Shown here one piece after another: positions 1 to 64,000 of a stretch of DNA of 64,000 nucleotides. Below the pieces are notes generated by a model. It was not told where the DNA came from and ran no database searches. It saw nothing but the letters and a program-made list of their open reading frames with translations. The translations under genes were made by a program, and so were the position numbers. Numbering within the stretch: the first letter of the stretch is position 1; every line of letters begins with the position of its first letter. The stretch is from Candidatus Omnitrophota bacterium (GTDB lineage Bacteria > Omnitrophota > Gorgyraeia > Gygaellales > Profunditerraquicolaceae): contig JBDRLN010000064.1 of NCBI GenBank assembly GCA_043812955.1, positions 326 through 64,325 on the forward strand. Direction: 5' to 3'.

Positions 1-146
1 GCAGGATAAAAGGAGGCATGTATCTTGCTCAGGATAAAAAATTATACTTGATTATTTTTACCCACTCTTTAAAAATAAGCCTCGAGGCTAATCCTGATCC
101 CGTATCAAATTAAATAATCCCAAAAACTAGGGAATGTTTCTTCGCT

Positions 147-203
147 AGGGGACGTTTCTATTCTTTAAGTTTGTATTAAGTTGTAAAAAATAGAAGCGTC
201 CCC
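147..203. repeat. Family-A palindrome copy 1: GGGGACGTTTCTATTC ... AAAAATAGAAGCGTCCCC, ~16-18 bp stem with one mismatch and ~20-nt AT loop
   Basis: Inverted repeat read directly; flanked by partial copies GGAATGTTTC (131-140) and GGAATGTCCCC (221-231). Confidence 0.8.
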
Positions 204-238
204 TGTTTATAGGAATGTCCCCGGTTTTAATTTTTCTA

Positions 239-265
239 TTGACATATTAAGTTTTTTTGTATAAT
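239..265 (+). promoter_or_regulatory. sigma70-like promoter: TTGACA (239-244), 15-nt spacer, TGTATAAT (258-265)
   Basis: Consensus -35 and -10/extended -10 hexamers ~70 bp upstream of the 335 start, which follows the RBS AAAAAGGAGGGGG. Confidence 0.5.
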
Positions 266-334
266 ATACTAACATTAGTCCGGTATCCCTATCAGGGCAG
301 TTTAAATTCTGGATAATCAAAAAAGGAGGGGGAA

Positions 335-1291
335 GTGAGTATAAGAAAATGGAGCGGGTTGGGTCTGGTGATTGCGGTATTGATGTGCGTCAGCGTATCT
401 TGGGCAGCGCAGAAAAAGGTCCTTTTTATTGATGCTTATCATGAAGGATATGCCTGGAGCGATGGTGAGGTTCAAGGGGCAAAAGATACAATCGGCAATA
501 AAGCGGAGTTTAAAGTTATTCGTATGGATACCAAGCGTAACGGATCGGAAGATTTCAAGAAACAGGCAGCGCTTCAGGTCAAGGCCGTAATAGAATCTTA
601 CAAGCCTGATGTGGTTATTGCCGCGGATGATAATCCCTCTAAGTATGTTATTGTTCCTTATTATAAAGATTCGAACATTCCGTTTGTATTTATCGGGGTT
701 AACTGGGATGCTTCTAGTTACGGATTTCCCTGGCCTAATGTTACCGGTGTATTGGAGGTTTCTGTTGTGAAGCCTCTTATTGAAATGATGCGGACCTACG
801 CTAAGGGTGACCGTTTGGGATTTATCGGTAAAGACAATGAAACCGATCGTAAAGAAGCGGACAACTGGACCAAAAAGTATGGCGTAGCGCTTAATACCAG
901 ATTTGTAAATACTTTTGAAGAATGGAAGGCTGCTTACAAAGAGTTAAACGATCAGTGTGATATGCTCTTTGTGGTTAATAATGCCGGTATCAAGGATTGG
1001 AATGATGCTGAAGCAAAAGCTTTTGTCAGAGAAGTTACTAAAATACCCACCAGTAGCTCGCATGATTTTATAGCCCCGTTTGTTTTAATTGATTATGCCA
1101 AGCTGGCTGAGGAACAAGGCGAGATCGGAGCAGAGATAGCCTTACAGATATTAAATGGTAAATCACCTAAAGATATACCGGTAACTAATAATAAAAAAGG
1201 CCAGACTTATGTTAATTTGCCTATTGCGAAAAAACTAGGCATTAAGTTCACGCCTCAGTTTTTAAGATCGTGTAAAGTTATTAACGAATAA
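335..1291 (+). CDS. secreted/periplasmic substrate-binding-like protein (ABC-type SBP fold, possibly COG2984/PF04392-like); GTG start; N-terminal signal peptide
   Basis: Hydrophobic N-terminus LGLVIAVLMCVSVSWAA; alpha/beta SBP-like composition; no permease or ATPase partner nearby. Confidence 0.4.
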   Translation: MSIRKWSGLGLVIAVLMCVSVSWAAQKKVLFIDAYHEGYAWSDGEVQGAKDTIGNKAEFKVIRMDTKRNGSEDFKKQAALQVKAVIESYKPDVVIAADDNPSKYVIVPYYKDSNIPFVFIGVNWDASSYGFPWPNVTGVLEVSVVKPLIEMMRTYAKGDRLGFIGKDNETDRKEADNWTKKYGVALNTRFVNTFEEWKAAYKELNDQCDMLFVVNNAGIKDWNDAEAKAFVREVTKIPTSSSHDFIAPFVLIDYAKLAEEQGEIGAEIALQILNGKSPKDIPVTNNKKGQTYVNLPIAKKLGIKFTPQFLRSCKVINE

Positions 1292-1376
1292 GGCTGCGAA
1301 TATTATTGCAGTAATTGACGCTGGTTTTAAAATCGGAGGTAAAATCAGCAGTTTAAGAGGCTCGGAAAAAACCGGG

Positions 1377-4154
1377 TTGATGCAAAAAGGGGTCAATCCG
1401 GTTTTTTCTTTTTTTTCGATGAAAAATAAAAAAACTTTATTAATCTTCTTATTGTTTCTTATTTCCTATTCTTTATTTGCTGAGCCTGCTTTTTCTGCCT
1501 CTCAGGCGGCGGAATATCTCTGCGATTTAGGTGTATCTTTTTATAAGCGCGAGAGATATGAAGAGGCGCTTACTGAATTTAAAAAAGCGCTGCTGCTTGA
1601 ACCCGATAATAAAATAGCCTTAAATTATATTAATAATGTATTTAACCGGCCTGTCCAACAGGCAGCCTCGCCTGTCGAACAACCTGCTAAAATAATTGCC
1701 CCGCAAGTACCTATCTTAGAGAACAAAAAAGTGACGACTAGCCGGGATCAAGTTATTCTTAGCGCTTTAAATAGCTACAGTCCAGTCCAATCTCAGGATA
1801 AATCTATTAATCAAACTTTACCTATTGATCAAACCGATAAAGCAATCAGTTATATAAATAGCAATACAGCCCAAGGAAATTTCGGAGTTCTGGATGTACA
1901 CGGAGATATTGCCTTGGGCGTAGGTTTTACTTCCGACGATTTTATCTGGAAAGATGCCAATGCTGATAAAATAGGAGTACCCAGGGAGAAAAACTGGAGG
2001 TATCTGTGGGGAGACGAAAAACACAATACTTACGATAAAAGGATTTTTGACCGCCTGAATCTGGATATAGAGACCAAATATAATTCGCCCTGGAATGCTT
2101 TTATGGAAATAACCGTTGATCCCTGGACTTTTGTCAGCAAGAAAGATGTGACCTCTTACTCTAATGTGGGAGGAGATTTTGTAGATATGCGTTTTAAATA
2201 CTGGTCTGCGGATAGAAGGACCGCAAATGAAGTATACCGTTCCAATAAAGGTAACATCATTAATATTAAACAGAATAAGGTTGTTGATGGTAAAACTAGC
2301 TTAATTAACCCTACGGCTTTAAATGATTGGTTTACAGATTTTAACCAGATAGAGCAGCAAAAACTTAAGATGGAATATCGCCCCTTAAGAAAACTCTGGA
2401 TTAATTATATAGACGATGATTATACCCTTAAGATATTTCCTATTTCCGACCAATTCGAGGCTTTAACTACCGATGACCCATTAAGGTTATCCGATAACCG
2501 TCACTATTGGGAAGAGGGCGCCTGGCTGGATGAGTATGAACCCAGCCGAGTATTTTATCCGGACAGCGGCTTAAAACCGATTAAAAGAGGAAGATGGATC
2601 AGGCGGATGTCTTTTTTTACCAAAGACAGCAGTGATGATTACCCCCATAGACTTACGTTTCTTCGGGGCGCGACTTTTAAAACTAAAACCGACTCTTATT
2701 CCTTTCAGGCCACCGTTGCTACTCCGATGAGCCTCTGGGATAATTACGAAAATTCAAATAGCATTAATTATGCTGACCGTTTAAAAATTCCTTTGAATGA
2801 AGACCTACAAGTAGGAATGGTTAATACGGTAAAATTAGGTTTAAATAAAGGCAGTTTAGAAGCCCAAAACGAGGTAACCGGGCTGGATTTAAATTATAAT
2901 TTGGATTGTAATACTGTCTTCTCGGCAGAAGCGGCGGGAAGTTACACCAGAATAGGGGAAGATCCAGGTTTTTACACAGTTTATCATGGGTTGGCAGGTA
3001 AAGCCGGGGTGAAATATGATGAATCTAAAGAGAAAAAAGGAGGATTTTATAAGTCAGAGGTATACGCTGCCCATATGGGCAATAAATTCTTTCCGGGATT
3101 GTCAAATTACCGTTATACCAGATCCGATGATCCAACTTTTAGCCGCAACGTATATTTTGATGAAATAGGTGATATTAATATACCCCTTATCTGGGGCGAT
3201 GGCATGGACCGGGCCAGAAATGCTCTCGGCCTTAAATTTAATATCAAAGGCTTTGATGAAAGATTAGACAATGATATCAAATACCGTAATGTCCATGAAG
3301 ATACGGGTAAATATGTTGAATCGGTATTAAGAGTAGAGTCTACCTATAAGGCTAATCCGCGATTAACTACTAAATTGTTGGGCTATTATCAGCATCTTCC
3401 CAAAACCCACGCTAATCAAGACCCCCTGCTTTACTTAAAGACTATGTATTCTTTAACCGATTATTTTTCTGATGTAGATGCCCATCCTGAAAATTCGGTA
3501 ATTGTCGATGATAAAGATCCGTCGATTGGCGCATTCGGAGCAGGGGCCCATTATTACCTGATAGAAGAATGCCTTGCGGTTGAAGGGATATATCAGCGGA
3601 CCAATGACCCGCTGGATTTTCCCCGTGGTTTGTTAAACGATAACTATGTTACAACCGAAACCCGAGATGGGCATCTCTGGGATAAAGTTTCTCCGTTTTT
3701 ATACGACCAGAGTTTTTTTAGCACGCCACCTTATCGATATTATGATATTGCCCGGACCAGATTGATCTACACCCCGAATGAAAAATGGGAACATATCTTT
3801 AGATTTACTTATAATGAAAATAGATACGCCAGCGCCTTAAATTATAATCTTAACCACGCCGGATTAGAAACAACCTATAAACCAAATGAGAAATGGACGT
3901 TTTGGGGTTCATATATTTACTCTCGCCTAATCGATGTTTATAAACAGAATGAACACCAAAAGAGAGCGGGATTCTCCGATGACCACCATAACTTTTTTAT
4001 CGGTACGGAATATAAATTAAACAAAGACGAAGCCTTTAACCTTCTTTATGGCGAGTTTGTGGCCTATAAGGAGCCTTTTCAACAGGGAAATTGGTGCCTT
4101 TCGTCCTTAGATACCCAGCACATAGTCCGCGTATCTTACCGCCGGAAATTCTAA
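1377..4154 (+). CDS. large secreted protein: N-terminal TPR repeats, then ~800-aa beta-rich region ending in aromatic ...YRRKF (possible outer-membrane beta-barrel)
   Basis: Signal peptide MKNKKTLLIFLLFLISYSLFA; real start more likely Met at 1419; TPR motif EEALTEFKKALLLEPDN; C-terminal Phe typical of OMPs. Confidence 0.55.
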   Translation: MMQKGVNPVFSFFSMKNKKTLLIFLLFLISYSLFAEPAFSASQAAEYLCDLGVSFYKRERYEEALTEFKKALLLEPDNKIALNYINNVFNRPVQQAASPVEQPAKIIAPQVPILENKKVTTSRDQVILSALNSYSPVQSQDKSINQTLPIDQTDKAISYINSNTAQGNFGVLDVHGDIALGVGFTSDDFIWKDANADKIGVPREKNWRYLWGDEKHNTYDKRIFDRLNLDIETKYNSPWNAFMEITVDPWTFVSKKDVTSYSNVGGDFVDMRFKYWSADRRTANEVYRSNKGNIINIKQNKVVDGKTSLINPTALNDWFTDFNQIEQQKLKMEYRPLRKLWINYIDDDYTLKIFPISDQFEALTTDDPLRLSDNRHYWEEGAWLDEYEPSRVFYPDSGLKPIKRGRWIRRMSFFTKDSSDDYPHRLTFLRGATFKTKTDSYSFQATVATPMSLWDNYENSNSINYADRLKIPLNEDLQVGMVNTVKLGLNKGSLEAQNEVTGLDLNYNLDCNTVFSAEAAGSYTRIGEDPGFYTVYHGLAGKAGVKYDESKEKKGGFYKSEVYAAHMGNKFFPGLSNYRYTRSDDPTFSRNVYFDEIGDINIPLIWGDGMDRARNALGLKFNIKGFDERLDNDIKYRNVHEDTGKYVESVLRVESTYKANPRLTTKLLGYYQHLPKTHANQDPLLYLKTMYSLTDYFSDVDAHPENSVIVDDKDPSIGAFGAGAHYYLIEECLAVEGIYQRTNDPLDFPRGLLNDNYVTTETRDGHLWDKVSPFLYDQSFFSTPPYRYYDIARTRLIYTPNEKWEHIFRFTYNENRYASALNYNLNHAGLETTYKPNEKWTFWGSYIYSRLIDVYKQNEHQKRAGFSDDHHNFFIGTEYKLNKDEAFNLLYGEFVAYKEPFQQGNWCLSSLDTQHIVRVSYRRKF

Positions 4155-4160
4155 TAATTA

Positions 4161-4212
4161 GGGGACGTTTCTATTTTTTTATTTGAAAAATTTGAAAAAA
4201 TAGAAACGTCCC
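4161..4212. repeat. Family-A palindrome copy 2: GGGGACGTTTCTATTTTTTT ... AAAAAATAGAAACGTCCC, between convergent genes; likely bidirectional terminator
   Basis: ~18-bp perfect stem, T-rich 3' flank on + strand; sits between the stop at 4154 (+) and the stop at 4221 (-). Confidence 0.8.
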
Positions 4213-4220
4213 GTTTGATT

Positions 4221-7200
4221 TTATTCTAAATAAATATCGATTTTTTTGATTTGCCTGTTGCGGATTTGTTCGGCGTAAGGCGAGGGTATGATTTCAGAAG
4301 TTATTTCTTTGGTATTTCCGGCCTGGTCAGATAGTATTATCTTCTTTATAAGAGCAGCGGCCTTACCAAACGTATTTTTCCTTTCCGGGTTATGGTATAT
4401 AACCGTGATTTTACTTAAAAAATTGAAAGTATAAGTTCTATCCTTCGAGAATAACCATCGCGGGAGAATAGGGCAGAACTTTAAATTTAATTCGTTTTTG
4501 TTATTCAAAACAAACGGCTGTTTTCCGATATTCATAACTAACCAGATATTTAAAAATTCCGCAGTTGAGCCGGAAAGGCGGGCTACAAATCCATTTCCAT
4601 GCAGTTTTTTATCCGGAAATACGCTGCTGACTAAAAATGACGAATTCTCTAGAATGCTCCTGCCGTAAACTTCAGGTTTTTGGAAAGGAATAAGGCAATT
4701 TTTAAAATCCTGAAAAAATTCTTCATAGAGCCCGCATTTAAGCAGTTCCAACAGATATTTATACTCCATATGCAGCCAGATAGATTCATTCTCTAGCCAG
4801 CCGGGAGTAAACACCCTGCAGCGCCCGATTTCTTCCGGCATGCTAGCCAGAGAAGAAGTTACTTTATACATCTTAAGTTTTTTATCGTAGAGCTGGCTTT
4901 TAAGGATTGCCTTATACATATTCTGGGCTTGGGCTTTATCCATTAGTCTTAAAGCATGAAAAGGTCCTTCCAAAAAGAAAGGCACTTTTTTCTGTTCAAA
5001 TTTCGTAGGTTTAATAAAGGGTGGTTCTAGGCTAACGAATTCTTCGACCACATTTATAAAATAGGAATAGTAAATGTTTTCTTTATTATCCCAGGCTTTA
5101 TTTAATCCTGAGTCTAATTTTTTTAGCGTATCTTCAAGTATGGTGATCAGCTCATCCCTATTAACCTGTTTTTCTTTTCCACTGACTCCAAAGTTAGTCT
5201 TCTGCCGATATTCCTCTTTTAAGGTGTGGGTTTTATCCCAGAAAATAAAGTCTTTATCATTAGTGTCAGTAGTAAAGTATTCGCGGATCAAAGCGCCTAA
5301 GCCAAAGAGCAGATTATATATTTCTTCAGCCAGAAACACATTTTCTATACTGTTTTTTTTGAGGCTTTCTTTTAAGAATATGGCCAGCCTTTTTAATTCA
5401 AAGGTTTCGCAACTTGATGATCCAAAAAGCGCGGGTAGACCGTTTAAGGAATCAAACCAGTTGGGCTTATCCGCCTCCATTTCAATACCTATTCCCGAGG
5501 GGTCAAGAGAAGCCAGCTTATTAGCTAAGATGCAGATCAATTTACCCGCGCAAGTGGTTTTATAAACTTCGCCTTGACCATGATCAGTCCTGGCTAAGCG
5601 CGGTGAGCTTACACGATTTTCCAACATCACTTTTTTTGAATCGTCAAAACCAACGGAATGCAATTGTTTAGGTAACCCATTGAGAAGAAGATATTTCTGG
5701 CAGCGGGGTTTTATAAACGTAAAATAATCATAAAACGTAAAATCTTTCTTTTCAAAGGCTAATTCTTTTAATTTCTCAGGATAGATTGCCAGGTAGTTTT
5801 CTATCAAGTCCAGATTATAGGCCCAGTGGTCAGTCCAAAAACCTTCATGAAAACTGGCTTCCTGGGATTTTTGGCAGTGAGAAAGAAGAATATTAATGAA
5901 TTCATCGGGTTTTACCTTCAGTTTAATTATTTTTTCTTCAAAAAATATAATGACCTCGCCGGGAGTAAAAGATTTGCTGAAGAACTCCGCTGTTTCCGGA
6001 GTAATTTTTCCCTGAATAAGAGTTTCTAATACCAGAAAAAACTGCTCCGGATTAGTCAGCCTGAATAAAGCGCCTTTGACTACTAAAGGGTTAAATCCGT
6101 CCAGTTGAATCAAGTTTAAGAACATGGTAATGTTTTCATCAGTTACCTCAGGATTAAACCAGTTGTCGCACCTGCGATTCTGATTAATGTCGCGGTAATT
6201 ACCATTACCTTGGGAGAAATAAGTAGGATCAAGTTCGTACTTATTATAGTCCCTTTCCAGATCTCCGTGTTTGCGGGAATAGAGATAAAATATGGTTTTA
6301 TGGAGTTTAGACTTGAAGCTGACCGGATAGCCACCGCGCATAATATTATCCAGGTAAGTCTGTTTGGCATAAAGGTCGAATTCTCTCGACGAGCTGCGGG
6401 TCGATATATCGTTCTGCAAATTTTCGATGGTCTCTTTATTCTGTTTCTTCTTTAAGTCTAAATAGCCTGCCTTCGTTATGCGGGAGAGGGAGGAATTCAG
6501 TATTTTTAGGTTGCGCATATTCCCGATTATGGAGTAATAAGTCTTCTGGGAATTGGGAGGAAGTTCAAAATCCAGGTCCAGAAAAGCGCAGGGGGTTTTA
6601 TTCTGAGTTATCTGGTTCTTGGGATAACGGAAAATTTTATTGCCCAGGAAATGATAGGGACAGGAAAAATCGCTTACCGGCCCAAATATGCATTGAGGAT
6701 CGACTACAGGCTTGATAATCTTTGAATGATTATTTTTGTCAAAGTGAAAACCCAGGAAGAAATTACCCTCTTTGATATGGATGACTTGTGGGCGGTCGAT
6801 CGGGTCGACATCTACTTTAAAGAAAGGAACATGATTCTCCAAATTCTCAACTTTCATCCAGGCCTCGACCGTACGGCTTAGTTTTTTCAAAAACAGATTA
6901 TATATTCCATACGGGACTATTTTAGGCACACCGTCCAACAACTGAATTTTACGGGTTTTTTTACCGGTATTTTTTATGGTTACGATCCTGACCAAGCCGG
7001 CATAGGAATCTTGGGGGATATTAAAATATTCAACTTCGGTTTTAAGTCCGAGAGTGGTATTTTCTTCCTGGATATTCAGGTCATGCGAAGTAATGGACAT
7101 CCTGGTATTTAGGTCAAAATCTATATTAGTAAACCCGTTATGAAAGGGCTCGTAAAATATATTATCTTTAGAGGAGAGTATCTTTACAAAAGTGCGGAAT

Positions 7201-7457
7201 CCCAGCAAGGAGACTGATTCCCAGGCTTTATTCGCCGGAAGGAATTCTAATATAGCGTGGTCGCGGTTTTTGACTCCGAAACTAATAATTGCCTGGCCGC
7301 GGTTAACATAGAAGAGCCACATTGGTATGCCGTATTCTCCGGCAATGCCCGGGAAAAAGCTGGCAAACGGCTTGGCATAGTTGTAATTTTCAATAATAAA
7401 TTCGTCTTTATCGTTTAAATAATATTTCGGTTTTTTATTTTTAAAATTTTTTGTCAT
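4221..7457 (-). CDS. large (1078 aa) cytoplasmic hypothetical protein, possibly a glycoside hydrolase/phosphorylase-like multidomain enzyme
   Basis: Long uninterrupted ORF with good RBS (AAGGGAG) before its ATG; no TM or signal peptide; weak resemblance to (alpha/alpha)6 glycosidase/phosphorylase architecture only. Confidence 0.6.
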   Translation of the reverse strand: MTKNFKNKKPKYYLNDKDEFIIENYNYAKPFASFFPGIAGEYGIPMWLFYVNRGQAIISFGVKNRDHAILEFLPANKAWESVSLLGFRTFVKILSSKDNIFYEPFHNGFTNIDFDLNTRMSITSHDLNIQEENTTLGLKTEVEYFNIPQDSYAGLVRIVTIKNTGKKTRKIQLLDGVPKIVPYGIYNLFLKKLSRTVEAWMKVENLENHVPFFKVDVDPIDRPQVIHIKEGNFFLGFHFDKNNHSKIIKPVVDPQCIFGPVSDFSCPYHFLGNKIFRYPKNQITQNKTPCAFLDLDFELPPNSQKTYYSIIGNMRNLKILNSSLSRITKAGYLDLKKKQNKETIENLQNDISTRSSSREFDLYAKQTYLDNIMRGGYPVSFKSKLHKTIFYLYSRKHGDLERDYNKYELDPTYFSQGNGNYRDINQNRRCDNWFNPEVTDENITMFLNLIQLDGFNPLVVKGALFRLTNPEQFFLVLETLIQGKITPETAEFFSKSFTPGEVIIFFEEKIIKLKVKPDEFINILLSHCQKSQEASFHEGFWTDHWAYNLDLIENYLAIYPEKLKELAFEKKDFTFYDYFTFIKPRCQKYLLLNGLPKQLHSVGFDDSKKVMLENRVSSPRLARTDHGQGEVYKTTCAGKLICILANKLASLDPSGIGIEMEADKPNWFDSLNGLPALFGSSSCETFELKRLAIFLKESLKKNSIENVFLAEEIYNLLFGLGALIREYFTTDTNDKDFIFWDKTHTLKEEYRQKTNFGVSGKEKQVNRDELITILEDTLKKLDSGLNKAWDNKENIYYSYFINVVEEFVSLEPPFIKPTKFEQKKVPFFLEGPFHALRLMDKAQAQNMYKAILKSQLYDKKLKMYKVTSSLASMPEEIGRCRVFTPGWLENESIWLHMEYKYLLELLKCGLYEEFFQDFKNCLIPFQKPEVYGRSILENSSFLVSSVFPDKKLHGNGFVARLSGSTAEFLNIWLVMNIGKQPFVLNNKNELNLKFCPILPRWLFSKDRTYTFNFLSKITVIYHNPERKNTFGKAAALIKKIILSDQAGNTKEITSEIIPSPYAEQIRNRQIKKIDIYLE

Positions 7458-7569
7458 TTATTTACTCCCTTAAGACCCCATAATAATTAGGATAAACCGT
7501 CTAATATTTGATTAACCTATTTTACATAATTTTACGAATTTGTCTACATCTTTTCTGGATAATGATAAT

Positions 7570-7624
7570 GGGGTCAGAATTATTTTTTAATACCCTGGGT
7601 GTTTAAAAATAATTCTGTGACCCC
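7570..7624. repeat. Family-B palindrome: GGGGTCAGAATTATTTTTT ... AAAAATAATTCTGTGACCCC
   Basis: Perfect ~19-bp inverted repeat with 16-nt loop, downstream (in transcript sense) of the minus-strand gene start; a half-copy occurs at 41083-41101. Confidence 0.75.
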
Positions 7625-7639
7625 ATTTCTCAATACCTT

Positions 7640-7668
7640 TTGACTTTGGGTTCGAAAAGTGCTAAAAT
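7640..7668 (+). promoter_or_regulatory. sigma70-like promoter for gatCAB: TTGACT, 17-nt spacer, TGCTAAAAT (extended -10)
   Basis: Consensus spacing; ~30 bp upstream of the GTG start at 7699 with RBS TAGGAGAAAG. Confidence 0.5.
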
Positions 7669-7698
7669 AAAGCATTAAATTAAGCATAGGAGAAAGCA

Positions 7699-7986
7699 GT
7701 GGCGATCAACAAAGATACAGTTGAATACGCAGCTAATTTATCCCGCATTGACATGGCGGATAATGAGTTAGAGAAATTATCCCGGCAGATCCAGGATATA
7801 GTTAATTATATTGATAAACTTAAAGCCCTGGATACCGCTGATATTGAACCTACAAGCCATATCCTGCCTATTAGTAATATATTGCGCGAAGATATTGCGG
7901 CTGCGTCATTACCGATAGAAAAAATCCTGAAAAATGCGCCTGCAAAAAAAGGTAATTTCTTCTCTGTCCCGAAAGTAATTGAATAA
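7699..7986 (+). CDS. gatC: Asp/Glu-tRNA(Asn/Gln) amidotransferase subunit C
   Basis: 95-aa protein immediately upstream of gatA and gatB; typical GatC size and operon position. Confidence 0.8.
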   Translation: MAINKDTVEYAANLSRIDMADNELEKLSRQIQDIVNYIDKLKALDTADIEPTSHILPISNILREDIAAASLPIEKILKNAPAKKGNFFSVPKVIE

Positions 7987-9468
7987 ATGGCCAGCCTAAA
8001 ACTTAATACCTTAACCGCACACGAATTATTGGAGAAACTTGATATTCAAGAAGTTTCTCCAGATGAGATTGTGGTTTGTCTCCAGGAGCAGATAAAAAAA
8101 GTCGATCCTATCGTCCGGGCTTATGCGCGCCTGGAGAAAGGCCTTAAAGATAAGCAGATTATGGGCAAGGGTGGGATTTTACAAGGGCTTCCAGTCTCCC
8201 TAAAAGATAATATTTGCACAGAAGGTTATAATACTGAATGCTGTTCCCGCATATTAGATGGTTTTAAGCCTCCTTACGATGCCACGGTAATCCGTAAATT
8301 AAAAGAAGCGGGAGCAACCGTCTTAAATATAAAAACCAATATGGATGAGTTTGCCTTTGGTTCTTCTACGGAGAATTCCTGTTTTGGCCCTACTCATAAT
8401 CCCTGGAATTTAGATTGTGTTCCCGGGGGTTCTTCGGGCGGCTCAGCCGCGGCTGTTGCCAGCAATGAAGCTGTATTTGCTATAGGAACGGATACTGGAG
8501 GCTCTATACGCCAACCAGCATCTTTTTGTGGCGTAGTCGGCCTTAAGCCGACCTATGGAAGAGTCTCCCGTAATGGATTGATTGCTTTTGCTTCAAGCCT
8601 TGATCAGATCGGCCCGATTACTAAAGATGTAAGAGACAGCGCGATATTAATGAATGTTATATCCGGATATGATCCTTATGACTCAACATCAGTCAATATA
8701 GGCGTTCCCGATTATACTAAATCATTAGTCAAGGATATCCATGGTTTAAAAATAGGCATACCCAAAGAATATTTTATTGAAGGAATGGATTCGGAGATAA
8801 AAAAGTTGACTGAAGACGCGATAAATAAATTAAAGGCCTTAGGGGCTGTTTGTACGCTGGTATCACTACCGCATACCGAATACGCGACTGCGGTTTATTA
8901 TATATTAGCTACTGCCGAGGCTAGTTCTAATCTATCCAGGTATGATGGCGTACAATACGGGCTGCGCAGCGAAAACCGTAAACCTTACCTGTCCGGCAGG
9001 CAGGCGGAAGCCGATAACCGGTTAATCGGCATGTATAAAACAACTCGGGGGAATGGTTTTGGCGACGAGGCAAAAAGAAGAATAATCCTGGGAACATTCG
9101 CCCTTTCACATGGATACTATGACGCTTATTACCTGCGGGCATTAAAAGTACGTACTTTGATAAAACAGGATTTTAACCGAATATTCAAGGAATACGATTG
9201 TATTGCCGCTCCTACAACGCCTTCTCCTGCGTTTAAAATCGGTGAGAGGGCGCAGGACCCTTTGAGTATGTACCTATCTGATATTTATACGATTTCGGCA
9301 AATTTAGCCGGTCTACCGGCGATATCCGTTCCTTGTGGTTTAACTAAAAATAATCTTCCGGCGGGATTACAGATTTTAGCTAAGCCGTTTGCGGAAGAGA
9401 CAATTTTTAAAGTAGCTTATACGTATGAACAAAATACGCCTTGGCACTTGCAGAGACCTAGTATTTAG
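7987..9468 (+). CDS. gatA: Asp/Glu-tRNA amidotransferase subunit A (amidase signature family)
   Basis: Amidase signature [12 protein letters not shown] and [12 protein letters not shown]. Confidence 0.95.
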
Positions 9469-9562
9469 ATGCGAAGAGAAGGTAGAGGTACAGGAAAAGG
9501 CATAGAAAAACTTTTCTTTACCTTCACCTATACCTTTACCTATTTATTTAAAATTCAATAAT

Positions 9563-10990
9563 ATGGAATACGAACCGGTTATAGGATTAGAGGTCCACCT
9601 GCATTTAAAAACCAAATCAAAGGCTTTTTGTAGCTGTCCGATTGAATTTGGCAATGAGCCAAATTCCCAGGTCTGCCCGGTATGTCTGGGATTCCCCGGG
9701 TCATTGCCGGTATTGAATAAAACAGCCCTGGAATATTCGATAAAAGTAGGTCTGGCTTTAAATTGTATTATCCAGGAATATACCAAATTTGACCGGAAAC
9801 ACTATTATTATCCTGATTTGCCAAAGAATTATCAGATATCCCAGTATGACCTGCCTATTTCTAAAGACGGGTTTTTGGATATTATTGTTGACGGAAAAAT
9901 AAAACGCGTCAATATCCGTCGGGCACATTTAGAGGAAGATGCCGGGAAGTTAATTCATAAAGATGACGTTACCCTGGTAGATTATAACCGCGCCGGCATT
10001 CCTTTATTGGAGATTGTCAGCGAGCCGGATATGAATTCACCGCAAGAAGCCTATGAATACTTGAATAAATTAAAAAGCATTATTGAATATCTGGATGTTT
10101 CGGATTGTGATATGGAAAAGGGGTCATTACGCTGCGACGCTAATATATCATTAAGGGAAAAAGGGAGTAATGGCCTGGGGATTAAGACTGAATTAAAGAA
10201 TATGAATTCTTTTAAAGCTGTTAAAGACGCATTAAGTTTCGAAATCAAACGCCAGGCAGACCTTTTAGATGACGGCGAGAAAATAATCCAGGATACCCGA
10301 TTATGGAATACCTTAGTACTAAAAACTCTGCCTATGCGCGTTAAAGAAGAAGCCAAGGATTACCGTTATTTTCCCGAGCCGGATCTTCCGCTGTTTATCA
10401 TAAACCAGGATAAAATTGCTGAGATCAAAAAAGAAATCCCTGAGCTTCCGGAAGAAAAAGCCCTACGCTTTCAAAAAGAATACAATATTCTAGAGTATGA
10501 TTCCCGCATTTTGGTGATTAGTAAAAAGGGCGCCCTATACGCTGAAGAATGCCTTAAGGCCTATCCGGGCAAAGATAAAAAGCCGGTAGTGAATTGGTTG
10601 ATCGGTCCCCTGCTTTCCGAGGCTAACAGCCGGAATTGTAATATATCAGAACTGAAAATTTCGGCTAAAGATTTAATCGAGTTAATCGGTTTTGTTGAAA
10701 GGCAGGAGATCTCTAATCTGTCGGCAAAATCAGTATTAACCGAAATTATCAGCGCGCAAAAATCCGCGGCCGCAGTAATAGCTGAGAAAAATTTGCTGCA
10801 GGTCTCTGATGTTTCAGGACTTGAGAACTATATCATCGAGGTTATCAAAGAAAACTCTCGTACGGTCAATGATTATAAAAATGGAAAAGAAAATTCCCTA
10901 ATGTTTTTGGTGGGCCAGGTGATGAAAAAAAGCCAGGGAAAGGCTAACCCCAAGGTGGCCCACGATATGTTAAAGAGGAGGCTGGTTTAA
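9563..10990 (+). CDS. gatB: Asp/Glu-tRNA amidotransferase subunit B
   Basis: N-terminus YEPVIGLEVHLHL; C-terminal GatB/YqeY domain. Confidence 0.95.
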   Translation: MEYEPVIGLEVHLHLKTKSKAFCSCPIEFGNEPNSQVCPVCLGFPGSLPVLNKTALEYSIKVGLALNCIIQEYTKFDRKHYYYPDLPKNYQISQYDLPISKDGFLDIIVDGKIKRVNIRRAHLEEDAGKLIHKDDVTLVDYNRAGIPLLEIVSEPDMNSPQEAYEYLNKLKSIIEYLDVSDCDMEKGSLRCDANISLREKGSNGLGIKTELKNMNSFKAVKDALSFEIKRQADLLDDGEKIIQDTRLWNTLVLKTLPMRVKEEAKDYRYFPEPDLPLFIINQDKIAEIKKEIPELPEEKALRFQKEYNILEYDSRILVISKKGALYAEECLKAYPGKDKKPVVNWLIGPLLSEANSRNCNISELKISAKDLIELIGFVERQEISNLSAKSVLTEIISAQKSAAAVIAEKNLLQVSDVSGLENYIIEVIKENSRTVNDYKNGKENSLMFLVGQVMKKSQGKANPKVAHDMLKRRLV

Positions 10991-10991
10991 T

Positions 10992-12269
10992 ATGCGTAAA
11001 AAATTTATTCTCGGAATAATTGTATCTTTATTGATATTAATATCTTCTTCCGCGGCAATTTCGGCTATAGATAAAAAAAAGGCCGAGATATATAAACAGG
11101 TGCAATTATTTTCTAATGCGCTGGCAATAATCCAGGCAGACTATGTAGAGGAACCTGTGCCCAAAGACCTGATCTACGGGGCTTTGAAAGGTATGCTTTC
11201 AAGCCTAGACGCACACAGCCAATTTATGGACTCAGAGACTTATAATGAATTAAAAATCAATACCGAAGGTAAGTTCGGGGGGTTGGGAATAGAAATTACC
11301 ATTAAAGACGGGTTATTAACCGTAGTTACGCCTATTGAAGATACCCCGGCCTGGAAAGCAGGGATAAAAGCTAATGACCGGATAGTCAAGATCAATAATG
11401 AGCTGACCCGGGATATAACCATTACTGACGCGGTAAAAAAAATGCGGGGTAAACCTGGCGAGACAGTCGGTATAACCATATTAAGGGAATCGGAAAAAAA
11501 GATCATCGACTTAAAAATTATCCGGGATATCATTAAAATCAGGGAAGTTAAAGACGCAAAGATCTTAGATAACCATATTGCCTATATCCGAATTATAGAA
11601 TTCAGCGAAAATACGGTGAGTGACCTGGATAAGGCTTTAGAAACCTTAATCAAGGCAGGAATGAAGGGGATAATCCTGGACTTAAGAAATAATCCGGGCG
11701 GGCTCTTAGACTCAGCGGCAAAGGTTGTTGAGCGCTTTATTGCAAAAAATAAATTAGTTGTTTATACTAAGTCCCGCATAAAATCCCAGGACTTAAAAAT
11801 AACCTCTCACTATGGGAATCCTATTCTGAATTTGCCGATTGTAGTATTGATCAATGAAGGGTCAGCTTCAGGCAGTGAAATAGTCGCTGGGGCTTTGCAA
11901 GATTACAGCCGGGCTATAATAGTAGGGGTAAAGTCATTCGGCAAAGGCTCGGTTCAGACAGTCATACCGTTAGGAGACGGCTCAGCCCTAAGGCTTACCA
12001 CTAGTAAATATTTTACCCCAAACGGTAAACTGATACACGGAAAAGGAATTATGCCGGATGTTATTGTTGAGGATGCCAGGAGTACTCCGGCAGAAAAAGT
12101 AGAGGCTATGCCGGAAGATAAAACAGCTGAGGTATTTGAACAGGTAGAAAAAAAAGATAATTTACCCGGTCAAATTAAAATTGACAACTATAAAAGCGAC
12201 AGCCAACTTATGCGGGCAATGGACATTCTAAAAGGCATTCTGGTCTATCGTAACATCGAGAATAGGTAG
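10992..12269 (+). CDS. ctpA: carboxyl-terminal processing protease (S41 family, PDZ-containing)
   Basis: Signal peptide, PDZ region, S41 motifs GGLLD and SASGSEIVAGALQD. Confidence 0.9.
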   Translation: MRKKFILGIIVSLLILISSSAAISAIDKKKAEIYKQVQLFSNALAIIQADYVEEPVPKDLIYGALKGMLSSLDAHSQFMDSETYNELKINTEGKFGGLGIEITIKDGLLTVVTPIEDTPAWKAGIKANDRIVKINNELTRDITITDAVKKMRGKPGETVGITILRESEKKIIDLKIIRDIIKIREVKDAKILDNHIAYIRIIEFSENTVSDLDKALETLIKAGMKGIILDLRNNPGGLLDSAAKVVERFIAKNKLVVYTKSRIKSQDLKITSHYGNPILNLPIVVLINEGSASGSEIVAGALQDYSRAIIVGVKSFGKGSVQTVIPLGDGSALRLTTSKYFTPNGKLIHGKGIMPDVIVEDARSTPAEKVEAMPEDKTAEVFEQVEKKDNLPGQIKIDNYKSDSQLMRAMDILKGILVYRNIENR

Positions 12270-12279
12270 GTTTAAGGAT

Positions 12280-13062
12280 ATGCTGCGTAATTATAAAATA
12301 GCGGTTGTAATTTTATCGACCTTGCTGATAATTCAGGGGGTATTTATTTTTGTTTTATTGAAACCCAAAAAAGCGGTTAAGGCCCCTCCAACTATTATAA
12401 AAACAAAGCCGCAGATTGCCATTGTTCTCGACGATTGGGGTTATAATTTAAACGGCCTGCCTGTTTTAGATCAGATAAAATACCCATTGACTATGTCGGT
12501 GTTGCCTAACCTGGCCTACTCTAAAACTATTTCCCTGGAATTGCACAACAGGGGATTTGAGATAATTCTGCATCTGCCAACAGAGCCTTTAGAAAAAATC
12601 AGGTTAGAAGAAAACACTATCCTTACTACAATGGATGAAATGACTATAAAAAATATTCTCAACCTAGATTTAGAAAATACCCCTTACGTCAAAGGCGTAT
12701 CCAACCATATGGGGTCAAAATTAACTTCAGATATTAAATCTTTAAGGTTTGTGTTTAAAGAATTAAAAAAAAGAAATCTTTTTTTCTTGGACAGTTTAGT
12801 CTCTTCAAGGTCGATTGCCTCAACTTTAGCGGCTAATGAACATATTTCATTCGCTAAGAGGGATGTATTCCTGGATAATAAGGCGGATTATAACTACATT
12901 AAACAACAGTTACAGGAATTAAAAAATATTGCAAAGGCCCGCGGAAAAGCGATAGGTATAGGACATGACCACAAGCTAACCTTAGAGGTCCTGCGCGATG
13001 TAATGCCTGAAATAGAACGAGAGGGGTTTAAGTTTGTTTTTGTTTCGGAATTAGTAAAATAA
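12280..13062 (+). CDS. divergent polysaccharide deacetylase family protein (YibQ-like), membrane anchored
   Basis: N-terminal TM; IAIVLDDWGYN motif typical of YibQ/PF04748. Confidence 0.7.
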   Translation: MLRNYKIAVVILSTLLIIQGVFIFVLLKPKKAVKAPPTIIKTKPQIAIVLDDWGYNLNGLPVLDQIKYPLTMSVLPNLAYSKTISLELHNRGFEIILHLPTEPLEKIRLEENTILTTMDEMTIKNILNLDLENTPYVKGVSNHMGSKLTSDIKSLRFVFKELKKRNLFFLDSLVSSRSIASTLAANEHISFAKRDVFLDNKADYNYIKQQLQELKNIAKARGKAIGIGHDHKLTLEVLRDVMPEIEREGFKFVFVSELVK

Positions 13063-13063
13063 T

Positions 13064-14047
13064 ATGTATACCTTAGGGATAGAGACATCCTGCGACGAGA
13101 CTTCAGCTGCCGTAGTCAAAGACGGCAATAAACTTCTTTCGAATATTGTGATTTCAAGCTTACCCCTGCATAATAAATATGGAGGAGTGATTCCTGAAAT
13201 CGCTTTTAGGGCGCAGATGGAGGCAATAACCTACGTGGCGGATTATGCCTTAAATGAAGCGAGGGTAAAATTAAATAATATTCGATTAATCTCTGTGACC
13301 GTTGGGCCGGGATTATTAGGCTCTCTGGTTGTGGGTTTATCTTTTGCTAAAGGAGTTGTTTTAAGTTCAGGAATTTCACTGCTGGGAGTGAATCATCTGT
13401 ATAGCCATATCTACGCCAGCTTCCTGAATAATAAAGCTATTCCAGAATTTCCTTTTATATCCTTGGTAGTCTCAGGAGGGCATACCAGCCTGTTTTTTAT
13501 GGAAGATTTTGACCGGATCAAAATTTTAGGCTCTACCCAGGATGATGCCTGCGGAGAGGCTTTTGATAAAACGGCAAAAATATTAGGCCTGGGATATCCC
13601 GGCGGGCCGATAATAGAAAAAATGGCTAAAAGCGCTAATCCCTACAAAATTAGGTTCAACTGCTCAAATACCAACAAAGCTTTAGATTTTAGTTTTAGTG
13701 GCATAAAAACCGCGGTATTATATTATGTCCGGGATAACGGCAGATCCGCGCTTAATGATATCTGTGCTTCATTTCAAAAAACAGTGATTGATACTTTAAT
13801 AGCTAAATCCCTACTGGCCTGCGAAACCAAAAAAACTAAAAAAATTGTGATCGGCGGCGGGGTGGCGGCGAATAATTATTTAAGGCGGGAATTTTACCGG
13901 GTGCTGCAGGAAGAGAACGGTATAAAATGCTATTTTCCCAACCAAGAGCTGTGTATGGATAATGCGGCTATGGTAGCTGGCCTAGGTTATCAATTATTCA
14001 GAAAAGGTTATAGGTCGGATCTGGATCTAAACGCCGCGCTTAATTAA
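13064..14047 (+). CDS. tsaD: tRNA N6-adenosine threonylcarbamoyltransferase
   Basis: N-terminus LGIETSCDETSAAV; Kae1/TsaD family. Confidence 0.9.
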   Translation: MYTLGIETSCDETSAAVVKDGNKLLSNIVISSLPLHNKYGGVIPEIAFRAQMEAITYVADYALNEARVKLNNIRLISVTVGPGLLGSLVVGLSFAKGVVLSSGISLLGVNHLYSHIYASFLNNKAIPEFPFISLVVSGGHTSLFFMEDFDRIKILGSTQDDACGEAFDKTAKILGLGYPGGPIIEKMAKSANPYKIRFNCSNTNKALDFSFSGIKTAVLYYVRDNGRSALNDICASFQKTVIDTLIAKSLLACETKKTKKIVIGGGVAANNYLRREFYRVLQEENGIKCYFPNQELCMDNAAMVAGLGYQLFRKGYRSDLDLNAALN

Positions 14048-14063
14048 CAATGGAGGAGAATGT

Positions 14064-14522
14064 ATGCTTACCGATAATCAGGTACTTTTCCGTTTAGTCA
14101 TGTCTGTATTTTTAGGGGGTTTAATCGGTTTAGAGCGTCAGTTGCATCGCCGTAATGCGGGGCTGCGCACTCACATTCTGGTCAGTCTGGGCTCTTGTCT
14201 TATAATGTTGACATCCATGTATGTTTTTGATATATATAAAAATATGGCGGATATTGATCCCAGCCGGATTGCCGCGGGAGTTATTACCGGTATTGGTTTT
14301 TTAGGAGCAGGCACAATAATCAGGGACAGGGATGGAATAAAGGGTTTAACTACAGCTGCCAGCCTGTGGGTTGCTTCCGGGATCGGTTTAGCCGTAGGCT
14401 GTGGTTTTTATACAGCAGGTTTATTTACCGCTTTACTATCCTTGGTCGCGCTTATATTATTGCGTAAAATAGAAGCGACTATGCTGGGCAAAGAAGATCA
14501 ATCTACTAAGGGAGGTGTCTAA
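14064..14522 (+). CDS. mgtC: MgtC/SapB family membrane protein
   Basis: RLVMSVFLGGLIGLERQ MgtC signature; 4 TM helices. Confidence 0.8.
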   Translation: MLTDNQVLFRLVMSVFLGGLIGLERQLHRRNAGLRTHILVSLGSCLIMLTSMYVFDIYKNMADIDPSRIAAGVITGIGFLGAGTIIRDRDGIKGLTTAASLWVASGIGLAVGCGFYTAGLFTALLSLVALILLRKIEATMLGKEDQSTKGGV

Positions 14523-15028
14523 TGGCATTTAGTAAAAAGAAGGCGGAAGAAAAGGTGCTAGATGTTGATGCTGCCATGCAGGGAACTCTTAGTTTTAAAG
14601 ATCCGGTTAATCTTAAAATCAACGGTAAATTTGAAGGAAACTTGGAGACCAAGGGGAATTTAACTGTCGGCTCAACGGCCATAGTGATTGCCGATATTAA
14701 AGGGGATAATATAATTATTGCCGGTAAGGTTAAGGGGAAGGTGATCGCCCGAGAAAAATTAACCCTTTTATCCAGCGCGATAGTAGAAGGAGAGATATTC
14801 CCTACCAGGTTATGCGTTGCCGATGGAGCGATCTTAGAAGGAAAATGTTCGATGCTGGCTGATTTTTTAAATGATGAAGAGTTAGCCCGATATCTTGAGG
14901 TAGACTTAAATTCTATTAACGAGTGGGCGAATTCCGGAAAAATCCCGGCAATCAAAGACGGAAATGGCTTTAAGTTTGAAAGAAAAGCCGTAGATTCCTG
15001 GATCGCCGCCGGAAAAATCGGTAAATAA
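14522..15028 (+). CDS. bactofilin domain fused to a C-terminal HTH_17 (excisionase-family) DNA-binding domain
   Basis: Bactofilin beta-helix repeats (GNLTVGSTAIVIADIKGDNIIIAGKVKGKVIA...); C-terminus EELARYLEVDLNSINEWANSGKIPAIKDGNGFKF matches excisionase-type HTH. Confidence 0.65.
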   Translation: MAFSKKKAEEKVLDVDAAMQGTLSFKDPVNLKINGKFEGNLETKGNLTVGSTAIVIADIKGDNIIIAGKVKGKVIAREKLTLLSSAIVEGEIFPTRLCVADGAILEGKCSMLADFLNDEELARYLEVDLNSINEWANSGKIPAIKDGNGFKFERKAVDSWIAAGKIGK

Positions 15029-15111
15029 TGAATTTAATATTTCACTTAAACCAATAACATTAATTAACATCCGCCGTAGCGTACCGTGGCGAAGGCGGAT
15101 AAAGGGTAAAT

Positions 15112-15420
15112 ATGGCAGAAGAAAAACTTTTGACTGTTAGAGATGTTTCCTATTTTCTTGGTATATCCGAAAAGGAAGTCCTGGATTTATCCGAGAGCGG
15201 TGTTATTCCCGCCTATAAAGTAGGAGGGGTCTACTTACGGTTTAAGCGGGACCAAGTTGAAGAATATAAAAAGAAGAATAAATCGCTATTACAGAAGAAT
15301 AACTTAAGCCTTGATTACCCGTTTTCCGACAGGGTCCAGGATTTTCTATACTTCAATGATTTTTATTTATTCTCTTTTGTGATTATAGCGCTGATTATCT
15401 TTATTATCTTTAAAGGATAA
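15112..15420 (+). CDS. HTH_17 (excisionase-family) DNA-binding protein with C-terminal TM anchor
   Basis: LLTVRDVSYFLGISEKEVLDLSESGVIPAYKVGGVYLRF; hydrophobic C-terminus LFSFVIIALIIFIIF. Confidence 0.55.
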   Translation: MAEEKLLTVRDVSYFLGISEKEVLDLSESGVIPAYKVGGVYLRFKRDQVEEYKKKNKSLLQKNNLSLDYPFSDRVQDFLYFNDFYLFSFVIIALIIFIIFKG

Positions 15421-15431
15421 AAAATTAATCC

Positions 15432-15821
15432 ATGGCAAGGATAAGAAAAGTTTTAAGGCACGTTTTTCATGTCCGGGGTTTAACCAGAAGTTTCAAACTG
15501 GCCCTGATCGGGATAGGTTACCTATTTTATTATCATCGAAATATGCGTATGATTTTCTTAGCTGGTATCACGGCTGCCCTCTTCGGGATTTATTTCGAGT
15601 TGCGCGGGATAGAGTTAGCCGTATTATGCGTAATCATAACTTTAGTTTTCATGGCCGAGATTTTTAATACAGCTATCGAGCTAGTTATAGATATAACCTG
15701 TAAAAAATACCACCCTTTGGTAAAATTGGTTAAAGATATTTCGGCGGCAGTAGTACTTATAGCTTCCTTAAACGCGGTAACCGTAGGATTTATATTATTT
15801 AGTAAACGTATTTTCCACTAA
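15432..15821 (+). CDS. dgkA: diacylglycerol kinase / undecaprenol kinase (prokaryotic DgkA family)
   Basis: 3-TM ~125-aa protein with AEIFNTAIELVID motif. Confidence 0.8.
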   Translation: MARIRKVLRHVFHVRGLTRSFKLALIGIGYLFYYHRNMRMIFLAGITAALFGIYFELRGIELAVLCVIITLVFMAEIFNTAIELVIDITCKKYHPLVKLVKDISAAVVLIASLNAVTVGFILFSKRIFH

Positions 15822-15830
15822 CCTTTTTTT

Positions 15831-15863
15831 ACACCCCGTAGGTGTAATACACCTACGGGGTGT
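15831..15863. repeat. Family-C hairpin: ACACCCCGTAGGTGT-AAT-ACACCTACGGGGTGT (15-bp perfect stem, 3-nt loop) at the dgkA stop
   Basis: Read directly; a near-identical hairpin occurs at 59730-59762. Confidence 0.8.
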
Positions 15864-15881
15864 ACGGATAGATCAAGTTTT

Positions 15882-15930
15882 GGCGGCGTAACTTTAGCCT
15901 GATAGAGTAGTCGGCTCATACCCGATTTGT
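15882..15930 (+). pseudogene. truncated duplicate of the 5' half of the tRNA(CAU) gene (acceptor, D-arm and anticodon arm only), followed by a TCCCGC/GCGGGA hairpin insert
   Basis: 15872-15928 is a near-identical direct repeat of 16022-16078 but lacks a T-arm and 3' acceptor strand. Confidence 0.6.
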
Positions 15931-16031
15931 CACTGCTTTTCCCGCTAAATAGAGCGGGATTTCGCTAGACTGTTTTATTGCGGCGCTCATAAATCCAGTA
16001 TTAACGTAGCAAATTTATAAACTTAAGTTTT

Positions 16032-16105
16032 GGCGGCGTAACTCAGCCTGATAGAGTAGTCGGCTCATACCCGATATGCCAGAGGTTTAAATCCTCTCGC
16101 CGCCA
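16032..16105 (+). tRNA. tRNA-Met-type (anticodon CAU; could be elongator Met, initiator, or the tRNA-Ile2 TilS substrate) with non-canonical D-loop/T-loop
   Basis: Cloverleaf: acceptor GGCGGCG/CGCCGCC, anticodon loop CUCAUAC, T-arm AGAGG-TTTAAAT-CCTCT; D-loop AGCCTGATA implies an A19:U56 covariation in place of G19:C56. Confidence 0.6.
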
Positions 16106-16251
16106 TAAATTTGATAGACGGTGGTTTTCCCGCCCAAAGTTTAACATTTAGGCGGAATCCCGCCTGGCAATAAGAGCATTCTGGCGGGAAAATCCAGTCG
16201 CCGCCACCAGTTCTTTTATAGCAGGCGGCATTTTATTATCGCATTAACTGG

Positions 16252-16344
16252 TTTTCCCGCAAAATAATATAATTATGCGGGATTAACTCGCAGACGGGCT
16301 TCGTCCTATGATTTACGTTGCTAACGCTTCCGTAAATCATCTGC
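16252..16344 (+). ncRNA. candidate structured 5'-leader element: TTTCCCGC-loop-GCGGGATTAACTCGCAGACGG ... CATCTGC (copy A)
   Basis: Shares a ~30-nt core (GCGGGATTAAYTCGCAGACGGSCTT) and an outer GCAGAYG/CRTCTGC helix with 50922-51038, upstream of the ACP gene. Confidence 0.4.
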
Positions 16345-16401
16345 TTGTTATAAATCCAGTCGCCGCCACCAGTTCTTTAATAAGTAAAGGGGATTCAAGA
16401 T

Positions 16402-16644
16402 ATGGATATCAAACCGACGGATAAATGGTATTTTAAAACTACCCCTATAATAATCACCTTTTTGGCAGTGGAACCTTTAGTTTTACCCTTAATCTGGTTC
16501 AACCCGAATAATAAAAAAAATAAAAAAATTGTATTAAGCATAGTTGTTAGCATTTTAAGCATTTTCTTAGGCATCGCGACTATAATCTCCTTCAAATCGA
16601 TTATTAAATATTACGGGCTGATAAATATTGGTTATTTAAAATAA
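16402..16644 (+). CDS. small 2-TM membrane protein (80 aa), hypothetical
   Basis: RBS AAAGGGGA upstream; two hydrophobic helices; no recognisable homology. Confidence 0.4.
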   Translation: MDIKPTDKWYFKTTPIIITFLAVEPLVLPLIWFNPNNKKNKKIVLSIVVSILSIFLGIATIISFKSIIKYYGLINIGYLK

Positions 16645-16701
16645 ACCTTCATCTATCTGGTTTCCCTATGAATTTTTATCCTGCCGGGTTAATATATAAT
16701 C

Positions 16702-17676
16702 ATGCTGCTTGATAAGATCAAGTCTACAGTTAAAAAGTATAGCCTTTTAAACAAAGGAGATACAGTGGTAGTCGGCGTATCCGGAGGACCGGATTCGATT
16801 ACCCTGCTTTATGCCTTAAATAACCTAAAAAATATATTCGGTCTTAAGCTGCATATTGCCCATATCGACCATAAACTACGCAGGGATTCCGGTCAGGATA
16901 AAGAGTTTGTGATTAAATTGGCCAATAATTTAAAAATACCAGTAACAGTAGAAACTCTCAATATCCGAAAATTATCTTCAAAAGGCTCCCTGGAAGAGAT
17001 AGCCCGGAACATGAGACTCGCTGCCCTATTCAGGATAGCCAAAAAAATCAAAGCCAAAAAGATCGCCCTGGGGCATAACCTGGATGATCAGGCAGAAACA
17101 ATCCTGATGCGTATATTAAGGGGCGCGGGATTATGCGGACTATCCGGAATATTACCCAAGAGAAAATTTTCCGGTTTTACTCTCATCCGGCCTTTAATCG
17201 AAGTAAGGCGCAGGGATATTGAGGTTTTTTTAAAAAGAAAAGGGGTTTTACCCAGAATCGATAAAACCAATTCAAAAGACATATATTTCCGGAACAAGAT
17301 CCGCAACAGGCTTTTTCCATTATTGGAAAGAGAATACAGCCCTAATCTTAAAGAAATATTATCGAATATGGCTGAAAATATTGGTAATGATTATGATTAC
17401 CTTCTGCGGGAGGCCTATAAACATTTAGCCCGAACCGGCAACAGGGTAAATTTAAAGAAGCTCTCTAACTTACATCCCTCAATTCAGAGATTAGTGCTGC
17501 GCTTAAGTATTATTAGGATAAAAGGCGATACCCGGGCTATTACCTTCCAGCATATCCGGGAACTGGAGGATTTGATCTCAAACCGCCCAGTTAATTCTAT
17601 AGTTGATCTGCCTAAAAATATATCCGTAATCAAGAAGGAAAAAAACCTCTATTTATACCGCAAAAAAACTCAATAA
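16702..17676 (+). CDS. tilS: tRNA(Ile)-lysidine synthetase
   Basis: PP-loop VGVSGGPDS; TilS N- and C-terminal domains. Confidence 0.9.
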   Translation: MLLDKIKSTVKKYSLLNKGDTVVVGVSGGPDSITLLYALNNLKNIFGLKLHIAHIDHKLRRDSGQDKEFVIKLANNLKIPVTVETLNIRKLSSKGSLEEIARNMRLAALFRIAKKIKAKKIALGHNLDDQAETILMRILRGAGLCGLSGILPKRKFSGFTLIRPLIEVRRRDIEVFLKRKGVLPRIDKTNSKDIYFRNKIRNRLFPLLEREYSPNLKEILSNMAENIGNDYDYLLREAYKHLARTGNRVNLKKLSNLHPSIQRLVLRLSIIRIKGDTRAITFQHIRELEDLISNRPVNSIVDLPKNISVIKKEKNLYLYRKKTQ

Positions 17677-17745
17677 ATACTTGATTTTATTGGTGTTTAA
17701 AGCTATAATTAAAAGTCTAAAAAGAGATACGGAAAGGAATAAATA

Positions 17746-19602
17746 ATGGCTAATAATCCCTCCAAGTTTAAAAAAAGCAAATTACCCAAACGCCTGCCCT
17801 TTGGATGGGTGATACTTACCCTGTTATTATTTTATTTATTTGCCGGTCTGATAAAATATCCACCTACGCAAATACCCAAAGATATACCCTATAGCGAATT
17901 TTATTCTTTATTAAAGAACTCTCCAAATAATATAAAATCACTCTCCAAGATCGAAACCCTGCTTGAAGGTGAATATACCGAAGGAGCTAAGTTTCGGGTA
18001 CTCATCCCGGAAAACGATACGGAACTGCTTAATTTGATCCGGCAGAATGTAAAATATTTTGAAGTTAAACCGCCGCGTACTTTTCTAGCTAGTTTATTAT
18101 TTAACTTTGGCCCGGTATTTTTATTCATTATTATCTGGTGGTTAATGGCATCAAAAGGAGAGCAATTGGGCAACCGGGTTATGTCTTTTGGAAAAATCCG
18201 TCCAAAAATTCAGACTGAAAAGGATGAAAAAGTAACCTTTAATGATGTGGCGGGAGTTGATGAAGCCAAGGAAGAACTTAAAGAAGTAATTGAATTTCTC
18301 AAAGATCCTAAGAAATTCCAGGTATTAGGCGGAAAAATACCCAAAGGCGTGCTGTTAGTCGGCGCTCCAGGAACAGGTAAAACTCTTTTAGCCAAGGCAG
18401 TTGCAGGTGAGGCCGGAGTGCCGTTTTATTCCATAAGCGGATCTGATTTTGTAGAGATGTTTGTCGGTGTAGGCGCCAGCCGGGTAAGGGATTTGTTTGA
18501 CCAGGGCAGAAAAGCAGCTAAAGTCTCAGGCAAAGGGGCGATTATTTTTATAGATGAAATAGATGCGGTTGGCCGCCTGCGTTTTTCCGGTATTGGCGGC
18601 GGCCATGACGAAAGAGAGCAGACTTTAAATGCCCTCTTAGTGGAGATGGATGGTTTTAATACTGAACAGGGTCTTATCTTGGTAGCGGCAACTAACCGGC
18701 CGGATACCTTGGATCCGGCGATCTTACGGCCAGGTAGGTTTGACCGGCATATCGTAGTAAATCTACCTGATATAAAGGGTAGGGAGGAAATACTAAAAGT
18801 CCACACCCGTAAGATCAAACTGGAACCAACAGTTGACTTGAAATCCATCGCCTCGCAGACACCGGGATTTTCCGGAGCGGATATCGCGAATCTTTGCAAT
18901 GAAGCAGCCCTAGTTGCTGCCCGGCAGAGTAAAAAAGCCGTAGATATGCAGGATTTTGAGAAATCCGTGGAAAGAGTCCTTATGGGCCCGGAGAAAAAAA
19001 GCCGGATTATCTCCAAAAAAGAAAAGGAGATTACCTCGCTTCACGAATCCGGGCATGCGCTTTTATCATTGCTTTTACCGGAAGTAAATCCTTTAAAGAA
19101 AGTCTCCATAATCCCCCGGGGGCTTGCCGGAGGCTATACTTTTACTCCGCCGCTTGAAGACAGACATTACTGGACTAAAACCGAATTAATCGCCGAAATT
19201 GTGATGATGCTAGGGGGGCGGGCCTCTGAAGAACTTACCTTAAGCGAAGTTACGACCGGAGCTCAAAATGACCTGGAAGTGGCTACCCAAATGGCCAGAA
19301 AAATGATCTGTCAGTTTGGGATGTCAGAGAAAATGGGTAACGTTACTTTAGGTAAACGGGAGGGAATGGTATTCTTAGGCCGGGATATGATGGAAGAGAG
19401 GAATTATAGCGACGCTACGGCCCGCCTCATTGATGAAGAAGTTAAAAGCATAATTGATACGGCGTACGCTAAGGCCAAGGTATTATTACGGGGGAGTTTG
19501 GAAAAATTAAAAACCCTTTCTAATACACTTTTGGAAAAAGAAGTGCTGGATGGGGAAGAAGTAAAAAAATTGTTGGGAATCGAGAAAAAAGACCTCGTTT
19601 AA
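17746..19602 (+). CDS. ftsH: ATP-dependent zinc metalloprotease FtsH
   Basis: 2 TM, AAA Walker A GAPGTGKT, zinc motif HESGHAL. Confidence 0.95.
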   Translation: MANNPSKFKKSKLPKRLPFGWVILTLLLFYLFAGLIKYPPTQIPKDIPYSEFYSLLKNSPNNIKSLSKIETLLEGEYTEGAKFRVLIPENDTELLNLIRQNVKYFEVKPPRTFLASLLFNFGPVFLFIIIWWLMASKGEQLGNRVMSFGKIRPKIQTEKDEKVTFNDVAGVDEAKEELKEVIEFLKDPKKFQVLGGKIPKGVLLVGAPGTGKTLLAKAVAGEAGVPFYSISGSDFVEMFVGVGASRVRDLFDQGRKAAKVSGKGAIIFIDEIDAVGRLRFSGIGGGHDEREQTLNALLVEMDGFNTEQGLILVAATNRPDTLDPAILRPGRFDRHIVVNLPDIKGREEILKVHTRKIKLEPTVDLKSIASQTPGFSGADIANLCNEAALVAARQSKKAVDMQDFEKSVERVLMGPEKKSRIISKKEKEITSLHESGHALLSLLLPEVNPLKKVSIIPRGLAGGYTFTPPLEDRHYWTKTELIAEIVMMLGGRASEELTLSEVTTGAQNDLEVATQMARKMICQFGMSEKMGNVTLGKREGMVFLGRDMMEERNYSDATARLIDEEVKSIIDTAYAKAKVLLRGSLEKLKTLSNTLLEKEVLDGEEVKKLLGIEKKDLV

Positions 19603-19724
19603 AAGCGGGGACGGTTCTGAAATCAAAGTAAAAGCCTGCCTGCCGGTGAGTCAGGTTCCTACTCTAGCTGGGAGGAGTAAAAGATTGTTTACCTAACTGT
19701 CCCTAGTGGCTCGAAAGAATAAAT

Positions 19725-20912
19725 ATGCGGATAATCCAAAATTACAATGACGCGGATCTAAAGAAGATGCTCCAAGAGATAAAGGTGGATCCTTACGGTA
19801 ATAACATTATGCGACCAAAAGCAGATTTTTATCTGGTCAAAATCAATTCCCTGGCCTGTATTGCCGCGAATATTTTAAAACAAGAGATGCTCTCGTTAGG
19901 CGCTGATGCCGCGGTTGCCAAGGATTCTATAAGCGGGATGATTAAATCAACGGATTGCCTTTTAATGGCCAACTTCACCCAGCTTAAACTTTTAAATGAA
20001 AAATTAAAACATCAGCCATTCGGCCTGAATAAATTAGCCAAAGACCTAGCGTCAGCTTTAGAGAATTACCGCAAAGATAAATTCATTCTTGATCTGGGAA
20101 AATACAAATTAAACCTGTCCCAACGCACCTATATCATGGGTATAGTCAATATAACTACTGATTCATTTAGCGGTGATGGACTCTACCACAAAACTAAAGA
20201 TATAATTAAATATGCCGAAGATTTATCCAAACAAGGAGCAGATATAATTGATGTGGGTGGAGAATCCAGCCGGCCGGGAGCAAAAAGTATTCCGGTAAAA
20301 GAGGAGCTGCGCCGGGTGATTCCGGTAATAAAAAAACTGGTAAAAAAAATCGGTGTGCCGATATCTGTGGATACCTATAAACCTGAAGTCGCTGAACAGG
20401 CCCTGGATAACGGAGCAACAATAGTAAACGATATTACCGGGCTTAGCGATAAACTAATGCGCAAAGTTGCGGCAAGATACAAGGCTGCGGTTGTTATTAT
20501 GCATATGCAGGGAACTCCCCGGAGCATGCAGAAAGATCCTCATTACGAGTCTTTGATCGATGAGATCATTGATTATCTGGGTAAGGCGGTAGACAGGGCA
20601 ATGGAAGCTGGAATAGACAGAGATAAAATCATAATTGACCCGGGTATTGGCTTTGGAAAAACTTTAGATCATAACCTAGAGATATTAAAAAAGCTTAAAG
20701 AATTTAAAACCTTAGGCATGCCCATATTAGTTGGAACTTCCCGAAAATCATTTATCGGAAAAATCCTGAACGCCCAGCCTCAAGAAAGGCTGTTTGGCAC
20801 AATATCCAGCTGTGTCCTGGCCAGCTTAAACTCAGCGAATATCTTAAGGGTTCACGATGTCAAAGCTGTGCGCGACGCCTTAAAAATAAGCGATAAAATA
20901 ATAAAACAATGA
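19725..20912 (+). CDS. folP: dihydropteroate synthase with ~130-aa N-terminal extension of unknown function
   Basis: IMGIVNITTDSFSGDG pterin-binding signature starts at ~residue 135; the N-terminal part has no assignable domain. Confidence 0.85.
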   Translation: MRIIQNYNDADLKKMLQEIKVDPYGNNIMRPKADFYLVKINSLACIAANILKQEMLSLGADAAVAKDSISGMIKSTDCLLMANFTQLKLLNEKLKHQPFGLNKLAKDLASALENYRKDKFILDLGKYKLNLSQRTYIMGIVNITTDSFSGDGLYHKTKDIIKYAEDLSKQGADIIDVGGESSRPGAKSIPVKEELRRVIPVIKKLVKKIGVPISVDTYKPEVAEQALDNGATIVNDITGLSDKLMRKVAARYKAAVVIMHMQGTPRSMQKDPHYESLIDEIIDYLGKAVDRAMEAGIDRDKIIIDPGIGFGKTLDHNLEILKKLKEFKTLGMPILVGTSRKSFIGKILNAQPQERLFGTISSCVLASLNSANILRVHDVKAVRDALKISDKIIKQ

Positions 20913-21658
20913 CTTTGCAGATCTGGAAACCAATAGTCGAAATTACCATACTCTGGTTTATTATTTATCATGTTTTGCGTTTTTTTGAAGGAACCCGGGC
21001 TTTATATGTTTTACGGGGAATAATAACTCTCTTGGCCGTATTTTTCTTATTTCAAAAACTAGACCTCAAAGTGCTGGATTGGCTTCTGAGTAAACTTTTC
21101 GGAATCTCGGTTATCGCTATTTTAATCATCTTTCACCCTGAAATAAAGCAAGGCTTGGCAAAACTTGGACGCAGGCGTTTATTTATGGTCCAGCTTAAGG
21201 AAAAAGAACTTGATCAGATACTGCGGGAATTAGCTGACTCAGCCGAAAAACTCTGCAAAGAAAAAATAGGAGGCCTCATTGTCATAGAAAATAATGATCC
21301 TTTAAGCGCTTATATTGAAAATGGAGTACCTGTCGATGCCAAGATATCCTCGGACCTGATCCAGGCGATATTTACTCCTAATAACCCCCTGCATGATGGG
21401 GGTTTAATTATACAGGCAGGAAGGATAGCGGCCGCGGGATGTTTATTTCCACTGATCCAAAATCAGGAATTAAGCCGCATCTATGGCACAAGGCACCGGG
21501 CTGCTTTAGGATTAAGTGAAGAGACTGACGCGATAATCATCGTAATTTCGGAGGAACGCCGGGATATATCGCTAGTTTACCAATCTAAGCTGCATAAAGA
21601 CTTGGGCAAAGACGAATTATCATCTAAAATCAAAGAGATAATCAAACCCAAAAAATAA
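20909..21658 (+). CDS. cdaA: diadenylate cyclase CdaA (c-di-AMP synthase), membrane anchored
   Basis: 3 N-terminal TM helices; DAC domain motifs DGGLIIQ and TRHRAALGLSEETDA. Confidence 0.9.
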   Translation: MTLQIWKPIVEITILWFIIYHVLRFFEGTRALYVLRGIITLLAVFFLFQKLDLKVLDWLLSKLFGISVIAILIIFHPEIKQGLAKLGRRRLFMVQLKEKELDQILRELADSAEKLCKEKIGGLIVIENNDPLSAYIENGVPVDAKISSDLIQAIFTPNNPLHDGGLIIQAGRIAAAGCLFPLIQNQELSRIYGTRHRAALGLSEETDAIIIVISEERRDISLVYQSKLHKDLGKDELSSKIKEIIKPKK

Positions 21659-21659
21659 T

Positions 21660-21779
21660 ATGCTTAAAAGAATATTACATTTTTTTACCTATCATCCTTG
21701 GCTGAAGGTCATCAGTTTAATCCTGGCGGTATTAACCTGGGTTTATATTTTTAGCGAAATAAATAGGCCGAATCATTAA
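21660..21779 (+). CDS. 39-aa CdaR/YbbR-like N-terminal TM fragment (remnant or mini-ORF) between cdaA and pdxJ
   Basis: Translation MLKRILHFFTYHPWLKVISLILAVLTWVYIFSEINRPNH resembles the TM start of the CdaA regulator YbbR, which canonically follows cdaA; no YbbR repeats follow. Confidence 0.35.
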   Translation: MLKRILHFFTYHPWLKVISLILAVLTWVYIFSEINRPNH

Positions 21780-21780
21780 A

Positions 21781-22491
21781 ATGAAAAAACTAGGCATAAA
21801 TATCGACCATGTGGCTACCCTGCGCCAGGCCCGCAGAGGCCGGGAACCTGACCCGGTGCTGGCCGCGTTAATATGCGAGTTGGCCGGGGCAGATAGTATT
21901 GTTGCGCATTTAAGGGAAGATCGCCGTCATATTAATGAAAGAGACCTGCGTATTTTAAAACAAACGCTTAAAACCAAACTTAACCTGGAGATGTCGGTCT
22001 CTCAAGACGTATTAAAAATTGCCTGCGGAATTTTACCCGGACAGGCAACGCTGGTGCCGGAGAAAAGGCAGGAATTAACCACCGAGGGCGGCTTAGACGC
22101 GGTAGCTAATTTTAAGAAAATTAAGACGGCCTGCGCTAAATTAGAAAATAAAGGTATACCGGTAAGCCTTTTTATTAACCCGGATATTAAACAGATCGAT
22201 GCCGCCTGTAAACTCGGAGTAGGAAAAATAGAATTGCACACCGGAAAATATGCTGATTCCAGAAATGACGACGAACAAAAGATATACCTAGAAGAATTAA
22301 AGACTGCGGCTGAGTACGCATTTAGCCAAGGATTACAGGTATTTGCCGGTCATGGCTTAAATTACCACAATGTAAAACAGGTCTCCCGGATTAAATGTAT
22401 CGAGGAATTGAATATAGGTCATTCCGTTATCTGCCAGGCGCTGATTGTAGGATTAGAAAAAGCTGTGCGTCAGATGAAGGCTTTAATATGA
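21781..22491 (+). CDS. pdxJ: pyridoxine 5'-phosphate synthase
   Basis: N-terminus LGINIDHVATLRQARRG. Confidence 0.9.
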   Translation: MKKLGINIDHVATLRQARRGREPDPVLAALICELAGADSIVAHLREDRRHINERDLRILKQTLKTKLNLEMSVSQDVLKIACGILPGQATLVPEKRQELTTEGGLDAVANFKKIKTACAKLENKGIPVSLFINPDIKQIDAACKLGVGKIELHTGKYADSRNDDEQKIYLEELKTAAEYAFSQGLQVFAGHGLNYHNVKQVSRIKCIEELNIGHSVICQALIVGLEKAVRQMKALI

Positions 22492-22844
22492 TAATCGGGA
22501 CCGGAGTGGATATAACTGAGGTAAAACGGCTTAAACAAGCGATAGACAGGTGGGGTAACGGTTTTTTAAACCGGGTTTTTACCGATAAAGAGCTTAAGAA
22601 CGCCTTGGCCCATGTAAATTTCTTCCAGCATCTGGCCGGCAGGTTTGCGGCTAAAGAAGCGGTATTTAAAGCTTTGGGTGAAGCTGACCTGCTCTGGAAA
22701 GACGTCCAGATCTTAAATGATAAACAGGGCAAACCGTATTGCGCCATACTTAACGGCAAAGCCAGGAATAAAGATATTCATATATCAATTTCTCACGTAA
22801 AAAATTATGCAGTTGCCAACGCGATTGTCGCGAAGAAGAGCTGA
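22488..22844 (+). CDS. acpS: holo-[acyl-carrier-protein] synthase
   Basis: MIIGTGVDITEVKRL start overlapping the pdxJ stop; 4'-phosphopantetheinyl transferase fold. Confidence 0.85.
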   Translation: MIIGTGVDITEVKRLKQAIDRWGNGFLNRVFTDKELKNALAHVNFFQHLAGRFAAKEAVFKALGEADLLWKDVQILNDKQGKPYCAILNGKARNKDIHISISHVKNYAVANAIVAKKS

Positions 22845-23652
22845 TTGCCATAAGGGGGATTTTGGCCATATATTTATTATAGCTGGTTCTTTGAAATATT
22901 CCGGCGCCGGCGTATTATGCGCTGAAGCGGCCTTGCGCAGCGGCGCGGGATTGGTAACTTTAGGCGTGCCCCAAAGTTTAGCTATATCCTTAATAAGAAT
23001 AAAGGCAAAAGAGGTAATGCTTCTGCCTCTGCCTGAAAATAATGATGGGAGTTTTTCCCTGTCTGGCTATGAACAGATAAGAGATTTTGCTTCCAAGATC
23101 AATGTATTAGCAATAGGCCCGGGCGCCGGAGAGAACAAGTCCACGCAAGGTTTAATCCGCAAGATTGTATTAAAAATAAATAAACCTATGGTTATTGATG
23201 CGGATGGGTTAAATGCGTTAGTTAGGCATCTAAATCTAGCGCGGGGTGTCAGAATATTAACACCCCATCCTGGAGAGATGGCTAAGCTAACAGGTATTAA
23301 AATAAAAGAGGTCCAAAAAAATAGAAAAGTGATTGCCAGAAAGATCAGTTCTGATTATAATACCACGGTTGTTTTAAAAGGCCGGAATACCATAATTGCG
23401 GACTACAACGGGAGTTTTTATCTTAATAAAACCGGTAATCCGGGTATGGCGACTGCCGGAAGCGGAGATGTATTAACCGGGATGATCGCGGCTTTTTTAG
23501 GCCAGGGTTTAACGGCGTTCCAGGCAGCCAAATACGCGGTTAACCTGCATGGCTTAGCCGGTGATCTAGCAGCTAAAGAAAAAACCCAAATGGGCATGCT
23601 AGCCTCGGATATTATCGCTAAGATACCAGAGGCAATCAAAAAATGCAGTTAA
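22807..23652 (+). CDS. nnr: ADP-dependent NAD(P)H-hydrate dehydratase (Nnr carbohydrate-kinase domain)
   Basis: HKGDFGHIFIIAGS ... GDVLTGMIAAFLGQG motifs. Confidence 0.8.
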   Translation: MQLPTRLSRRRADCHKGDFGHIFIIAGSLKYSGAGVLCAEAALRSGAGLVTLGVPQSLAISLIRIKAKEVMLLPLPENNDGSFSLSGYEQIRDFASKINVLAIGPGAGENKSTQGLIRKIVLKINKPMVIDADGLNALVRHLNLARGVRILTPHPGEMAKLTGIKIKEVQKNRKVIARKISSDYNTTVVLKGRNTIIADYNGSFYLNKTGNPGMATAGSGDVLTGMIAAFLGQGLTAFQAAKYAVNLHGLAGDLAAKEKTQMGMLASDIIAKIPEAIKKCS

Positions 23653-23653
23653 T

Positions 23654-23726
23654 GCCGGCTTAGCTCAGTTGGTAGAGCGTCTGTTTTGTAAACAGATGGT
23701 CGGGGGTTCAATTCCTCTAGCCGGCT
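23654..23726 (+). tRNA. tRNA-Thr (anticodon UGU)
   Basis: Cloverleaf: acceptor GCCGGCT/AGCCGGC, anticodon loop TTTGTAA, T-loop TTCAATT. Confidence 0.85.
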
Positions 23727-23794
23727 TTATTAAGTTCATAGGTGATAGTTCATAGCTTAATAGTAAAATCTATAAACTACGAACAGTGAACTAC

Positions 23795-23888
23795 GAACTA
23801 AAATGGGCAGGTACCCAAGTGGCTAAAGGGGACAGACTGTAAATCTGTTGCACTTCGTGCTTCGGGGGTTCGAAACCCTCCCTGCCCA
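23795..23888 (+). tRNA. tRNA-Tyr (anticodon GUA) with long variable arm
   Basis: Acceptor GGGCAGG/CCTGCCC, anticodon loop CTGTAAA, long variable arm, T-loop TTCGAAA. Confidence 0.85.
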
Positions 23889-23968
23889 TTAAAAAATTTT
23901 ACCAAAAGGTGTAACGGGGCGTGGCCTCCGTTAAAAAGTATGGCGGATTCACCACGCAAGATGCAATA

Positions 23969-24043
23969 CGGGGCGTGGCTCAGTTTGGCTAGAGCGCTTG
24001 AATGGGGTTCAAGAGGTCACAGGTTCAAGTCCTGTCGCCCCGA
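23969..24043 (+). tRNA. tRNA-Pro (anticodon GGG) with C1:G72
   Basis: Acceptor CGGGGCG/CGCCCCG, anticodon loop ATGGGGT, T-arm ACAGG-TTCAAGT-CCTGT. Confidence 0.8.
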
Positions 24044-24260
24044 AATATTGACGAGGCACAGGTTTCCCGCTTTATGCAGAAGTTCTCAAGCGGGATTTCG
24101 CCACGATGAGTTAATAAGGTGGCTCATCAAGTCCTGTCGCCCCGAATAAATGAGGACAGTTTCCCGCCAGATAGATAAATTGCCTGCGGGATCCCGACTG
24201 TTCAAGAGTGGGTGTCGGGTCAAGTCTGTCCGCCCCGAAATATTGACGAGGCACAGGTTG
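24026..24260 (+). repeat. ~2.5 degenerate tandem units (~95-100 bp); each is a copy of the tRNA-Pro 3' end (CAAGTCCTGTCGCCCCGA) plus a TTTCCCGC-loop-GCGGGAT hairpin
   Basis: 39-bp near-identical direct repeats at 24026-24064 and 24218-24260; a partial unit at 24124-24147; TCCCGC/GCGGGA hairpins at ~24063-24100 and ~24168-24205. Confidence 0.75.
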
Positions 24261-24266
24261 AAATTT

Positions 24267-24322
24267 GGGGACGTTTTTATTTTTTATGCCTTTATCAGTA
24301 GAAGAAAAATAGAAACGTCCCC
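24267..24322. repeat. Family-A palindrome copy 3: GGGGACGTTTTTATTTTTT ... AAAAATAGAAACGTCCCC
   Basis: Read directly; immediately upstream of the PilZ gene at 24351. Confidence 0.8.
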
Positions 24323-24350
24323 AAATAAACACGACTAGGAATAACCGGCC

Positions 24351-24704
24351 ATGGAAGAGCAGACCTATACAGATACTGAACGCAGGCAATTTGTAAGGAT
24401 GGATTATACGACTCCCTTGGCATATAAGGTATGCAAACAAGAAACCCTATCTAAAATATTAGAGGGATACACGGTAGATATAAGCCAGGCAGGATTACTT
24501 TGCAACTTAAAAGACTGGGTTAACATCGATGATGTTATGTGGCTCTCCTTTGAAAGAAGCGTATTGCGTATATTCGTAGAGCTGGAGAAAAGAAGCCTTA
24601 TTTATCAAAACGGCGTAATTGGCAAAGTGGTAAGAATACTGAATAACGATAATGGTTCTTATAATGTAGGCGTACAATTTCTGACCCGGGAAGAAAAAAT
24701 ATAG
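24351..24704 (+). CDS. single-domain PilZ (c-di-GMP receptor) protein
   Basis: PilZ motifs RRQFVR (RxxxR) and DISQAGL (DxSxxG); its stop lies 1 nt before the gpsA start. Confidence 0.7.
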   Translation: MEEQTYTDTERRQFVRMDYTTPLAYKVCKQETLSKILEGYTVDISQAGLLCNLKDWVNIDDVMWLSFERSVLRIFVELEKRSLIYQNGVIGKVVRILNNDNGSYNVGVQFLTREEKI

Positions 24705-24705
24705 T

Positions 24706-25704
24706 ATGAAAAAAATCAATATTGCTGTTCTAGGTGATGGGGGGTGGGGAACTACCTTGAGCCTCCTGCTTAATAAAACTGGTTTTGAAGTCACATTATG
24801 GAGCGTTTTTAAAGATTATGCCGCTTATTTAGATAAAAAAAGAGTAAATACCAGATTTCTGCCTAAGATCAAAATACCCCATAATATAACCATTACTGCA
24901 GATTTAAAAGAAGCCCTAACAGGCAAAAATTTAATCATTCTGGCAGTGCCATCGCAATATATGCGCCAGGTCTTAAAAAAGATTAAAAAAATTGAATACC
25001 CGAAGAAGGCAACTTATCTGAGCGTTACTAAGGGCATAGAAATTAAAACGCTGGATACGATGACCGATGTTATCCGGAAAGAATTGGGAGATGTAAAATT
25101 GGCGGTATTATCCGGGCCAACCATCGCCCATGAAGTAGCCTATGGCGTGCCGACTACAGCGGTAGTAGCTGCGCCTGACCATAAACTTTGTAAATATCTG
25201 CAGGATATTTTTATGTATGAAAGTTTCAGGGTTTATACCTCATCGGATACTATAGGGGTAGAATTGGGAGGCAGCGTAAAAAATGTTATTGCTATTGCCT
25301 GTGGCATATCTGACGGCCTGGGATTCGGCACAAATACTAAAGCCGCGCTTTTATCCCGGGGGCTGGCGGAAATCTCCCGATTAGGGATCGCAATGGGAGC
25401 GGATCCTAAAACTTTTAGCGGCGTAAGCGGGCTAGGTGACTTAGTAACAACCTGTATCAGCCTTTACAGCCGTAATAGGTACGTAGGCGAACAGATCGGC
25501 AAGGGGAAAACGCTAAATGAAATAAAGAAAACAATGCGGATGGTAGCCGAAGGCATACCCACATCTAAATCTACTTACGCGTTAAGTAAAAAATATAAAG
25601 TGGATATGCCAATAATAAGGGAAGTTTACCAGGTGCTTTATAAGAATAAATCTCCTAAAGATGCGGTTAGATATCTGATGACCCGCCAGAAGAAAGCAGA
25701 GTAA
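24706..25704 (+). CDS. gpsA: NAD(P)H-dependent glycerol-3-phosphate dehydrogenase
   Basis: N-terminus INIAVLGDGGWGTTL; GpsA fold. Confidence 0.9.
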   Translation: MKKINIAVLGDGGWGTTLSLLLNKTGFEVTLWSVFKDYAAYLDKKRVNTRFLPKIKIPHNITITADLKEALTGKNLIILAVPSQYMRQVLKKIKKIEYPKKATYLSVTKGIEIKTLDTMTDVIRKELGDVKLAVLSGPTIAHEVAYGVPTTAVVAAPDHKLCKYLQDIFMYESFRVYTSSDTIGVELGGSVKNVIAIACGISDGLGFGTNTKAALLSRGLAEISRLGIAMGADPKTFSGVSGLGDLVTTCISLYSRNRYVGEQIGKGKTLNEIKKTMRMVAEGIPTSKSTYALSKKYKVDMPIIREVYQVLYKNKSPKDAVRYLMTRQKKAE

Positions 25705-25780
25705 AAAAGGATAGGACAATAAACTTCTTTTTTAGTTTAGGATAATGAGATTGTGGATTGGTAAAGCTATACGCTAATAT

Positions 25781-25851
25781 GCGGGCATAGCACAGAGGAA
25801 GTGCAGTAGCCTTCCAAGCTACCTACACGGGTTCGAGTCCCGTTGCCCGCT
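25781..25851 (+). tRNA. tRNA-Gly (anticodon UCC)
   Basis: Acceptor GCGGGCA/TGCCCGC, anticodon loop CTTCCAA, T-arm CGGG-TTCGAGT-CCCG. Confidence 0.8.
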
Positions 25852-25972
25852 ATAAGTAGCCTTCTCCCGCTCAGAGAATATAGCAGAGAGGCGGGATCCC
25901 GCTATGATATAATATTAATAGTGGCGGGACAAGCGTAACATATATGTGAGTTCGATTCTCATCGCCCGCTAT
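25852..25972 (+). repeat. degenerate duplicate of the tRNA-Gly 3' end (GTGAGTTCGATTCTCATCGCCCGCTAT) preceded by a TCCCGC-loop-GCGGGA hairpin
   Basis: TTCGAGTCCCGTTGCCCGCTAT (tRNA) vs TTCGATTCTCATCGCCCGCTAT ~100 bp downstream; same arrangement as at the tRNA-Pro locus. Confidence 0.55.
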
Positions 25973-26000
25973 TGATAATATTCAAAAAGGGATTGCGAAT

Positions 26001-26357
26001 ATGAACAAAGAAAGAAGAAAATCCATACGCATCAAAAAACAGATAGACGCCCAATATCAACATATTATTAACGATAAAACAGTCTGGATTACAGTATTGG
26101 TCAATGATATCAGCGAAGCCGGGGCCTGCGTACTAATAGATAGATTCCCCCTGATAGGAGAAGAAATTATATTACGCTTAAGAACACCTTTAAATCCTGG
26201 AGAATGGCTTCAGGTCAATACCAAAGTCATAGACGTAGATAAATATATGACTAACACGTATTTTGCTAGATTGCATTTTATAGATCTGCAGGTCGAATAT
26301 AAAGAACGAATTAGAGAATATATTGATTTTTATCTGAAACGGGAGAAGCGCTTATGA
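26001..26357 (+). CDS. single-domain PilZ protein
   Basis: RRKSIR (RxxxR) and DISEAGA (DxSxxG); overlaps the hom start by 4 nt. Confidence 0.7.
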   Translation: MNKERRKSIRIKKQIDAQYQHIINDKTVWITVLVNDISEAGACVLIDRFPLIGEEIILRLRTPLNPGEWLQVNTKVIDVDKYMTNTYFARLHFIDLQVEYKERIREYIDFYLKREKRL

Positions 26358-27649
26358 AAAAAATAAACGTAGGAATAATTGGTTTCGGAAATGTCGGTTC
26401 GGGGGTTATCAGGATCTTGCAGGAGAGATCCGGATTACTATCCCAAAAGGTAGGTCTGGGCATCCAGGTCAAGAAAATCTGCGATAAGGATATTTTATCT
26501 AAACGCAATGTCAATATTAACAAAGGACTTTTGACTAAAAATCCTCTGGATATTATAAATAACCCTCAGATAGATATAGTGGTGGAATTAATGGGAGGTA
26601 TACATCCGGCCAAGGAGCTTATCTTAGGCGCTTTAAAAAAAGGGAAGAACATCGTCACTGCTAACAAAGCTTTATTGGCCCTTTATGGTAAAGAATTATT
26701 TGCTACTGCCTTTGACTGCGGAAAAAATATTTATTTTGAGGCAGCGGTCGGAGCAGGTATTCCGATCATTAAATCGCTCAAAGAAGGATTAGTGGCTAAC
26801 AAATTCAATAGTATCTACGGCATAGTCAATGGGACCTCTAATTTTATACTCTCTCAGATGTATAATAATAATTGTTCCTTTAATGAAGCCTTAAAAGAAG
26901 CTAAGGCCAGGGGATTTGCTGAAAAAGACCCGACCCTGGATATTGAAGGAATTGATTCAGCCCATAAGTTAATAATACTTACCTACCTTTGCTTTGGAAG
27001 GCTGATCTCGCTTGATGATATTTATATTGAAGGAGTTTCTCGTATATCCCTGGCTGATATTAATTATGCCAAGGAATTAAACCTCAAGGTAAAATTATTA
27101 GCCATTGCTAAAAAAGAGGGCGACAGCCTGGATGTCCGGGTCCACCCGACCCTGATACCTAATGAACACATGCTCTCTTCTGTAGATGAAGTCAATAACG
27201 CTATTTATGTATCTTCGGACCTGGCCGGCAATCTTTTATTCTATGGCCCGGGGGCCGGTCAATCATCAGCGGCCTCGGCCGTAGTCTCGGATATAATTGA
27301 TTTAACCAATGATATAAAAGCCGGTTTATTCCGGTCGACCTTGAATATTATCACTGATAAGTCAATAAAAAAATTGTCCAAAATAGATGAGATACAAAGC
27401 CGCTACTATATCCGGATGCTAGTTTTAGATAAGCCTGGCGTACTGGCTAAGCTATCCGGGGTATTATCTAAATTCGGAATCAGTATCGCTTCGGTAACCC
27501 AGAAAGAGAGAAGAAAAGCCCAGAGCGTGCCCATTGTTATGATTATCCACGAAGCTAAAGAAAAGAATTTAAGAGAGGCTTTACGGATTATTGATCGCCT
27601 GGATATTGTGAAGGAAAAATCCGTGGCTATCCGGATGGAGAGAGTATGA
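26354..27649 (+). CDS. hom: homoserine dehydrogenase (with C-terminal ACT domain)
   Basis: N-terminus [15 protein letters not shown]; Hom catalytic and ACT regions. Confidence 0.9.
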
Positions 27650-28773
27650 TTTCCGATAAAGCATATAAAGGCTTGATAATTAAGTATCGACAATATCTGC
27701 CGGTAACCAAAAAAACGCCGGTGATTACCCTTAATGAGGGAAATACTCCTCTGATTTATGCCAATTACCTGAGCAAGATGATTGGAAAGGGTTTTGAAGT
27801 TTATTTAAAATACGAAGGATTGAATCCCACTGGTTCATTTAAAGACCGGGGCATGACCCTGGCAATATCAAAAGCCTGCGAAGAAGGCTCAAAAGCGGTG
27901 ATCTGCGCTTCAACCGGTAATACCTCAGCATCCGCAGCTGCCTACGCTGCCAGGGCAGGAATCAAATGTATCGTGCTTATACCCAGCGGAGCAATTGCTT
28001 TAGGTAAATTAAGCCAAGCCTTGATCCACGGAGCTACTGTTTTAGCTGTAGACGGTAATTTTGACGATGCGCTAAATCTGGTTAAGGAGATTACAGCTAA
28101 ATACCCCATTACCTTAGTAAATTCACTTAATCCTTATCGTATTGAAGGGCAAAAAACCGCCAGTTTTGAAATCTGCGATTTCTTGACCGATGCACCAAAT
28201 TTTCAGATTATGCCCGTAGGAAATGCCGGAAATATTACTGCCTACTGGAAAGGTTATAAGGAGTATAAAAAAATAGGTAAATCCGTTAAATTACCCAGAA
28301 TGCTGGGTTTCCAGGCTGAAGGTTCGGCCCCCATTGTAAGAGGCCATCCGATTAAAAATCCTGAAACTATTGCCACGGCGATAAGGATAGGCAATCCTGC
28401 CAGCTGGAAACAGGCAGAACAAGCCCGCGACGAATCCAACGGTCTTATTGACCTGGTCTCGGATAAAGAAATAATCCAAGCCTATAAACTATTATCGATA
28501 AAAGAAGGGGTGTTTGTAGAACCAGCATCAGCAGCTTCTATTGCCGGATTATTAAAATTAGCTAAAAAGGGCTATTTTGAGCGGTTGTCGGTTAGCGGTT
28601 GTCGGTTAGCGTCCGCTCACCGTTCACCGCGAACCGCGAACCGAAAGCTTCGCATTGTATGTATACTCACCGGACATGGCCTGAAAGATCCGGACAGGGC
28701 AATTAAAACTATTAAAGCGCCAAAGATCATAAAACCAAATATGAAGGCGATATTGAAAGAAATTGGATACTAG
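27646..28773 (+). CDS. thrC: threonine synthase carrying a ~20-aa in-frame insertion encoded by a GC-rich palindromic element
   Basis: PLP site SFKDRGM; the C-terminus [44 protein letters not shown] is ~20 aa longer than canonical ThrC (KKG...IVCxLTGHG). Confidence 0.9.
28579..28650. repeat. GC-rich repetitive/palindromic insert inside thrC: tandem CGGTTGTCGGTTAG x2, then CACCGTTCACCGCGAACCGCGAACCG
   Basis: Sharp local GC rise; direct repeats with inverted symmetry (GAGCGG...CCGCTC; CGGTT.../...AACCG); reading frame preserved. Confidence 0.7.
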
Positions 28774-29515
28774 CAAAACTAAAAACTCAAAGCGCAAGAC
28801 TCAAAGTTTAAAACTTAAAGCTAAAAACTTTAAGCGCAAAACTCAAAGCTTAAAGGGAAAAAAGGTATTAATTACTGCCGGACCGACTTGGGCAGCCATA
28901 GATGATGTAAGGGTAATCTCTAATACTGCCACAGGAGAAACCGGAAGGCTTTTAGCTGAGAAATTAACAACTAAAGGCGCTAAGGTTGCTCTTCTAATTA
29001 ACGCGGAAAACAGATGCTGGCTAAATAAAAAAATTAAAATTCTGACCTTTAGGTTCTTTGACCAGCTCAAAAAACATATTGTCAAAGAAGTGTCATCCGG
29101 AAGATACGATATTTTTATACATTCAGCCGCAGTTTCTGATTATAGGCCGGCTAAATCAGTTAAAGGAAAAATCAATTCGGGTAAATTTAAGCTCCGCCTG
29201 GATTTAGTCCCTACCCCTAAAATCATTAACCGGATAAAGAAAATTGATAGTTCTTTGTTCTTAGTTGGTTTCAAATACGAGCCTGGTAATGATAAAAAAA
29301 CTTTGATTCAGAAGGCAAAAAAACTAATGTCTAAGTCAAACGCGGATATTATTGTTGCCAATACATCAGGCAAAAAAGGTTACCAAGCGTATATCATAAA
29401 CAGGGATAAGATATTCTGTGGTCCGGTCTATAATAAATCGGTAATGATCAATAGCCTTATACAGGCGATAAACAGGTCATTTGGTTTAAAGAAAACGTTA
29501 CAAAAAAGCAATTAA
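28763..29515 (+). CDS. coaB: phosphopantothenate--cysteine ligase (stand-alone CoaB domain, no CoaC) with Lys-rich repetitive N-terminus
   Basis: [30 protein letters not shown] matches the CoaB core; N-terminal KRKTQSLK repeats are encoded by tandem DNA repeats. Confidence 0.7.
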
Positions 29516-29532
29516 GGAATATAATATAAACC

Positions 29533-30729
29533 ATGAAATACATAGTTTTAGTCGCGGATGGAATGGCGGATTACCCGATTGCAGAATTGGGTAATCGTAC
29601 GCCTTTGGAAGCTAGCCGCACTCCTAATATGGATTATATAGCTAGGCAAGGAAGGCTGGGCCGGGTAAAAACTATACCCGAGAATATGATTCCAGCTTCA
29701 GATGTGGCTAATATTTCTATACTGGGATACGATCCTAAAATATATTATACCGGCAGAGGGCCCCTAGAGGCGGCTAATTTAGGCATTGAAATGGAAGGCG
29801 ATGATGTGGCTTTTCGCTGCAACTTAGTTACTATCGCTAATGATAAAATGATAGATTACAGCTCTGGGCATATAAGTTCTAAAGAGGCCAGCGTTTTGAT
29901 TAAGGCAGTCAACCATAATTTAGGCAGCGATAAATTCAAATTCTATCCCGGGATAAGCTACAGGCATTTATTGCTGGTAAAAAAAAGCGCTGATGAGCAA
30001 CTGGAAAAAATAAATTGCGTCGCCCCCCATGATATCTTTGAACAGAATATTGTTAAATTTCTGCCTAAAGGAAAAAATAGCGATAACTTAATCAAGTTAA
30101 TGCGTGATTCCCAAAAAGTCCTGGAGGCCCATGAGATAAACCAAGTGAGAATTGACCTTAAGGAGAATCCGGCAAATATGATTTGGTTGTGGGGCCAGGG
30201 GAAAAAGCCGGATTTACCTAAATTTACCGATAAGTACGGGCTCAGCGGTAGCGTAATATCTGCGGTTGATCTGATCAAAGGTCTGGGTAAGGTTATCGGA
30301 CTCAACGTAATTAATGTTGCCGGCGCTACCGGATACTATGATACCGACTATAAAGGTAAGGCTAATGCCGCGATAAGGTCCCTGGAGAACAATGATTTTG
30401 TTTTTGTCCATGTGGAGGCACCGGATGAGGCCGGGCATAACGGAGATTTGAGGGAAAAGATAACCGCTATTGAAAGATTTGACCAGTTAGTGGTAGGGAC
30501 AATATTAGAGGCATTTAAACGTAAAAAGAATTTTAAGATCATGGTTTTGCCTGACCACGCGACACCGGTATCTTTAAAAACGCATACCTCTGATGTAATA
30601 TGTTTCGGCATTTTCGGGAAAGGCATCATCGGCAGGGGTTTTTTGAATTACAGCGAAAAGGAGGCGGCGAAATCCGACCTCTATTTTGATAAAGGCCACG
30701 AATTAATGGATTATTTTATTAAATCCTAA
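29533..30729 (+). CDS. apgM: cofactor-independent phosphoglycerate mutase, archaeal-type (ApgM family)
   Basis: N-terminus MKYIVLVADGMADYPI; metalloenzyme domain. Confidence 0.85.
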   Translation: MKYIVLVADGMADYPIAELGNRTPLEASRTPNMDYIARQGRLGRVKTIPENMIPASDVANISILGYDPKIYYTGRGPLEAANLGIEMEGDDVAFRCNLVTIANDKMIDYSSGHISSKEASVLIKAVNHNLGSDKFKFYPGISYRHLLLVKKSADEQLEKINCVAPHDIFEQNIVKFLPKGKNSDNLIKLMRDSQKVLEAHEINQVRIDLKENPANMIWLWGQGKKPDLPKFTDKYGLSGSVISAVDLIKGLGKVIGLNVINVAGATGYYDTDYKGKANAAIRSLENNDFVFVHVEAPDEAGHNGDLREKITAIERFDQLVVGTILEAFKRKKNFKIMVLPDHATPVSLKTHTSDVICFGIFGKGIIGRGFLNYSEKEAAKSDLYFDKGHELMDYFIKS

Positions 30730-30739
30730 AAAAGCAGAG

Positions 30740-31057
30740 GTGATCATGAATGAGAAAAGAAAATTTTACAGGTCGGCGGTTCCGCTGGATAAACTGAAGT
30801 GCAGGATAATCGAGCCCGTAAGCATAGCTAACGATACTGAATTTTCTATTCTTAATATAAGCGTAATGGGCATAGCCTTTGAAAGCGATGAAAAAATAGA
30901 CCACGACGCCATCAGGCTAGCGATCAAATTTCCTTTTACTTCTTATGAAGAAGCGGCCTATGTCTGGGGCAGGGTAGTATATTCGAATAAAATGCTGAAT
31001 AATGATAAACACCTTATCGGTATAGCCTTTATAAGAAAAAAACAGGGTCATAAATAA
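30740..31057 (+). CDS. single-domain PilZ protein
   Basis: RKFYR (RxxxR) and NISVMGI (NxSxxG); its stop overlaps the lysC start codon. Confidence 0.65.
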   Translation: MIMNEKRKFYRSAVPLDKLKCRIIEPVSIANDTEFSILNISVMGIAFESDEKIDHDAIRLAIKFPFTSYEEAAYVWGRVVYSNKMLNNDKHLIGIAFIRKKQGHK

Positions 31058-32271
31058 TGAAAAAACTGATTGTGCAGAAATTTGGCGGTTCTTCGGTGGC
31101 GAATGTCGAACGAATTCAGAATGTAGCTAAAAGGGTCGTTGGCTATAAAAAAGAAGGCCATGATTTAGTGGTGGTAGTATCAGCCTTAGGAGACACTACC
31201 GATGAACTGATCGAACTGGCAAATCAGATCAGCAATGATCCTCCGGAACGGGAGATGGATATGCTTTTATCAACTGGAGAACAGATATCCGTTGCCCTGC
31301 TGGCTATGGCAATCCATAAGCTTGGCTTTGAGGCAATTTCTTTTACCGGAGCGCAAGTCGGGATAATTACCGATAAAAACCACACCCAGGCCAGGATTAT
31401 CAAAATAAATGCCGATAGAATCCGCCGAGCCTTAAAAGAAGGCAAGATCGTTATTGTAGCCGGGTTTCAGGGAATAACCATCGATGAAAATATCACTACC
31501 CTGGGAAGAGGCGGGTCTGATCTTACTGCCGTGGCCTTGGCCAAAGAACTAAACGCTAACGAATGCGAGATATATACCGATGTAGAGGGTATTTATACTA
31601 CGGATCCCCGGATCGAACCCAAGGCAAAAAAGATTAAAGCCATTACTTTTGACGAAATGCTGGAGATGGCTTCTTTGGGCGCCCAGGTAATGCAGCCCCG
31701 TTCCATAGAAGTAGCCAAGAAATTCAACGTCCCGATACACGTACGTTCGTCATTATCATTAAAACGCGGAACTATGATCATCAAGGAGGTAAAAATAATG
31801 GAAGATGCGCTTATCACCGGCGTAACCCTGAATAAAAATGAGACCAAGATTACTGTCTGCGATGTTCCGGATAAGCCCGGAGTGGCAGCCAGAATATTTA
31901 AAGAACTCTCTGATAGCGGCATTAGCGTAGACATGATCGTTCAGAATGTCTCTCATACCCGCAAAACCGATATCTCGTTTACCGTGTCTAAGGCAAATTC
32001 TGCTAAAACAATACGCAAGGCTAAAAAAACATCCCAGGCGATCGGTGCAGGCGTTGTACTGGAAGACGCAGATATTGCCAGGGTCTCGGTAGTCGGCGTA
32101 GGCATGAAATCACACCACGGAGTTGCCGCGACCATGTTCGGGACTTTAGCCGAAAATAAAATCAACATTGAAATGATCTCTACATCCGATATAAGTATCT
32201 CCTGCATCATCCAGAAGAAATTCGCGGAATTAGCAGTTAGAGAAATACATAAAAAGTTTGGCCTGGGATAA
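31057..32271 (+). CDS. lysC: aspartate kinase (with ACT domains)
   Basis: N-terminus QKFGGSSVAN; two C-terminal ACT repeats. Confidence 0.9.
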   Translation: MKKLIVQKFGGSSVANVERIQNVAKRVVGYKKEGHDLVVVVSALGDTTDELIELANQISNDPPEREMDMLLSTGEQISVALLAMAIHKLGFEAISFTGAQVGIITDKNHTQARIIKINADRIRRALKEGKIVIVAGFQGITIDENITTLGRGGSDLTAVALAKELNANECEIYTDVEGIYTTDPRIEPKAKKIKAITFDEMLEMASLGAQVMQPRSIEVAKKFNVPIHVRSSLSLKRGTMIIKEVKIMEDALITGVTLNKNETKITVCDVPDKPGVAARIFKELSDSGISVDMIVQNVSHTRKTDISFTVSKANSAKTIRKAKKTSQAIGAGVVLEDADIARVSVVGVGMKSHHGVAATMFGTLAENKINIEMISTSDISISCIIQKKFAELAVREIHKKFGLG

Positions 32272-33862
32272 TAATTTAAGCCGGAGGCATGAAATGCGCA
32301 AGATTCAAATATATGATACGACCTTAAGAGACGGATCCCAAGGCGAAGGTATTTCTTATTCGGTCAGCGATAAAGTGCGTATCGCTGAAGAATTAGACCT
32401 TTTGGGAGTTGATTATATTGAAGGCGGCTGGCCAGGTTCAAACCCGAAAGACATGGAATTCTTTTTAAAGATGTCCCAGAAGACCCTGAAAAATGCCCAA
32501 TTAACCGCTTTTAGTATGACTCGCAGGCCGAATATCAGAGCATCCCAGGACACGAATATAAAAGATTTGATCAAATCCCGGGTCAAGATCATAACCATTG
32601 TCGGTAAAACTTGGGATCTGCACGTCAGCGACGTTTTAAAAGTAACCTTGGATGAAAACCTGGAAATGATCAAAGATACTGTTTCTTTTTTAGTGTCTGC
32701 CGGCCTTACTGTTTTTTATGATGCTGAACATTTTTTTGACGCCTATAAGGCTAATAAGGAATACGCTTTAAAAACTATTGCCTTCTGCCAAGAGGCAGGG
32801 GCTAAAGCGGTTGTGCTCTGTGATACTAACGGTGGCTCGCTTCCTTCGGAGATTTCGCAGGTGATCAATCAAATCCTACCCTTAGTGAAAGTTCCCTTAG
32901 GTATTCACTGCCATAATGATTGCGGAATGGCTATAGCTAATTCAATCGCGGCAGTTGAATCCGGGGCTGATATGGTCCAGGGAACTATTAACGGTTATGG
33001 TGAACGCTGCGGTAACGCTGATCTGATCCCGGTTATCGCTAATCTCAGAATTAAGTTAGGACTTAAGGCGTTGGGCGAAGACAAATTAAAAGAATTAACC
33101 AAGGTCTCCCATTTTGTCAGTGAAATAAGCAATATGAAACAAAGGGATGACCAGCCTTTTGTGGGAGCCTCGGCATTTGCCCACAAAGGCGGAATGCACA
33201 TCAATGCGGTAATAAAGAACTCTCTGGCCTACGAGCATTGCGAGCCAGGGATCGTCGGTAACCATAGGAGATTCTTGATATCGGAGCTGGGAGGAAAAAC
33301 CGGGATAATGCTCAGGGCTAAAGCCATGGAATTTGACTTAAGCAAAGAGAATCCTCAGACCCAGAGAATACTTAAATTGATCCAGAACCTGGAACATCAA
33401 GGGTATCATTTTGAAGCGGCTGAGGCATCTTTTGAATTATTAATGAAGAGGGCGCTTAAGAAGTATAAAAAATTCTTTGAATTGCAGGGATTCAGGATTG
33501 TGATAGAGAAGATATCCAATAAAAAGATAACCTCGGAAGCGATCATAAAACTAAAGGTAAAGGGCAAAATGGAACATACCGCCGCTGAAGGGGATGGCCC
33601 GGTCAATGCCCTGGATAATGCCGTAAGAAAAGCCTTAAAAAATTTCTATCCCACATTGTCTAAAATGCATCTGGCGGACTTTAAGGTCCGGGTATTGGAT
33701 GAACAAGCCGGAACCGCGGCTAAAGTACGGGTATTAATTCAGTCTCAGGATGAAAAGGATGATTGGAATACCATCGGCGTGCATGAAAATATTATCGAGG
33801 CATCCTGGCAGGCGATGGTCGACAGTATCGAATATAAATTGCTTAAAGATAAAGTATCTTAA
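32258..33862 (+). CDS. cimA: citramalate synthase / 2-isopropylmalate synthase family (CimA-like, 534 aa)
   Basis: IYDTTLRDGSQGEGIS HMGL-like TIM barrel plus C-terminal LeuA dimerisation region. Confidence 0.8.
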   Translation: MAWDNNLSRRHEMRKIQIYDTTLRDGSQGEGISYSVSDKVRIAEELDLLGVDYIEGGWPGSNPKDMEFFLKMSQKTLKNAQLTAFSMTRRPNIRASQDTNIKDLIKSRVKIITIVGKTWDLHVSDVLKVTLDENLEMIKDTVSFLVSAGLTVFYDAEHFFDAYKANKEYALKTIAFCQEAGAKAVVLCDTNGGSLPSEISQVINQILPLVKVPLGIHCHNDCGMAIANSIAAVESGADMVQGTINGYGERCGNADLIPVIANLRIKLGLKALGEDKLKELTKVSHFVSEISNMKQRDDQPFVGASAFAHKGGMHINAVIKNSLAYEHCEPGIVGNHRRFLISELGGKTGIMLRAKAMEFDLSKENPQTQRILKLIQNLEHQGYHFEAAEASFELLMKRALKKYKKFFELQGFRIVIEKISNKKITSEAIIKLKVKGKMEHTAAEGDGPVNALDNAVRKALKNFYPTLSKMHLADFKVRVLDEQAGTAAKVRVLIQSQDEKDDWNTIGVHENIIEASWQAMVDSIEYKLLKDKVS

Positions 33863-36544
33863 ATGCCTGAACTTGACAAGCAGTATAACCCCAAAGAAAC
33901 CGAAGATAAATGGTATAAATTCTGGGAAGAAAATAACCTCTTTGCTGCAAAACCTCAATCCCCTAAAAAACCATTCAGCATAGTAATTCCGCCTCCTAAT
34001 GTAACCGGCATCCTGCATATGGGCCATGCCCTGAATAATACTATTCAGGACATTCTCATCCGCTATCATAGGATGAAAGGGGAAGAATCATTATGGATGC
34101 CCGGGACTGACCACGCCGGGATCGCTACCCAGAATGTAGTGGAGAAATCAATTGCTAAAGACGGACTGAAGCGTCAGGATCTAGGCCGGGATAAATTTAT
34201 CCAGAGGGTCTGGCAATGGAAGGAAGAATACGGCTCGACCATTATCCGTCAGCTTAAAAAATTAGGGTCTTCCTGTGATTGGCAGAGGATCCGCTTTACC
34301 ATGGATGAAGAATACTCGAAATCCGTGGTCGAGGTTTTTGTTAGGCTTTATGAAAAAGGCCTGATCTATCAAGGCAATTATATTATCAACTGGTGCCCGC
34401 GCTGCCAAACCGCGCTATCCGATGAAGAAGCCCCTCACCATGAGCTCCAGGGAAATTTATATTATTTACGATATCCGCTTAAAGATTACCCGCAAGATTT
34501 CGTAGTTGTTGCAACTACCCGTCCGGAAACAATGCTGGGGGATACTGCGGTAGCAGTAAATCCTAAAGACAAACGCTACCAGAAATTAATCGGTAAAATC
34601 CTTATCCTGCCGCTGATTAAGCGCGAAATTAAAATTATCGCTGATTCTATGGTAGATACAAAATTCGGTACAGGGGCGGTTAAGGTTACTCCGGCCCATG
34701 ACCCGAATGATTACGCTTTAGGCAAAAAACACAACCTGGAATTCGTGAATGTAATGTATCCTGATGCCCGAATGAATCAAAATGCCGCAGATTATAAAGA
34801 TATGGACAGGTTTGAAGCTAGAGAGGTCATCCTGGAAGATTTAAAAGAACAGGGGCTTTTAGAAAAAATCGAACCTCATAATTTGTCCGCCGGACACTGC
34901 TACCGCTGTCACACCATAATCGAACCTTATCTATCCAAACAGTGGTTTGTGAAAATGAAACCTTTGGCTATACCGGCTATAGAGGTAGTTAAAAAAGGTA
35001 AAATAAAATTTTATCCCAGCCGCTGGACTAAAGTTTATCTTAACTGGATGGAGAATATCCAGGATTGGTGCATATCCCGTCAGATCTGGTGGGGACATCG
35101 CTTGCCGGTATATTATTGTAAGGATTGCCTGCAACAAGCCTGCGGGTCCACAGTCCACAAAGTCCATCAGTCCACAACAAACAGAAAAGGTATAATAGTT
35201 TCCTGCGTAAAACCTGAAAAATGCCCAGACTGCGGCTCAAGCGATATATATCAGGATGAGGATGTCTTAGATACCTGGTTTTCTTCCTGGCTCTGGCCTT
35301 TTGCAACTTTTAGAAGTGAATTAGACCTGAAATATTTCTATCCCACTTCAACCCTGGTAACTGCTCCTGAAATAATTTTCTTCTGGGTAGCCAGAATGAT
35401 CATGGCTGGGATGGAATTCCTAAAAGACATCCCCTTTAAAGATGTCTACATCCACGGCACTGTCAGGGATATAGAAGGTAAAAAAATGTCCAAATCATTG
35501 GGAAATATAATTGATCCCTTGGAAATTATTAATGAATACGGAACTGATGCCCTGCGTTTCAGCTTAATTTCTATAACTGCCCAGGGCCAGGATGTATTCC
35601 TCTCTAAGGAAAGGTTTGAACAGGGAAGGAATTTTGCTAATAAGATCTGGAATGCCTCCAGATTTATCCTGATGAACCTGGGATCCGAGAATACAAAAGC
35701 AGATCTATGTGCTTTCTTTAAACAAGAGCGATTAGATACGGCTAATCGCTGGATCTTAAGCCGTTTTTACTCAACAGTTAAACAAGCCTATAAATTACTG
35801 GATAACTACCGTTTTAATGAAGCGCTGAACCTGCTTTATCATTTTTTTTGGCATGAATTTTGCGATTGGTATTTAGAGATCATCAAAGCGGATATCAAAA
35901 ACCCCCATAATCAGGTAGTGATGTATAAAATACTGGAAAAATTCTTAAAGGCAATTCATCCTTTTATGCCTTTTATCAGCGAAGAGATTTGGCAAAAACT
36001 TCCCCATCAGGACATATCAATAATGGTTACACGGGTTGTGCATATCCAGGAAGAGATTATTGATAAAAAAATTGAAAATAAAATGGCTTTGTTGCTTGAA
36101 TTAATTACTACCATTAGGAATATGCGCTGGGAATTAGAGATATTACCCCAGGCCTGCGTAGATGTCAAAATCTGTACTTTAAACAAGGCTAATAGGGCTT
36201 TTATAGGGCAATCTTCGGCTTGCGTTAAAAACCTGGCAAAACTAATGAATCTTGTTTTAGAATCAGAATATGGGCCTGCGCAGGGTCAATTTGCCGTGGT
36301 TTTAAAGGATATGCACGTGGTTATTCCTCTTGCCGGACTGATAGATATTGAAAAATATAAGCAAAAAACATGGGAAAGAATCAAAAAAACCGATTCCGAT
36401 ATTAAAGCCAAAGGAATAATGTTGGCAAATAAAGATTTTGTTAAAAGGGCTCCCGCGCACATCGTAGAAAAGGAGAAACTTAAACTCCAGGAACTTAATG
36501 AAACCCTTAATAAACTGAAAGGAGTCATCCATGGCCTTGGATAA
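33863..36544 (+). CDS. valS: valine--tRNA ligase
   Basis: HMGH and KMSKS motifs, editing domain, C-terminal coiled coil. Confidence 0.95.
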   Translation: MPELDKQYNPKETEDKWYKFWEENNLFAAKPQSPKKPFSIVIPPPNVTGILHMGHALNNTIQDILIRYHRMKGEESLWMPGTDHAGIATQNVVEKSIAKDGLKRQDLGRDKFIQRVWQWKEEYGSTIIRQLKKLGSSCDWQRIRFTMDEEYSKSVVEVFVRLYEKGLIYQGNYIINWCPRCQTALSDEEAPHHELQGNLYYLRYPLKDYPQDFVVVATTRPETMLGDTAVAVNPKDKRYQKLIGKILILPLIKREIKIIADSMVDTKFGTGAVKVTPAHDPNDYALGKKHNLEFVNVMYPDARMNQNAADYKDMDRFEAREVILEDLKEQGLLEKIEPHNLSAGHCYRCHTIIEPYLSKQWFVKMKPLAIPAIEVVKKGKIKFYPSRWTKVYLNWMENIQDWCISRQIWWGHRLPVYYCKDCLQQACGSTVHKVHQSTTNRKGIIVSCVKPEKCPDCGSSDIYQDEDVLDTWFSSWLWPFATFRSELDLKYFYPTSTLVTAPEIIFFWVARMIMAGMEFLKDIPFKDVYIHGTVRDIEGKKMSKSLGNIIDPLEIINEYGTDALRFSLISITAQGQDVFLSKERFEQGRNFANKIWNASRFILMNLGSENTKADLCAFFKQERLDTANRWILSRFYSTVKQAYKLLDNYRFNEALNLLYHFFWHEFCDWYLEIIKADIKNPHNQVVMYKILEKFLKAIHPFMPFISEEIWQKLPHQDISIMVTRVVHIQEEIIDKKIENKMALLLELITTIRNMRWELEILPQACVDVKICTLNKANRAFIGQSSACVKNLAKLMNLVLESEYGPAQGQFAVVLKDMHVVIPLAGLIDIEKYKQKTWERIKKTDSDIKAKGIMLANKDFVKRAPAHIVEKEKLKLQELNETLNKLKGVIHGLG

Positions 36545-37385
36545 ACTAGACCCTCGTAAGATAGAAAGCATAGTTAAACAAGCTTTAGTTGAAGATATTG
36601 GCAAAGGAGATATTACCACTCAGTTAACTATCCCTAAAGATAAACTTATTAAAGGAACAGTGCTGGCTAAAGAAGATTGCGTAGTTTGCGGATTAGATAT
36701 AATGGAGGCGGCTTTTAAAACCGTAGATAAAAATATTAAATTCTCTCCTCAGGCTAAAGAGGGACATAAAGTTAAGAAAGGGAAGGCGATTGCCCTGGTA
36801 GAAGGCAAGGCCCAAAATATTCTTAGCGCTGAGCGGGTAGGATTGAATTTATTATCCCTGCTTTCATCCGTAGCCACTAAAACCAGGGAATATGTGGATA
36901 GGATTGAACCATCTAAAGTAAAGATCTCGGATACCCGTAAGACCATTCCCGGTTTGAGGGACCTGCAAAAATACGCGGTCAGGGTAGGAGGAGGACATAA
37001 CCACCGCATGAGCCTGGATGAAATGGTCCTAATCAAAGACAACCATATCAAGGTTACCGAGGGATATTCCAAACTTCCTATCGTGCCTAAAGGCTTTAAG
37101 ATTGAGGTAGAGGTTCAAAATCTGGAAGAATTTAAACATGCGCTTAAATTTAAGCCGGATTTTATTATGCTGGACAATATGGATATAGCCGATATGAAAA
37201 AAGCTGTAGAGATACTTAATAATACTCTTTTTAAAAGCCATCATCCCCGGACAAAACTTGAAGCCTCGGGAGGAGTTAATCTGGATAATATTAAGGAGAT
37301 TGCCTCAACCGGAGTAGATATAATCTCCATCGGAGACATTACTCATTCCATAAAATCGGTTGACATATCCCTAGAAGTTGAATGA
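36531..37385 (+). CDS. nadC: nicotinate-nucleotide pyrophosphorylase (carboxylating)
   Basis: QPRTase family; Gly-rich GGG motif MVLIKDNH...ASGGV. Confidence 0.9.
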   Translation: MALDKLDPRKIESIVKQALVEDIGKGDITTQLTIPKDKLIKGTVLAKEDCVVCGLDIMEAAFKTVDKNIKFSPQAKEGHKVKKGKAIALVEGKAQNILSAERVGLNLLSLLSSVATKTREYVDRIEPSKVKISDTRKTIPGLRDLQKYAVRVGGGHNHRMSLDEMVLIKDNHIKVTEGYSKLPIVPKGFKIEVEVQNLEEFKHALKFKPDFIMLDNMDIADMKKAVEILNNTLFKSHHPRTKLEASGGVNLDNIKEIASTGVDIISIGDITHSIKSVDISLEVE

Positions 37386-38215
37386 AAAGAATAGTATTAC
37401 CGGTAGCGGTATTTTTATTCAGCGCCATATTCATTTATTCCCTTCGTGCCCAAAATTTCGCGAAAAAACCTCAGGAAAAAATATCCCTGTCTGAGCCTCA
37501 AAAATCATTAGTTAAAGGCGAAACCCTTGAATACTCGGTTGAGTGGCTAGGTATACCCTCCGGGGTAATAATTTTTAATGTCGTAGGTACATTTAACTAC
37601 AAGGGAAGAGAATGCTATTATCTGAAATTCTGGGCTAGACTAAATAATTTTTTTGCCAGGTTTTATGATGTTGAATACAACATCGAAAGCTTTGTAGACG
37701 TTGAGCATTTTTATCCCTATTATTATATAAAGAGGAGCCGTTACCGGAATAAATTATGTGTTGAAACGATTGAATTTGACCGCTTGGCCAATACTGCTAA
37801 AACCACTATCGACGGAATAACCGAGGACCTGATAAACTCGTCGTTAAAAAATAAAGTCAAACAACCCCGTACTTCGCTGATCAATGAAAAAAGCCTTGAT
37901 CCGCTTTCCGCAATTTATTTCCTGCGCCTTCAGGATATCGCGCTTAATCAGGAGACCGGATTCTTTATTTACCATGATCGTTCCAATTGGCAGGTTAGCG
38001 TAAAATCAGACGCTCCATATTTAAGAGACTTGCGCAGGATTGGAACGCTGGCGATTATAGAATTAACTCCGCAGTCCAGCCTCACAGGTTTTGTTTTCGG
38101 AAAAAATAACGCGAATATTTATCTAACCCCGGATTCCCGGCGTATCCCGGTAGAATTCAGTGCAAACACAGCTATAGGCTTTATCCGGGCCCGGATCAAA
38201 AAAATCCCTAATTAA
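37382..38215 (+). CDS. DUF3108-like secreted protein
   Basis: Signal peptide; LEYSVEWLGIPSGV motif typical of DUF3108. Confidence 0.6.
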   Translation: MKRIVLPVAVFLFSAIFIYSLRAQNFAKKPQEKISLSEPQKSLVKGETLEYSVEWLGIPSGVIIFNVVGTFNYKGRECYYLKFWARLNNFFARFYDVEYNIESFVDVEHFYPYYYIKRSRYRNKLCVETIEFDRLANTAKTTIDGITEDLINSSLKNKVKQPRTSLINEKSLDPLSAIYFLRLQDIALNQETGFFIYHDRSNWQVSVKSDAPYLRDLRRIGTLAIIELTPQSSLTGFVFGKNNANIYLTPDSRRIPVEFSANTAIGFIRARIKKIPN

Positions 38216-38216
38216 A

Positions 38217-40196
38217 ATGGATGGATTCAAACTAACCTCGCGTTACAAACCCCGCGGAGACCAGCCTAAAGCGATACAAGGATTAAATCAAAGCGTTTTA
38301 AGTAGGAATAAATATCAGACCCTTTTAGGCGTAACCGGTTCAGGTAAAACCTTTACCCTGGCAAATATTATCCATAAGGTAAATCTCCCTACCCTGGTAA
38401 TATCTCATAATAAAACCCTGGCCGCCCAGTTATATTCTGAATTTAAGGAATTCTTTCCCCATAATGCCGTGGAATATTTTGTCAGCTACTATGATTATTA
38501 TCAGCCAGAGGCCTACATGCCAGCAACCGATACCTATATTGAAAAAGACGCTTCCATTAATGACCGACTGGACCGCCTGCGCTTATCCGCTACCAGTAGC
38601 CTGATGTCCCGCCAGGACGTGATTATCATAGCCTCGGTATCCTGCATTTACAATCTAGGTTCGCCTGAAGAATACCGGGAATCCCTAGTTTTTATAGAAA
38701 GAGGTGAAGTTGCCTCCAGGGATAGCCTGATCTCCCGCTTTATCCGGATACAATATGAGCGTAATGATTATGAATTTGTAAGAGGCAGGATCCGGGTAAG
38801 AGGGGATGTAGTAGAAATTTACCCAACTTATAGCGAAAAAGCCCTGCGCCTGGAATTCTTTGGTGATATAATTGAAAAAATACAGGAAATAGACCCGGTA
38901 TCTGCGAAAGTTTTAAATCAGTTAGAAAAAATTGCTGTTTATCCGGCAAAACATTTTATCGCCCCATCTGACAGGATTGATAGCGCAATTAAATCAATCG
39001 AATCAGAACTTAAGGTTCAATTCGACTTCTTAAAAGGCAAAAATAAGCTCTTGGAAGCCCAGCGCCTGGAATCCCGGACTAAATACGACATGGAGATGCT
39101 AAAAGAAATCGGTTATTGTCACGGGATCGAGAATTATTCCCGCCAACTCTCAAACCGGCCCGCCGGCTCAAGGCCGTATTGTTTGATCGATTATTTCCCT
39201 AAAAAATTCTTAACCATTATAGACGAATCCCATGTAACTATACCTCAAATTAGAGGAATGTATAACGGGGATAAGGCCAGAAAGGAAACTCTGGTGGATT
39301 ATGGTTTTAGGCTTCCATCCTGCTTAGATAACAGACCTTTAAAATTTAGCGAATTTGAAAAGGTCATCCAGCAGGTTATTTTTACCTCAGCTACTCCGGA
39401 TGAATATGAAACTAAGAAAAGCAAAAATAAAATATTTGAACAAATAATCCGGCCTACCGGGTTAGTTGACCCACAAATCATCATCAGGCCTACCGAAGGG
39501 CAGATCCCAGATTTAATCCAGGAGGTTAAGAAACGGTCTAAGCAAAACAGCCGGATCTTATTAACTACCTTGACTAAAAGAATGGCCGAAGATTTGACCA
39601 GTTACCTTCAAGAAAAAGGACTTAAGGTTAAATATTTGCATTCCGAGATCAAAACTATCGAACGCTCTAAAATACTCAGAGCCTTAAGGCGGAAGGAATT
39701 TGACTGCCTGGTAGGGATTAATCTTTTAAGAGAAGGTCTGGATCTACCCGAAGTATCCTTGGTAGCGATCTTAGACGCGGATAAAGAAGGCTTCCTACGA
39801 TCGGCAACATCACTGATCCAGGTTTCCGGGAGGGCGGCCCGCAATATTAACGGCTGCGTAATAATGTACGCCGATACAATAACTGGATCAATGAAAAAAG
39901 CGATTACCGAAAGCTCACGGCGCAGGAAGATCCAACTGGAATTTAACCGGAATAATAAAATCACTCCTAAAGGAATAGTAAAAGCGATAAAATCAGGAAT
40001 AGAGGATATGGAAAGCGCGGAAGAATTTGTCCAAGACCTTACAGGTGTGAAAAAAGAGGAATACGAGTTGAAAAATTATATTTCCGAGTTAGAATATGAG
40101 ATGGAATTAGCCAGCCGTAACCTGCATTTTGAAAAAGCGGCTCAGCTAAGGGACAAGATAAAAGACATTAAAGACAGCCTGAAGTCTAAAGGCTAA
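38217..40196 (+). CDS. uvrB: excinuclease ABC subunit B
   Basis: Walker A GVTGSGKTFT, helicase motifs, C-terminal UVR domain. Confidence 0.95.
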   Translation: MDGFKLTSRYKPRGDQPKAIQGLNQSVLSRNKYQTLLGVTGSGKTFTLANIIHKVNLPTLVISHNKTLAAQLYSEFKEFFPHNAVEYFVSYYDYYQPEAYMPATDTYIEKDASINDRLDRLRLSATSSLMSRQDVIIIASVSCIYNLGSPEEYRESLVFIERGEVASRDSLISRFIRIQYERNDYEFVRGRIRVRGDVVEIYPTYSEKALRLEFFGDIIEKIQEIDPVSAKVLNQLEKIAVYPAKHFIAPSDRIDSAIKSIESELKVQFDFLKGKNKLLEAQRLESRTKYDMEMLKEIGYCHGIENYSRQLSNRPAGSRPYCLIDYFPKKFLTIIDESHVTIPQIRGMYNGDKARKETLVDYGFRLPSCLDNRPLKFSEFEKVIQQVIFTSATPDEYETKKSKNKIFEQIIRPTGLVDPQIIIRPTEGQIPDLIQEVKKRSKQNSRILLTTLTKRMAEDLTSYLQEKGLKVKYLHSEIKTIERSKILRALRRKEFDCLVGINLLREGLDLPEVSLVAILDADKEGFLRSATSLIQVSGRAARNINGCVIMYADTITGSMKKAITESSRRRKIQLEFNRNNKITPKGIVKAIKSGIEDMESAEEFVQDLTGVKKEEYELKNYISELEYEMELASRNLHFEKAAQLRDKIKDIKDSLKSKG

Positions 40197-40336
40197 AATT
40201 AAAAGTCTAAAGGACGAATAAAGATTAAAGGTAAAAGATAAAAAGTATAAAATCATATGTTTAAATCTTTGATCTTGGAGTTTTGGTCTTCCTTTAAGAT
40301 TTAAACTCCAATCTTTAAACCTTAAGGTCACTAAAT

Positions 40337-41071
40337 ATGTTATTAGCACTCGATATAGGTAATACTAACATAGCTCTAGGCGTATTCACCAATAACCAAC
40401 TTATTAGAAAATACGCCATTCCCACTAAAATTAAAGATTATTACCCGGATTTAAAAAAAATTACTCGGAAAAACAGAATTACCAGCTGCATCATCTGCAG
40501 CGTTGTTCCGAAGGTAACTAAACGATTAACCTGGGCGCTTAGAAAAGCAGCAGTTAAGAAAATCGGGGTCTGCGGCGTTCATCGTAAAATCCCGATTAAA
40601 AACCTTTACCACTATCCTAGCCAGGTTGGCCAAGACAGATTAGTAAACGCTTATGCCGCTATATCTCTTTACCGATCTCCGGCAATTATCATAGATTTCG
40701 GAACCGCAATAACCTTTGATGTTGTTTCCGCTAAAAAAGAATATAAGGGAGGGCTGATCATTCCCGGATTAGGAATCTCTTTGGAGACCCTGGCGGAGAA
40801 TACCGCACTTTTGCCGAAAGTTAAATTAGCTAAACCCCGTGAGCTTATTGGCCAAGATACCCGCAATAGCATTTTAAGCGGAATAATCTATGGATATAGT
40901 ACGCTAACTGACGGCTTAATCAGGAAACTAAAAACCAACCTCAATAATAAACCCATAGTTATCGGCACTGGCGGTAATATTAAACTGATAGCTGATTACT
41001 GCCGGGAAATAGATAAAATAGACATCAATCTCACCCTCAAAGGCCTTTCTTTAATCTCTAAATCTACGTAG
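40337..41071 (+). CDS. coaX: type III pantothenate kinase
   Basis: N-terminus LLALDIGNTNIALG. Confidence 0.9.
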   Translation: MLLALDIGNTNIALGVFTNNQLIRKYAIPTKIKDYYPDLKKITRKNRITSCIICSVVPKVTKRLTWALRKAAVKKIGVCGVHRKIPIKNLYHYPSQVGQDRLVNAYAAISLYRSPAIIIDFGTAITFDVVSAKKEYKGGLIIPGLGISLETLAENTALLPKVKLAKPRELIGQDTRNSILSGIIYGYSTLTDGLIRKLKTNLNNKPIVIGTGGNIKLIADYCREIDKIDINLTLKGLSLISKST

Positions 41072-41106
41072 AGATGGGAAGAAACGGGGTCAGAATTTTT
41101 TTTAAT

Positions 41107-41163
41107 TAGGGGACGTTTCTATTTTTAATTACTTTAAAAGAAAAAAATAGAAACGTCCCCTAA
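41107..41163. repeat. Family-A palindrome copy 4: GGGGACGTTTCTATTTTT ... AAAAATAGAAACGTCCCC, followed by partial direct repeat TCGTCCCCTAAT
   Basis: Read directly; preceded by a half-copy of family B (GGGGTCAGAATTTTTTTT, 41083-41101). Confidence 0.8.
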
Positions 41164-41180
41164 TCGTCCCCTAATTTTGC

Positions 41181-41209
41181 TTGACAAAACATTGTTTTAC
41201 TTGTATATG
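41181..41209 (+). promoter_or_regulatory. candidate sigma70 promoter (TTGACA, 17-nt spacer, TATATG) followed by ATATG-type short repeats (possible operator) upstream of the HTH gene
   Basis: TTGACA at 41181-41186; AT-rich -10 region; repeated TGTATATG/TGTAGATATG/TGATATGTC motifs at 41200-41240. Confidence 0.4.
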
Positions 41210-41258
41210 TATAATTAGTGTAGATATGCTTTGATATGTCTAAATAGGAGATGAATTT

Positions 41259-41447
41259 ATGTCCAAAACTCAAGAAATCATGACCACCAAAGAGGTAGCT
41301 GACTATTTGCATGTGCACCCCTTAACTGTTCATCGCTATGCCCGAGAAGGTAAGATACCGGCATTTAAAATCGGGACAGACTGGCGTTTTCATCGCAAAT
41401 ATCTGGAAAATTGGATTCGGCAAAAGGTGGACTCAAAAAACAAATGA
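41259..41447 (+). CDS. small HTH_17 (excisionase/MerR-like) DNA-binding protein
   Basis: MTTKEVADYLHVHPLTVHRYAREGKIPAFKIGTDWRF. Confidence 0.65.
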   Translation: MSKTQEIMTTKEVADYLHVHPLTVHRYAREGKIPAFKIGTDWRFHRKYLENWIRQKVDSKNK

Positions 41448-41478
41448 ATTAATTTATCCCTAAAACATTATTTTAGCT

Positions 41479-42072
41479 ATGTGGTATTGGGTATTTTGCG
41501 CGATATTCTCGGTAATAGGCAGGTCGCTATTTAGATTAAAAGTAGAGGGTCTGGAAAATATACCCTCGAAAACTAATTTTATAATAGTCTCTAATCATAA
41601 TAGTTTTCTTGACCCTTTGGTATTTATGGCGGTTATTCCTAAAAAAGTATATTGCATCGCTTTAAGAGATATCTATAAAATCAACTGGATGTCCTGGTTT
41701 TTAAAGGCCGCGGAGACTTTGCCCAGTGGTAGCGCATCGATTAAAGCAGTAAACCTATTACAGCTGAACAAAAATATAGGTTTATTCCCCGAAGGGGGAA
41801 TCAGTCGTGATGGTAAACTAAAAGAATTCAGAAGGGGCGCTGCTTTATTAGCCTATAAAACCGGACGCCCGATACTCCCTTGTGCGATATTAGGAACCTA
41901 TGAATCGCTTCCTTTTGGCTCACGGATCCCAAGGCTGCGGCCCATAAAACTTAAGATCGGAAAACCTATTTATTTTAGTAAAGAATTCGACGAAGAGATA
42001 GATAGCCTGTCGTTACAAGACGGTATACTCAAAATCAGAACTACGATCAAAGGAATGTTAAATGCAAAATAA
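41479..42072 (+). CDS. plsC: 1-acyl-sn-glycerol-3-phosphate acyltransferase family
   Basis: NHNSFLDP (HX4D) and FPEGG motifs. Confidence 0.8.
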   Translation: MWYWVFCAIFSVIGRSLFRLKVEGLENIPSKTNFIIVSNHNSFLDPLVFMAVIPKKVYCIALRDIYKINWMSWFLKAAETLPSGSASIKAVNLLQLNKNIGLFPEGGISRDGKLKEFRRGAALLAYKTGRPILPCAILGTYESLPFGSRIPRLRPIKLKIGKPIYFSKEFDEEIDSLSLQDGILKIRTTIKGMLNAK

Positions 42073-43633
42073 TGAGTTGTTTGAAATAGCGTTAAGCAGA
42101 GTGATTCCGGCTGAGAAATGGAGAATAATACGCCTGCTGACTAAGGTCTGGGAATTTCCTTCCTACATAGGCTGTGTCAAAGAGGCCTCAGTTATCCAAA
42201 AAAAACATAACACTATGCGCACAAAATGGCGGATCCAGGTAGACCACGTGCCGATCAGTTGGATAGAAGAAGATACTCTGGACCTTAAAGAAAATGCCAT
42301 TTACTTTAAAGCGATTGAAGGAGACTTGCCGGAATTCCAGGGTAAATGGTCATTTTACAGCCATCCTGACGGAACAGAAGTTAAGGTAAATGTCTTTCTT
42401 AAGGTCGGTATACCGGCAATCAACGATTTCGCGGATAATTATATAAAAAAATTAGTCACCAAAAATTTTGAGGCAATTCTAGAGGCAATAGAGCGTAGGC
42501 TGATCTCTACTAAATATTCCAGCTATAAACGCGGCAACAAAAATAAAATAGCTGGGTTCGGCATTATCGCCCATCTATATAATTATTGCCATCTGGAAAA
42601 ATGCCTGACTACTTTAAAACCAGGCATTAAGATGCCTTCCCGGGCTTTCCTGCAGCAGCTATATCAGATTACCCCGTCATTTAAGCTCTACGATATTGGT
42701 AAGTTCACTTCTAAAACCGGTGATACGCTAAAAGGATGTGTAGTCATGGCCACTTTTATCCCGGATATGATAGAGCAGGATCAATGGGCAGTCTTCTCCA
42801 AGATCACTAAGGCCTGCAAGATCGCTGAAAAAAACGGAATAGGGATAGTTACTCTTTCCTGTTTCGCATCGATGGTGCCGCAGAAAATCGACCATAATGT
42901 TTCGGATGATGTGCAGATCCCGATAACCACGGGAAATTCATTTACCGTGGCCATGGTTATGGAATCTTTATTAAAAGCCTGCCGTTTACTGCGTATTGAT
43001 TTAAAGCATTCAAAATGCGCTATTATCGGAGGCTGCGGAGATATCGGAAGCGCCTGTGCTCAGATCCTAACAGAAAAGGTAAATCAACTTTGTCTTGCCG
43101 GCAGAACTCCTGCGAAGCTAAAAAGTTTAAGCGATGAACTTACCCGTAAACACAAAGCTAAAATAATCACAAGTACTGATAATGAATTGGCGATTAAGGA
43201 TGCAGATATAGTGATTTGCGCGGCTAACCCCAGCGCCTCAATCATAAACATTAACTGGTTTAAGCCCGGAGCTGTAATCTGCGACGTAGGATACCCTAAA
43301 AATACTCCATATTTTTCCAGCCGCGAAGATATTTTAATATTCTCCGGTGGTTTGGTAAAATCCCCGACACCAATAAATTTCCCAATAGATATGGGCCTGC
43401 CTGCCCCGGATATCCTCTATGCCGCTTATGCCGAAGGTATAATACTGGCATTTGAAAAAAGATATGAAAATTTCACTCCGGAAAAAGGAAATATTACCCC
43501 AGAAATGGTTGATGAGATAAAAAAACTCGGGGCTAGGCATGGATTCGAAACAGCGGACTTTTACTGGGAAGGAAAATTGATCAGCGCTGAAAAGATCAAT
43601 AAAATAAAGAAAATCAAACAATTGATAAAATAA
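42062..43633 (+). CDS. fusion protein: N-terminal SRPBCC (polyketide cyclase/START-like) domain + full acyl-ACP reductase (AAR, cyanobacterial aldehyde-forming type) domain
   Basis: AAR-like blocks FGIIAHLYN, TTGNSFTVAMV, IIGGCGDIGSACAQIL, ICDVGYPKN, LYAAYAEGIILAFE, ARHGFE align with Synechococcus AAR; N-terminal ~170 aa resembles the SRPBCC ligand-binding fold. Confidence 0.65.
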   Translation: MQNNELFEIALSRVIPAEKWRIIRLLTKVWEFPSYIGCVKEASVIQKKHNTMRTKWRIQVDHVPISWIEEDTLDLKENAIYFKAIEGDLPEFQGKWSFYSHPDGTEVKVNVFLKVGIPAINDFADNYIKKLVTKNFEAILEAIERRLISTKYSSYKRGNKNKIAGFGIIAHLYNYCHLEKCLTTLKPGIKMPSRAFLQQLYQITPSFKLYDIGKFTSKTGDTLKGCVVMATFIPDMIEQDQWAVFSKITKACKIAEKNGIGIVTLSCFASMVPQKIDHNVSDDVQIPITTGNSFTVAMVMESLLKACRLLRIDLKHSKCAIIGGCGDIGSACAQILTEKVNQLCLAGRTPAKLKSLSDELTRKHKAKIITSTDNELAIKDADIVICAANPSASIININWFKPGAVICDVGYPKNTPYFSSREDILIFSGGLVKSPTPINFPIDMGLPAPDILYAAYAEGIILAFEKRYENFTPEKGNITPEMVDEIKKLGARHGFETADFYWEGKLISAEKINKIKKIKQLIK

Positions 43634-43643
43634 TTAATATTCA

Positions 43644-44741
43644 ATGAAAAAAGTTAAACCTCATTTTGCTTTTTTAATTCACCCGCCAGAACTTAAGGAT
43701 GTTTCTAAGCGATACCCTATTGCTAATTATATACCTGGATTTATCTTGGAAAAGATCCTTCGGATTTTACCACCGCTGATCGGAACGCAGATAACCGGTT
43801 TTAAATTAAACGGTAAAGAAATCCCGGGCATAATAGTAATTTGCCCACTCACAGCCCAACAAATGTTAAAATATCCGCAGCTCGCAGAGAAAAAGGTTAC
43901 TCAAAGCGTTCTCCTGGCTGAACGCCTGGGTTGCGAGTATATCGGCCTAGGTGCCTTTACCTCCATAGCTACAGATGGAGGTCTAAGTTTAATAAATAAG
44001 GTTAATAATATTAAATTAACTTCAGGTAACGTTTATGCCGCTGCCCTTATTATTGAAAATATTCAAAAAGCTGCCAAAATATTAAATACGGACATTTCTA
44101 AAGCCAGTCTGGCGATCGTAGGCGCCGCAGGTTCAGTTGGTTCGGCCTGCTCAAGAATACTCAGTAAAAAAGTAAATAAGATCATACTTATTGACAAAAG
44201 GTTCGATGAATTAGGCAAAATAGCGCAAGTTATAAAATCTAATAATAACCAGATCGATCTCGAATATTATCCCAATATACCATCGCCTATCCATGCGGAT
44301 ATCGTGGTTTCTGTTGCTAGCGCGTCAAAAGGTATAATTGAATCCTCACATCTAAGGCCAGGCACTATTGTTATTGATGCAGCTCAACCTCATAATGTTT
44401 CAGCAAAAGTCCTGGAAACGCGCAATGATGTAATAATCATCCATTCCGGAATAGCATATTTAGCGGGAATAGATTTACAAATGAACATCGGCCTGAACAA
44501 AGAAGAGATCTATGCCTGCCTGGGAGAAGTGTTAATGCTTATGTATCGAAACTGGGATAATCACTATAGCCTGGGGCCAGTAAATCCCGAACTTGTAGAA
44601 GAAGTACTGGTATATGCGCCGAAAATCGGATTACGGGTAGCTGATTTTCGTAATGGAAAAAAAATGGTTAAAGATGAAGATATTATTAGAGTAATAAAGA
44701 GTTGTCATAGCGGAGAGAAAAATGGCTTATCAAGTCTGTAA
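43644..44741 (+). CDS. acyl-ACP reductase (AAR) family paralog, stand-alone
   Basis: FAFLIHPPELKDV, LGAFTSI, VGAAGSVGSACSRIL, YACLGEVLMLMYRNWDNHYSLG match AAR blocks. Confidence 0.7.
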   Translation: MKKVKPHFAFLIHPPELKDVSKRYPIANYIPGFILEKILRILPPLIGTQITGFKLNGKEIPGIIVICPLTAQQMLKYPQLAEKKVTQSVLLAERLGCEYIGLGAFTSIATDGGLSLINKVNNIKLTSGNVYAAALIIENIQKAAKILNTDISKASLAIVGAAGSVGSACSRILSKKVNKIILIDKRFDELGKIAQVIKSNNNQIDLEYYPNIPSPIHADIVVSVASASKGIIESSHLRPGTIVIDAAQPHNVSAKVLETRNDVIIIHSGIAYLAGIDLQMNIGLNKEEIYACLGEVLMLMYRNWDNHYSLGPVNPELVEEVLVYAPKIGLRVADFRNGKKMVKDEDIIRVIKSCHSGEKNGLSSL

Positions 44742-45756
44742 TAAGTGTATTCTTGATACAAATATCCCTTATATTAATTTTAATAACGACGGTGTTTGTA
44801 ATATATGCGTTGATCATCAAAAGGCTCTAACGGGTGAGCCGATTAAAGATTACGAAAGGTTAGAGAAAAAATTCGCAAAATTGGTAAAAACAAATAATAA
44901 AAAAATCAAGTATGACTGTTTATGCCTTTATAGCGGAGGCAAAGACAGCACTAATATGCTTTATAACCTAGTAAAAAAACACAATCTTAAAGTGTTGGCT
45001 TTTACGCTGGATAACTGGTTTCTCTCAAAACAAACCTACTCCAATATCAATAAGGTTTTATCGAAATTGAATATTGATCATATAATTTTCAAACCTTCCT
45101 GGAACTTAACGGAATCTTTATTTAAATCCGGGATTTATAAGACTGGAAATTCAAAAGAAGCTCAAAAAATGTCATTTCTGATAGGCCATGTTTGCTGGCC
45201 TTGTTTTGTTATGATTAGTATTTTTTCAATCAAAACAGCTTTAGAAAAGAATATACCCAATATTATAGTCGGCACTACTCCCGGTCAGCTTACCCAAAAG
45301 GAGAGCACTCTTTTAAGTAAATATTCCGGAATAACTGATGTGTATAAAAAAATGATACTCCCTTTTTTAAAAATACTGGATAACGATGAAAAATATTATT
45401 TGAATTTATCGCTGGGTGAAAAACTCAAGAGCCTAAAGCTTAAACTTGTACCTTTTTATGAATACCATCGATATTGCGAAGAAGACGTTTTTAAAACAGT
45501 TGAAACTGAATTTGGATGGCAAAAACCGCAGGATACTGATTCCTGCAGCAGTAATTGCTCGATTAATTCCCTGGGCATATTAATTCATAGGAAAAAATAT
45601 AATATCAGTCCGTATTTAATCCCCCTGGCTCATGATGTAAGGGAAGGCTTAGTAAATCGGGAGAAGGCCATGAGCGATACATCTTCAGTCATCGACGAAA
45701 ATCTGGCGCGGGATATGGCGGCAAAACTGAATATTAACTGCGAAGACATCTTATGA
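44722..45756 (+). CDS. N-acetyl sugar amidotransferase-like PP-loop ATP pyrophosphatase (WbuX/PseA-like)
   Basis: N-terminal Cys cluster CNKC...CNIC followed by the PP-loop YSGGKDST. Confidence 0.65.
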   Translation: MAYQVCNKCILDTNIPYINFNNDGVCNICVDHQKALTGEPIKDYERLEKKFAKLVKTNNKKIKYDCLCLYSGGKDSTNMLYNLVKKHNLKVLAFTLDNWFLSKQTYSNINKVLSKLNIDHIIFKPSWNLTESLFKSGIYKTGNSKEAQKMSFLIGHVCWPCFVMISIFSIKTALEKNIPNIIVGTTPGQLTQKESTLLSKYSGITDVYKKMILPFLKILDNDEKYYLNLSLGEKLKSLKLKLVPFYEYHRYCEEDVFKTVETEFGWQKPQDTDSCSSNCSINSLGILIHRKKYNISPYLIPLAHDVREGLVNREKAMSDTSSVIDENLARDMAAKLNINCEDIL

Positions 45757-47960
45757 GCTTTAGATTAATTAATTATATTATTTCTTATGCTCTAGTGGGC
45801 ACGGTATTAACCTACCTGGCTTGCTTTATTTATTTCAGAGACAGAAAAAACTGGTTATTCAAAATTTTCGCTCTTTACAATTTATCTATCGCCTGGTGGT
45901 GCATTTTCTCAATACCTGCAATAATAGCCCCTAATAACGAGACCGGCGTATTGTGGTGCAGAATATTTATCAGCGGCGTTATTTTTATGCCCACCCTGGT
46001 TCTGCATTGCGCTTATTTACTATTAGGATATTCAGATAATAATAAATGTAAACTTATATTAAAAATATCCTACCTGTTATCTTTTATATTTTTACTTTTA
46101 AACTTTACGCCTTTTTTAATTCCAGCGGCTGAAAAAAAGTCGACTTTACTTTCTTATACGGTACCGGGACCGTTTTTTCATCTTCATGTTTTACACTTCT
46201 TTTTTATTATGCTCTACGCAGAAACCCTTTATTTAACCCATTATTTAAAAATCAGGGTTAAGGAAAAAATAGAAAGCAGGAAATACCTGTATTATTTTCT
46301 TTCATCTGTCATAGCTACTTTAGGCGGTGGCGCCAATTATCTTCCTGTTTATAGGTTTGAAATTCCATTCCTGAATCCTTACGGGACATATACAATTCTT
46401 TTATACGCCTCAGTTGTTACTTATACAATTATCCGCTACCGCTTTCTAAATACGTCTGTTATTATTACTCGCGCGGGTATATTTTTAGGTGTTTACGCTA
46501 TTGTCCTGGGATGCCCGTTTATCCTCGCAACCTCAGGGAAAAGCCCTCTTGTCAATCTATTCGGCCCGCTTTGGTGGGCCGGGCCGTTGGTTTTAATGGC
46601 TTCTTTGGGGACCTTGGGACCGTTTGTTTATATCTCCCTGCGCAAAAAAGCCGATGCCATACTCTTAAGAGAACAGCTGCGCTATCAGGATATCTTAAAA
46701 CTGGCGGCAGTAGATATGACCCGGATCCGCAACCTGCAAAAATTACTGGATTTTATTGCCCAAATCATCACTGAATCTGTGCGCATTTCCCATTCAGTAA
46801 TATATTATTTTAATCCGGAGAGTAAGCGTTTTGAATTGAAAGCCGGGATCAACTTAAATAAAAACCAGCCAACTGTAATCGATAATAAAAATAAGTTAGC
46901 CGCTTGGCTCGAGAAAAACAAACTGCCTCTGGTTTATGAAGAGATTAGAGATAGATCTAAAAATCATCCTGAATTTGTGGAATTAGAAAAACAGATGCGT
47001 TTGTTAAATGCTGATGTGGCTTTACCCTGTATCCTGGAGAATAAATTACTGGATATTATTATATTGGGGAAGAAGCTTTCAGGAAATATCTATACCTCTG
47101 ACGATCTGGATAACTTCCTTACTTTAGCAAAAGAAACCGCCTTGGCTACGGAAAATGCCCAACTATATGGGAAAATAGAGGAAGATGTGAAGCAAAGGAC
47201 CAAAGACCTGGTGGAGCTTCAAAAACAACTTATCCAGGCAGAAAAATTAGCCACCGTAGGTACGCTTGCTGGCGGCGTAGCCCATGAAATAAATAATCCC
47301 CTGACTGCGATCTTAACTAATGTCCAGATGCTCTTAAGATCGGATGAGTTAGATAAAGAGTCGCTAGAGATGATCGAAGAAGCGACTAAACGCTGCAAGA
47401 CTATTGTTCAGAAATTAATGGTTTACGCCAAAAAACCGCATCAGGAAACAATCGCTCCTTCTAAGATAAATTTAAAGGATACTCTTAATAGCGCTATCGC
47501 CTTCCTGAAATATCAATTTGAGCAGGATAATATAAAAATCAATATCGATGCCCTCAGGGATACTTATTTAGTTGAAGGCAACCAGAATGAGCTAGAGCAG
47601 GTAATAACCAACATAATACTCAATGCCAAAGATGCCATTAAACAAATTAAAAAAAGTGGTATAATAGAGTTGTCTCTAACGCAAACTGAAAGTTCGGTTA
47701 AAGTTGAAATCAAGGATGATGGAGTAGGAATTTCTAAAGATATAATCAACCGGATATTTGACCCTTTTTTTACCACTAAAGACGTGGGTAAAGGCTTAGG
47801 CCTGGGACTTTCGATCTGCCAATCTATCCTGGAAAAACATAAAGGAAAAATCACGGTCCGCTCTGAAATTAATAAAGGAGCGGTGTTTACTATTATATTA
47901 CCCGGCTTAAAAGATATCGACAGAGCAAATAGCTTAAAAGATGGAGGCCGCAATGGCTAA
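45753..47960 (+). CDS. sensor histidine kinase: multi-TM (7TM-type) N-terminal domain + GAF + HisKA + HATPase
   Basis: 7-8 TM helices; H-box AHEINNPLTAI; G-boxes DDGVGI and GKGLGLGLSI. Confidence 0.85.
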   Translation: MSFRLINYIISYALVGTVLTYLACFIYFRDRKNWLFKIFALYNLSIAWWCIFSIPAIIAPNNETGVLWCRIFISGVIFMPTLVLHCAYLLLGYSDNNKCKLILKISYLLSFIFLLLNFTPFLIPAAEKKSTLLSYTVPGPFFHLHVLHFFFIMLYAETLYLTHYLKIRVKEKIESRKYLYYFLSSVIATLGGGANYLPVYRFEIPFLNPYGTYTILLYASVVTYTIIRYRFLNTSVIITRAGIFLGVYAIVLGCPFILATSGKSPLVNLFGPLWWAGPLVLMASLGTLGPFVYISLRKKADAILLREQLRYQDILKLAAVDMTRIRNLQKLLDFIAQIITESVRISHSVIYYFNPESKRFELKAGINLNKNQPTVIDNKNKLAAWLEKNKLPLVYEEIRDRSKNHPEFVELEKQMRLLNADVALPCILENKLLDIIILGKKLSGNIYTSDDLDNFLTLAKETALATENAQLYGKIEEDVKQRTKDLVELQKQLIQAEKLATVGTLAGGVAHEINNPLTAILTNVQMLLRSDELDKESLEMIEEATKRCKTIVQKLMVYAKKPHQETIAPSKINLKDTLNSAIAFLKYQFEQDNIKINIDALRDTYLVEGNQNELEQVITNIILNAKDAIKQIKKSGIIELSLTQTESSVKVEIKDDGVGISKDIINRIFDPFFTTKDVGKGLGLGLSICQSILEKHKGKITVRSEINKGAVFTIILPGLKDIDRANSLKDGGRNG

Positions 47961-48336
47961 AAGGATCCTGATAGTTGATGATGAAGCAATGATAACCAAG
48001 AGCCTGAAAAAACTACTCACTAAAGAAGGTTTTGAGCCAGTCATTGTCTCAGGAGGCAACGAGGCATTGGGCCAGGTAAAAACTAATGACTTTGATTTGT
48101 TGATTATAGACATACGTATGCCCCAGATGGATGGGATTGAAACGATCCGGGCGATCAGAGAGTATATGGCGGTAGAAGGCAAAGATCCTATACCGGAAAT
48201 TGTTATCACCGGCTATGCTGATGAAAATAAATATAAATGCGCGGTTGACTTAAAAGTAAACGCCTATATCTATAAACCATTTGATACCAGCGAGTTCCTT
48301 GGCACAATAAGAGAAGTTCTAGAGAAAAACCCTTAG
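47941..48336 (+). CDS. stand-alone response-regulator receiver (CheY-like) protein
   Basis: ILIVDDE ... LLIIDIRMPQMDG receiver motifs; no output domain. Confidence 0.85.
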   Translation: MEAAMAKRILIVDDEAMITKSLKKLLTKEGFEPVIVSGGNEALGQVKTNDFDLLIIDIRMPQMDGIETIRAIREYMAVEGKDPIPEIVITGYADENKYKCAVDLKVNAYIYKPFDTSEFLGTIREVLEKNP

Positions 48337-48339
48337 GAT

Positions 48340-49566
48340 ATGAACAAAGCAGTCATTACAGGAGTCGGGGTAATTGCTCCAAACGGGATCGGTAAAGAGG
48401 AATACTGGAAAGCCTTGAAAAGCGGTACATCCGGGATAAGGCCGATCAGTGTTTTTGATTCCAGCTTATTTAAGGCCCACTTAGCCGCGGAAGTAATTAA
48501 TTTTGATCCGGTAACCTATTTGGGAGACAAGGGTTTAAGAAATCTGGACCGGGGAACTAAATTCCTTTGTTCCGCGGCCAAATTAGCCATAGACGACGCC
48601 AAGCTAGAGATTAACGATGATAATTCTAATGACATCGGAGTTGTTACAGCTACAACCTTGTCCGTTATCTGGAATATCTCCACATTCAGTAAAGAAGCCG
48701 AAGACGAAGGCCCTCAATTCGTAAACCCGGCCATGTTTCCCGGAACAACCATTAATGCCCCTTCAAGCCAGGTATCCATAAGATTCAATATAAAAGGCTT
48801 TAATACTACTATCTCCACAGGCTTTACCGCAGGTTTAGACAGCCTTAGGTACGCTATTGATTTTATTAAACTTGGCCGGGCAAAAGCGATTTTAGTCGCT
48901 GGAGTAGAATCTCTTTTTTTTCAGACCTTTGTTGGTTTCCATAAACTGGAATTCCTGGCCGGTATTAAAGGAGAAGAGGTATGCGCTCCTTTTGACCTGC
49001 GTAGAAACGGTATCATAATTGGAGAGGGGAGCGCCGTACTGATCCTGGAAAACGAAAAAGACGCTTTAAAAAGAAAAGCTAAAATATATGCTGAAGTTTC
49101 CGCGGTCGAGAATTTCTTCGACCCTTTTCGCAGCGGCAGATATAATCCCAAGGCCGAAGGATTAAAACGCTCAATTACCCATTCTTTAAAAAAAGCAAAA
49201 ATAAAAAACAGCGAAATAAATTATATCTCATCTTCTGCTAACTCAGTTCCGGCGCAGGATATGTTAGAAACTAAAGCGATTAAAGATGTTTTTGAAAACC
49301 AAGCAAGGAACATTCCGATTAGCTCTATTAAATCTATGATTGGAGAAGCGGTAAGCGCGTCAGGGATATTGCAGGTTGCTGCGTGTTTAGGGGCTATGGA
49401 GAATAATTTCATACCTCCGACCATAAATTACCAAGCACCTGACCCGGCTTGCGATTTAGATTATGTCCCCAATAAATCCCGGGATAAAAGGGTAGAAAAA
49501 GCCTTAATAACTAATTTTGGTCCGGGCGGAAACAATGCCGCAGCCATCATTGTGAAATATGAATAA
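48340..49566 (+). CDS. beta-ketoacyl synthase homolog lacking the catalytic Cys-His-His triad (KSbeta/chain-length-factor-like)
   Basis: Thiolase/KS fold, but the active-site position reads TGFTAGL (no Cys) and His positions read SSSANS / GEAVSASG. Confidence 0.75.
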   Translation: MNKAVITGVGVIAPNGIGKEEYWKALKSGTSGIRPISVFDSSLFKAHLAAEVINFDPVTYLGDKGLRNLDRGTKFLCSAAKLAIDDAKLEINDDNSNDIGVVTATTLSVIWNISTFSKEAEDEGPQFVNPAMFPGTTINAPSSQVSIRFNIKGFNTTISTGFTAGLDSLRYAIDFIKLGRAKAILVAGVESLFFQTFVGFHKLEFLAGIKGEEVCAPFDLRRNGIIIGEGSAVLILENEKDALKRKAKIYAEVSAVENFFDPFRSGRYNPKAEGLKRSITHSLKKAKIKNSEINYISSSANSVPAQDMLETKAIKDVFENQARNIPISSIKSMIGEAVSASGILQVAACLGAMENNFIPPTINYQAPDPACDLDYVPNKSRDKRVEKALITNFGPGGNNAAAIIVKYE

Positions 49567-50776
49567 GAATACCAGAATAGTAGTTACCGGCTTAGGAGTG
49601 ATCTCTGCTATCGGGATCGGAAAAAAGCAATTTTGGGATGCCGCACTTGCCGGGACATCCGGGATCAGCGATATCGTTTCTGTAGACACTACTGGTTTTA
49701 AATGCCATCGTGGCGGAGAAGTCAAAGATTTCCATCCTGAAGATTTTATTCCTAAAAGAAAGGTTAAATATCTTGGCCGGGCTTCACAACTGGCTATTGC
49801 CGCTGCTAAATTAGCCATTGAAGATAGCGGAATTGTATTTAAAGAAATACCTAAAACAAAACTAGGTGTCCTCGTGGGCACTACTATGGGCGAAAAACCT
49901 GTGGAAGAATTAATTCAGTCCTGGGTAAAAGGCGGATTAAAAGATTTAGACCGGCGCAGGATCCTTCAGGCCTCAGCCAATAATATATCGGCCAATGTAG
50001 CTTTGTATTTTAAAGCCAAAGCTCAGAATTATCTTTTTCCAACAGCCTGCGCAGCCGGAAACTACGCTATTGGATATGGATTTGATTTGATTAAAAGCGG
50101 CAGCTTGGATTTTGTTTTAGCCGGAGGGGCAGAACCTTTTTCTTATACCGCTTATATGGGTTTTCAACGGCTTTACGCCATGGCAACTGATAAATGCCAA
50201 CCCTTTGATAAAAACCGCAAAGGAATGATGTTAGGCGAAGGTTCAGGAATGCTTCTTTTAGAAAAACTGAAGTCAGCCCTGGAAAGAGGGGCGAATATCT
50301 ACGCCGAGATCTTAGGATACAGCCTATCCTGCGATGCCCATCATCCTACAGCTCCTGAAGTTGGCGGGATTTCTATGGTTATGGAAAAAGCCCTAAAGGA
50401 AACTAATATTTCTTATAAAGACGTTGATTATATCTGTTCTCACGGCACCGGCACACCGATGAATGATAAGGTTGAATCCCAGGCAATTAAGAATGTATTT
50501 AAAGAACGCTATAAAGATATACCGGTAAATTCCCTAAAATCAATGCTCGGACATAGCATGGGCGCTGCCTCAGCGATTGAGGCTTTATCCTGTTGCTTGT
50601 CGGTAAAAGAGGACCTGATCCCGCCGACTATAAATTACGAAACCCCTGACCCGGATTGCGATATAGATTGTGTCCCGAATGTCAAAAGAGAAAAAATTGT
50701 GAATATCGCCTTTAATAACGGTTTTGCTTTTGGCGGGAATAATTCCTGTTTAGTGATTAAAAAATTCATTAAATAA
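49559..50776 (+). CDS. beta-ketoacyl-ACP synthase (KAS II/FabF-like, KSalpha partner) with intact Cys-His-His
   Basis: PTACAAGNYAIG (Cys), CSHGTGTPMND (His), GHSMGAAS (His); overlaps the upstream KS by 8 nt. Confidence 0.85.
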   Translation: MNKNTRIVVTGLGVISAIGIGKKQFWDAALAGTSGISDIVSVDTTGFKCHRGGEVKDFHPEDFIPKRKVKYLGRASQLAIAAAKLAIEDSGIVFKEIPKTKLGVLVGTTMGEKPVEELIQSWVKGGLKDLDRRRILQASANNISANVALYFKAKAQNYLFPTACAAGNYAIGYGFDLIKSGSLDFVLAGGAEPFSYTAYMGFQRLYAMATDKCQPFDKNRKGMMLGEGSGMLLLEKLKSALERGANIYAEILGYSLSCDAHHPTAPEVGGISMVMEKALKETNISYKDVDYICSHGTGTPMNDKVESQAIKNVFKERYKDIPVNSLKSMLGHSMGAASAIEALSCCLSVKEDLIPPTINYETPDPDCDIDCVPNVKREKIVNIAFNNGFAFGGNNSCLVIKKFIK

Positions 50777-50921
50777 GTGAGGGCATAAGTTATGGAGCTG
50801 GACATAATAAACAAGGCGTCCGCCACAAAGTCGCCACAGGAATTGGCGACCCGCCAAGCTATGTGGAGGGATCGGCGGATCCGCCAATATTTATGGCGGA
50901 ACATAACTTATATATCCATAC

Positions 50922-51038
50922 TTATCCCGCCCTTTTGGCGTGATAAAAAACAAATTCTATCAAAAAAGCGGGATTAATTCGCAGACGGCCTTGCGGCCTA
51001 CGAATTGCGTCGTAAGAATCACTCCCTAAGTCGTCTGC
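50922..51038 (+). ncRNA. candidate structured 5'-leader element (copy B) upstream of the ACP gene: TCCCGC...GCGGGATTAATTCGCAGACGG-GGCCTTGCGGCC-...-CGTCTGC
   Basis: Homologous core with 16252-16344; outer helix GCAGACGG (50981-50988) / CGTCTGC (51032-51038) ends 5 nt before the RBS AAAGGAG. Confidence 0.4.
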
Positions 51039-51058
51039 TCATTAAAGGAGAGTATAAA

Positions 51059-51310
51059 ATGGCAAAAGACAACTTTACAGAAATAAAAAAAGATGTCAAA
51101 AATAAGGTTTCGGAGATCATTGAGGTTGGGGAAGAGAAGTTAAAAGATGAAACCAAATTCGTGGAAGACCTGGGAGTTGACAGCATGATGGCGCTGGAGA
51201 TCGTCGCCAGCATAGAGAAAAAATACAAGATCAGCATTCCCGAAGCGGACATACCCAAGATCCGCTGCCTTAATGATATCTACACAGTGCTTGAAAAAAC
51301 ATTGAAATGA
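51059..51310 (+). CDS. acyl carrier protein (discrete, cluster-associated)
   Basis: LGVDSMMALEIV phosphopantetheine-attachment motif (DSM variant); RBS AAAGGAGAG; 83 aa. Confidence 0.8.
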   Translation: MAKDNFTEIKKDVKNKVSEIIEVGEEKLKDETKFVEDLGVDSMMALEIVASIEKKYKISIPEADIPKIRCLNDIYTVLEKTLK

Positions 51311-51344
51311 AAATAATCGCTTTTCCCAATTATGAGGTGATAAA

Positions 51345-51791
51345 GTGAGTAACATATGGGATATAAATAAAATCCAGGAGATCCTGCCCCAAAGATATCC
51401 TTTTTTATTCATTGATAGCGTAGTAGAGATAAATGAAGAGGAAGGAAAGGTATCCTGCCTGAAAAACGTAAGTATTAATGATTACTTCTTTAGGGGGCAT
51501 TTTCCCGGAAACCCGGTTATGCCGGGAGTTATCATTATTGAGGCAATGGCCCAAGCCAGCATTATTCTTTACGCGGCTTTAAAACCGGAAATCGCCGTCA
51601 AACACCCGGTTTATTACCTGGGTAACGTGGATATCAAATTCCTCAAACCCGTATTGCCCGGCAACCAGCTTATCCTGCAAATTTCCAAAGAAAAAATAAT
51701 GGATAAGGCAGGCATTGTCAGCGCTGAGGCAAAAGTAAATAATGCAGTTGTAGCCAAAGGCAGGATTACCTTCGGGGTTCAGCCTAAATAA
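51345..51791 (+). CDS. 3-hydroxyacyl-ACP dehydratase (FabZ/FabA hotdog family)
   Basis: YPFLFIDSV ... FFRGHFPGNPVMPGVIIIEAMAQ. Confidence 0.85.
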   Translation: MSNIWDINKIQEILPQRYPFLFIDSVVEINEEEGKVSCLKNVSINDYFFRGHFPGNPVMPGVIIIEAMAQASIILYAALKPEIAVKHPVYYLGNVDIKFLKPVLPGNQLILQISKEKIMDKAGIVSAEAKVNNAVVAKGRITFGVQPK

Positions 51792-51869
51792 AATTATTGA
51801 CAAACGCGTAAATCCCATTTATAATCGTTCTTAGAAAGTATACATTAATGTTAACTAACAAGGAACGAT

Positions 51870-52550
51870 ATGGAAAAAGAATATGCCCTCAATCTATCCT
51901 CCCAAATCGGAATTGACGTACAGCAGGTGGTCAGAGAAGAGATCGAGCTTATTTTCCTTAAGGCCCTTTTTGAATCAAAAATTTCAGATTCATTAGTTTT
52001 TAAGGGCGGCACAGCCCTGCGGCTTATATATAATTCGCCGCGTTTCTCAGAGGACCTCGATTTTTCCCTGACTGCCGCGATAACCTACCGTGATTTTAAA
52101 ACAATAATTTCCAGGATAATCAAATCGGATGATCGTTTTTCCATAAACGACCTGGCTGAAAAATTTTACACCTGCCTGGCTGAAATCCGGGTAAAAGAAG
52201 CCTGGATGGACCAGGCATTCTCGCTTAAAATCGAAGTATCTAAACGCCCGGAAAAAATAAAATCAGCGAATCTCGCAAATATGCTGGCAAAATCTCCCGC
52301 TACCAACTTAATGGTCATGACTAAGGTATATACGCTTAAAAAGATACTTGAAGATAAACAGCGTTTGCTTTCCGAACGAAAAATGCCCCGGGACATCTTT
52401 GATACCTGGTATATCTGCCAAAAAACCGGGGAACCATTTACTTTTAAACAATTCGGTTATCCCAAAGGAAAAATCCGCCAGGAATTAAGAAAATTTCTTC
52501 CCCGCGGTTTTTACTCGGTTATTGATGAACTGGAGAAATTAAATGCTTAA
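51870..52550 (+). CDS. AbiEii/AbiGii-family nucleotidyltransferase (type IV TA toxin-like)
   Basis: FKGGTALRLIYNSPRFSEDLDFS nucleotidyltransferase motif. Confidence 0.6.
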   Translation: MEKEYALNLSSQIGIDVQQVVREEIELIFLKALFESKISDSLVFKGGTALRLIYNSPRFSEDLDFSLTAAITYRDFKTIISRIIKSDDRFSINDLAEKFYTCLAEIRVKEAWMDQAFSLKIEVSKRPEKIKSANLANMLAKSPATNLMVMTKVYTLKKILEDKQRLLSERKMPRDIFDTWYICQKTGEPFTFKQFGYPKGKIRQELRKFLPRGFYSVIDELEKLNA

Positions 52551-53124
52551 GGTATATGAAGCCCTGCTTAATTTAGATAAACGCTACCTTAGCGCCAGGG
52601 AAATAGCGCGCATACTCAATATCAGCTCCGGAAATAGAAAAGTATCGATAAGCAGGCTTACAAAGAGGAAGATACTGCGTAGGCTCAGGCGCAATCTTTA
52701 CGAAGTATCGCTAAAACCAACGGATATCCTTGAAGCCGCTAACAGCGTTTACCAACCGAGTTATCTTTCATTTACCTATTGCCTGGGCAAACTCGGGTTA
52801 TTGAACCAGATCGCTTATGAAATAGAATTTGCCACCCCAAAGAAAACAAAGAGGATTGAAATCCGCGGCCGCGGCGTGATCTTCCGCAAAATTAAAAAAG
52901 AATTATTTTTTGGTTACGAGCTTAACGACAATATTTTTACAGCGAAGCCTGAGAAGGCGCTTTTGGATACATTATATTTAAAAACAAAAGGCCTGGCGGT
53001 TATCAATGAGAAAGAACTTAATCTTAAAGATATTAATAAACAGAAAATAATCACGATGAGCAGGAAATTTCCGCTCAAAGTCCAGCAAGAAACAAAAAAA
53101 CTTATTTCAAAATATGTCAAATAA
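52543..53124 (+). CDS. AbiEi-like antitoxin/transcriptional regulator (winged-helix N-domain)
   Basis: N-domain LSAREIARILNIS...RLTKRKILRRLRRNLYEV resembles the AbiEi antitoxin domain; 8-nt overlap with the upstream NTase gene. Confidence 0.5.
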   Translation: MLKVYEALLNLDKRYLSAREIARILNISSGNRKVSISRLTKRKILRRLRRNLYEVSLKPTDILEAANSVYQPSYLSFTYCLGKLGLLNQIAYEIEFATPKKTKRIEIRGRGVIFRKIKKELFFGYELNDNIFTAKPEKALLDTLYLKTKGLAVINEKELNLKDINKQKIITMSRKFPLKVQQETKKLISKYVK

Positions 53125-54214
53125 ACCCGCGATATTCCTGACCGGAGCTACGGGATTAGTCGGATCATACCTATTAAAACTATTCCTGGAAAAAAACCAT
53201 AAAGTTTTTGCCTTAGGCAGGGGTAAAAACGAGAAAACTACCATAGAAAGGGTAATGGAGGTTTTGAGATTCTGGGATAAAAATATACCAAACAGCAAAA
53301 TTAATAATCTCCAGATTATAGAAGGCGACGTAGCTGAAAATAATCTAGGGCTGGATAAAAACAGCAGAAAAATGCTGGCTCTGGAGACAGAAGAAATCTT
53401 CCATTCCGCAGCTATCACTGATCTGCACCGGCCGATAAAAGAAATCAACAAGGTCAACGTAGGTGGCACCAGAAACATCATGATTTTCGCTGAAAAACTG
53501 AATAAAGAACGCCTGGTAAAAGTAAATCACATCAGCACCGCTTATATTTACGGCAATTATAGGGGCGTATTCAAGGAAGATTCCCTAGACGTCAAACAGA
53601 AATTTAATACCAATTATGAAAGTTCCAAGTTCGAAGCCGAAAAACTGATCAGTGAATTCCGCAAGAAAGGACTTTGGATAGATATTTTTCGGCCGTCAAT
53701 GGTTACCGGAGACACCAAAACCGGAAAGACCTTCCAATTCCGCCATATCTACCAATTCATTAACCTCTGCTGCTTAGAAATATTTGACACCCTGCCGCTG
53801 AAAAACGGTAGGGTAAGCTTGGTTCCTATAGATGTTTTCTCCGAAGCCGCGTATGTTATAACCAGGAAGAACCGGGCCAAATGCGCGAATTATCATCCTT
53901 TTCCGGCTAAACTGGTCAGCGTGGAGAAAATCGTTGATTTAGGCCATCAGATCATTGGCTTTAAGAAGCCAAAATTGGTCCTGCCCGAAGAATTCCGGAT
54001 GGATACCCTGACTCCTTCCCAGAGATTAATTCTACGGGGAACTATTCTGGCAATAAACTTCCAGACTAAGCTTAATTCTAACTATACTAAGCAAATCTTA
54101 AAAAAATATCATTTTAATATGCCTGAAATCACCAATAAATTGCTGGCTAAGAATATTGAATATTTCAAGGATAATATCCGAATCGGAGGCGTCTACCATG
54201 ACCGGAAGATTTGA
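53114..54214 (+). CDS. thioester-reductase (TR) domain protein / fatty acyl reductase (NAD_binding_4, SDR-type)
   Basis: IFLTGATGLVGSYLL Rossmann motif; FHSAAITD...NVGGTRNIM...VNHISTAYIYG matches TR-domain blocks. Confidence 0.7.
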   Translation: MSNKPAIFLTGATGLVGSYLLKLFLEKNHKVFALGRGKNEKTTIERVMEVLRFWDKNIPNSKINNLQIIEGDVAENNLGLDKNSRKMLALETEEIFHSAAITDLHRPIKEINKVNVGGTRNIMIFAEKLNKERLVKVNHISTAYIYGNYRGVFKEDSLDVKQKFNTNYESSKFEAEKLISEFRKKGLWIDIFRPSMVTGDTKTGKTFQFRHIYQFINLCCLEIFDTLPLKNGRVSLVPIDVFSEAAYVITRKNRAKCANYHPFPAKLVSVEKIVDLGHQIIGFKKPKLVLPEEFRMDTLTPSQRLILRGTILAINFQTKLNSNYTKQILKKYHFNMPEITNKLLAKNIEYFKDNIRIGGVYHDRKI

Positions 54215-55472
54215 TTACATAATCGTGGGCGCCGGCCTCTGCGGACTTACTTTAGCCAAAGGACTTAGCCAGAAAAACAAAAAAGTCCTGGTCTTGGAAC
54301 AGGGTGGCTATATTAAGAAATTTGGCAATTTATTATACGCAGCTTCAATTTACGATAAATTCACTCTATCTAAAAGTAGACAGGGATTTATAATTCTGCG
54401 CTCATTTGGAGTAGGCGGAACAAGCATAGTCAGCTGCGGCAATGCCGTGGAATTTCCTGAGGAAGAAATAAATAAGATAGGTATAGATTTCCGCAGCGAA
54501 TTGGATTCAGCAAAAAAAGAATGCTGCCAAACCACCAAACACCCTATTGGAAAAGCTTCAATGAAGATAATGAAAACTGCTAATCAATTAGGATACGATA
54601 TGCAACCAATGCCCAAACTCGGTTTAGAAAAATGTGTATCTTGTGGCAATTGCATTTTAGGGTGCGGTCATCTGGCAAAATGGACTGCAGCAGAATACCT
54701 CAAAGATATTAATAAACATGATGTTTGTATAATTACCGGTTTTAAAGTCAAAAAGGTATTGAGCTCCGCTGGTAAAGCAATAGGAATAGAAGGAAGCGGT
54801 GGTTTATTCTCAAGTCAAAAATATTTTTCCGATAAAATAATCCTTTCTGCCGGAGGTATCGGTACTCCGATCATATTGCAAAAATCAGGAGTAGAAGAAG
54901 CTGGAAAAAGTCTTTTTGTGGATTTTTTCACCAATATATACGGGATCAATAAAGAATTTAACCAGGCTAAAGAAGTAAGTATGTCGGTGGTCTGCGCAAA
55001 ATTTCACAAGAAAGACGGCTTTATACTTTCACCTTTTATTGACAGTTCAATCGGGCTTTTAGCCTGCGTTGAGATTAAACACGCCGGTTACGCTCTAAAG
55101 CTAAATAGCCTGATGGGATTAATGAATAAAATTAACGATGATAATGTTGGCCGGGTTTATCCCAACGGCGCTGTTGACAAAGCACTCACTCAAAATGACT
55201 GGAAAAAATTAAGAAAAGGCAATGAAATAGCTACAGAAATCCTGATTAAAAGCGGGGTGAATCCTAAGAGTATATTTATTACCTTGCCCAGAGGAGCGCA
55301 TCCCGGAGGAACAGCTGCTATTGGTAAAGTTGTAAATACCAGCTTAGAGACTAAAATAAAAAATCTTTACGTTTGTGATTGCAGTGTATTACCGGAAGCT
55401 CCCGGTTTTCCGCCAATCTTGACCCTGATCGCCATTTCCAAATGGTTTGCTAAGAATGTTTTGTTGAAATAA
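54198..55472 (+). CDS. GMC-family FAD-dependent oxidoreductase-like protein
   Basis: N-terminus DYIIVGAGLCGLTLA (FAD fingerprint); C-terminal GGTAAIGKVVNTSLETKIKNLYVCDCSVLP resembles the GMC C-terminal motif; start at 54198 after RBS GGAGG. Confidence 0.55.
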   Translation: MTGRFDYIIVGAGLCGLTLAKGLSQKNKKVLVLEQGGYIKKFGNLLYAASIYDKFTLSKSRQGFIILRSFGVGGTSIVSCGNAVEFPEEEINKIGIDFRSELDSAKKECCQTTKHPIGKASMKIMKTANQLGYDMQPMPKLGLEKCVSCGNCILGCGHLAKWTAAEYLKDINKHDVCIITGFKVKKVLSSAGKAIGIEGSGGLFSSQKYFSDKIILSAGGIGTPIILQKSGVEEAGKSLFVDFFTNIYGINKEFNQAKEVSMSVVCAKFHKKDGFILSPFIDSSIGLLACVEIKHAGYALKLNSLMGLMNKINDDNVGRVYPNGAVDKALTQNDWKKLRKGNEIATEILIKSGVNPKSIFITLPRGAHPGGTAAIGKVVNTSLETKIKNLYVCDCSVLPEAPGFPPILTLIAISKWFAKNVLLK

Positions 55473-56056
55473 TGAGCATATTAAAATTAATTAAACAAAG
55501 AACAGCGGTTAGAAAGTATAAAAATAAAGCTATTTCTGCTAAAAGAATAGCAAAAATAATAGAGGCTGGAATATGGGGCCCGTCTATTCATGGTATACAA
55601 TCTTGGAAATTCGTAATAGTACATAATAAAAACATAATTAATAAAATTTCGAATATAACGGCTAAAAAATCTAAAAAAATTAATATTCCAACTTTTATTT
55701 CAATTCCGACTATAAAAGCACTCGCCAGTACAGAAATACTCATTTGCATATATAATACCAGAAAATTTAGCTTATTTGCCAGTAGATTAAATAAGTTATA
55801 TAAGAAGAATGCTGAAGTTGCAGAATTATCAGCAATTTCGGCAGCTATTCAGAATATGATTCTTACTGCAGAAGACCTTAAAATTGGGTCGTGTTGGCTA
55901 GATATGCCATTGTTCTGCAAAGAGGATATCAGCCATATAATAAAAGAACCTACAGGAGAATTAGTAGCGCTTTTAACTCTAGGGTATGCTGTCGACACAA
56001 GAAAATATAGAACACCACGTAAAATAACTAAAGAAACAGTTAGGTATCTAAAATAG
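55472..56056 (+). CDS. nitroreductase-family flavoprotein
   Basis: LIKQRTAVRKYKNKAIS N-terminal nitroreductase motif; size ~190 aa. Confidence 0.65.
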   Translation: MSILKLIKQRTAVRKYKNKAISAKRIAKIIEAGIWGPSIHGIQSWKFVIVHNKNIINKISNITAKKSKKINIPTFISIPTIKALASTEILICIYNTRKFSLFASRLNKLYKKNAEVAELSAISAAIQNMILTAEDLKIGSCWLDMPLFCKEDISHIIKEPTGELVALLTLGYAVDTRKYRTPRKITKETVRYLK

Positions 56057-56058
56057 GC

Positions 56059-57513
56059 ATGAATAAGGAGTACGATATAATAATTATTGGGGCTGGAATC
56101 GGCGGACTAACCTGTGGTTGTTATCTGGCGAAGGCTGGCTTAAAGGTTCTAATCGTAGAGCAACATTATAAAGCAGGAGGATATTGCACTTCTTTTGAAA
56201 GGCAGGGGTATAAATTTGATGTTGGAGTACATTATTTCGGAGGAATAAAAAAAGGTATTTTAAGTGTTATCCTTGATGACTTAAATTTAAGAAAAACAAT
56301 AAAGTTTAAACAGTTTAATCCTACCGATAAAATAATTACCCCAAAAGCTACCACATATATTAGGTCTAATCCCAAAGATACTATCCGAGAATTTAAGGAT
56401 AACTTTCCATCGGAAAACATGAACATTGATGCATTCTTTAAATTTATAAAACAAGATAATTTTATTAATATTTACAAAAGAACATCAAAGGTGACTTTTA
56501 ATGATGTCTTGGACGAATTTTTTAAGAACCAGGTTTTAAAAGCTACCTTTAACGTCCTTTTAAGGAATATCGGATTATGCGCCAACGATGCATCGGCCCT
56601 AGCAACAATAATATTCCTGAGAGAATACATACTTGATCCCGGATATTATCCTGAAGGCGGAATACAAAAATTTCCTGAAGCCCTACTCGATAAATTCAGG
56701 GAATATGGCGGAATGGTTATGTTAGCTCAAAAGGTAAATAAAATTATTACCGGGAATAATCAAGTTAGGGGTGTCCGGCTTAAGAACGAAAAAACAATTA
56801 AAGCCAGGTATGTAATTTCAAATGCCGATGTCACTGAAACCTTTGGGGAATTGCTTGATATAAAAACAGAGGAATTAAAAAAAATAAGGAAGTTAGCTAT
56901 TTCACCTTCGGCTTTTATTGTTTACCTTGGCTTAAATGAAGATTTCATAAAGCAGATAAAGGATCCGTGCAATATATGGCCTTTTTCAACTTATAGCCTG
57001 ACCAAATCTCCAATTAATCATAAGAACGACATACTTAAAGGAAAACCATTATTAAGCTTACTTACTTTTCCTCATTCCCATGATTTAACTTATAAAAATC
57101 GGAAAAAACCAACAATGCAATTAATGGGGTTAACTTATTATGAATCAAAAGGATTTTGGGCAAAAAATAGAGACAAACTAACTAATAAATTGATAATAGA
57201 AGCTGAAAAATTATTTCCGTCTTTGAAGAAATATATTGTTATAAAAGAGAGCGCTACACCAATTACCTGTAAAAGATATACTTCAAACAGCTATGGCTCT
57301 GCTTTTGGCTGGGCTTCAACAGTTAAACAAATTAATCCTTTAGCTTCTCCGGCAAAAACCTCTATTAAAGGATTATTTCTCACTGGACATTGGTGTACTG
57401 TGGGAAGCGGACAGGGAGGGATCCCAAAAGTAGCTTTCTCTGGCAGAAGAACAGCTAGTTTAATTTTGAAGGAATGTGCCATAAAGTCGTATTTAAGTGA
57501 CTACCTATTATAA
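56059..57513 (+). CDS. phytoene-desaturase-family (CrtI-like) FAD-dependent oxidoreductase/desaturase
   Basis: YDIIIIGAGIGGLTCGCYLAKAGLKVLIVEQHYKAGGYCTSF dinucleotide-binding motif; amine-oxidase/CrtI-like length. Confidence 0.7.
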   Translation: MNKEYDIIIIGAGIGGLTCGCYLAKAGLKVLIVEQHYKAGGYCTSFERQGYKFDVGVHYFGGIKKGILSVILDDLNLRKTIKFKQFNPTDKIITPKATTYIRSNPKDTIREFKDNFPSENMNIDAFFKFIKQDNFINIYKRTSKVTFNDVLDEFFKNQVLKATFNVLLRNIGLCANDASALATIIFLREYILDPGYYPEGGIQKFPEALLDKFREYGGMVMLAQKVNKIITGNNQVRGVRLKNEKTIKARYVISNADVTETFGELLDIKTEELKKIRKLAISPSAFIVYLGLNEDFIKQIKDPCNIWPFSTYSLTKSPINHKNDILKGKPLLSLLTFPHSHDLTYKNRKKPTMQLMGLTYYESKGFWAKNRDKLTNKLIIEAEKLFPSLKKYIVIKESATPITCKRYTSNSYGSAFGWASTVKQINPLASPAKTSIKGLFLTGHWCTVGSGQGGIPKVAFSGRRTASLILKECAIKSYLSDYLL

Positions 57514-57520
57514 TTAAAAA

Positions 57521-59740
57521 ATGAATATTTATACCAATTCCTCAATTCTCATCTTTTTTTCAAGCATATTACTTCTCATAATTACTTTAATGAAAGGTGG
57601 GGGGAGAAGAATAGCTGGCATATGGTCATTCACAAGCCTAGCAATATCATTTTGGGGATTTGGTGGATATAAATTTTCCACTGCGACTTCGGATAAAGAT
57701 GCATTCTTCTGGTGGCAAATAGCGCATATTGGTGTTATATTTACACCGATTTTATTTTATCATTTTGTCTATGATTTCTTAAAATTAAATAAAAAATATC
57801 AAAAATTATTACTTTATGCCTTATATATAATAGGCTTCTTTTTATTAATACTTAACTTCATACCCTCGCGTAACATATTTCTCGGACAGGTAAGACTTTA
57901 TTTTACACACGATCGGTATTTTATTCATTATTGGCCGGATAATAGAAATATCTTATACTTATTGTTTTATATTTTCTTCTATTGGATTCTACTTATATAT
58001 GCTTTTTTAATTCTCATAAACGCTTACAAAAATTCAAAAGGAATATTGCGTAATCAATTAAAATATTTCATATTAGGTTCTTTAATCGCCTGGGTTGGCC
58101 CTCATGGTGATTACCTACCTGTTTTTGGAATTAACATTTATCCTTATTCAAATTTTTTAATTGGAATTTATCCCTTAATTTTTGTATACGCTATACTTAA
58201 GTATAGGTTAATGGATATTACATTAGCTTTTACTCGCGCTAGCATATTCTTAGTCACATATACTTTAATCTTAGGCATACCATTTGCTGTAGCAACTATT
58301 TTTAAAGATAAACTAATCGCTATATTCGGGGGAAATTGGTGGATTTCTCCTTTAGTATTAATGGGTATTCTAGCTACTGTTGGCCCATTTATTTACATCT
58401 ACCTTAACCGTAAGGCGGAAGAGGCGCTGTTAAGAGAGCAGAAACGCTATCAAAACACCTTAAAGCAGGCTTCAATAGGAATGACCCGGATCCGTAATTT
58501 AAGAAGGCTGCTGGAATTGATCGCCCATATCGTTACCAAAACCGTTAAAATAGCTTACGTAGCAATTTATCTTTATGACCCGGATACCGATGAATATATC
58601 CTGCAAGTCAGCCGGGATAAAGGGAGAATATCTATCCCTAAAGTGCCGGCGGATAACCCTTTAATTAAATGGATAATATTAAAGCGCCAACCCCTAATTT
58701 ACGAAGAAGTTAAACACCAGATGGGAGAAAACAACAAAGAACTATATAAATTACTGGAAGAGAACATGCGGCTTTTAACCGCCTCAGTGATCATTCCCAG
58801 CCTTTTAGAGAAAAAACCAATGGGCTTTATTGTCTTGGGAGATAAGATGTCCGGGCAAATTTATACCCTTGACGATTTAAACGTCTTCCAGGTACTGGCC
58901 AGCCAGGCAGCCCTGGCGATTGAAAACGCTAAATTTATCGAAGAAGCTAAAGAGATGCAGGTTCAAATCGCCCAGGCTGAAAAAATGGCTACTATCGGAA
59001 CTATGGCTGACGGCTTATCGCATCAGATAAATAACCGTTTTTACGCGCTATCATTAATAGCCGGTGATAGTATTGACACTATCAAGCATACCGACATTAC
59101 CAATTGCACTCCGGAGATAAAAGAAATGGTTAACCAGATCAATCACGCCTTAGAACGCATCCAGACTAATGTCGGGCAGGGGAGCGAGGTAGTCAAGGGT
59201 ATCTTAAAATATACCCGCAAAGAAGAAGCGGTATTTGAAGTAATATCCTTAGACCAGGTTATTAACGGCACCCTGGAAATGGTCCAATACAAGGTCAAGC
59301 TATCTGAAATTGATATTATCCGTGATTATCCTATAGACATCCCCAGGTTAAAGGCCAATCTGGTCCAGCTGGAAGAGGTATTTTTTAATTTTGTGGATAA
59401 TGCCTATGATTCCATAGTTGAACGCCGCAATCTGCTAAAAGAACCGGGTTACCGGGGAAAGATTATAATCTCGGCTAAAGCTAATGGGAAAGTATTAGAA
59501 ATCGTAGTCCAGGATAATGGCTTGGGCGTAAAAGAAGAAAACATCAAAAAAGTATTTACCCCGTTTTTTACCACCAAGGTCTCTTCGCGCAAAGGCACCG
59601 GCCTTGGGCTTTACGTAATTAATAAAATCGTCACTGACGGGCATAAAGGTAAAATCAACTTCGCCTCCCAATACAAGGTAGGCACCCGATTTACCCTGGA
59701 ACTGCCGATTAATCAGGATACTCCCGCGTCCACCCCGTAG
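57521..59740 (+). CDS. sensor histidine kinase paralog (7TM-type domain + GAF + HisKA + HATPase)
   Basis: Paralogous to 45753-47960 (e.g. LLREQKRYQNTLKQASIGMTRIRNLRRLLELIAHIV vs LLREQLRYQDILKLAAVDMTRIRNLQKLLDFIAQII); H-box LSHQINN; G-box GTGLGLYV. Confidence 0.85.
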   Translation: MNIYTNSSILIFFSSILLLIITLMKGGGRRIAGIWSFTSLAISFWGFGGYKFSTATSDKDAFFWWQIAHIGVIFTPILFYHFVYDFLKLNKKYQKLLLYALYIIGFFLLILNFIPSRNIFLGQVRLYFTHDRYFIHYWPDNRNILYLLFYIFFYWILLIYAFLILINAYKNSKGILRNQLKYFILGSLIAWVGPHGDYLPVFGINIYPYSNFLIGIYPLIFVYAILKYRLMDITLAFTRASIFLVTYTLILGIPFAVATIFKDKLIAIFGGNWWISPLVLMGILATVGPFIYIYLNRKAEEALLREQKRYQNTLKQASIGMTRIRNLRRLLELIAHIVTKTVKIAYVAIYLYDPDTDEYILQVSRDKGRISIPKVPADNPLIKWIILKRQPLIYEEVKHQMGENNKELYKLLEENMRLLTASVIIPSLLEKKPMGFIVLGDKMSGQIYTLDDLNVFQVLASQAALAIENAKFIEEAKEMQVQIAQAEKMATIGTMADGLSHQINNRFYALSLIAGDSIDTIKHTDITNCTPEIKEMVNQINHALERIQTNVGQGSEVVKGILKYTRKEEAVFEVISLDQVINGTLEMVQYKVKLSEIDIIRDYPIDIPRLKANLVQLEEVFFNFVDNAYDSIVERRNLLKEPGYRGKIIISAKANGKVLEIVVQDNGLGVKEENIKKVFTPFFTTKVSSRKGTGLGLYVINKIVTDGHKGKINFASQYKVGTRFTLELPINQDTPASTP

Positions 59741-59762
59741 GTGGAGTCCACCTACGGGGTGG
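59730..59762. repeat. Family-C hairpin: CCACCCCGTAGGTGG-AGT-CCACCTACGGGGTGG (15-bp stem, 3-nt loop) spanning the histidine kinase stop codon
   Basis: Read directly; same core as the hairpin at 15831-15863. Confidence 0.8.
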
Positions 59763-59873
59763 AATATAGTCAAAGTAATTGACAACCAGGCTAAATAGCG
59801 ATATCTTGTACATCTGTACCCATGATCAAAGTCATAATCTTTGATGTTTTTTTAAAACAGGAGAAGAGCTTAA

Positions 59874-60242
59874 ATGGCAAAGATACTTATTGTTGACGAC
59901 GAGAATGACGTGCTGGAGTTCGCGGCAAATTTCTTCCGCAAGCGCAAGATTGGAGTGGCTGTGGCTACCAGCGGAGAAGAAGCCTTAAGTAAATTAGAGG
60001 CTGAAGCCCCGGATTTAATATTGCTGGACATTCAAATGGGGGGGATCAATGGGATTGAAACCCTGGAACGCCTGCGCCAGATGAATGGTAACATTAAGGT
60101 CATCATGGTTACCGGCAAGGCCCCTATGGCGGACGGGGCGCTGGAAAAATGCCTGAATTTAGGCGCGCTGGCTTATATCCACAAACCACTTAAGTTGGAT
60201 GAACTTGAAAGGGTAGTCCTTAAAACTTTAGGCGCAAAATGA
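59874..60242 (+). CDS. stand-alone response-regulator receiver protein
   Basis: ILIVDDE ... LILLDIQMGGINGIE. Confidence 0.85.
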   Translation: MAKILIVDDENDVLEFAANFFRKRKIGVAVATSGEEALSKLEAEAPDLILLDIQMGGINGIETLERLRQMNGNIKVIMVTGKAPMADGALEKCLNLGALAYIHKPLKLDELERVVLKTLGAK

Positions 60243-61405
60243 ATATCAATTACAAAAAAGAGCTAGAGCTGGCGGCAAAGAATATGATCATGGTCCACGA
60301 ACCCGACTTACTGATCAAGATGATCGCCCGCACTATTGTCCAGAAAGTCGGAATTAAACACGCCGGCATATTACTTCATAATGAAGAAGAGAAGAGTTAT
60401 ATCTTAAACGTCTCCCACGGAGCCAAAGGCATAAAAATCCCGGCGGGTTTTGCCCGCATAGATTATGACAACGCCCTTATCCGGATATTCCAGGAAAACA
60501 AGAAAAATCCCTTCTTGGAAAACGGATCATTTATTTACCATAATGTAAAAAAAGTAATAGCTAATCACAGCTATCCTCCTGAATTCAAAGAACTCTTGAG
60601 TCAGTCATTATATCAAATGGAAATTTTTGATTCCATAGCCTGCATTCCCAGTTATTTTCGGGATGACCTTTTAGGCGTATTGCTTCTGGGAGCAAAAACT
60701 GATAACCAGAATTTTGAACAGGAAGAATTGGATTTTTTTACCGCCCTGGCTTCGGATGTAGCTATGGCTATTCGCAACGCCCAGCTGTTTAAGGAATTGG
60801 AAGGCGAACTGCAAAAAAAACGCCGTTTGTTTATTAATACTACCGTGGCCTTAGCCGCTGCAGTTGACGCCAAAGACCACTATACCCACGGCCATATTAA
60901 CCGGGTAACCGCTATATGCCTAGAGATAGCCAAAGAGCTGAATCAAAAAAATAAAAAAACTTTTGATGAGAAGTTTATGGAAAACTTACATATCGCCAGC
61001 CTCCTGCACGATATCGGAAAGATCGGCATCCCGGAATATATCCTGAATAAAGAAGGCCCATTAAACGAAGAGGAGAGGCAGAAGATAAATGAACACCCGA
61101 TGATCGGAGTTACCATCCTTCAGCCGATAAGTGAACTAGACGAGGCAATAATGGGAGTAAAACACCACCATGAAAGATATGATGGCCTGGGGTATCCCAG
61201 CGGTTTAAAAAAAGAGGAGATCCCTATGATTGCCGCAATAATATCTGTAGCTGACACCTATGACGCCATGACTTCTAATAGGCCATACCGTAAAGCCCTG
61301 GATAAAGATCAAGCCCTGAATGAGATCAAAAACCAGATCGGAAAACAATTTCATCCGTCAATAGCCGCTGTATTCGTCGAACTTTTTAATGAAGGCAAGA
61401 TATAA
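60239..61405 (+). CDS. GAF-domain HD-GYP phosphodiesterase (c-di-GMP hydrolase family)
   Basis: HDIGKIGIP (HD) and HHERYDGLGYP (GYP) motifs; N-terminal GAF-like region. Confidence 0.8.
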   Translation: MNINYKKELELAAKNMIMVHEPDLLIKMIARTIVQKVGIKHAGILLHNEEEKSYILNVSHGAKGIKIPAGFARIDYDNALIRIFQENKKNPFLENGSFIYHNVKKVIANHSYPPEFKELLSQSLYQMEIFDSIACIPSYFRDDLLGVLLLGAKTDNQNFEQEELDFFTALASDVAMAIRNAQLFKELEGELQKKRRLFINTTVALAAAVDAKDHYTHGHINRVTAICLEIAKELNQKNKKTFDEKFMENLHIASLLHDIGKIGIPEYILNKEGPLNEEERQKINEHPMIGVTILQPISELDEAIMGVKHHHERYDGLGYPSGLKKEEIPMIAAIISVADTYDAMTSNRPYRKALDKDQALNEIKNQIGKQFHPSIAAVFVELFNEGKI

Positions 61406-61407
61406 TC

Positions 61408-62523
61408 ATGGCTGGTAAACGCGTCCTCCTCTTACATATCTCCCAGGTATCCGGACATCGCAGCGCCAGCATCGCTATTGAAAAAGCTTTAAGAATATTA
61501 TCCAAAGACACAGAAATCTTAAATCTTAACGCCTTCCGTTACACCAACCCGATCGCTGAGAAATTAATTAACCGCCTTTATATGGCGGTGATCAAGAATA
61601 CTCCTTTAATATGGGATTATCTTTATGACAACCAAAAAGTAGCCAAGAAACTTGATCGCTGGAAAAAATTAGTCCATAAATTTAATAACTCCCGCCTTAA
61701 ACAACTCTTTGATGAATTTAAACCCGATGTAGTCGCCTGCACCCAGGCCTTCCCCTGCGGCATGGTTGCGGATTACAAGTTGACCCATAACTCTAATATA
61801 CCCCTCTTGGCAGTGCTTACTGATTACGCCCCGCACTCCTACTGGATCTATGATAATGTAGATTATTTTATTACCCCAGCGGAAGAGATAAGCCAACGGC
61901 TGATAAATAAGGGGGTTGACCCTAAAAAAATAAAATCATTAGGTATCCCTATTGACCCTAAATTCAATGAACCGATAGATCGTGCTTTAGTCTGGAAAAA
62001 ATTAGGTTTAAACTCAAGCTTACCAACCATTCTGATAATGGGAGGTAGCCATGGTTTAGGCCCGATCACCACTATTATTAAATCCCTGGATAAGGTTAAG
62101 CTTGAAATCCAGGAAATAATCGTAGCCGGGGCAAATAAAAAACTTTACTATTTTCTGGATAAGAAAATCAAAAAACTAAAGAAAAAGATATTGCTTCTGG
62201 GTTTTAGCGATAATATACATGAGCTAATGGGAATCTCGAGCGTAATAATCACCAAGCCGGGAGGAATGAGTCTCTCTGAAGCGCTGGTTAAGAAACTTCC
62301 GATGGTTATCGTTAAACCGCTCCCCGGACAGGAGGCTGCTAACACCGCTTATCTACTTGAAAAAAAAGCTATTATTAAAACCGATAATTTAAAAAAGATA
62401 AACCTGGTAATTAGTAGCCTGTTGGGTGACCCGGAAAAATTAAAAAAGCTCTCAGAATCAGCGGCAAGTATTAGCAAACCTGATTCCAGTTTAGATATTG
62501 CTAAACTAATTTTAAATTTATAA
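61408..62523 (+). CDS. MGDG-synthase/UgtP-like diacylglycerol glycosyltransferase (GT28)
   Basis: N-terminal VLLLHISQVSGHRSASIAIEKAL MGDG_synth motif; C-terminal GT28 domain (KPGGMSLSEAL). Confidence 0.7.
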   Translation: MAGKRVLLLHISQVSGHRSASIAIEKALRILSKDTEILNLNAFRYTNPIAEKLINRLYMAVIKNTPLIWDYLYDNQKVAKKLDRWKKLVHKFNNSRLKQLFDEFKPDVVACTQAFPCGMVADYKLTHNSNIPLLAVLTDYAPHSYWIYDNVDYFITPAEEISQRLINKGVDPKKIKSLGIPIDPKFNEPIDRALVWKKLGLNSSLPTILIMGGSHGLGPITTIIKSLDKVKLEIQEIIVAGANKKLYYFLDKKIKKLKKKILLLGFSDNIHELMGISSVIITKPGGMSLSEALVKKLPMVIVKPLPGQEAANTAYLLEKKAIIKTDNLKKINLVISSLLGDPEKLKKLSESAASISKPDSSLDIAKLILNL

Positions 62524-62534
62524 TTTTTTTTGAT

Positions 62535-63392
62535 ATGTTAAGTTATATCCTATACCGCTTTGCACAATTCATCGCCTTATCCCTGCCGATAAAATTGGCC
62601 TATAGAGTCGCCATTTTTTTTTCCGATATCCACTACCTCTTTGCCGATAAAGACCGGGCCAGGACATATGCCAACCTAAAAGCGATATTCCCGGAAAAGC
62701 CCAGCCAGGAGATTCGGCGTATCCGCTTAGGGATGTTTAGAAATTTTGCCAAATACTTAGTTGATTTTTTCCGTTTCTCCGTAGTAGATGAGGAATTCAT
62801 CAAAAAAAACGTTACCCTGGTAAACATCAATTATCTTAACCAGGTATTAAATAATGGCAAAGGAGGGATTTTATTAAGCGCGCATTTAGGAAATTGGGAA
62901 TTAGGCGGTATAGCGGTTCCTCTTTTAGGCTATCCTACATCAGCGGTCGCTCTCACCCATAAACACATAAAAGTAAATAATTTCTTTGTTTCCCAACGAG
63001 AAAATAAAGGATTAAAAGTAATACCCCTAGGTAAGGCGGTTAAACAGTGCTTAAGCGCAATCGCCTCAAACCAGCTAATTGCCCTAGTGGGAGATAGAGA
63101 TTTCAGCGAAAAAGGGATGATAGTGGATTTCTTTAATAAACCCACCATCTTTCCTGAAGGACCGGCAGTTTTTCATTTAAAAACCGGAGCCCCGATAATC
63201 CCGATATTTATGCTTAGAAATCAGGATGATTCATTCACCTATAAGCTGGAAAAGCCGATTGAGTTTACTCCCACAGGAGACAGGAATAAAGATGTTAAAG
63301 AATTAATTAGCCTTTATAAACTGATATTTGAGGATTATATCCGCAAATATCCTGACCAATGGTATATGTTCCGTCAATTCTGGGTTAAATAA
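62535..63392 (+). CDS. lysophospholipid/lipid-A-type acyltransferase (LpxL/HtrB/MsbB family)
   Basis: Lipid A biosynthesis acyltransferase family fold with HLGNWE (HX4E-like) motif. Confidence 0.7.
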   Translation: MLSYILYRFAQFIALSLPIKLAYRVAIFFSDIHYLFADKDRARTYANLKAIFPEKPSQEIRRIRLGMFRNFAKYLVDFFRFSVVDEEFIKKNVTLVNINYLNQVLNNGKGGILLSAHLGNWELGGIAVPLLGYPTSAVALTHKHIKVNNFFVSQRENKGLKVIPLGKAVKQCLSAIASNQLIALVGDRDFSEKGMIVDFFNKPTIFPEGPAVFHLKTGAPIIPIFMLRNQDDSFTYKLEKPIEFTPTGDRNKDVKELISLYKLIFEDYIRKYPDQWYMFRQFWVK

Positions 63393-64000
63393 TGAAAACC
63401 TGTGTAATTATACCTACCTATAACGAAGCTAAAACAATAGGAAAATTAACCGCTAAGATCCGCGGCAGACAATTAGAAGTTTTAATAATCGATGACGGCT
63501 CGCTGGATAATACCGGACAGATCGCTCTAGATAACGCAGCAATTGTTTTAAAAAACGATATCAATAAAGGCAAGGGGGCCTCATTCATCAGGGGGTTTAA
63601 TTACCTGGTCGAGCGCGATTTTGACTTGATAATCACTATGGATGGCGACGGACAACACGACCCCGAGGAGATACCGGCCTTTATCCAAGCTGCGCAAGAT
63701 CACAATTATGGCATTGTGGTAGGTAACCGAATGTGTAATTGCGAGGGGATGCCTTTACTCAGGGTAATTACCAATAAATTTATGTCCTGGATTATCTCCG
63801 GAATCGCCAGGCAGAATATTCCCGATACACAGTGTGGATTCCGTCTGATAAAAAAAGAGGTAATTCAAGAAGTTAAATTAGCTACTTCAAGATACGAAAC
63901 TGAATCAGAGATATTGATCCGGGCGGCGCAAAAAGGGTTTAAAATAGGCTCAATACCTATTAAGAGTATATATCGGGGAGAGAAAAGCAGGATCAACCCT
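63392..64000 (+). CDS. family-2 glycosyltransferase (Dpm1/GtrB-like), truncated at window end
   Basis: CVIIPTYNEAKTI ... DDGSLDNT ... DGDGQHDP DXD-type GT-A motifs. Confidence 0.75.
   Translation, partial: MKTCVIIPTYNEAKTIGKLTAKIRGRQLEVLIIDDGSLDNTGQIALDNAAIVLKNDINKGKGASFIRGFNYLVERDFDLIITMDGDGQHDPEEIPAFIQAAQDHNYGIVVGNRMCNCEGMPLLRVITNKFMSWIISGIARQNIPDTQCGFRLIKKEVIQEVKLATSRYETESEILIRAAQKGFKIGSIPIKSIYRGEKSRINP

Follow-up and report, generated by a model that had tools for sequence, protein, structure and literature searches.

A tandem pair of acyl-ACP reductase-fold proteins, one fused to an SRPBCC domain, in a kinase-linked gene module of Candidatus Omnitrophota

Cyanobacterial acyl-ACP reductases (AARs) adopt a three-domain fold (TIGR04058; PDB 6JZQ, 6JZU and 6JZY) in which C294 is the acyl acceptor; a C294S mutant is unable to form the thioester (PMC7089970). 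In cyanobacteria, the aldehyde-consuming oxygenase ADO docks where the AAR tunnel opens, on the N-terminal domain. The PigE/KecF-type N-terminal thioester-reductase domain of the prodigiosin MAP pathway (NF053554; PDB 4PPM) is AAR-like and non-cyanobacterial, and its acyl-accepting Cys is C296 (PMC8341465). The corresponding residue of the terminal amidation domain (TAD) of CarI (PDB 9E4S, 9E4X and 9E50) is C2238 (bioRxiv 2024.10.28.620694). An acyl-acceptor Cys is common to all characterised branches of the superfamily.

We analysed a 64,000-nucleotide stretch of a Candidatus Omnitrophota genome, hereafter the window, in which two related genes lie side by side on the + strand. ORF1 (42062-43633, 523 aa) joins an SRPBCC domain at its N terminus to an AAR-fold domain. 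ORF2 (43644-44741, 365 aa) has the AAR fold alone, and its sequence is that of NCBI MFH1397944.1, annotated as a "hypothetical protein" of Candidatus Omnitrophota. The first-pass annotation had located both genes exactly and taken them for tandem AARs. Profiles and folds place both proteins in the AAR/PigE-N/TAD superfamily, whose members are acyl-thioester enzymes that depend on a Cys and bind NAD(P). AAR was the top Foldseek match of both models (target TM 0.85 for ORF1 and 0.82 for ORF2; 24-27% identity to AAR at the structure match), and the E-value of the next unrelated Rossmann family was poorer by roughly 15 orders of magnitude. Orthology to cyanobacterial AAR, in contrast, was rejected, as ORF1 and ORF2 score 141 and 101 bits against a TIGR04058 equivalog cut-off of 449.7. 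Shikimate dehydrogenase and GluTR, tried as alternative identities in profile and structure searches, gave matches at least 100 bits weaker, leaving the initial family assignment standing. The two proteins are indeed adjoining paralogs, but share only 26% identity (BLASTP); they are therefore ancient, and recent duplication is excluded. Outside cyanobacteria, where AAR homologs had been called rare, the AAR-like superfamily is modest but real, with approximately 1,500 clusters at 50% identity.

The SRPBCC (START/Bet v 1-fold) ligand-binding domain of ORF1 (42062..42541, + strand, approximately residues 1-160) had been recognized at first pass, and residues 25-138 pass the Pfam model Polyketide_cyc PF03364 (46.8 bits against a gathering score of 23.4; E 4.5e-12). 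The domain matches TTHA0849 (PDB 2d4r) with an E-value of 4.8e-13, and Foldseek gives a target TM of 0.93 to 2d4r and of 0.74-0.78 to TcmN/ZhuI. The AAR-fold domain follows (42542..43633, + strand). Residues ~166-518 match the TIGR04058 acyl-ACP reductase model (141 bits, E 5.5e-41), the sequence of the S. elongatus AAR crystal structure (E 5e-29) and the PigE N-terminal domain. In the AlphaFold model (pLDDT 91.2), a pTM of 0.85 indicates that the SRPBCC domain is predicted to pack in a defined way on the AAR domains. All the AAR blocks originally quoted for the pair are present in ORF1 (FGIIAHL, TTGN, GGCGDIGSAC, GYPKN and RHGFE), along with the R189 equivalent and E297. At the position of the acyl-accepting Cys294, however, ORF1 carries Ala455 (codon GCT, 43424..43426, + strand), an assignment on which phmmer against 6jzq, MAFFT and BLASTP against ORF2 concur. 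ORF1 would therefore be unable to form an acyl-enzyme, and the earlier reading of the locus as two aldehyde-forming reductases is unlikely. Both domains are nevertheless under purifying selection (pN 0.09 versus pS 0.65, dN/dS ~0.06; 0.04 for the SRPBCC domain relative to locus L001). Two other Cys residues are essentially unique to the ORF1 lineage, namely C325, which takes the place of the family's Thr in the dinucleotide loop (GGCGDIG), and C267, which replaces the near-invariant Gly of LGGFTS. C252, C332 and C407 are invariant across the fusion family and absent from AAR.

ORF2 (AlphaFold pLDDT 94.6, pTM 0.92) retains the catalytic residue as Cys292 (codon 44517-44519), which is invariant in a 61-sequence family alignment. 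It matches TIGR04058 (E 8.8e-29) and AAR chains (E 3.6e-23), but carries the quoted blocks in degenerate versions: FAFLIHP, TSGN, GAAGSVGSAC, AAQPHN in place of GYPKN, and KIGLR in place of RHGF. Along with the GAAGSVG motif, ORF2 has Asp184 at the end of beta-2, aligned with the TAD Asp that excludes NADP; to judge from this residue, its cofactor site is probably NAD-type. The structure of ORF2 matches the CarI TAD as well as AAR (E 1e-20 versus 2e-21, query TM 0.77-0.79; Foldseek), whereas in sequence it resembles TAD only weakly (E 1.3e-5). Given this equal fold match and the missing GYPKN, which includes the equivalent of the Y247 needed by AAR for substrate binding, ORF2 may not be a reductase. 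Stand-alone ORF2-type genes directly precede 7TM-GAF kinases in L081 and L082, the latter with an ACP directly upstream; in the four Anaerolineae-type cases retrieved, such a gene is followed by an RR-GGDEF protein and by a giant GAF sensor. No description of an AAR-fold gene family coupled to membrane sensor kinases was found in the literature searched.

Fusions of the ORF1 type are widespread in Omnitrophota, and ORF1 is the copy found at this locus. The literature searched held no description of an SRPBCC-AAR fusion, in line with the novelty claimed for it at first pass, but the protein has many counterparts: more than 500 homologs are deposited as "SRPBCC family protein", every named one from Candidatus Omnitrophota. 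Across 79 loci, the first T and the G of TTGN are invariant (79 each), N occurs in 78, and the second position is T in 69 and S in 10. The GxxGDIG glycines and E297 are kept in 79/79, R189 in 75/79 and GYPKN in 78-79/79. Cys occupies the catalytic column in 107 of 121 fusion-family clusters and 74 of the 79 genomic loci. The fusion belongs to a tightly packed operon with adjoining FAS-II genes, and the conserved order is HTH_17, PlsC-type acyltransferase, fusion, variable acyl-tailoring gene, HisKA_7TM kinase and receiver. The variable slot is filled by TR-type SDRs, GMC oxidoreductases, B12-radical SAM enzymes or, in L033, an AMP-ligase-ACP-PlsC protein. Some relatives feature an N-terminal PilZ domain (PilZ-SRPBCC-AAR), to which HTH_17 may also be fused (HTH_17-PilZ-SRPBCC-AAR, as in P0255). 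A deep clade (L057-L076) retains the kinase and lacks PlsC. Split versions in Planctomycetota occur in another context, adjoining a ThDP enzyme and a BadF/BcrA-type activase.

In the window, the module starts with a small HTH_17/excisionase-type DNA-binding protein (41259..41447, + strand, 62 aa), which passes TIGR01764 "excise" (51.2 bits against a cut-off of 28.8); such a gene also precedes the acyltransferase in L090, L091, L092 and L093. The PlsC/LPLAT-family acyltransferase (41479..42072, + strand, 197 aa; HX4D motif HNSFLD; Pfam Acyltransferase E 8.1e-25) overlaps the ORF1 start by 11 nt, and of the 74 loci with sufficient upstream sequence, 49 have a PlsC-type gene immediately before the fusion. 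Next to ORF2 lies a WbuX-like PP-loop amidotransferase homolog (44722..45756, + strand, 344 aa; TIGR03573 130.9 bits, below the cut-off of 203.2), which overlaps both neighbours, ORF2 by 20 nt, and resembles N-acetyl-sugar amidotransferases. This gene is a lineage-specific insertion, found in the source genome and, at 96% identity, in its sister L090, but in none of the other 80 loci. The HisKA_7TM sensor histidine kinase (45753..47960, + strand; Pfam HisKA_7TM, HisKA and HATPase_c), which the first-pass annotation did not mention, is the most conserved neighbour of the fusion: it is found on the same strand within 4.5 kb in 37 of 41 loci and is directly adjacent in 17, and the stop and start codons of neighbouring genes often overlap. 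It is followed by a stand-alone response-regulator receiver (47941..48336, + strand; Pfam Response_reg E 7.7e-25), as in 47 loci. Further signalling genes of the window encode a second 7TM-GAF kinase, a receiver and a protein of GAF-HD(GYP) type.

Downstream of the receiver, a FAS-II-type block (48340..51791, + strand) comprises a pair of FabF-like KSs (48340-49566 and 49559-50776, the second passing the PRK07314 subfamily cut-off), an AcpP-like ACP (~51059-51310) and a FabZ (51345-51791, passing NF000582). Similar blocks follow the kinase and receiver in L001, L002, L024, L053, L080 and L090. A Male-sterility/thioester-reductase-type SDR (53114..54214, + strand, 366 aa; PF07993, NAD_binding_4, E 5.6e-49; TIGR01746 149.7 bits) and a GMC-family flavin oxidoreductase (54156..55472, + strand, 438 aa; GMC_oxred_N and GMC_oxred_C) lie 9 kb downstream. 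Both had been noted earlier as possible participants in the same chemistry, and comparison lends support to this suggestion, as at least 20 other genomes have a homolog of one or the other right next to the fusion. TR-type SDR homologs are immediately downstream of it in ~12 loci (L009, L023, L031, L032, L036, L038, L040, L062, L067, L069, L071 and L072), and GMC homologs in ~9 (among them L005, L006, L013, L017, L025, L037 and L051, and L033 after one intervening gene). As first reported, the window yielded no ADO-like sequence with an approximate probe, and no ferritin-like protein is present among the ORFs annotated between 32 and 63 kb.

Loss of the catalytic Cys coincides with particular neighbours. 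All 10 Cys-less fusions with known context adjoin an acyl-handling partner bearing its own nucleophile, either a Cys-bearing AAR paralog (5) or a LuxD-like acyltransferase-methyltransferase (5), whereas such a partner accompanies only ~6 of the ~75 Cys-bearing fusions. A Fisher p of 6e-4 (partner in 4/6 Cys-less versus 4/74 Cys-bearing loci) overstates the evidence, because it derives from an earlier, partial tally restricted to downstream AAR paralogs and ignores relatedness. By Fitch parsimony on an NJ tree, the association derives from only ~2 independent losses plus one apparent reversal. In the sister genome L090, the same ORF2 accompanies a fusion that still has the Cys; the partner therefore came first, and the Cys was lost later. 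Within one clade of >82% identity, Cys, Ser and Ala interchange at the catalytic position, which suggests relaxed constraint at the site rather than a redesigned mechanism.

The folds and motifs, the loss of the Cys, the synteny and the purifying selection are observed; from them we infer the substrate, the product, the cooperation of ORF1 and ORF2 and the roles of the SRPBCC domain and the kinase as follows. Since the fusion family keeps every AAR catalytic and NADPH motif, the module, itself probably coupled to signalling, most likely reduces acyl-ACP to fatty aldehyde, although acyl-CoA or a dedicated carrier protein could be the acyl donor instead of the FAS ACP. Cys-bearing fusions would accept the long-chain acyl moiety of an acyl-ACP at the conserved Cys, and the acyl-Cys would then be reduced with NADPH. 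The fatty aldehyde may pass into the hydrophobic SRPBCC domain, which is joined to the very AAR domain, the N-terminal one, that ADO docks on in cyanobacteria, and may next be reduced by the Male-sterility-type reductase or oxidised by the GMC oxidoreductase. The product might serve envelope-lipid remodelling together with the PlsC-type acyltransferase. The 7TM kinase would either control the module or receive its report, as conserved adjacency alone does not give the direction of information flow. At this locus, ORF2, placed in the variable slot with its Cys and putative NAD-type site, would supply the thioester chemistry, and ORF1 would persist as a non-catalytic acyl/aldehyde- and NADPH-binding partner under strong purifying selection. 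This scheme as a whole, including catalysis by ORF2, has in our judgement slightly less than an even chance of being correct.

The kinase may have a more direct part. The AAR-fold enzyme could make or bind a hydrophobic acyl-derived ligand that the SRPBCC domain presents to the HisKA_7TM sensor, in place of bulk lipid synthesis, much as CqsA and CqsS form an autoinducer synthase/receptor-kinase gene pair; in a variant of this reading, the enzyme would itself be an output of the signalling. The conservation of the kinase (37/41), also in the PlsC-less clade, is consistent with such a role, as are the sensors that follow ORF2-type genes, the two PilZ architectures and the additional signalling genes of the window. 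However, the kinase would be just as likely to lie next to these genes if it did no more than regulate lipid remodelling, in the way that DesK/DesR regulates the des desaturase. Moreover, a PilZ fusion usually denotes an enzyme under c-di-GMP control and not a signal maker, HisKA_7TM has no known ligand, and the surrounding PlsC, FAS-II, TR-reductase and GMC genes speak for bulk lipid chemistry. We regard ligand presentation as rather unlikely. It is distinctly unlikely that ORF1 is still a working reductase without a Cys at position 455, either through direct hydride transfer, as in SDR-type TR domains, or through another Cys. Its NADPH-binding and substrate motifs are all kept at a dN/dS of ~0.06, and the lineage-specific C325 and C267 or the family-invariant C252, C332 and C407 are candidates; yet AAR C294S makes no thioester intermediate, the Cys is invariant in AAR, PigE and TAD, and the site alternates among Cys, Ser and Ala between close relatives.

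ORF2 might instead be a TAD-like NAD-dependent enzyme that, with the WbuX-like protein, converts an acyl thioester to an amide or another nitrogen-containing head group. The equal fold match to CarI TAD, the NAD-type Asp and invariant Cys common to both, and the 20-nt overlap with an amidotransferase-like gene argue for this activity, which we nonetheless consider very improbable: by sequence, ORF2 is far closer to AAR (3.6e-23 versus 1.3e-5), the WbuX-like gene is confined to this genome and its sister, the ORF2-type genes of L018, L081 and L082 occur without it, TAD activity is itself undemonstrated, and an NRPS/PKS context is absent. We give hardly any credence to the SRPBCC domain being a TcmN-type aromatase/cyclase acting on a type II PKS poly-beta-keto chain, with reductive release by the AAR domain. 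The domain does match the TcmN, ZhuI and WhiE ARO/CYC structures (E ~1e-10), and the genes 5 kb downstream include an overlapping KS-KS pair together with an ACP and a dehydratase, but its best match is the non-cyclase TTHA0849 (TM 0.93 versus 0.74-0.78). Furthermore, both KSs score as FabF, FabZ passes its equivalog cut-off, the ACP is AcpP-like, and a KS block accompanies the fusion within the flanks in only ~8/80 loci, against 37/41 for the kinase.

Among described systems, SRPBCC/START proteins (TTHA0849, Coq10/RatA-like proteins and TcmN ARO/CYC) share with the ORF1 domain a helix-grip fold and an aromatic-rich cavity, but ORF1 differs in its oxidoreductase fusion and in the lack of a cyclase context. 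The PigE-type enzyme, whose fused second domain receives the aldehyde, is a precedent for hand-off in one polypeptide, and the N-terminal 350 positions of its profile score 144 bits with ORF1 and 134 bits with ORF2. The partner domain in PigE is a C-terminal PLP aminotransferase, whereas that of ORF1 is an N-terminal SRPBCC domain, and here there is no pigment or alkaloid cluster context. With CarI TAD, whose own chemistry is unproven, ORF2 shares the invariant Cys beside the nicotinamide and the Asp that selects NAD, although the two are only weakly similar in sequence (E 1e-5); TAD terminates NRPS modules and dimerizes via an extended N-terminal domain, whereas ORF2 stands alone. The Myxococcus xanthus ether-lipid enzyme ElbD, to which an aldehyde intermediate has been linked (PMC9131029), contains acyl-activation, carrier-protein, fatty-acyl reductase and AGPAT/PlsC-type acyltransferase functions. 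In gene content, the Omnitrophota module likewise pairs a putative reductase with a PlsC-type acyltransferase, to which L033 adds its AMP-ligase-ACP-PlsC protein, but the ElbD reductase is a Male-sterility (SDR) domain and not an AAR fold, and it has neither an SRPBCC domain nor a kinase linkage. Cyanobacterial AAR, finally, has its three-domain fold in common with both proteins. ORF1 keeps TTGN, the GxGDIG loop, the R189-type NADPH site, GYPKN and E297, and departs from AAR in the change of Cys294 to Ala and in the added SRPBCC domain; ORF2 keeps the catalytic Cys, lacks GYPKN/Y247 and has Asp-Lys (NAD-type) for Ala-Arg189. In place of ADO, the genomic partners here are a 7TM histidine kinase and a PlsC-type acyltransferase.

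The two open reading frames lie on the + strand of the window, ORF1 at 42062-43633 (523 aa) and ORF2 at 43644-44741 (365 aa), where the first-pass annotation had placed them. Identical proteins, MFH1397943.1 ('SRPBCC family protein') and MFH1397944.1 ('hypothetical protein'), are deposited at NCBI; they come from a MAG contig of 71 kb assigned to Candidatus Omnitrophota. ORF1 is a fusion of an N-terminal SRPBCC domain and a domain with the fold of cyanobacterial acyl-ACP reductase (AAR), and ORF2 is a stand-alone AAR-fold protein; this arrangement, which had been read from the sequence alone, is real and was correctly spotted. Residues 25-138 of ORF1 pass Pfam PF03364 (Polyketide_cyc, SRPBCC) with 46.8 bits against a gathering score of 23.4. 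Residues ~166-518 of ORF1 score 141.0 bits and ORF2 scores 100.9 bits with the AAR profile TIGR04058. Neither reaches the equivalog cut-off of 449.7 bits, and both fall so far under it that the two proteins are not AAR orthologs. Matches to the PigE profile NF053554 (144 bits for ORF1 and 134 bits for ORF2) cover only positions about 2-358 of 837; the PigE equivalog score (at least 850 bits) is not reached by either protein, and the aminotransferase domain is absent from both. In PDB sequence searches, both proteins match S. elongatus AAR best (E 5e-29 for ORF1 and 3.6e-23 for ORF2), followed by PigE (4PPM) and the terminal amidation domain (TAD) of CarI (9E4X), and the SRPBCC part of ORF1 matches TTHA0849.

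AlphaFold models, built from alignments of 64 (ORF1) and 61 (ORF2) sequences, are confident (pLDDT 91.2 and pTM 0.85 for ORF1; 94.6 and 0.92 for ORF2). Foldseek comparisons with AAR (6jzy) revealed the three-domain AAR fold in both (E 7e-26 and target TM 0.85 for ORF1; E 2e-21 and target TM 0.82 for ORF2). TAD ranks second and, for ORF2, equals the AAR match. The SRPBCC half of ORF1 is modelled with the helix-grip order (beta-alpha2-beta6-alpha, the last helix being long) and is closest to TTHA0849 (2d4r, target TM 0.93), followed by the TcmN/ZhuI cyclases.

Other assignments fit these data less well. Membership of an unrelated Rossmann family, such as shikimate dehydrogenase, GluTR or ornithine cyclodeaminase, draws on scores of 20-35 bits (hemA 26.9 and aroE 21.4, compared with 141 for AAR) that involve the generic NAD-binding part only, and the Pfam Shikimate_DH match is likewise confined to the generic Rossmann part. 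Foldseek retrieves shikimate and leucine dehydrogenases at E 1e-4 to 1e-6 and TM 0.3-0.45, about 15 orders of magnitude weaker in E-value than AAR. As AAR is the best match in both profile and fold, we rejected this assignment. The first-pass reading thus withstood both checks that its author had set, the one on an unrelated Rossmann family and the one on the SRPBCC score. A recent tandem duplication is ruled out: the AAR half of ORF1 and ORF2 are only 26% identical (E 1e-34), and each is as distant from cyanobacterial AAR (24-27% identity) as from the other. No third AAR-fold copy was found within the window. The TcmN/ZhuI matches might suggest that the SRPBCC domain is a type II polyketide cyclase of the TcmN type. 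This is unlikely, given that the ketosynthase (KS) genes score as FabF and that FabZ passes its equivalog cut-off; moreover, only a minority of loci have the KS block alongside the fusion, so the domain does not appear tied to a minimal type II PKS.

In AAR, C294 is the acyl acceptor, and a C294S mutant cannot form the thioester (Gao et al., PMC7089970). The Cys is conserved, with the same role assigned, in PigE (C296; PMC8341465) and in TAD (C2238; bioRxiv 2024.10.28.620694). The AAR dinucleotide loop is 162-GATGDIG-168, R189, R193 and R314 bind the NADPH phosphate, and Y247, in GYPKN, binds substrate (PMC7089970). ORF1 retains TTGN, GGCGDIG, the R189 equivalent, GYPKN and E297, and its residues at the R189/R193/R314 positions (R, K and K) are consistent with NADPH. 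The Cys294 column, in contrast, is occupied by Ala455 (codon GCT, 43424-43426) in three independent alignments, whose agreement rules out an alignment artefact. ORF2 carries Cys292 in this column, invariant in 61 relatives, and has a GAAGSVG loop, with K, E and P at the three Arg positions and AAQPHN in place of the GYPKN that is intact in ORF1. Asp184-Lys in ORF2 stands where AAR has Ala-Arg189, and Asp184 shares an alignment column with the Asp of 'itlcD' in TAD, a residue that excludes NADP (bioRxiv 2024.10.28.620694). Judged by these residues, the predicted cofactor site of ORF2 is NAD-type rather than AAR-like. Both TAD features, the invariant Cys (near the nicotinamide in TAD) and the beta-2 Asp that gives NAD specificity, are thus present in ORF2, and neither is present in ORF1. 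ORF2 has no NRPS or PKS neighbours and is a stand-alone protein, not the C-terminal domain of an NRPS/PKS module. The first-pass view of both proteins as AARs holds at the level of superfamily fold; it does not extend to the equivalog, as both proteins score under the cut-off and ORF1 lacks the Cys.

A protein that has lost its nucleophile could be the product of a decaying gene. Comparison of ORF1 with the fusion of a related locus (L001) yields pN 0.09, pS 0.65 and dN/dS about 0.06, and both domains are under strong purifying selection. ORF1 is therefore not a pseudogene and appears to be functional, though not as a covalent catalyst. Three other Cys residues of ORF1 (C252, C332 and C407) are Cys in 120-121 of 121 fusion clusters and absent from cyanobacterial AAR. 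Two more are lineage-specific gains, namely C325 in GGCGDIG (Thr in the family) and C267 in LSCFAS (Gly in the family).

The fusion is widespread. Searching 5.8 billion proteins with ORF1 returned 563 matches; the best 120 clusters are all full-length fusions (58-90% identity), and the named ones are all Candidatus Omnitrophota. A scan that took a single genome for each species yielded 95 relatives, from which 80 loci were kept, all in Omnitrophota or PVC-group MAGs. Among 79 genomic copies, T, G and N of the TTGN motif are found in 79, 79 and 78 copies (the second position is T in 69 and S in 10), the GxxGDIG glycines in 79, the R189 equivalent in 75, GYPKN in 78-79, the E297 equivalent in 79 and the Cys294 equivalent in 74. 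Because these motifs are nearly invariant, the family as a whole has the look of a competent thioester reductase that depends on NADPH and acts through the Cys. The AAR superfamily is small: an exhaustive HMMER pass over 1.84 billion representatives identified 1,498 clusters at E <= 1e-10, cyanobacterial and other members counted together, and about 16 representative clusters are SRPBCC-fused. Three of the fused clusters feature further N-terminal domains, arranged as PilZ-SRPBCC-AAR (P0257 and P0259) or HTH_17-PilZ-SRPBCC-AAR (P0255), which suggests that the enzyme may be under c-di-GMP control in some lineages. Three Planctomycetota/Brocadiia MAGs encode the SRPBCC and AAR parts separately, as neighbouring ORFs that differ in frame (L077:338-1917, L078:5044-6593 and L079:9995-11541). 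The context of this natural split form differs from that in Omnitrophota; a ThDP-dependent enzyme and a BadF/BcrA-type activase (DUF2229; 1,400-1,700 aa) lie downstream of the pair.

Cys-less fusions make up 14 of 121 clusters and carry Ser at this position, or Ala in the window only. A nucleophile-bearing partner adjoins each of the 10 Cys-less fusions with a visible downstream gene. In five cases (the window, L002, L008, L018 and L091) the partner is a Cys-bearing AAR paralog, which in L091 is a second full-length fusion with Cys; in the other five (L001, L004, L092, L093 and the P0035 locus) it is a LuxD-like acyltransferase-methyltransferase. Among about 75 Cys-bearing fusions, only about 6 have such a partner beside them. 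Gene order in the sister genome (L090) matches that of the window, and its fusion and ORF2 are 90% and 94% identical to those of the window, yet its fusion keeps the Cys, indicating that the partner came first and that the Cys was lost afterwards. Fitch parsimony on a neighbour-joining tree explains the pattern with only 3 changes of state, of which about 2 are losses and 1 is a reversal. A Fisher test of Cys loss against presence of a paralog gave p 6e-4 on an early partial tally that counted downstream AAR paralogs only and ignored kinship. The association of Cys loss with a partner is coherent, and few independent events lie behind it.

In the window, the head-to-tail order is HTH_17 (41259-41447), PlsC-type acyltransferase (41479-42072), ORF1, ORF2, WbuX-like gene, HisKA_7TM kinase (45753-47960), receiver and two KS genes. 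Spacing from HTH_17 to the second KS ranges from -20 to +31 nt, which argues for an operon; when 40.9-52 kb was scanned for promoters and terminators, the counts did not exceed those of shuffled controls and are uninformative on this point. The WbuX-like PP-loop amidotransferase homolog (44722-45756; TIGR03573, 131 bits, under the cut-off) overlaps both ORF2, itself TAD-like, and the kinase; among the loci compared, this gene occurs only in the window genome and its sister L090. ACP and FabZ genes follow after a 282-nt gap 3' of the KS pair. The region 48340-57513 comprises two FabF-like KS, ACP, FabZ, a TR-type reductase, a GMC oxidoreductase, a nitroreductase and a CrtI-like desaturase, a gene set that genome-mining tools may label 'ladderane-like'. 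'Ladderane' clusters have been reported in Omnitrophota MAGs from the Cariaco Basin (PMC9902471). FabZ and the TR-type reductase are separated by an inserted AbiEii/AbiEi toxin-antitoxin pair (51870-53124), with a perfect sigma-70 consensus (51797-51825) just 5' of it; L092 has an AbiEii gene too, located after the kinase. A second block (57521-63392) consists of a 7TM-GAF histidine kinase, a receiver, a GAF-HD(GYP)-type protein, an MGDG/diglucosyl-DAG-synthase-like glycosyltransferase and an LpxL-like acyltransferase, and is also conserved in L012, L034 and L081. It is preceded in the window by a CrtI-like amine oxidase (56059-57513) and in L081 by an ORF2-type gene.

Across the 80 loci surveyed, PlsC lies directly 5' of the fusion in 49/74, and 37 of the 41 loci with enough sequence encode a HisKA_7TM kinase on the same strand no more than 4.5 kb away; it is directly adjacent in 17. 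The deep clade L057-L076 (33-44% identity) is without PlsC and keeps the kinase. The slot between fusion and kinase is variable. It is empty in some loci and elsewhere holds a GMC oxidoreductase (about 9 loci), a Male-sterility/TR-type SDR (about 12 loci, some extended to 860-920 aa), a B12-radical SAM enzyme, an AMP-ligase-ACP-PlsC protein (L033), another AAR-fold paralog or a LuxD-like fusion. The latter joins Acyl_transf_2 to a UbiE/COQ5-type methyltransferase (~555-566 aa; L001:11569-13269, L024:11589-13280, L092:6550-8229, L093:6594-8261 and L004:1655-3325) and occurs mostly where the fusion has Ser for Cys. The TR-type reductase and GMC oxidoreductase genes of the window (53114-55472), 9-10 kb downstream of the ORF pair, are homologs of these slot genes, which lends genuine comparative support to the functional link that had been proposed from their presence.

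AAR-fold paralogs are of two kinds. Those in the slot, to which ORF2 belongs, always have the Cys. Those located upstream, between HTH_17 and PlsC (300-370 aa; L003, L008, L013, L016, L023, L026, L028, L029, L035, L047, L049, L055, L074, L080, L092 and L093), never do, featuring S, A, T or Q instead, and their GxGxxG and GYPKN motifs are degenerate, so that they look like pseudoenzymes; this kind is absent from the window.

AAR-fold genes, both fusions and stand-alone ORF2-type genes, are often immediately 5' of signalling genes, and stop and start codons often overlap (window kinase at 45753-47960; L081, L082, L084 and L086-L088). In Omnitrophota-type loci, the partners are HisKA_7TM kinases, with or without GAF; in Anaerolineae-type loci, they are an RR-GGDEF protein and a sensor that exceeds 2,000 aa and contains many GAF domains. 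In L081, for instance, a 7TM-GAF kinase comes directly after the ORF2-type gene (62% identical to ORF2) and is followed by the receiver, HD(GYP)-type protein, MGDG-synthase-like glycosyltransferase and LpxL-like acyltransferase of the block at 57521-63392 in the window. In L082, ACP, AAR-like and 7TM-GAF kinase genes overlap in this order. Four loci of a more distant family (33-36% identity), two of which are named Anaerolineae in the source records, share one conserved cluster: PatA_N, small GTPase, alpha/beta-hydrolase, V4R, hexapeptide protein, AAR-like, RR-GGDEF and multi-GAF sensor. The locus inspected for one further relative has no signalling neighbours.

The best-supported reading is a module that would turn acyl-ACP into aldehyde, set among genes for envelope lipids and coupled to a sensor kinase in the membrane. 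The substrate, the product, the cooperation of ORF1 with ORF2 and the direction of the kinase link are all inferred. Most likely, ORF2 provides the thioester chemistry in the window genome and ORF1 is its non-catalytic partner. The SRPBCC domain may serve as a built-in holder of a hydrophobic product or substrate. In AAR, the tunnel exits at Y23/Y26 in the N-terminal domain, where aldehyde-deformylating oxygenase (ADO), the aldehyde acceptor, docks in cyanobacteria (PMC7089970), and the SRPBCC domain would be carried by this same domain. As the first-pass annotation had noted, ADO appears to be missing nearby: the 64-kb window contains no ADO-like match, a result that is only indicative because the query sequence was approximate, and no annotated neighbour is ferritin-like.

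It is also conceivable, if rather improbable, that an AAR-fold enzyme (with or without SRPBCC) and a HisKA_7TM kinase form an unrecognised lipid-based signalling unit that is Omnitrophota-wide and echoed elsewhere. Acyl-ACP would then be converted to a membrane-active aldehyde or derivative, which SRPBCC would carry to the 7TM sensor; alternatively, the enzyme would be an effector controlled by c-di-GMP and the kinase that resets envelope lipid composition. In such a circuit, the Cys-less ORF1 might be a pure ligand carrier or a pseudoenzyme subunit.

To our knowledge, work on AAR has dealt almost exclusively with its role in the first step of alkane synthesis in cyanobacteria, and the other relatives studied, PigE-type enzymes and TAD domains, are few. 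The fusions make up a third, uncharacterised branch, SRPBCC-AAR and sometimes PilZ-SRPBCC-AAR, widespread in a largely uncultured phylum, embedded in lipid genes and persistently coupled to membrane sensor kinases. Beyond what had first been noticed, the most interesting features are the lost nucleophile with a Cys-bearing paralog next to it, the wide occurrence of the fusion in Omnitrophota, and the recurrent coupling of the AAR fold to HisKA_7TM, PilZ and GGDEF. If the proposed chemistry is true, the module would offer a way into the envelope lipids of Omnitrophota, be they fatty aldehydes, alcohols or lipids of the ether type. It would also suggest a ligand or output for HisKA_7TM, an orphan family of sensors, and present a natural case of nucleophile loss in which an adjacent paralog apparently takes over catalysis. 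A further gain would be new reductases that form aldehydes and carry their own product-binding domain, perhaps of use in making fatty aldehydes or alcohols.

Literature searches returned no paper linking SRPBCC or Omnitrophota with acyl-ACP reductase, nothing functional for the SRPBCC-AAR family under COG5322 and HisKA_7TM, and no study of any member. The locus is an uncharacterised variant of a known enzyme superfamily, not a new kind of system, and two of its proposed traits have precedents. In PigE, an aldehyde-receiving domain is fused to an AAR-like reductase (PMC8341465). In bacterial ether-lipid synthesis, the fatty-acyl reductase of ElbD is paired with a PlsC-type acyltransferase (PMC9131029), and ElbD homologs are reported to be common in Omnitrophota MAGs (bioRxiv 2024.06.25.600576).

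Follow-up and report, generated by a model that had tools for sequence, protein, structure and literature searches.

Signalling systems of the RpfC/RpfG type use REC-HD-GYP response regulators (Xanthomonas RpfG and PA4781 of P. aeruginosa are examples), in which a receiver domain links the sensor kinase to an HD-GYP domain that hydrolyses c-di-GMP. Bacillus DesK/DesR is an intramembrane-sensing kinase system that controls lipid genes. Single-domain response regulators (e.g., CheY, Spo0F, DivK, MrrA) are receiver-only proteins of about 120-130 aa, and the PrsK/PrsR pair of PEP-CTERM/exosortase systems (TIGR02916) joins a kinase with a multi-TM N-terminus, a GAF domain and a kinase core to a sigma-54 activator. 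PmGH of Persephonella marina (PDB 4MCW; PmGH family of Galperin and Chou, bioRxiv 10.1101/2021.11.05.467447) has a GAF-HD-GYP architecture, as does Tlr0485, which is regulated by cAMP via its GAF (bioRxiv 10.1101/2021.11.05.467447).

The 64,000 nucleotides of Candidatus Omnitrophota DNA analysed here (the window) contain a five-gene signalling set (HK1, RR1, HK2, RR2 and a GAF-HD-GYP gene; Table 1) that belongs to a cassette conserved throughout Omnitrophota, an uncultured phylum, around swappable lipid-building genes. The parts of the cassette are of known kinds, and their arrangement is undescribed so far. The reading of this region as a copy of such a cassette, built round membrane-lipid and glycolipid genes and acting via c-di-GMP, is given a probability of about 0.5.

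Table 1. Features of the locus, in window coordinates.
Feature	Position	Strand	Description
HTH_17 (excisionase/BldC-like) DNA-binding protein	41259..41447	+	62 aa, locus head; Pfam HTH_17 5.9e-17; NCBIfam excisionase/BldC-like
PlsC-type acyltransferase	41479..42072	+	First gene of module A; Pfam Acyltransferase 8.1e-25
SRPBCC (lipid-binding) domain fused to acyl-ACP-reductase-like domain	42062..43633	+	Pfam Polyketide_cyc and Shikimate_DH-type NAD fold
Variable slot	43644..45756	+	Second acyl-ACP-reductase-like protein (43644-44741); WbuX-like PP-loop amidotransferase (44722-45756)
HK1	45753..47960	+	735 aa; 9-TM, GAF, HisKA, HATPase sensor kinase; H511; N624, D655, G-boxes
RR1	47941..48336	+	131 aa, receiver-only; D13, D14, D57, T90, K112; overlaps HK1 stop
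Variable cargo, part 1	48340..53124	+	KS (48340-49566), KS (49559-50776), ACP (51005-51310), FabZ-like dehydratase (51345-51791), AbiEii/AbiEi-like pair (51870-53124)
Variable cargo, part 2	53114..57513	+	Thioester reductase (53114-54214), GMC oxidoreductase (54156-55472), nitroreductase (55472-56056), CrtI-family desaturase (56059-57513)
HK2	57521..59740	+	739 aa; 9-TM, GAF, divergent DHp (H501), HATPase sensor kinase; invariant core member
Hairpin and promoter-like box	59730..59807	+	Perfect 15-bp hairpin over HK2 stop (59730-59762), then TTGACA-17-TATCTT (59779-59807) upstream of RR2; role putative
RR2	59874..60242	+	122 aa, receiver-only; D8, D9, D52, T80, K104; stop overlaps HD-GYP start by 4 nt
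GAF-HD-GYP phosphodiesterase (predicted)	60239..61405	+	388 aa; PmGH family, two-metal subgroup; Pfam HD_5/HD and GAF
Downstream trio	61408..64000	+	UgtP/MGDG-synthase-like glycosyltransferase (61408-62523), LpxL/PatA-like acyltransferase (62535-63392), GT2 (63392 onward, cut by window end)

Across the related loci, which are numbered here (L001, etc.), the frame has a fixed order: HTH_17 is followed by variable acyl-chain cargo, then by HK2, RR2 and GAF-HD-GYP, and lastly by genes for a UgtP-like glycosyltransferase, for an LpxL-like acyltransferase and for a GT2. The window shares the order from HK2 to the acyltransferase with L002, L010, L011, L013, L014, L017 and L027, and this order recurs in three contigs picked via HD-GYP alone (L092, L093, L094); the trio after HD-GYP keeps its order in L002, L011, L013, L092, L093 and L094. 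GAF-HD-GYP lies directly 3' of RR2 in every Omnitrophota locus seen, and the spacing from RR2 stop to HD-GYP start is -15 to +4 nt in most loci; in L001, HK2 is present with neither RR2 nor HD-GYP downstream. Identity to orthologues is 53-62% for HK2, 61-66% for RR2 and 59-65% for HD-GYP. HK1 (40-57%) and RR1 (44-76%) form an anciently diverged, optional second pair that co-travels with the PlsC / SRPBCC-acyl-ACP-reductase module. All five signalling genes appear in the open reading frame listing exactly where the preliminary description had placed them, with their catalytic residues intact; the HTH_17 gene had been missed there. The same description had the kinases bracketing a biosynthetic island. 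The picture is better inverted: since the signalling genes are fixed and the lipid genes differ among loci, the "island" is variable cargo within a conserved signalling frame.

HK1 and HK2 had been called paralogous 7TM-GAF histidine kinases. They are paralogues (34% identity over full length, E 7e-122), and both match HisKA_7TM (36.9 and 62.9 bits versus a cut-off of 28.6) and HATPase_c in Pfam, but nine TM helices are predicted, i.e., the Pfam 7TM region plus two more. Pfam finds HisKA in HK1 and GAF in HK2; the HK1 GAF, which has no Pfam match, aligns with that of HK2 and is placed at residues 328-448 by the AlphaFold model, and HK2 keeps its phospho-acceptor histidine (H501, GLSHQINN) despite the lack of a Pfam HisKA match. 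In 32 homologues, HK2 among them, neither the kinase histidine nor the N/G boxes vary. Long identical stretches at the GAF/HisKA junction, as reported earlier, are not found: the longest identical run there is 4 aa (QAEK), and no run anywhere exceeds the 7 aa of MTRIRNL in the TM9-to-GAF linker. Identity between the two kinases is 26% in TM1-7, 50% in TM8-9, 70% in the linker, 36% in the GAF, 39% in the DHp and 30% in the CA region, making TM8-TM9 plus linker the best-conserved segment (50-70%), and their genes have no notable DNA repeat in common (best match 24 nt at 83%). The kinases fall into two orthogroups with distinct, near-invariant H-box/DHp helix-1 sequences (H-box GVAHEINNPLTAILTN in HK1 orthologues and GLSHQINNRFYALSLIAGD in HK2 orthologues).

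The kinases resemble PrsK in their multi-TM N-terminus, GAF and kinase core, and HK1 residues 19-717 align end to end with PrsK model positions 10-679. However, they score 108.7 and 80.6 bits, far under the family cut-off of 300, their partners are receiver-only rather than sigma-54 activators, and the window contains no exosortase or PEP-CTERM genes. Acidobacterial relatives pair with long regulators (about 460-530 aa), a size that, taken by itself, fits sigma-54-type (PrsR-like) regulators. Given nine TM helices with short loops (prediction and AlphaFold model) and almost nothing exposed outside, HK1 and HK2 probably sense a signal within the membrane, and the cytoplasmic GAF may bind a second ligand; the high identity of TM8-TM9 plus linker between the paralogues is in line with membrane sensing. 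A multi-TM sensor with negligible external loops adjoining lipid-modifying genes recalls DesK/DesR and suggests membrane-state sensing; unlike that system, the window kinases combine HisKA_7TM plus two helices with a GAF, there is no DNA-binding regulator, and the proposed output is a second messenger.

RR1 and RR2 (32% identical) carry Response_reg as their only Pfam domain, in agreement with the earlier statement that neither has a DNA-binding output domain, and both retain the D-D-D-T-K receiver residues. They too form two orthogroups with distinct, near-invariant helix-1 sequences, which, with the two kinase orthogroups, speaks for separate pathways. Their size and intact phosphorylation residues match those of single-domain response regulators, and their best solved relatives are Spo0F, CheY and RR468, but partners of the chemotaxis, Hpt or phosphorelay kind are absent from the window locus. 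RR2 may bind one constant protein, to judge by its alpha4-beta5-alpha5 face (YIHKPLELDELERVV), which hardly varies. Orthologues of RR2 and of HD-GYP fill >120 clusters each, all unfused and of constant length. Between HK2 and RR2, the hairpin and promoter-like box match no Rfam family, and a box similar to that of the window occurs in L002 and L093; with this arrangement, the two genes may be transcribed separately.

The gene after RR2 encodes a GAF-HD-GYP with the motifs HDIGKIG and HHERYDGLGYP, as first described. Metal ligands were located by mapping on PmGH 4MCW, and the seven ligands of the two-metal site are retained (H219, H257, D258, H286, H310, H311, D339), i.e., seven of the eight in PmGH, together with the substrate lysine (K261) and the GYP motif (G318-Y319-P320). 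The third-metal ligand E185 of PmGH is replaced by Tyr215 in the window protein and all orthologues, so a two-metal site is predicted; across 22-26 orthologues, neither the ligands of this site nor the GYP motif vary. PmGH is also the closest protein in sequence (E 5.2e-36) and heads the structural matches of the AlphaFold model, over its full length, followed by the HD-GYP domains of PA4781 and DvhD and by GAF domains. Unlike PmGH, for which no such context has been described, the window gene sits in a fixed kinase-receiver-glycolipid setting. Its product shares a sensor module with HK1 and HK2: residues 3-198 show homology to the kinase segment made up of linker plus GAF (E 1e-14 to 1e-15). 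RR1, RR2 and HD-GYP jointly cover the NCBIfam model of the fused REC-HD-GYP regulator, and PA4781 resembles the HD-GYP domain both in sequence and in fold. In contrast to RpfG, receiver and HD-GYP are encoded by separate genes, so that any coupling would be in trans, and the HD-GYP has its own GAF sensor.

PilZ domains are c-di-GMP receptors. The window encodes three PilZ proteins (24351-24704, 26001-26357 and 30740-31057, the third below the Pfam cut-off), and the idea that the signalling output is tied to them finds no backing: nothing connects them to the signalling locus, from which they lie 15-20 kb distant, each coupled to gpsA, hom or lysC. The window cargo has no PilZ domain and the window no GGDEF gene; GGDEF proteins are present in Omnitrophota loci. 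Related cargo includes PilZ-methyltransferase fusions (L002, L004, L007, L019, L035) and a PilZ-thioesterase fusion (L094), five of which were scanned with Pfam and all scored above the PilZ cut-off (that of L004 has a precomputed Pfam PilZ match), and the RxxxR...[D/N]xSxxG c-di-GMP-binding motif is intact in all six. Judged from sequence, the cassette probably acts through c-di-GMP.

In the most likely model, given about even odds, each kinase would phosphorylate its own receiver-only partner, and phosphorylated RR2 would modulate the neighbouring GAF-HD-GYP in trans, much as if RpfG had been split in two genes, setting local c-di-GMP hydrolysis and thereby post-translational control of lipid-tailoring enzymes; in related genomes this control could be direct, via the PilZ-enzyme fusions. 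Phosphotransfer, RR2-HD-GYP contact, c-di-GMP as substrate, the lipid product and the stimulus are what we infer here. Against the model stand the hairpin and promoter-like box, which may put HK2 and RR2 in separate transcripts, the HK2 of L001 with neither RR2 nor HD-GYP after it, and the absence of PilZ from the window cargo and of GGDEF from the window. An HD-GYP with its own GAF sensor could also act without any receiver, and a rather unlikely reading is co-location without a chain, in which the enzyme is a one-component protein driven by its GAF ligand only and RR1 and RR2 bind lipid enzymes or kinases as phosphate sinks or allosteric partners. GAF-HD-GYP is a known self-contained architecture, regulated through the GAF in Tlr0485; the GAF module common to HK1, HK2 and HD-GYP means that one ligand could drive all three in parallel; and no REC-GAF-HD-GYP fusion occurs among the 120 best homologues of RR2 or the 120 best of HD-GYP, so the "split RpfG" argument rests on adjacency and generic REC similarity. 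That adjacency is invariant, however, with stop and start codons overlapping or abutting, RR2 and HD-GYP are equally conserved, and the conserved RR2 face also speaks for the RR2-to-HD-GYP step. The sequence does not tell whether c-di-GMP or 3'3'-cGAMP is the substrate. It is very improbable that the HD-GYP targets 3'3'-cGAMP or is a non-catalytic receptor: its N-terminal loop motif DAKDHYTHGH resembles DAKSPYTAGH of V-cGAP3, which it matches at E 4.6e-29 (5Z7C), but the c-di-GMP enzyme PmGH matches better in sequence and structure, the two-metal-site ligands and GYP motif are invariant, and both the window and related cargo contain PilZ domains.

An output by second messenger or protein-protein contact, not transcription, was proposed from the start. 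On comparative grounds, RR2-HD-GYP adjacency, parallel conservation, intact ligands and the related PilZ fusions favour c-di-GMP turnover and protein-protein output, but the conserved HTH_17 at the locus head leaves room for transcriptional output inside the locus. An unlikely alternative accordingly makes the receivers connectors or phosphorelay intermediates feeding a DNA-binding protein (HTH_17 or a regulator elsewhere in the genome) that controls expression of the long same-strand array, with HD-GYP a separate GAF-regulated enzyme. In 17 related loci, the corresponding position is taken by an orthologue (E 1e-11 to 1e-34) of HTH_17, which resembles BldC/excisionase-type small DNA binders, all genes at 41259-64000 lie on one strand with short gaps, several related loci hold additional receiver-only genes, and among solved structures RR2 is closest to that of Spo0F, a phosphorelay protein. 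Yet single-domain receivers resemble Spo0F in general, the nine loci with gene and Pfam tables contain neither an Hpt nor a Spo0B-like gene, and RR1 and RR2 hold the only REC domains of the window, which has no DNA-binding response regulator. Two more HTH_17 genes lie at 14522-15420, and HTH_17 proteins are common in this genome, so the one at the locus head may be a general feature.

PlsC lies upstream of an HK1-type kinase in L001-L009, L011, L013 and L035 and is adjoined in related loci by the conserved SRPBCC-reductase (NCBIfam AcACP_reductase 5.5e-41, under the cut-off), and in other loci the slot that follows is filled by a methyltransferase, PEMT or a radical SAM enzyme. The cargo between RR1 and HK2 is nearly identical in content in L003, and other loci carry different cargo.

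The genes of the cassette belong to a run that extends from 41259 to the end of the window, in which all genes lie on the forward strand with short gaps between them (Table). Three of the encoded proteins (HK1, RR2 and the GAF-HD-GYP protein) are each identical to NCBI proteins annotated as "MAG: Candidatus Omnitrophota bacterium". Genes around six HK1 homologues and three HD-GYP homologues were examined, and 94 related loci fetched for comparison (L001-L094) were scored with the proteins of the window. A fixed frame recurs in Omnitrophota: an HTH_17 gene, variable genes, an HK2-type kinase and an RR2-type receiver, followed by genes for a GAF-HD-GYP protein, an MGDG-synthase-like glycosyltransferase, an LpxL-like acyltransferase and a GT2. 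This frame is present in the window and in L002, L010, L011, L013, L014, L017, L027, L092, L093 and L094, the last three of which were reached via the HD-GYP protein alone and carry the frame without HK1 and RR1. HK1-type kinases in the related loci are always accompanied by an RR1-type receiver, and the PlsC and SRPBCC-reductase genes lie just upstream of them almost always (L001-L009, L011, L013, L035). Between these elements, gene content differs among genomes, from the ketosynthase, ACP, dehydratase and reductase sets of the window and L003 to radical SAM enzymes, PEMT/ICMT and other methyltransferases, 4HBT thioesterases, NMO-type reductases, aldehyde dehydrogenase, aminotransferase, GDSL lipase and extra receiver-only genes; L013, a compact form, has one methyltransferase between RR1 and HK2. 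Since the signalling genes recur while the genes between them vary, it is the signalling part that forms the conserved frame, and the "island" is better seen as cargo that can be exchanged. The preliminary description had the two kinases bracketing a biosynthetic island; it placed the kinases correctly, and most of what it observed holds, but its picture is better turned round. The gene content, residues and synteny of the cassette are read directly from the loci. The region is best described as a cassette found throughout the lineage, which combines kinase, receiver, GAF-HD-GYP and glycolipid genes; its lipid cargo can be exchanged, and the second kinase-receiver pair is optional. For annotation, cluster borders in Omnitrophota genomes become easier to set once the cargo is recognised as swappable and the regulatory frame around it as conserved.

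Features of the window and of related loci (L numbers), with positions on the respective sequence
Feature	Locus	Position	Strand	Description
HTH_17 protein	window	41259-41447	+	62 aa; head of the gene run
Genes before HK1, in order	window		+	HTH_17, PlsC-type acyltransferase, SRPBCC/acyl-ACP-reductase-like fusion, second acyl-ACP-reductase-like, WbuX-like amidotransferase
HK1	window	45753-47960	+	9 TM, GAF, DHp, CA; Pfam HisKA_7TM, HisKA, HATPase_c
RR1	window	47941-48336	+	131 aa; Response_reg only (Pfam)
Genes between RR1 and HK2, in order	window		+	two ketosynthases, ACP, FabZ-like dehydratase, AbiEii/AbiEi-like pair, thioester reductase, GMC oxidoreductase, nitroreductase, CrtI-family enzyme
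HK2	window	57521-59740	+	Pfam HisKA_7TM, GAF, HATPase_c
RR2	window	59874-60242	+	122 aa; Response_reg only (Pfam)
GAF-HD-GYP	window	60239-61405	+	388 aa; Pfam HD_5/HD and GAF
Genes after GAF-HD-GYP, in order	window		+	UgtP/MGDG-synthase-like glycosyltransferase, LpxL/PatA-like acyltransferase, GT2
Inverted repeat	window	59730-59762		spans HK2 stop codon
Promoter-like boxes	window	59779-59807		TTGACA-17-TATCTT
AbiEii/AbiEi-like pair	window	51870-53124	+	toxin first
Sigma-70 consensus	window	51797-51825		TTGACA-17-TATAAT
Ketosynthase repeat	window	49411-49473, 50618-50680		63 nt
PilZ protein; gpsA	window	24351-24704; 24706-25704		1 nt apart
PilZ protein; hom	window	26001-26357; 26354-27649		4-nt overlap
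PilZ protein; lysC	window	30740-31057; 31057-32271		1-nt overlap
CdaA-type synthase	window	20909-21658		DAC domain, CdaA N-terminal TM region
Bactofilin-HTH_17 fusion	window	14522-15028		C-terminal HTH_17
Small HTH_17 protein	window	15112-15420		next to the fusion
Large ORF	window	4221-7457	-	1078 aa
PilZ-methyltransferase fusions	L002	12566-13915		~450 aa, SAM type
	L004	12201-13619		~450 aa, SAM type
	L007	13615-14967		~450 aa, SAM type
	L019	27-1394		~450 aa, SAM type
	L035	14720-16069		~450 aa, SAM type
PilZ-4HBT thioesterase	L094	6469-7239		256 aa; directly upstream of HK2
AbiEii	L003	16845-18090		in cargo
	L005	12350-13569		in cargo
	L006	16726-17983		in cargo
RHS/YD-repeat toxin	L005	14073-18041		within or beside variable slot
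Y1 transposase	L092	1188-1715		within or beside variable slot

ORF calling returned exactly the coordinates that had been listed for the five signalling genes, and the proposed paralogy of HK1 and HK2 is borne out over their full length (34% identity, E 7e-122). The long identical stretches said to lie at the GAF/HisKA junction were not recovered: the longest identical run is seven residues (MTRIRNL) and sits in the linker from the last transmembrane (TM) helix to the GAF domain. Identity by region (TM1-7, 26%; TM8-9, 50%; linker, 70%; GAF, 36%; DHp, 39%; CA, 30%) places the best-conserved part in TM8-9 and the linker rather than at that junction, and a DNA repeat search of one gene against the other gave short chance-level matches only. 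Both proteins have the features of class I sensor histidine kinases, with a phospho-acceptor histidine in the H-box and N, G1 and G2 boxes (H511, N624, D655 and G-boxes in HK1; H501, within GLSHQINN, D665 and G-boxes in HK2); the histidine and the three boxes are invariant across a 32-sequence family alignment that includes HK2. Pfam HATPase_c scores 85.7 bits in HK1 and 78.7 bits in HK2, and Pfam HisKA finds no match in the HK2 DHp. Over the N-terminal TM region both belong to HisKA_7TM (PF16927; gathering cut-off 28.6 bits), with 36.9 bits for HK1 (residues 15-234) and 62.9 bits for HK2 (12-234). Sensors of this family have already been described, their ligand not being known (PMC5847659, PMC6944256).

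The AlphaFold model of HK1 (mean pLDDT 79) contains nine TM helices joined by short loops only (3-29, 34-57, 62-91, 97-117, 140-168, 172-200, 207-228, 235-261 and 276-304), of which seven fall within the HisKA_7TM span and the last two are additional. They are followed by a linker helix, a GAF fold (328-448) that Pfam does not detect, a long signalling helix running into the DHp domain (H511), and the CA domain. A hydropathy scan gave a rough, partial picture: it picked up clear TM segments at the start and the end of the region in both kinases but overlooked TM5-7 of HK1. A fold search with the complete HK1 model retrieved kinase cores only and was uninformative for the TM domain.

Both partners of these kinases are single-domain receivers. 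As the preliminary description had it, they lack a DNA-binding output domain, Response_reg being the sole Pfam domain in each, and all phosphorylation residues are kept (D13, D14, D57, T90 and K112 in RR1; D8, D9, D52, T80 and K104 in RR2). The two are 32% identical, no further receiver domain is encoded in the window, and their closest solved relatives are single-domain receivers such as Spo0F, CheY and RR468. In two-component systems generally, partner choice is set by the segments after the phosphorylated histidine and by receiver helix 1. All HK1-type proteins carry an H-box and helix of the form GVAHEINNPLTAILTNVQMLL, and all HK2-type proteins carry GLSHQINNRFYALSLIAGD; RR1-type receivers have a near-invariant helix 1 of their own kind and a five-residue insertion, and RR2-type receivers have a different common helix 1 (DVREFAANFFRKRKI) and a near-invariant alpha4-beta5-alpha5 face (YIHKPLELDELERVV). 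These distinct patterns, at the level of sequence, argue for HK1/RR1 and HK2/RR2 being two old, insulated pathways rather than a recent redundancy. Conservation is higher in HK2, RR2 and the HD-GYP protein (53-62, 61-66 and 59-65% identity to orthologues, respectively) than in HK1 and RR1 (40-57 and 44-76%).

The protein encoded directly after RR2 contains the reported HDIGKIG and HHERYDGLGYP motifs, and its closest solved relative is the GAF-HD-GYP protein PmGH (4MCW, E 5.2e-36). Mapping onto 4MCW identifies the metal ligands (H219, H257/D258, H286, H310/H311 and D339), the substrate lysine (K261) and the GYP motif (G318-Y319-P320), so that the loss of metal ligands, which would have spoken against the second-messenger reading of the preliminary description, is not observed; the HD, His/Asp ligand, Lys and HHExxDGxGYP features of the family are all present. 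The third-metal ligand of PmGH, E185, is replaced by Tyr215. Absence of the third-metal glutamate marks the two-metal subgroup (Galperin and Chou, bioRxiv 10.1101/2021.11.05.467447), to which the protein is therefore assigned. The ligands, the lysine, the GYP motif and Tyr215 are invariant in 22-26 orthologues. The protein shares with PmGH an N-terminal GAF (Pfam 26.0 bits, cut-off 22.4) and a C-terminal HD-GYP domain; in its AlphaFold model (pLDDT 74) the GAF domain occupies about residues 22-160, and Foldseek returned 4MCW as the top match over the full length (390 columns), then the HD-GYP domains of PA4781 and DvhD, then GAF domains. On every sequence criterion the protein looks competent as an enzyme. 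Its GAF domain and flanking helices are homologous to the matching part of both kinases (E 1e-14 to 1e-15, ~29% identity), which indicates one sensor module common to all three.

Wherever a locus has an HD-GYP orthologue and extends far enough, the gene directly before it is of the RR2 type. The distance from RR2 stop to HD-GYP start is -15 to +4 nt in most loci (~270 nt in L027), and in the window the genes overlap by 4 nt (ATGA). Orthologues of RR2 and of the HD-GYP protein form >120 clusters each, with similar divergence and constant length, every RR2 orthologue cluster being 115-145 aa. An NCBIfam model of a fused receiver-HD-GYP regulator is covered by RR1, RR2 and the HD-GYP protein together; no REC-(GAF)-HD-GYP fusion occurs among the 120 top-ranking homologues of either the HD-GYP protein or RR2. 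A metagenome scan with the HD-GYP protein gave 5 loci, too few for statistics, and three HD-GYP-anchored contigs were used instead.

We infer phosphotransfer, a contact between RR2 and the HD-GYP protein, the substrate, the stimulus and a lipid product in the following pathway. HK2, and HK1 where present, would sense a signal in the membrane, as suggested by the nine TM helices, the lack of a sizeable external domain and a strongly conserved TM8-9 and linker, and the kinase GAF domain may bind a further ligand. Each kinase would phosphorylate its own receiver-only partner, phosphorylated RR2 would modulate the adjacent GAF-HD-GYP protein in trans, and c-di-GMP would then affect lipid and glycolipid enzymes, an action that would be direct where a genome encodes PilZ-enzyme fusions. 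For this chain as a whole we estimate a probability of about 0.5. Control of the HD-GYP protein by RR2 in trans, if true, would show how output-less receivers can drive second-messenger turnover.

The proposal of second-messenger rather than transcriptional output in the preliminary description is supported in part: it gains from the synteny of RR2 with the HD-GYP gene and from the intact residues of both, but its gene list lacked the HTH_17 protein at 41259, an orthologue of which stands at the head of 17 loci. Transcriptional output through this conserved protein or through a distant regulator is unlikely but the foremost of the alternatives. The presence of a GAF domain in the HD-GYP protein itself counts against coupling to RR2 and would suit a one-component, GAF-regulated enzyme that dispenses with the RR2 step; given the constant adjacency of the two genes, this too is improbable, and ranks just behind. 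That the substrate is cGAMP rather than c-di-GMP appears very improbable, the PilZ-enzyme fusions beside the kinases and the GGDEF proteins encoded in several Omnitrophota loci (none within the window) being consistent with c-di-GMP.

The PilZ-enzyme fusions adjoin 9TM-GAF kinases in the related loci, and the cargo of the window itself lacks a PilZ domain. All except that of L004, which has a precomputed Pfam PilZ match, scored above the Pfam PilZ cut-off when scanned here (5/6), and all six keep the RxxxR and [D/N]xSxxG motifs; PilZ-methyltransferase and PilZ-thioesterase architectures are absent from the PilZ survey consulted. If these fusions bind c-di-GMP, lipid modification would become a further process controlled by c-di-GMP. 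The three small, single-domain PilZ proteins noticed earlier in the window do exist (39.7, 42.0 and 20.4 bits in order of position, cut-off 22.5, with both motifs present in the lowest-scoring), but a suggested tie to the locus was not found: they sit 15-20 kb upstream, and since each of them is paired with the gene of a housekeeping enzyme, the link is dropped. From this arrangement, c-di-GMP might control the gpsA, hom and lysC enzymes. The window also encodes a CdaA-type c-di-AMP synthase, and hence a second cyclic-dinucleotide system.

A broader, doubtful reading is that Omnitrophota as a phylum practise c-di-GMP-gated lipid tailoring, in which intramembrane 9TM-GAF kinases would read the state of the membrane, a dedicated receiver-only protein would switch the GAF-HD-GYP protein in trans, and local c-di-GMP would directly gate the PilZ-fused lipid enzymes (methyltransferase, thioesterase) as well as the glycolipid synthase and the acyltransferase nearby. 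The slot between HTH_17 and HK2 would be a hot spot at which lineages exchange their chemistry of acyl chains, with type II FAS/PKS-like sets, reductases, methylases and desaturases present there and toxin-antitoxin and transposase genes marking the traffic. If true, this would connect c-di-GMP with control of membrane-lipid composition, of which no description was found in the literature searched, and its demonstration would raise the interest of the locus. Omnitrophota are very small bacteria that have not been cultured, and the biology of their surface is not known. The locus offers a defined, testable signalling unit of two kinase-receiver pairs and a phosphodiesterase, which is conserved across Omnitrophota and physically linked to genes for glycolipids and acyl chains.

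Every part of the cassette is of a known kind (HisKA_7TM sensors, single-domain receivers, a PmGH-family GAF-HD-GYP protein); the kinase-receiver-HD-GYP arrangement had no description in the full-text literature searched, an absence that does not prove novelty. The layout of HK1 and HK2 resembles the XrtA/PEP-CTERM kinase PrsK (TIGR02916), and an end-to-end alignment with that model prompted the comparison. PrsK was rejected, the scores being 108.7 bits for HK1 and 80.6 bits for HK2 against a 300-bit cut-off and the partners being receiver-only rather than a sigma-54-dependent PrsR; the annotated ORFs of the window include no exosortase/PEP-CTERM neighbourhood. The proposed pathway would work as a split version of RpfC/RpfG, but membership in the RpfG family (REC-HD-GYP) was rejected because the receiver and HD-GYP domains are unfused, in separate genes.

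Several candidate transcription signals lie around the end of HK2. A perfect inverted repeat with 15-bp arms and a loop of 3 nt (CCACCCCGTAGGTGG AGT CCACCTACGGGGTGG) spans its stop codon and is not followed by a T-tract, and a comparable strong hairpin stands at the HK2 stop position in L002. Promoter-like boxes and then a ribosome-binding site for RR2 follow, and similar boxes occur in the HK2-RR2 spacer of L002 and L093. RR2 and the genes after it may have their own promoter, but single sites are only hints: 44500-64000 contains 55 promoter-like sites, against 56.6 after shuffling, and so shows no enrichment. The spacer has no Rfam family match, and a search of the whole window for known RNAs, riboswitches included, gave five tRNAs only. 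Including the protein at 41259, the window encodes three HTH_17 proteins, one of them fused to a bactofilin domain. Its only large minus-strand gene encodes a 1078-aa protein without a Pfam match.

Within the lipid cargo of the window, a perfect sigma-70 consensus precedes a gene pair for an AbiEii-like nucleotidyltransferase and an AbiEi-like protein, and AbiEii occurs at differing positions in the equivalent cargo of L003, L005 and L006. In one related locus each, a gene for an RHS/YD-repeat toxin and one for a Y1 transposase lie in or beside the variable slot, which fits this slot being a hot spot for gene traffic. Near their 3' ends, the neighbouring ketosynthase genes have in common a 63-nt stretch of 84% identity, the only sizeable direct repeat of the region.

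Follow-up and report, generated by a model that had tools for sequence, protein, structure and literature searches.

A paired inactive and active ketosynthase in Omnitrophota, part of a probable counterpart of the anammox "Cluster I" fatty acid synthase-like module

Introduction

Besides a canonical fabH-fabD-acp-fabF cluster, anammox bacteria encode a specialised type II fatty acid synthase (FAS)-like module (PMC4790861, PMC2649909). The module belongs to Cluster I (KustE3603-3608), a putative ladderane cluster that comprises amxACP, amxFabZ, amxFabF2, amxFabFmut, a phytoene-desaturase/amine-oxidase-like flavoprotein (PDH), and a B12 radical SAM protein. According to a May 2026 preprint, amxFabFmut and amxFabF2 form a heterodimer that resembles those of ketosynthases (KSs) and chain-length factors (CLFs): the two proteins purify together and were crystallised as a heterodimer, neither is active without the other, the complex decarboxylates malonyl-ACP, and in a crosslinking assay it prefers C6-C8 (bioRxiv 10.64898/2026.05.19.726425). 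With the anammox enzymes in vitro, no elongation past acetoacetyl-ACP was observed, and any link to a lipid product is putative. The dehydratase amxFabZ is efficient up to C8, slow on longer substrates, and specific for amxACP, refusing canonical ACP (PMC10139942).

Related loci have been noted elsewhere. In the parts of two papers considered here, antiSMASH "ladderane" clusters, loci of the same kind as the one described below, are reported from Omnitrophota and from further non-anammox phyla (Geller-McGrath et al. 2023, PMC9902471), and FAS-like clusters of Desulfotalea psychrophila are noted (Rattray et al. 2009, PMC2649909); those parts contain no analysis of a dead/active KS pair, of orthology to amxFabFmut and amxFabF2, or of the missing radical SAM gene.

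Here, we analyse a 64-kb stretch of Omnitrophota DNA (the window) in which four adjacent genes encode a catalytically dead KS, an active KS, an ACP, and FabZ. These genes are probably the counterpart in Omnitrophota of the specialised type II FAS-like module first described in anammox Cluster I. The Omnitrophota host is an uncultured MAG, and identity to the characterised anammox proteins is only 46 to 54%.

Results

The first gene (48340..49566, plus strand) encodes a beta-ketoacyl synthase of 408 aa, here KS1 or KSm, of the amxFabFmut orthologue group, and the second (49559..50776, plus strand) encodes a KS of 405 aa, KS2, of the amxFabF2 orthologue group. The open reading frames lie where a sequence-only reading of the locus had placed them, and all the motifs it had picked out were found, namely TGFTAGL and SSSANS in KS1 and TACAAGN, HGTGT, and GHSMGA in KS2. 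Both proteins matched the Pfam ketoacyl-synt N and C domains in full. When 163 KS sequences were aligned, the four catalytic positions (Cys, His, Lys, His) proved to be C164/H295/K327/H332 in KS2 and F162/S299/K331/E336 in KS1. Thus, KS2 retains Cys164, His295, and His332, as had been read; it also has the two Thr residues that contact pantetheine and Phe391 as the gate residue (T300/T302/F394 in amxFabF2). KS1 had been described as devoid of active-site residues; this holds for the Cys, replaced by Phe, and for the first His, replaced by Ser, but the second His, which had been taken to be absent, is in fact Glu336, and Lys331 is kept. The 8-nt overlap that had been proposed between the two genes was recovered (ATGAATAA; ...GTG AAA TAT GAA TAA over ATG AAT AAG) and is identical in an 88% relative (L001).

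The loss of all three catalytic residues could be taken as a sign that KS1 has no function, being either a pseudogene in decay or an artefact of assembly. Against this, the ORF is full length, and the substitution pattern is repeated in 80 independent genomes. The dead triad is common to every one of the 80 related genomes that were examined; across the dead clade, Lys is kept and the second His is Glu in 81 of 81 sequences, and the Cys position holds a hydrophobic residue, which within the family is F or Y and never Q. Compared with L001, dN/dS is 0.08 for KS1 and 0.05 for KS2, and KS1 is subject to strong purifying selection. Because the same dead triad is found in 80/80 relatives and KS1 is under purifying selection, the Cys and His losses are not sequencing errors. 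Furthermore, the start-stop overlap is conserved, and the solved structure of a homologue shows it as a folded subunit. The pseudogene or artefact explanation is refuted by the 80-genome pattern and dN/dS, and its probability is negligible.

For all four proteins, the closest solved structures are those of anammox Cluster I (Brocadia fulgida amxFabFmut/amxFabF2, 9s5h/9s5i, with amxACP and amxFabZ). KS1 scored 364 bits against amxFabFmut (9s5h_C), 279 against amxFabF2 (9s5h_B), and at most 252 against any FabF; KS2 scored 478 bits against amxFabF2 (9s5h_B), 335 against Iga11, 216 against amxFabFmut, and 208 against the actinorhodin KS. Neither protein reached the NCBIfam fabF equivalog cut-off of 493.75 (338.9 for KS1 and 406.6 for KS2). 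In a neighbour-joining tree, KS1 belongs to a clade of 80 dead KSs that is sister to amxFabFmut (46% identity), and KS2 to a group of 61 active KSs whose sister is amxFabF2 (54% identity), followed by Iga11 and then the FabFs. Accordingly, the phylogenetic placement that had been suggested as a check groups neither KS with housekeeping FabF. The tunnel-lining residues F133/T136/T137 of KS1 occupy the positions of F135/T138/V139 in B. fulgida amxFabFmut; among the 80 family members and the B. fulgida reference, the combination is FTV in 55, FTT in 21, and FMV in 5.

The pairing of an inactive with an active KS had been read as the hallmark of KSalpha/KSbeta (CLF) heterodimers and of aryl-polyene (APE) systems. 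The CLF-like part of that reading stands: by homology to the anammox pair, the dead KS is assigned as a CLF-like partner of the adjacent active KS. The PKS or APE affiliation is not borne out by the bit scores, by the residue at the Cys position, where the CLF Gln is missing, or by gene content, as no APE hallmark genes were found among the window ORFs that were scanned. A type II PKS or aryl-polyene-like system, in which a KS/CLF pair and a dehydratase without an enoyl reductase make a polyene, would account for Iga11, a KS of ishigamide polyene biosynthesis, being the closest solved relative of KS2 after amxFabF2 (335 bits), for the lack of an enoyl reductase in the cluster, and for the presence of a desaturase-like flavoprotein. 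We nevertheless regard it as quite improbable, given that KSm scores 140 bits against the actinorhodin CLF versus 364 against amxFabFmut and lacks the CLF Gln, that the window holds no aryl-starter genes and no LolA/MMPL exporter among the scanned ORFs, and that FabZ scores 19.9 bits against the ApeI-like model, below its cut-off of 28.5.

Downstream of KS2, a hairpin-rich spacer of 282 nt (50777..51058) precedes the ACP gene; the corresponding distance is 71 nt in a 99% strain (L112) and 63 nt in L001, and no Rfam family matched the spacer. The ACP (51059..51310, plus strand; 83 aa, with Ser42 in a DSM motif) was assigned by profile match and start site; the true start is not the TTG at 51005 but the ATG at 51059, which is preceded by an AAGGAG site. 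Its best PDB match is amxACP (9s5i_E, 46.8 bits), by a narrow margin over an ordinary ACP (45.4), and its position in the cluster is conserved among related loci. DSM in place of DSL, singled out earlier as a variant, is indeed present but is no oddity within the ACP family, where 22 of 48 members have DSM, 17 have DSL, and 6 have DSI. The hotdog dehydratase that had been seen to follow is an amxFabZ-type 3-hydroxyacyl-ACP dehydratase (51345..51791, plus strand) with a catalytic His52 and a catalytic Glu. It scored 140 bits against amxFabZ (7qv0) and 110 against the best canonical FabZ, and 103 to 148 bits against FabA/FabZ models compared with the 19.9 bits against the ApeI-like model. Its substrate tunnel carries Ile73 (motif AQASIIL) where canonical FabZ has Gly, and the equivalent of the ACP-docking position 96 is Leu where canonical FabZ has a basic residue.

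To place the module in context, its locus was compared with 80 related genomes or loci. Relatives of the dead KS are encoded by up to 455 species genomes, mainly of Omnitrophota and Nitrospirota, and the usual neighbours are FabG, ACP, FabZ, and an active KS, with a PDH-like flavoprotein in a third of the loci. The window itself, as had been noted, contains no ketoreductase or enoyl reductase: neither a FabG-like SDR nor any known enoyl reductase is encoded across the 64 kb. From this, either polyene-type products or borrowing of FabG/FabI had been proposed. The second option is favoured, insofar as FabG is concerned, because a FabG-like gene adjoins the pair in 66 of the 80 related loci, including that of a 75% relative (L002), which suggests that FabG is supplied from elsewhere in the genome; the polyene, PKS, or APE option fared poorly, for the reasons given above.

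The broad distribution of the module (up to 455 species genomes) would be expected if it were the main housekeeping fatty acid synthase, with the heterodimeric KS replacing homodimeric FabF in Omnitrophota and Nitrospirota and making ordinary membrane fatty acids. In addition, its usual company of FabG, ACP, and FabZ resembles a fab operon, often amid housekeeping genes, the 64-kb window holds no other FAS genes (neither fabH nor fabD was found there), and PlsC-type acyltransferases adjoin. We consider this explanation unlikely. The anammox module sits beside a canonical fabH-fabD-acp-fabF cluster (PMC4790861, PMC2649909); amxFabZ refuses canonical ACP and is slow beyond C8 (PMC10139942), and its tunnel Ile is kept here; KS2, at 406.6, falls short of the fabF equivalog cut-off of 493.75; and none of fabH, fabD, and fabI lies beside the module in the related loci.

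A dedicated short-chain synthase that, like mitochondrial FAS II, supplies octanoyl-ACP to lipoate assembly would agree with the C6-C8 preference of the anammox FabZ and KS heterodimer (PMC10139942; bioRxiv 10.64898/2026.05.19.726425). One Omnitrophota subclade, to which "Ca. Velamenicoccus archaeovorus" belongs, has genes for Mdh, Lpd, LipB, and a lipoyl-domain protein immediately upstream of KSm and in the same orientation, and an Lpd-like gene follows the anammox cluster, too. However, the Lpd/LipB linkage occurs in only about 16 of the 80 loci and could be lineage-specific synteny. Near the module in the window there are no lipoate genes, nor is there an enoyl reductase, and the recurrent PDH, thioester reductase, acyl-ACP-reductase (AAR)-like, and acyltransferase genes have no lipoate role. 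A lipoate function is therefore given little credence.

The genes around the module, all on the plus strand, include putative chain-modifying, lipid-transferring, and regulatory functions. Because accessory genes differ widely between loci, the assignments of the flanking genes are based on association only. Upstream, a PlsC/Aas-type acyltransferase (41479..42072), for which the best NCBIfam match is an acyl-[ACP]--phospholipid O-acyltransferase domain, adjoins AAR-like genes in 8 loci and probably moves the product onto a lysolipid. It is followed by two acyl-ACP-reductase/PigE-N-terminal-like proteins (42062-43633 and 43644-44741; in 11/80 loci), the first of which is fused to the sole SRPBCC lipid-binding domain in the window, and by a PP-loop protein resembling the WbuX amidotransferase (44722..45756), which, being found in 1/80 loci, is lineage-specific. 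A 7TM histidine kinase (45753-47960; histidine kinases in 45/80 loci) and a response regulator (47941-48336; response regulators in 26/80 loci) complete the upstream flank, the latter directly upstream of KSm.

Downstream of FabZ, an AbiEii-like nucleotidyltransferase and an AbiEi-like protein (51870..53124; profile matches) are present in the 99% strain L112 but missing in L001 and L002, with homologues in 2 to 3 of the 80 loci; this pair is a recent operon insertion outside the biosynthetic system. Next are a thioester/fatty-acyl reductase (NAD_binding_4; 53114..54214), found beside the KS pair in 16/80 loci, which probably frees the acyl chain in aldehyde or alcohol form; a GMC-family flavin oxidoreductase (54156..55472; profile match), which probably starts later than 54156, because it is called with 424 aa in the 99% strain; a nitroreductase-family flavoprotein (55472..56056; in 6 to 7 of the 80 loci); and the PDH (56059..57513; in 25 to 26 of the 80 loci), which shares 34% identity (236 bits) with the B. 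fulgida Cluster I PDH. A second 7TM-GAF histidine kinase, a response regulator, and a GAF-HD-GYP phosphodiesterase (57521..61405) form a conserved regulatory flank, with HD-GYP in 17/80 loci. Finally, an MGDG-synthase-like glycosyltransferase (61408-62523) and an LpxL-type lipid acyltransferase (62535-63392) are found in 4/80 loci.

Discussion

By analogy with the anammox orthologues, KS2 and KSm would be obligate partners in a heterodimer with one active site, in which KSm would act like a CLF, with Phe133, Thr136, and Thr137 predicted to line the acyl tunnel. A sequence-based proxy for interface charge asymmetry, which explains heterodimerisation, gave no information. The anammox orthologues likewise suggest that the pair would prime itself by decarboxylation of malonyl-ACP and that the chain would be elongated on the putatively dedicated ACP (51059-51310). 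Reduction of the beta-keto group would fall to a FabG encoded outside the window, and the tunnel Ile of FabZ suggests a bias toward short or medium chains. Judging from gene context, the module may be the core of a regulated lipid cluster of about 22 kb (41.5 to 63.4 kb). The PDH-like flavoprotein could then modify the chain, the thioester and acyl-ACP reductases could release it as an aldehyde or alcohol, and the PlsC/Aas-, LpxL-, and MGDG-synthase-type transferases could carry the product into membrane lipids, with the cluster putatively controlled by the 7TM histidine kinases, response regulators, and HD-GYP enzyme.

The locus can be compared with several known systems. With actinorhodin KSalpha/KSbeta (1tqy), it shares the principle of a one-active-site heterodimer in which the partner shapes the tunnel. 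The differences are that 1tqy_A yields 195 (KS1) and 208 (KS2) bits and 1tqy_B 140 bits (KS1), far under the amx and FabF matches; that Phe162 stands in KSm where the CLF has Gln; that the gene order is reversed, the dead KS coming first; and that the window contains no cyclase/aromatase or aromatic-polyketide tailoring genes. As for the aryl-polyene hallmarks, the window ORFs that were scanned include no adenylation enzyme, ammonia-lyase, or LolA/MMPL exporter. The highly reducing type II PKS of ishigamide (Iga11/Iga12, 6kxd) is similar in combining an active KS and an inactive partner with ACP-bound chains, KR, and DH, and, among solved structures other than those from anammox bacteria, Iga11 is the closest to KS2 (43% identity). 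Iga12, on the other hand, is not among the KSm matches at E ≤ 1e-20, and KSm appears to represent a dead-KS lineage separate from Iga12.

The anammox Cluster I itself differs in several respects. The gene order is KSm-KS2-ACP-FabZ here and ACP-FabZ-KS2-KSm there, so that the dead-KS-first arrangement, earlier called unusual, is so even relative to the anammox loci, where the active KS leads. The Cys position of the dead KS is Phe here but Val or Thr there, the host belongs to Omnitrophota instead of Brocadiia, and the thioester reductase, GMC, nitroreductase, AAR-like proteins, acyltransferases, and two-component regulators are features of the present locus. The window contains no homologue of the L081 radical SAM protein (B12-binding and Radical_SAM domains), and in related loci only 2 of 80 gave matches to it, weak ones at 23%. 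A ladderane product is not expected, because this anammox-specific B12 radical SAM gene is absent. Conversely, five of the six Cluster I gene families occur in the window, and the KS matches are reciprocal. The dead KSs share the retained Lys and the change of the second His to Glu (V/N/K/E in B. fulgida; also Glu in K. stuttgartiensis), and the two systems have in common the tunnel residues, the gate Phe, and the Gly-to-Ile change in FabZ.

The dead/active ketosynthase pair and its adjacent genes

Four ORFs, all in one direction, occupy positions 48340 to 51791. The first two, the dead ketosynthase (KS) KSm (48340-49566; 408 amino acids [aa]) and its active counterpart KS2 (49559-50776; 405 aa), each contain complete Pfam N- and C-terminal ketoacyl-synthase domains and are followed by an acyl carrier protein (ACP) ORF (51005-51310) and a FabZ-like ORF (51345-51791). 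Thus, the arrangement proposed in the sequence-only reading, an inactive KS paired with an active one next to an ACP and a dehydratase, is borne out, and all the motifs quoted in that reading were found. When 163 KS sequences were aligned with MAFFT, KS2 had C164, H295, K327, and H332 in the catalytic Cys, His, Lys, and His columns, and KSm had F162, S299, K331, and E336. The reported loss of the Cys and the first His therefore stands, but the second His, described as absent, has actually given way to Glu, and KSm keeps the catalytic Lys. The two genes overlap by exactly 8 nucleotides (nt), as had been claimed (GTG AAA TAT GAA TAA over ATG AAT AAG), and this overlap is conserved in L001, a related Omnitrophota locus.

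The true start of the ACP gene is the ATG at 51059, which has an AAGGAG site in front of it; the resulting 83-aa protein is also the one annotated in a 99% identical strain. The DSM motif of this ACP had been set against the canonical DSL; however, DSM is the most common phosphopantetheine-site motif of the family (DSM, 22; DSL, 17; DSI, 6) and hence a family trait. The spacer between KS2 and the ACP gene (50777-51058) is 282 nt long and rich in inverted repeats, whereas L001 has a spacer of only 63 nt and the 99% identical strain one of only 71 nt. Over its last ∼80 nt, the window spacer is similar to sequence upstream of the ACP gene, and at a second site, in two other related loci (L043 and L037). 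No family matched the spacer in an Rfam scan of the region from 47.8 to 53.3 kb; a small element, mobile or regulatory, is one possibility.

The dead-KS pattern is identical in all 80 related KSs retrieved from other genomes: the Cys position is occupied by Phe or Tyr, the first His is replaced by a small or polar residue, the Lys persists, and Glu invariably takes the place of the second His. Such recurrence in independent genomes answers the concern that the lost residues are assembly errors. Furthermore, comparison with the 88% identical L001 ortholog gives dN/dS values of 0.08 for KSm and 0.05 for KS2. Because the pattern is universal among the 80 relatives, dN/dS is low, and the gene overlap is conserved, KSm is a functional protein under selection, and a pseudogene or artifact is excluded.

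Distribution and companions of the module

The closest homologs of KSm come from Candidatus Omnitrophota metagenome-assembled genomes (MAGs), at 99% (the strain GCA_041643395.1), 88%, and 75% identity; a query with the exact KSm sequence gave no hit. After these homologs come more than 100 proteins at ∼60 to 70% identity from Omnitrophota, Nitrospirota/Thermodesulfovibrionia, Firestonebacteria, and other PVC-group MAGs. When one genome per GTDB species was searched with two sequence patterns, one of which contains the diagnostic His-to-Glu change, relatives of the dead KS were found in up to 455 genomes. The best 80 loci of these 455 genomes, including one from the complete genome of Ca. Velamenicoccus archaeovorus (NZ_CP019384.1), were studied in detail by clustering the neighboring ORFs. 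The most common companions are a FabG-like short-chain dehydrogenase/reductase (SDR; 66/80 loci), FabZ (64/80), an active KS2-type KS (about 60/80), and an ACP (at least 47/80). A 7TM histidine kinase is found in 45 of the 80 loci, a response regulator in 26, a phytoene-desaturase-like flavoprotein (PDH) in 25, an HD-GYP protein in 17, a thioester reductase (TR) in 16, acyl-ACP reductase (AAR)-like enzymes in 11, and a PlsC-type acyltransferase in 8.

Two additional genes recur in subsets of these loci. In 16 of the 80 (L006, L008, L009, L012, L013, L020-L023, L027, L028, L030, L032, L040, L045, and L055), KS2 is followed by a third, divergent KS of ∼430 aa with an intact Cys-His-Lys-His set, which is not present in the window and branches apart from the FabF, KS2, and KSm groups as a separate clade. 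In Nitrospirota-type loci (L053, L062, L064-L066, L069, L070, L073, L078, and L080), a 423-aa protein (c10) is encoded directly upstream of the module; its C-terminal region is a SAM-methyltransferase domain and its N-terminal region is unassigned. A PilZ domain in this protein was not confirmed, as Pfam detects only methyltransferase domains.

In agreement with the sequence-only reading, the window encodes neither a FabG-like SDR nor a recognizable enoyl reductase. The 75% identical relative, L002, has exactly the same gene order as the window plus fabG directly upstream of KSm, and fabG has been lost from that position in the window and L001; ketoreduction is therefore most likely performed by a FabG encoded at another site in the genome.

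Relationship of the KS pair to the anammox heterodimer

In anammox bacteria, a dead KS, amxFabFmut, and an active one, amxFabF2, copurify, crystallize as a heterodimer with one active site, and are active only together; the pair decarboxylates malonyl-amxACP, forms acetoacetyl-ACP, and reacts with a C8 crosslinking probe more quickly than with a C16 one (bioRxiv 10.64898/2026.05.19.726425). A search of solved structures matched the window pair reciprocally to the Brocadia fulgida amxFabFmut/amxFabF2 heterodimer (9s5h): KSm scored 364 bits against chain C and 279 against chain B, and KS2 scored 478 bits against chain B and 216 against chain C. The best solved match of the window FabZ is amxFabZ (140 bits, versus 110 for the best canonical FabZ), and that of the ACP is amxACP, by a negligible margin (46.8 bits versus 45.4 for an ordinary ACP).

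A neighbor-joining tree was built from one alignment of the window pair, 155 KSs of related loci, and six references that were copied from HMMER alignments and miss a few terminal residues. In this tree, amxFabFmut (46% identical to KSm) is sister to a clade of 80 dead KSs that includes KSm, and amxFabF2 (54% identical to KS2) is sister to a clade of 61 active KSs that includes KS2; beyond amxFabF2 come Iga11 (43%) and then the FabFs (39 to 40%). The placement of the anammox sequences as sisters, rather than nested, is provisional because the 80 loci are those most similar to the window. Neither KS groups with the housekeeping FabFs; their sisters are the anammox proteins, and the affiliation with type II polyketide synthases (PKSs) or aryl polyene (APE) systems raised in the sequence-only reading is not supported. 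That the module is simply the housekeeping fatty acid synthase (FAS) of the phylum appears improbable to us. A polyene-forming, PKS-like system, which would fit the closeness of KS2 to Iga11 (the nearest solved relative outside the anammox proteins), appears unlikely: KSm shows no relationship to the chain-length factors (CLFs) of PKSs and lacks the Gln, and no APE/PKS accessory genes were found among the window ORFs scanned. Aromatic type II PKS and APE assignments are rejected.

The determinants of the anammox enzymes were also compared. Phe135 and Val139 of the dead anammox subunit line the tunnel, and their mutation shifts chain-length preference (bioRxiv 10.64898/2026.05.19.726425). F133, T136, and T137 of KSm occupy the positions of B. 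fulgida F135, T138, and V139, and this triplet, tallied over the 80 dead-clade members and the B. fulgida reference, is FTV in 55 sequences, FTT in 21, and FMV in 5. KS2 retains the gate Phe and both Thr residues that form hydrogen bonds with the pantetheine arm. Unlike canonical FabZ, amxFabZ has Ile for a conserved Gly in the tunnel and has lost a basic ACP-docking residue (PMC10139942); the window FabZ likewise contains Ile73, within AQASIIL, and Leu at the docking position, and Gly is absent from that tunnel position in all 64 FabZs of the family. The net charge of the helix-loop-helix 110-140 and helix 196-206, a proxy for the charge asymmetry of the heterodimer, did not separate the subunits, even in the B. 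fulgida reference. Judged by the residues compared, the non-anammox dead/active pair carries the anammox structural determinants.

Proposed function and genomic context

By homology to the characterized anammox pair, KS2 and KSm would form an obligate heterodimer in which KSm supplies tunnel walls, not catalysis. The complex would prime itself by decarboxylating malonyl-ACP and extend chains on the dedicated ACP; the keto group would be reduced by a FabG encoded elsewhere, and the Ile-bearing FabZ would dehydrate the 3-hydroxy intermediates, probably with a bias toward shorter chains. The cluster contains no enoyl-reductase candidate, so its product may be saturated or unsaturated. According to Pfam and NCBIfam matches and co-occurrence, the flanking genes encode the PDH-like flavoprotein, TR, an Aas/PlsC-type acyl-ACP acyltransferase, an LpxL-type acyltransferase, an MGDG-synthase-like glycosyltransferase, and two AAR/PigE-N-like reductases, one of which is fused to an SRPBCC lipid-binding domain. 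This context suggests that the chain is modified, partly released as aldehyde or alcohol, and then incorporated into membrane lipids or glycolipids.

It is also conceivable, though unlikely, that the module is a short-chain octanoyl-ACP synthase for lipoate, in line with the C6 to C8 preferences of the anammox enzymes. Lipoate-related genes (Lpd-like, LipB/LplA-type transferase, and lipoyl-domain protein) lie upstream of KSm in one Omnitrophota subclade (L043-L046, L051, L052, L058, L059, L072, and L075), and an Lpd-like dihydrolipoyl dehydrogenase gene lies beside the anammox cluster, downstream of its radical SAM gene in most of the longer loci (L081-L097). This explanation, however, leaves the PDH, TR, and acyltransferase genes unaccounted for and is not applicable to the context in the window, where membrane-lipid synthesis is the reading we prefer.

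Signaling genes bracket the biosynthetic genes (45753-48336 and 57521-61405) and encode a pair of 7TM-type histidine kinases (HisKA_7TM), of which one also contains a GAF domain, as well as two response regulators of a single domain each and a phosphodiesterase of the GAF-HD-GYP type. Because this arrangement recurs in many related loci, it suggests dedicated regulation, possibly linked to c-di-GMP, and these conserved kinase, regulator, and HD-GYP genes would control the cluster. Second-messenger components are unusually plentiful in the window: two small stand-alone PilZ-domain proteins (24351-24704 and 26001-26357) lie on either side of gpsA, and a CdaA-type diadenylate cyclase is encoded at 20909-21658. 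Between FabZ and TR (51870-53124), an AbiEii-like nucleotidyltransferase and an AbiEi-like protein are encoded, the toxin-like gene first. L001 (82% nt identity) and L002 lack this pair, whereas the 99% identical strain (L112) has it; it looks like a recent toxin-antitoxin/abortive-infection insertion in the lipid operon. Finally, a 1,078-aa ORF on the minus strand (4221-7457), in an otherwise plus-strand housekeeping region, had no Pfam match at an E value of ≤1e-5.

Comparison with anammox Cluster I

Ladderane biosynthesis is a long-standing open problem. The foremost candidate locus for it is Cluster I (KustE3603-3608), which encodes amxACP, amxFabZ, amxFabF2, amxFabFmut, PDH, and a B12 radical SAM enzyme and has been described as unique to ladderane producers (bioRxiv 10.64898/2026.05.19.726425, a May 2026 preprint). 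The dead FabF paralog was noted in Kuenenia in 2009 (PMC2649909), and antiSMASH “ladderane” clusters in Omnitrophota and other non-anammox phyla were reported in 2023, apparently without further analysis (PMC9902471). A search of the literature on Omnitrophota fatty acid biosynthesis and non-anammox ladderane-type clusters found no experimental characterization. Thus, the paralog, the heterodimer (2026), and the non-anammox clusters were already known. What appears to be new is the explicit orthology of both KS subunits and FabZ to anammox proteins, the finding that the structural determinants are conserved throughout the 80 loci studied (with a relative in up to 455 species genomes), and the B12 radical SAM gene as what sets the anammox clusters apart from the rest. 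The advance is smaller for the window alone: the dead-KS partner was correctly spotted and is conserved, functional, and part of a lipid cluster.

The B. fulgida amxFabFmut sequence was used to fetch 31 metagenomic loci, one 100% identical and about 20 more from other anammox lineages. In these (L081-L101), the genes follow the order ACP-FabZ-KS2-KSmut-PDH-B12 radical SAM on one strand, in most cases with the Lpd-like gene next. The active KS precedes the dead one, contradicting the preprint, which states the opposite; accordingly, the dead-first order of the window is unusual, as had been suspected. Of the six gene families of Cluster I, the window contains five, with PDH at 34% identity, but no homolog of the B12 radical SAM gene, and among the 80 related loci only 2 have even a weak match (23% identity). 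Because this enzyme is missing, a ladderane product is not expected, and antiSMASH “ladderane” calls need more caution. The presence of five of the six families in non-anammox phyla (80 loci in detail, up to 455 matched) qualifies the uniqueness of Cluster I, and KS/CLF-type heterodimers in FAS-like lipid metabolism appear, from these comparisons, to have a wide phylogenetic distribution and not to be a peculiarity of anammox bacteria. We tentatively raise the possibility, still doubtful, that the KSm/KS2/ACP/FabZ/PDH core is not ladderane specific but an old, widespread membrane-lipid module of anaerobic Omnitrophota, Nitrospirota, and their relatives. If so, the B12 radical SAM enzyme would be the sole anammox-specific addition and a candidate for cyclobutane formation, and the non-anammox clusters would offer a tractable chassis for tests of ladderane biosynthesis. 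In the comparison with Cluster I, the step that stands out as specific to anammox bacteria is that of the radical SAM enzyme.
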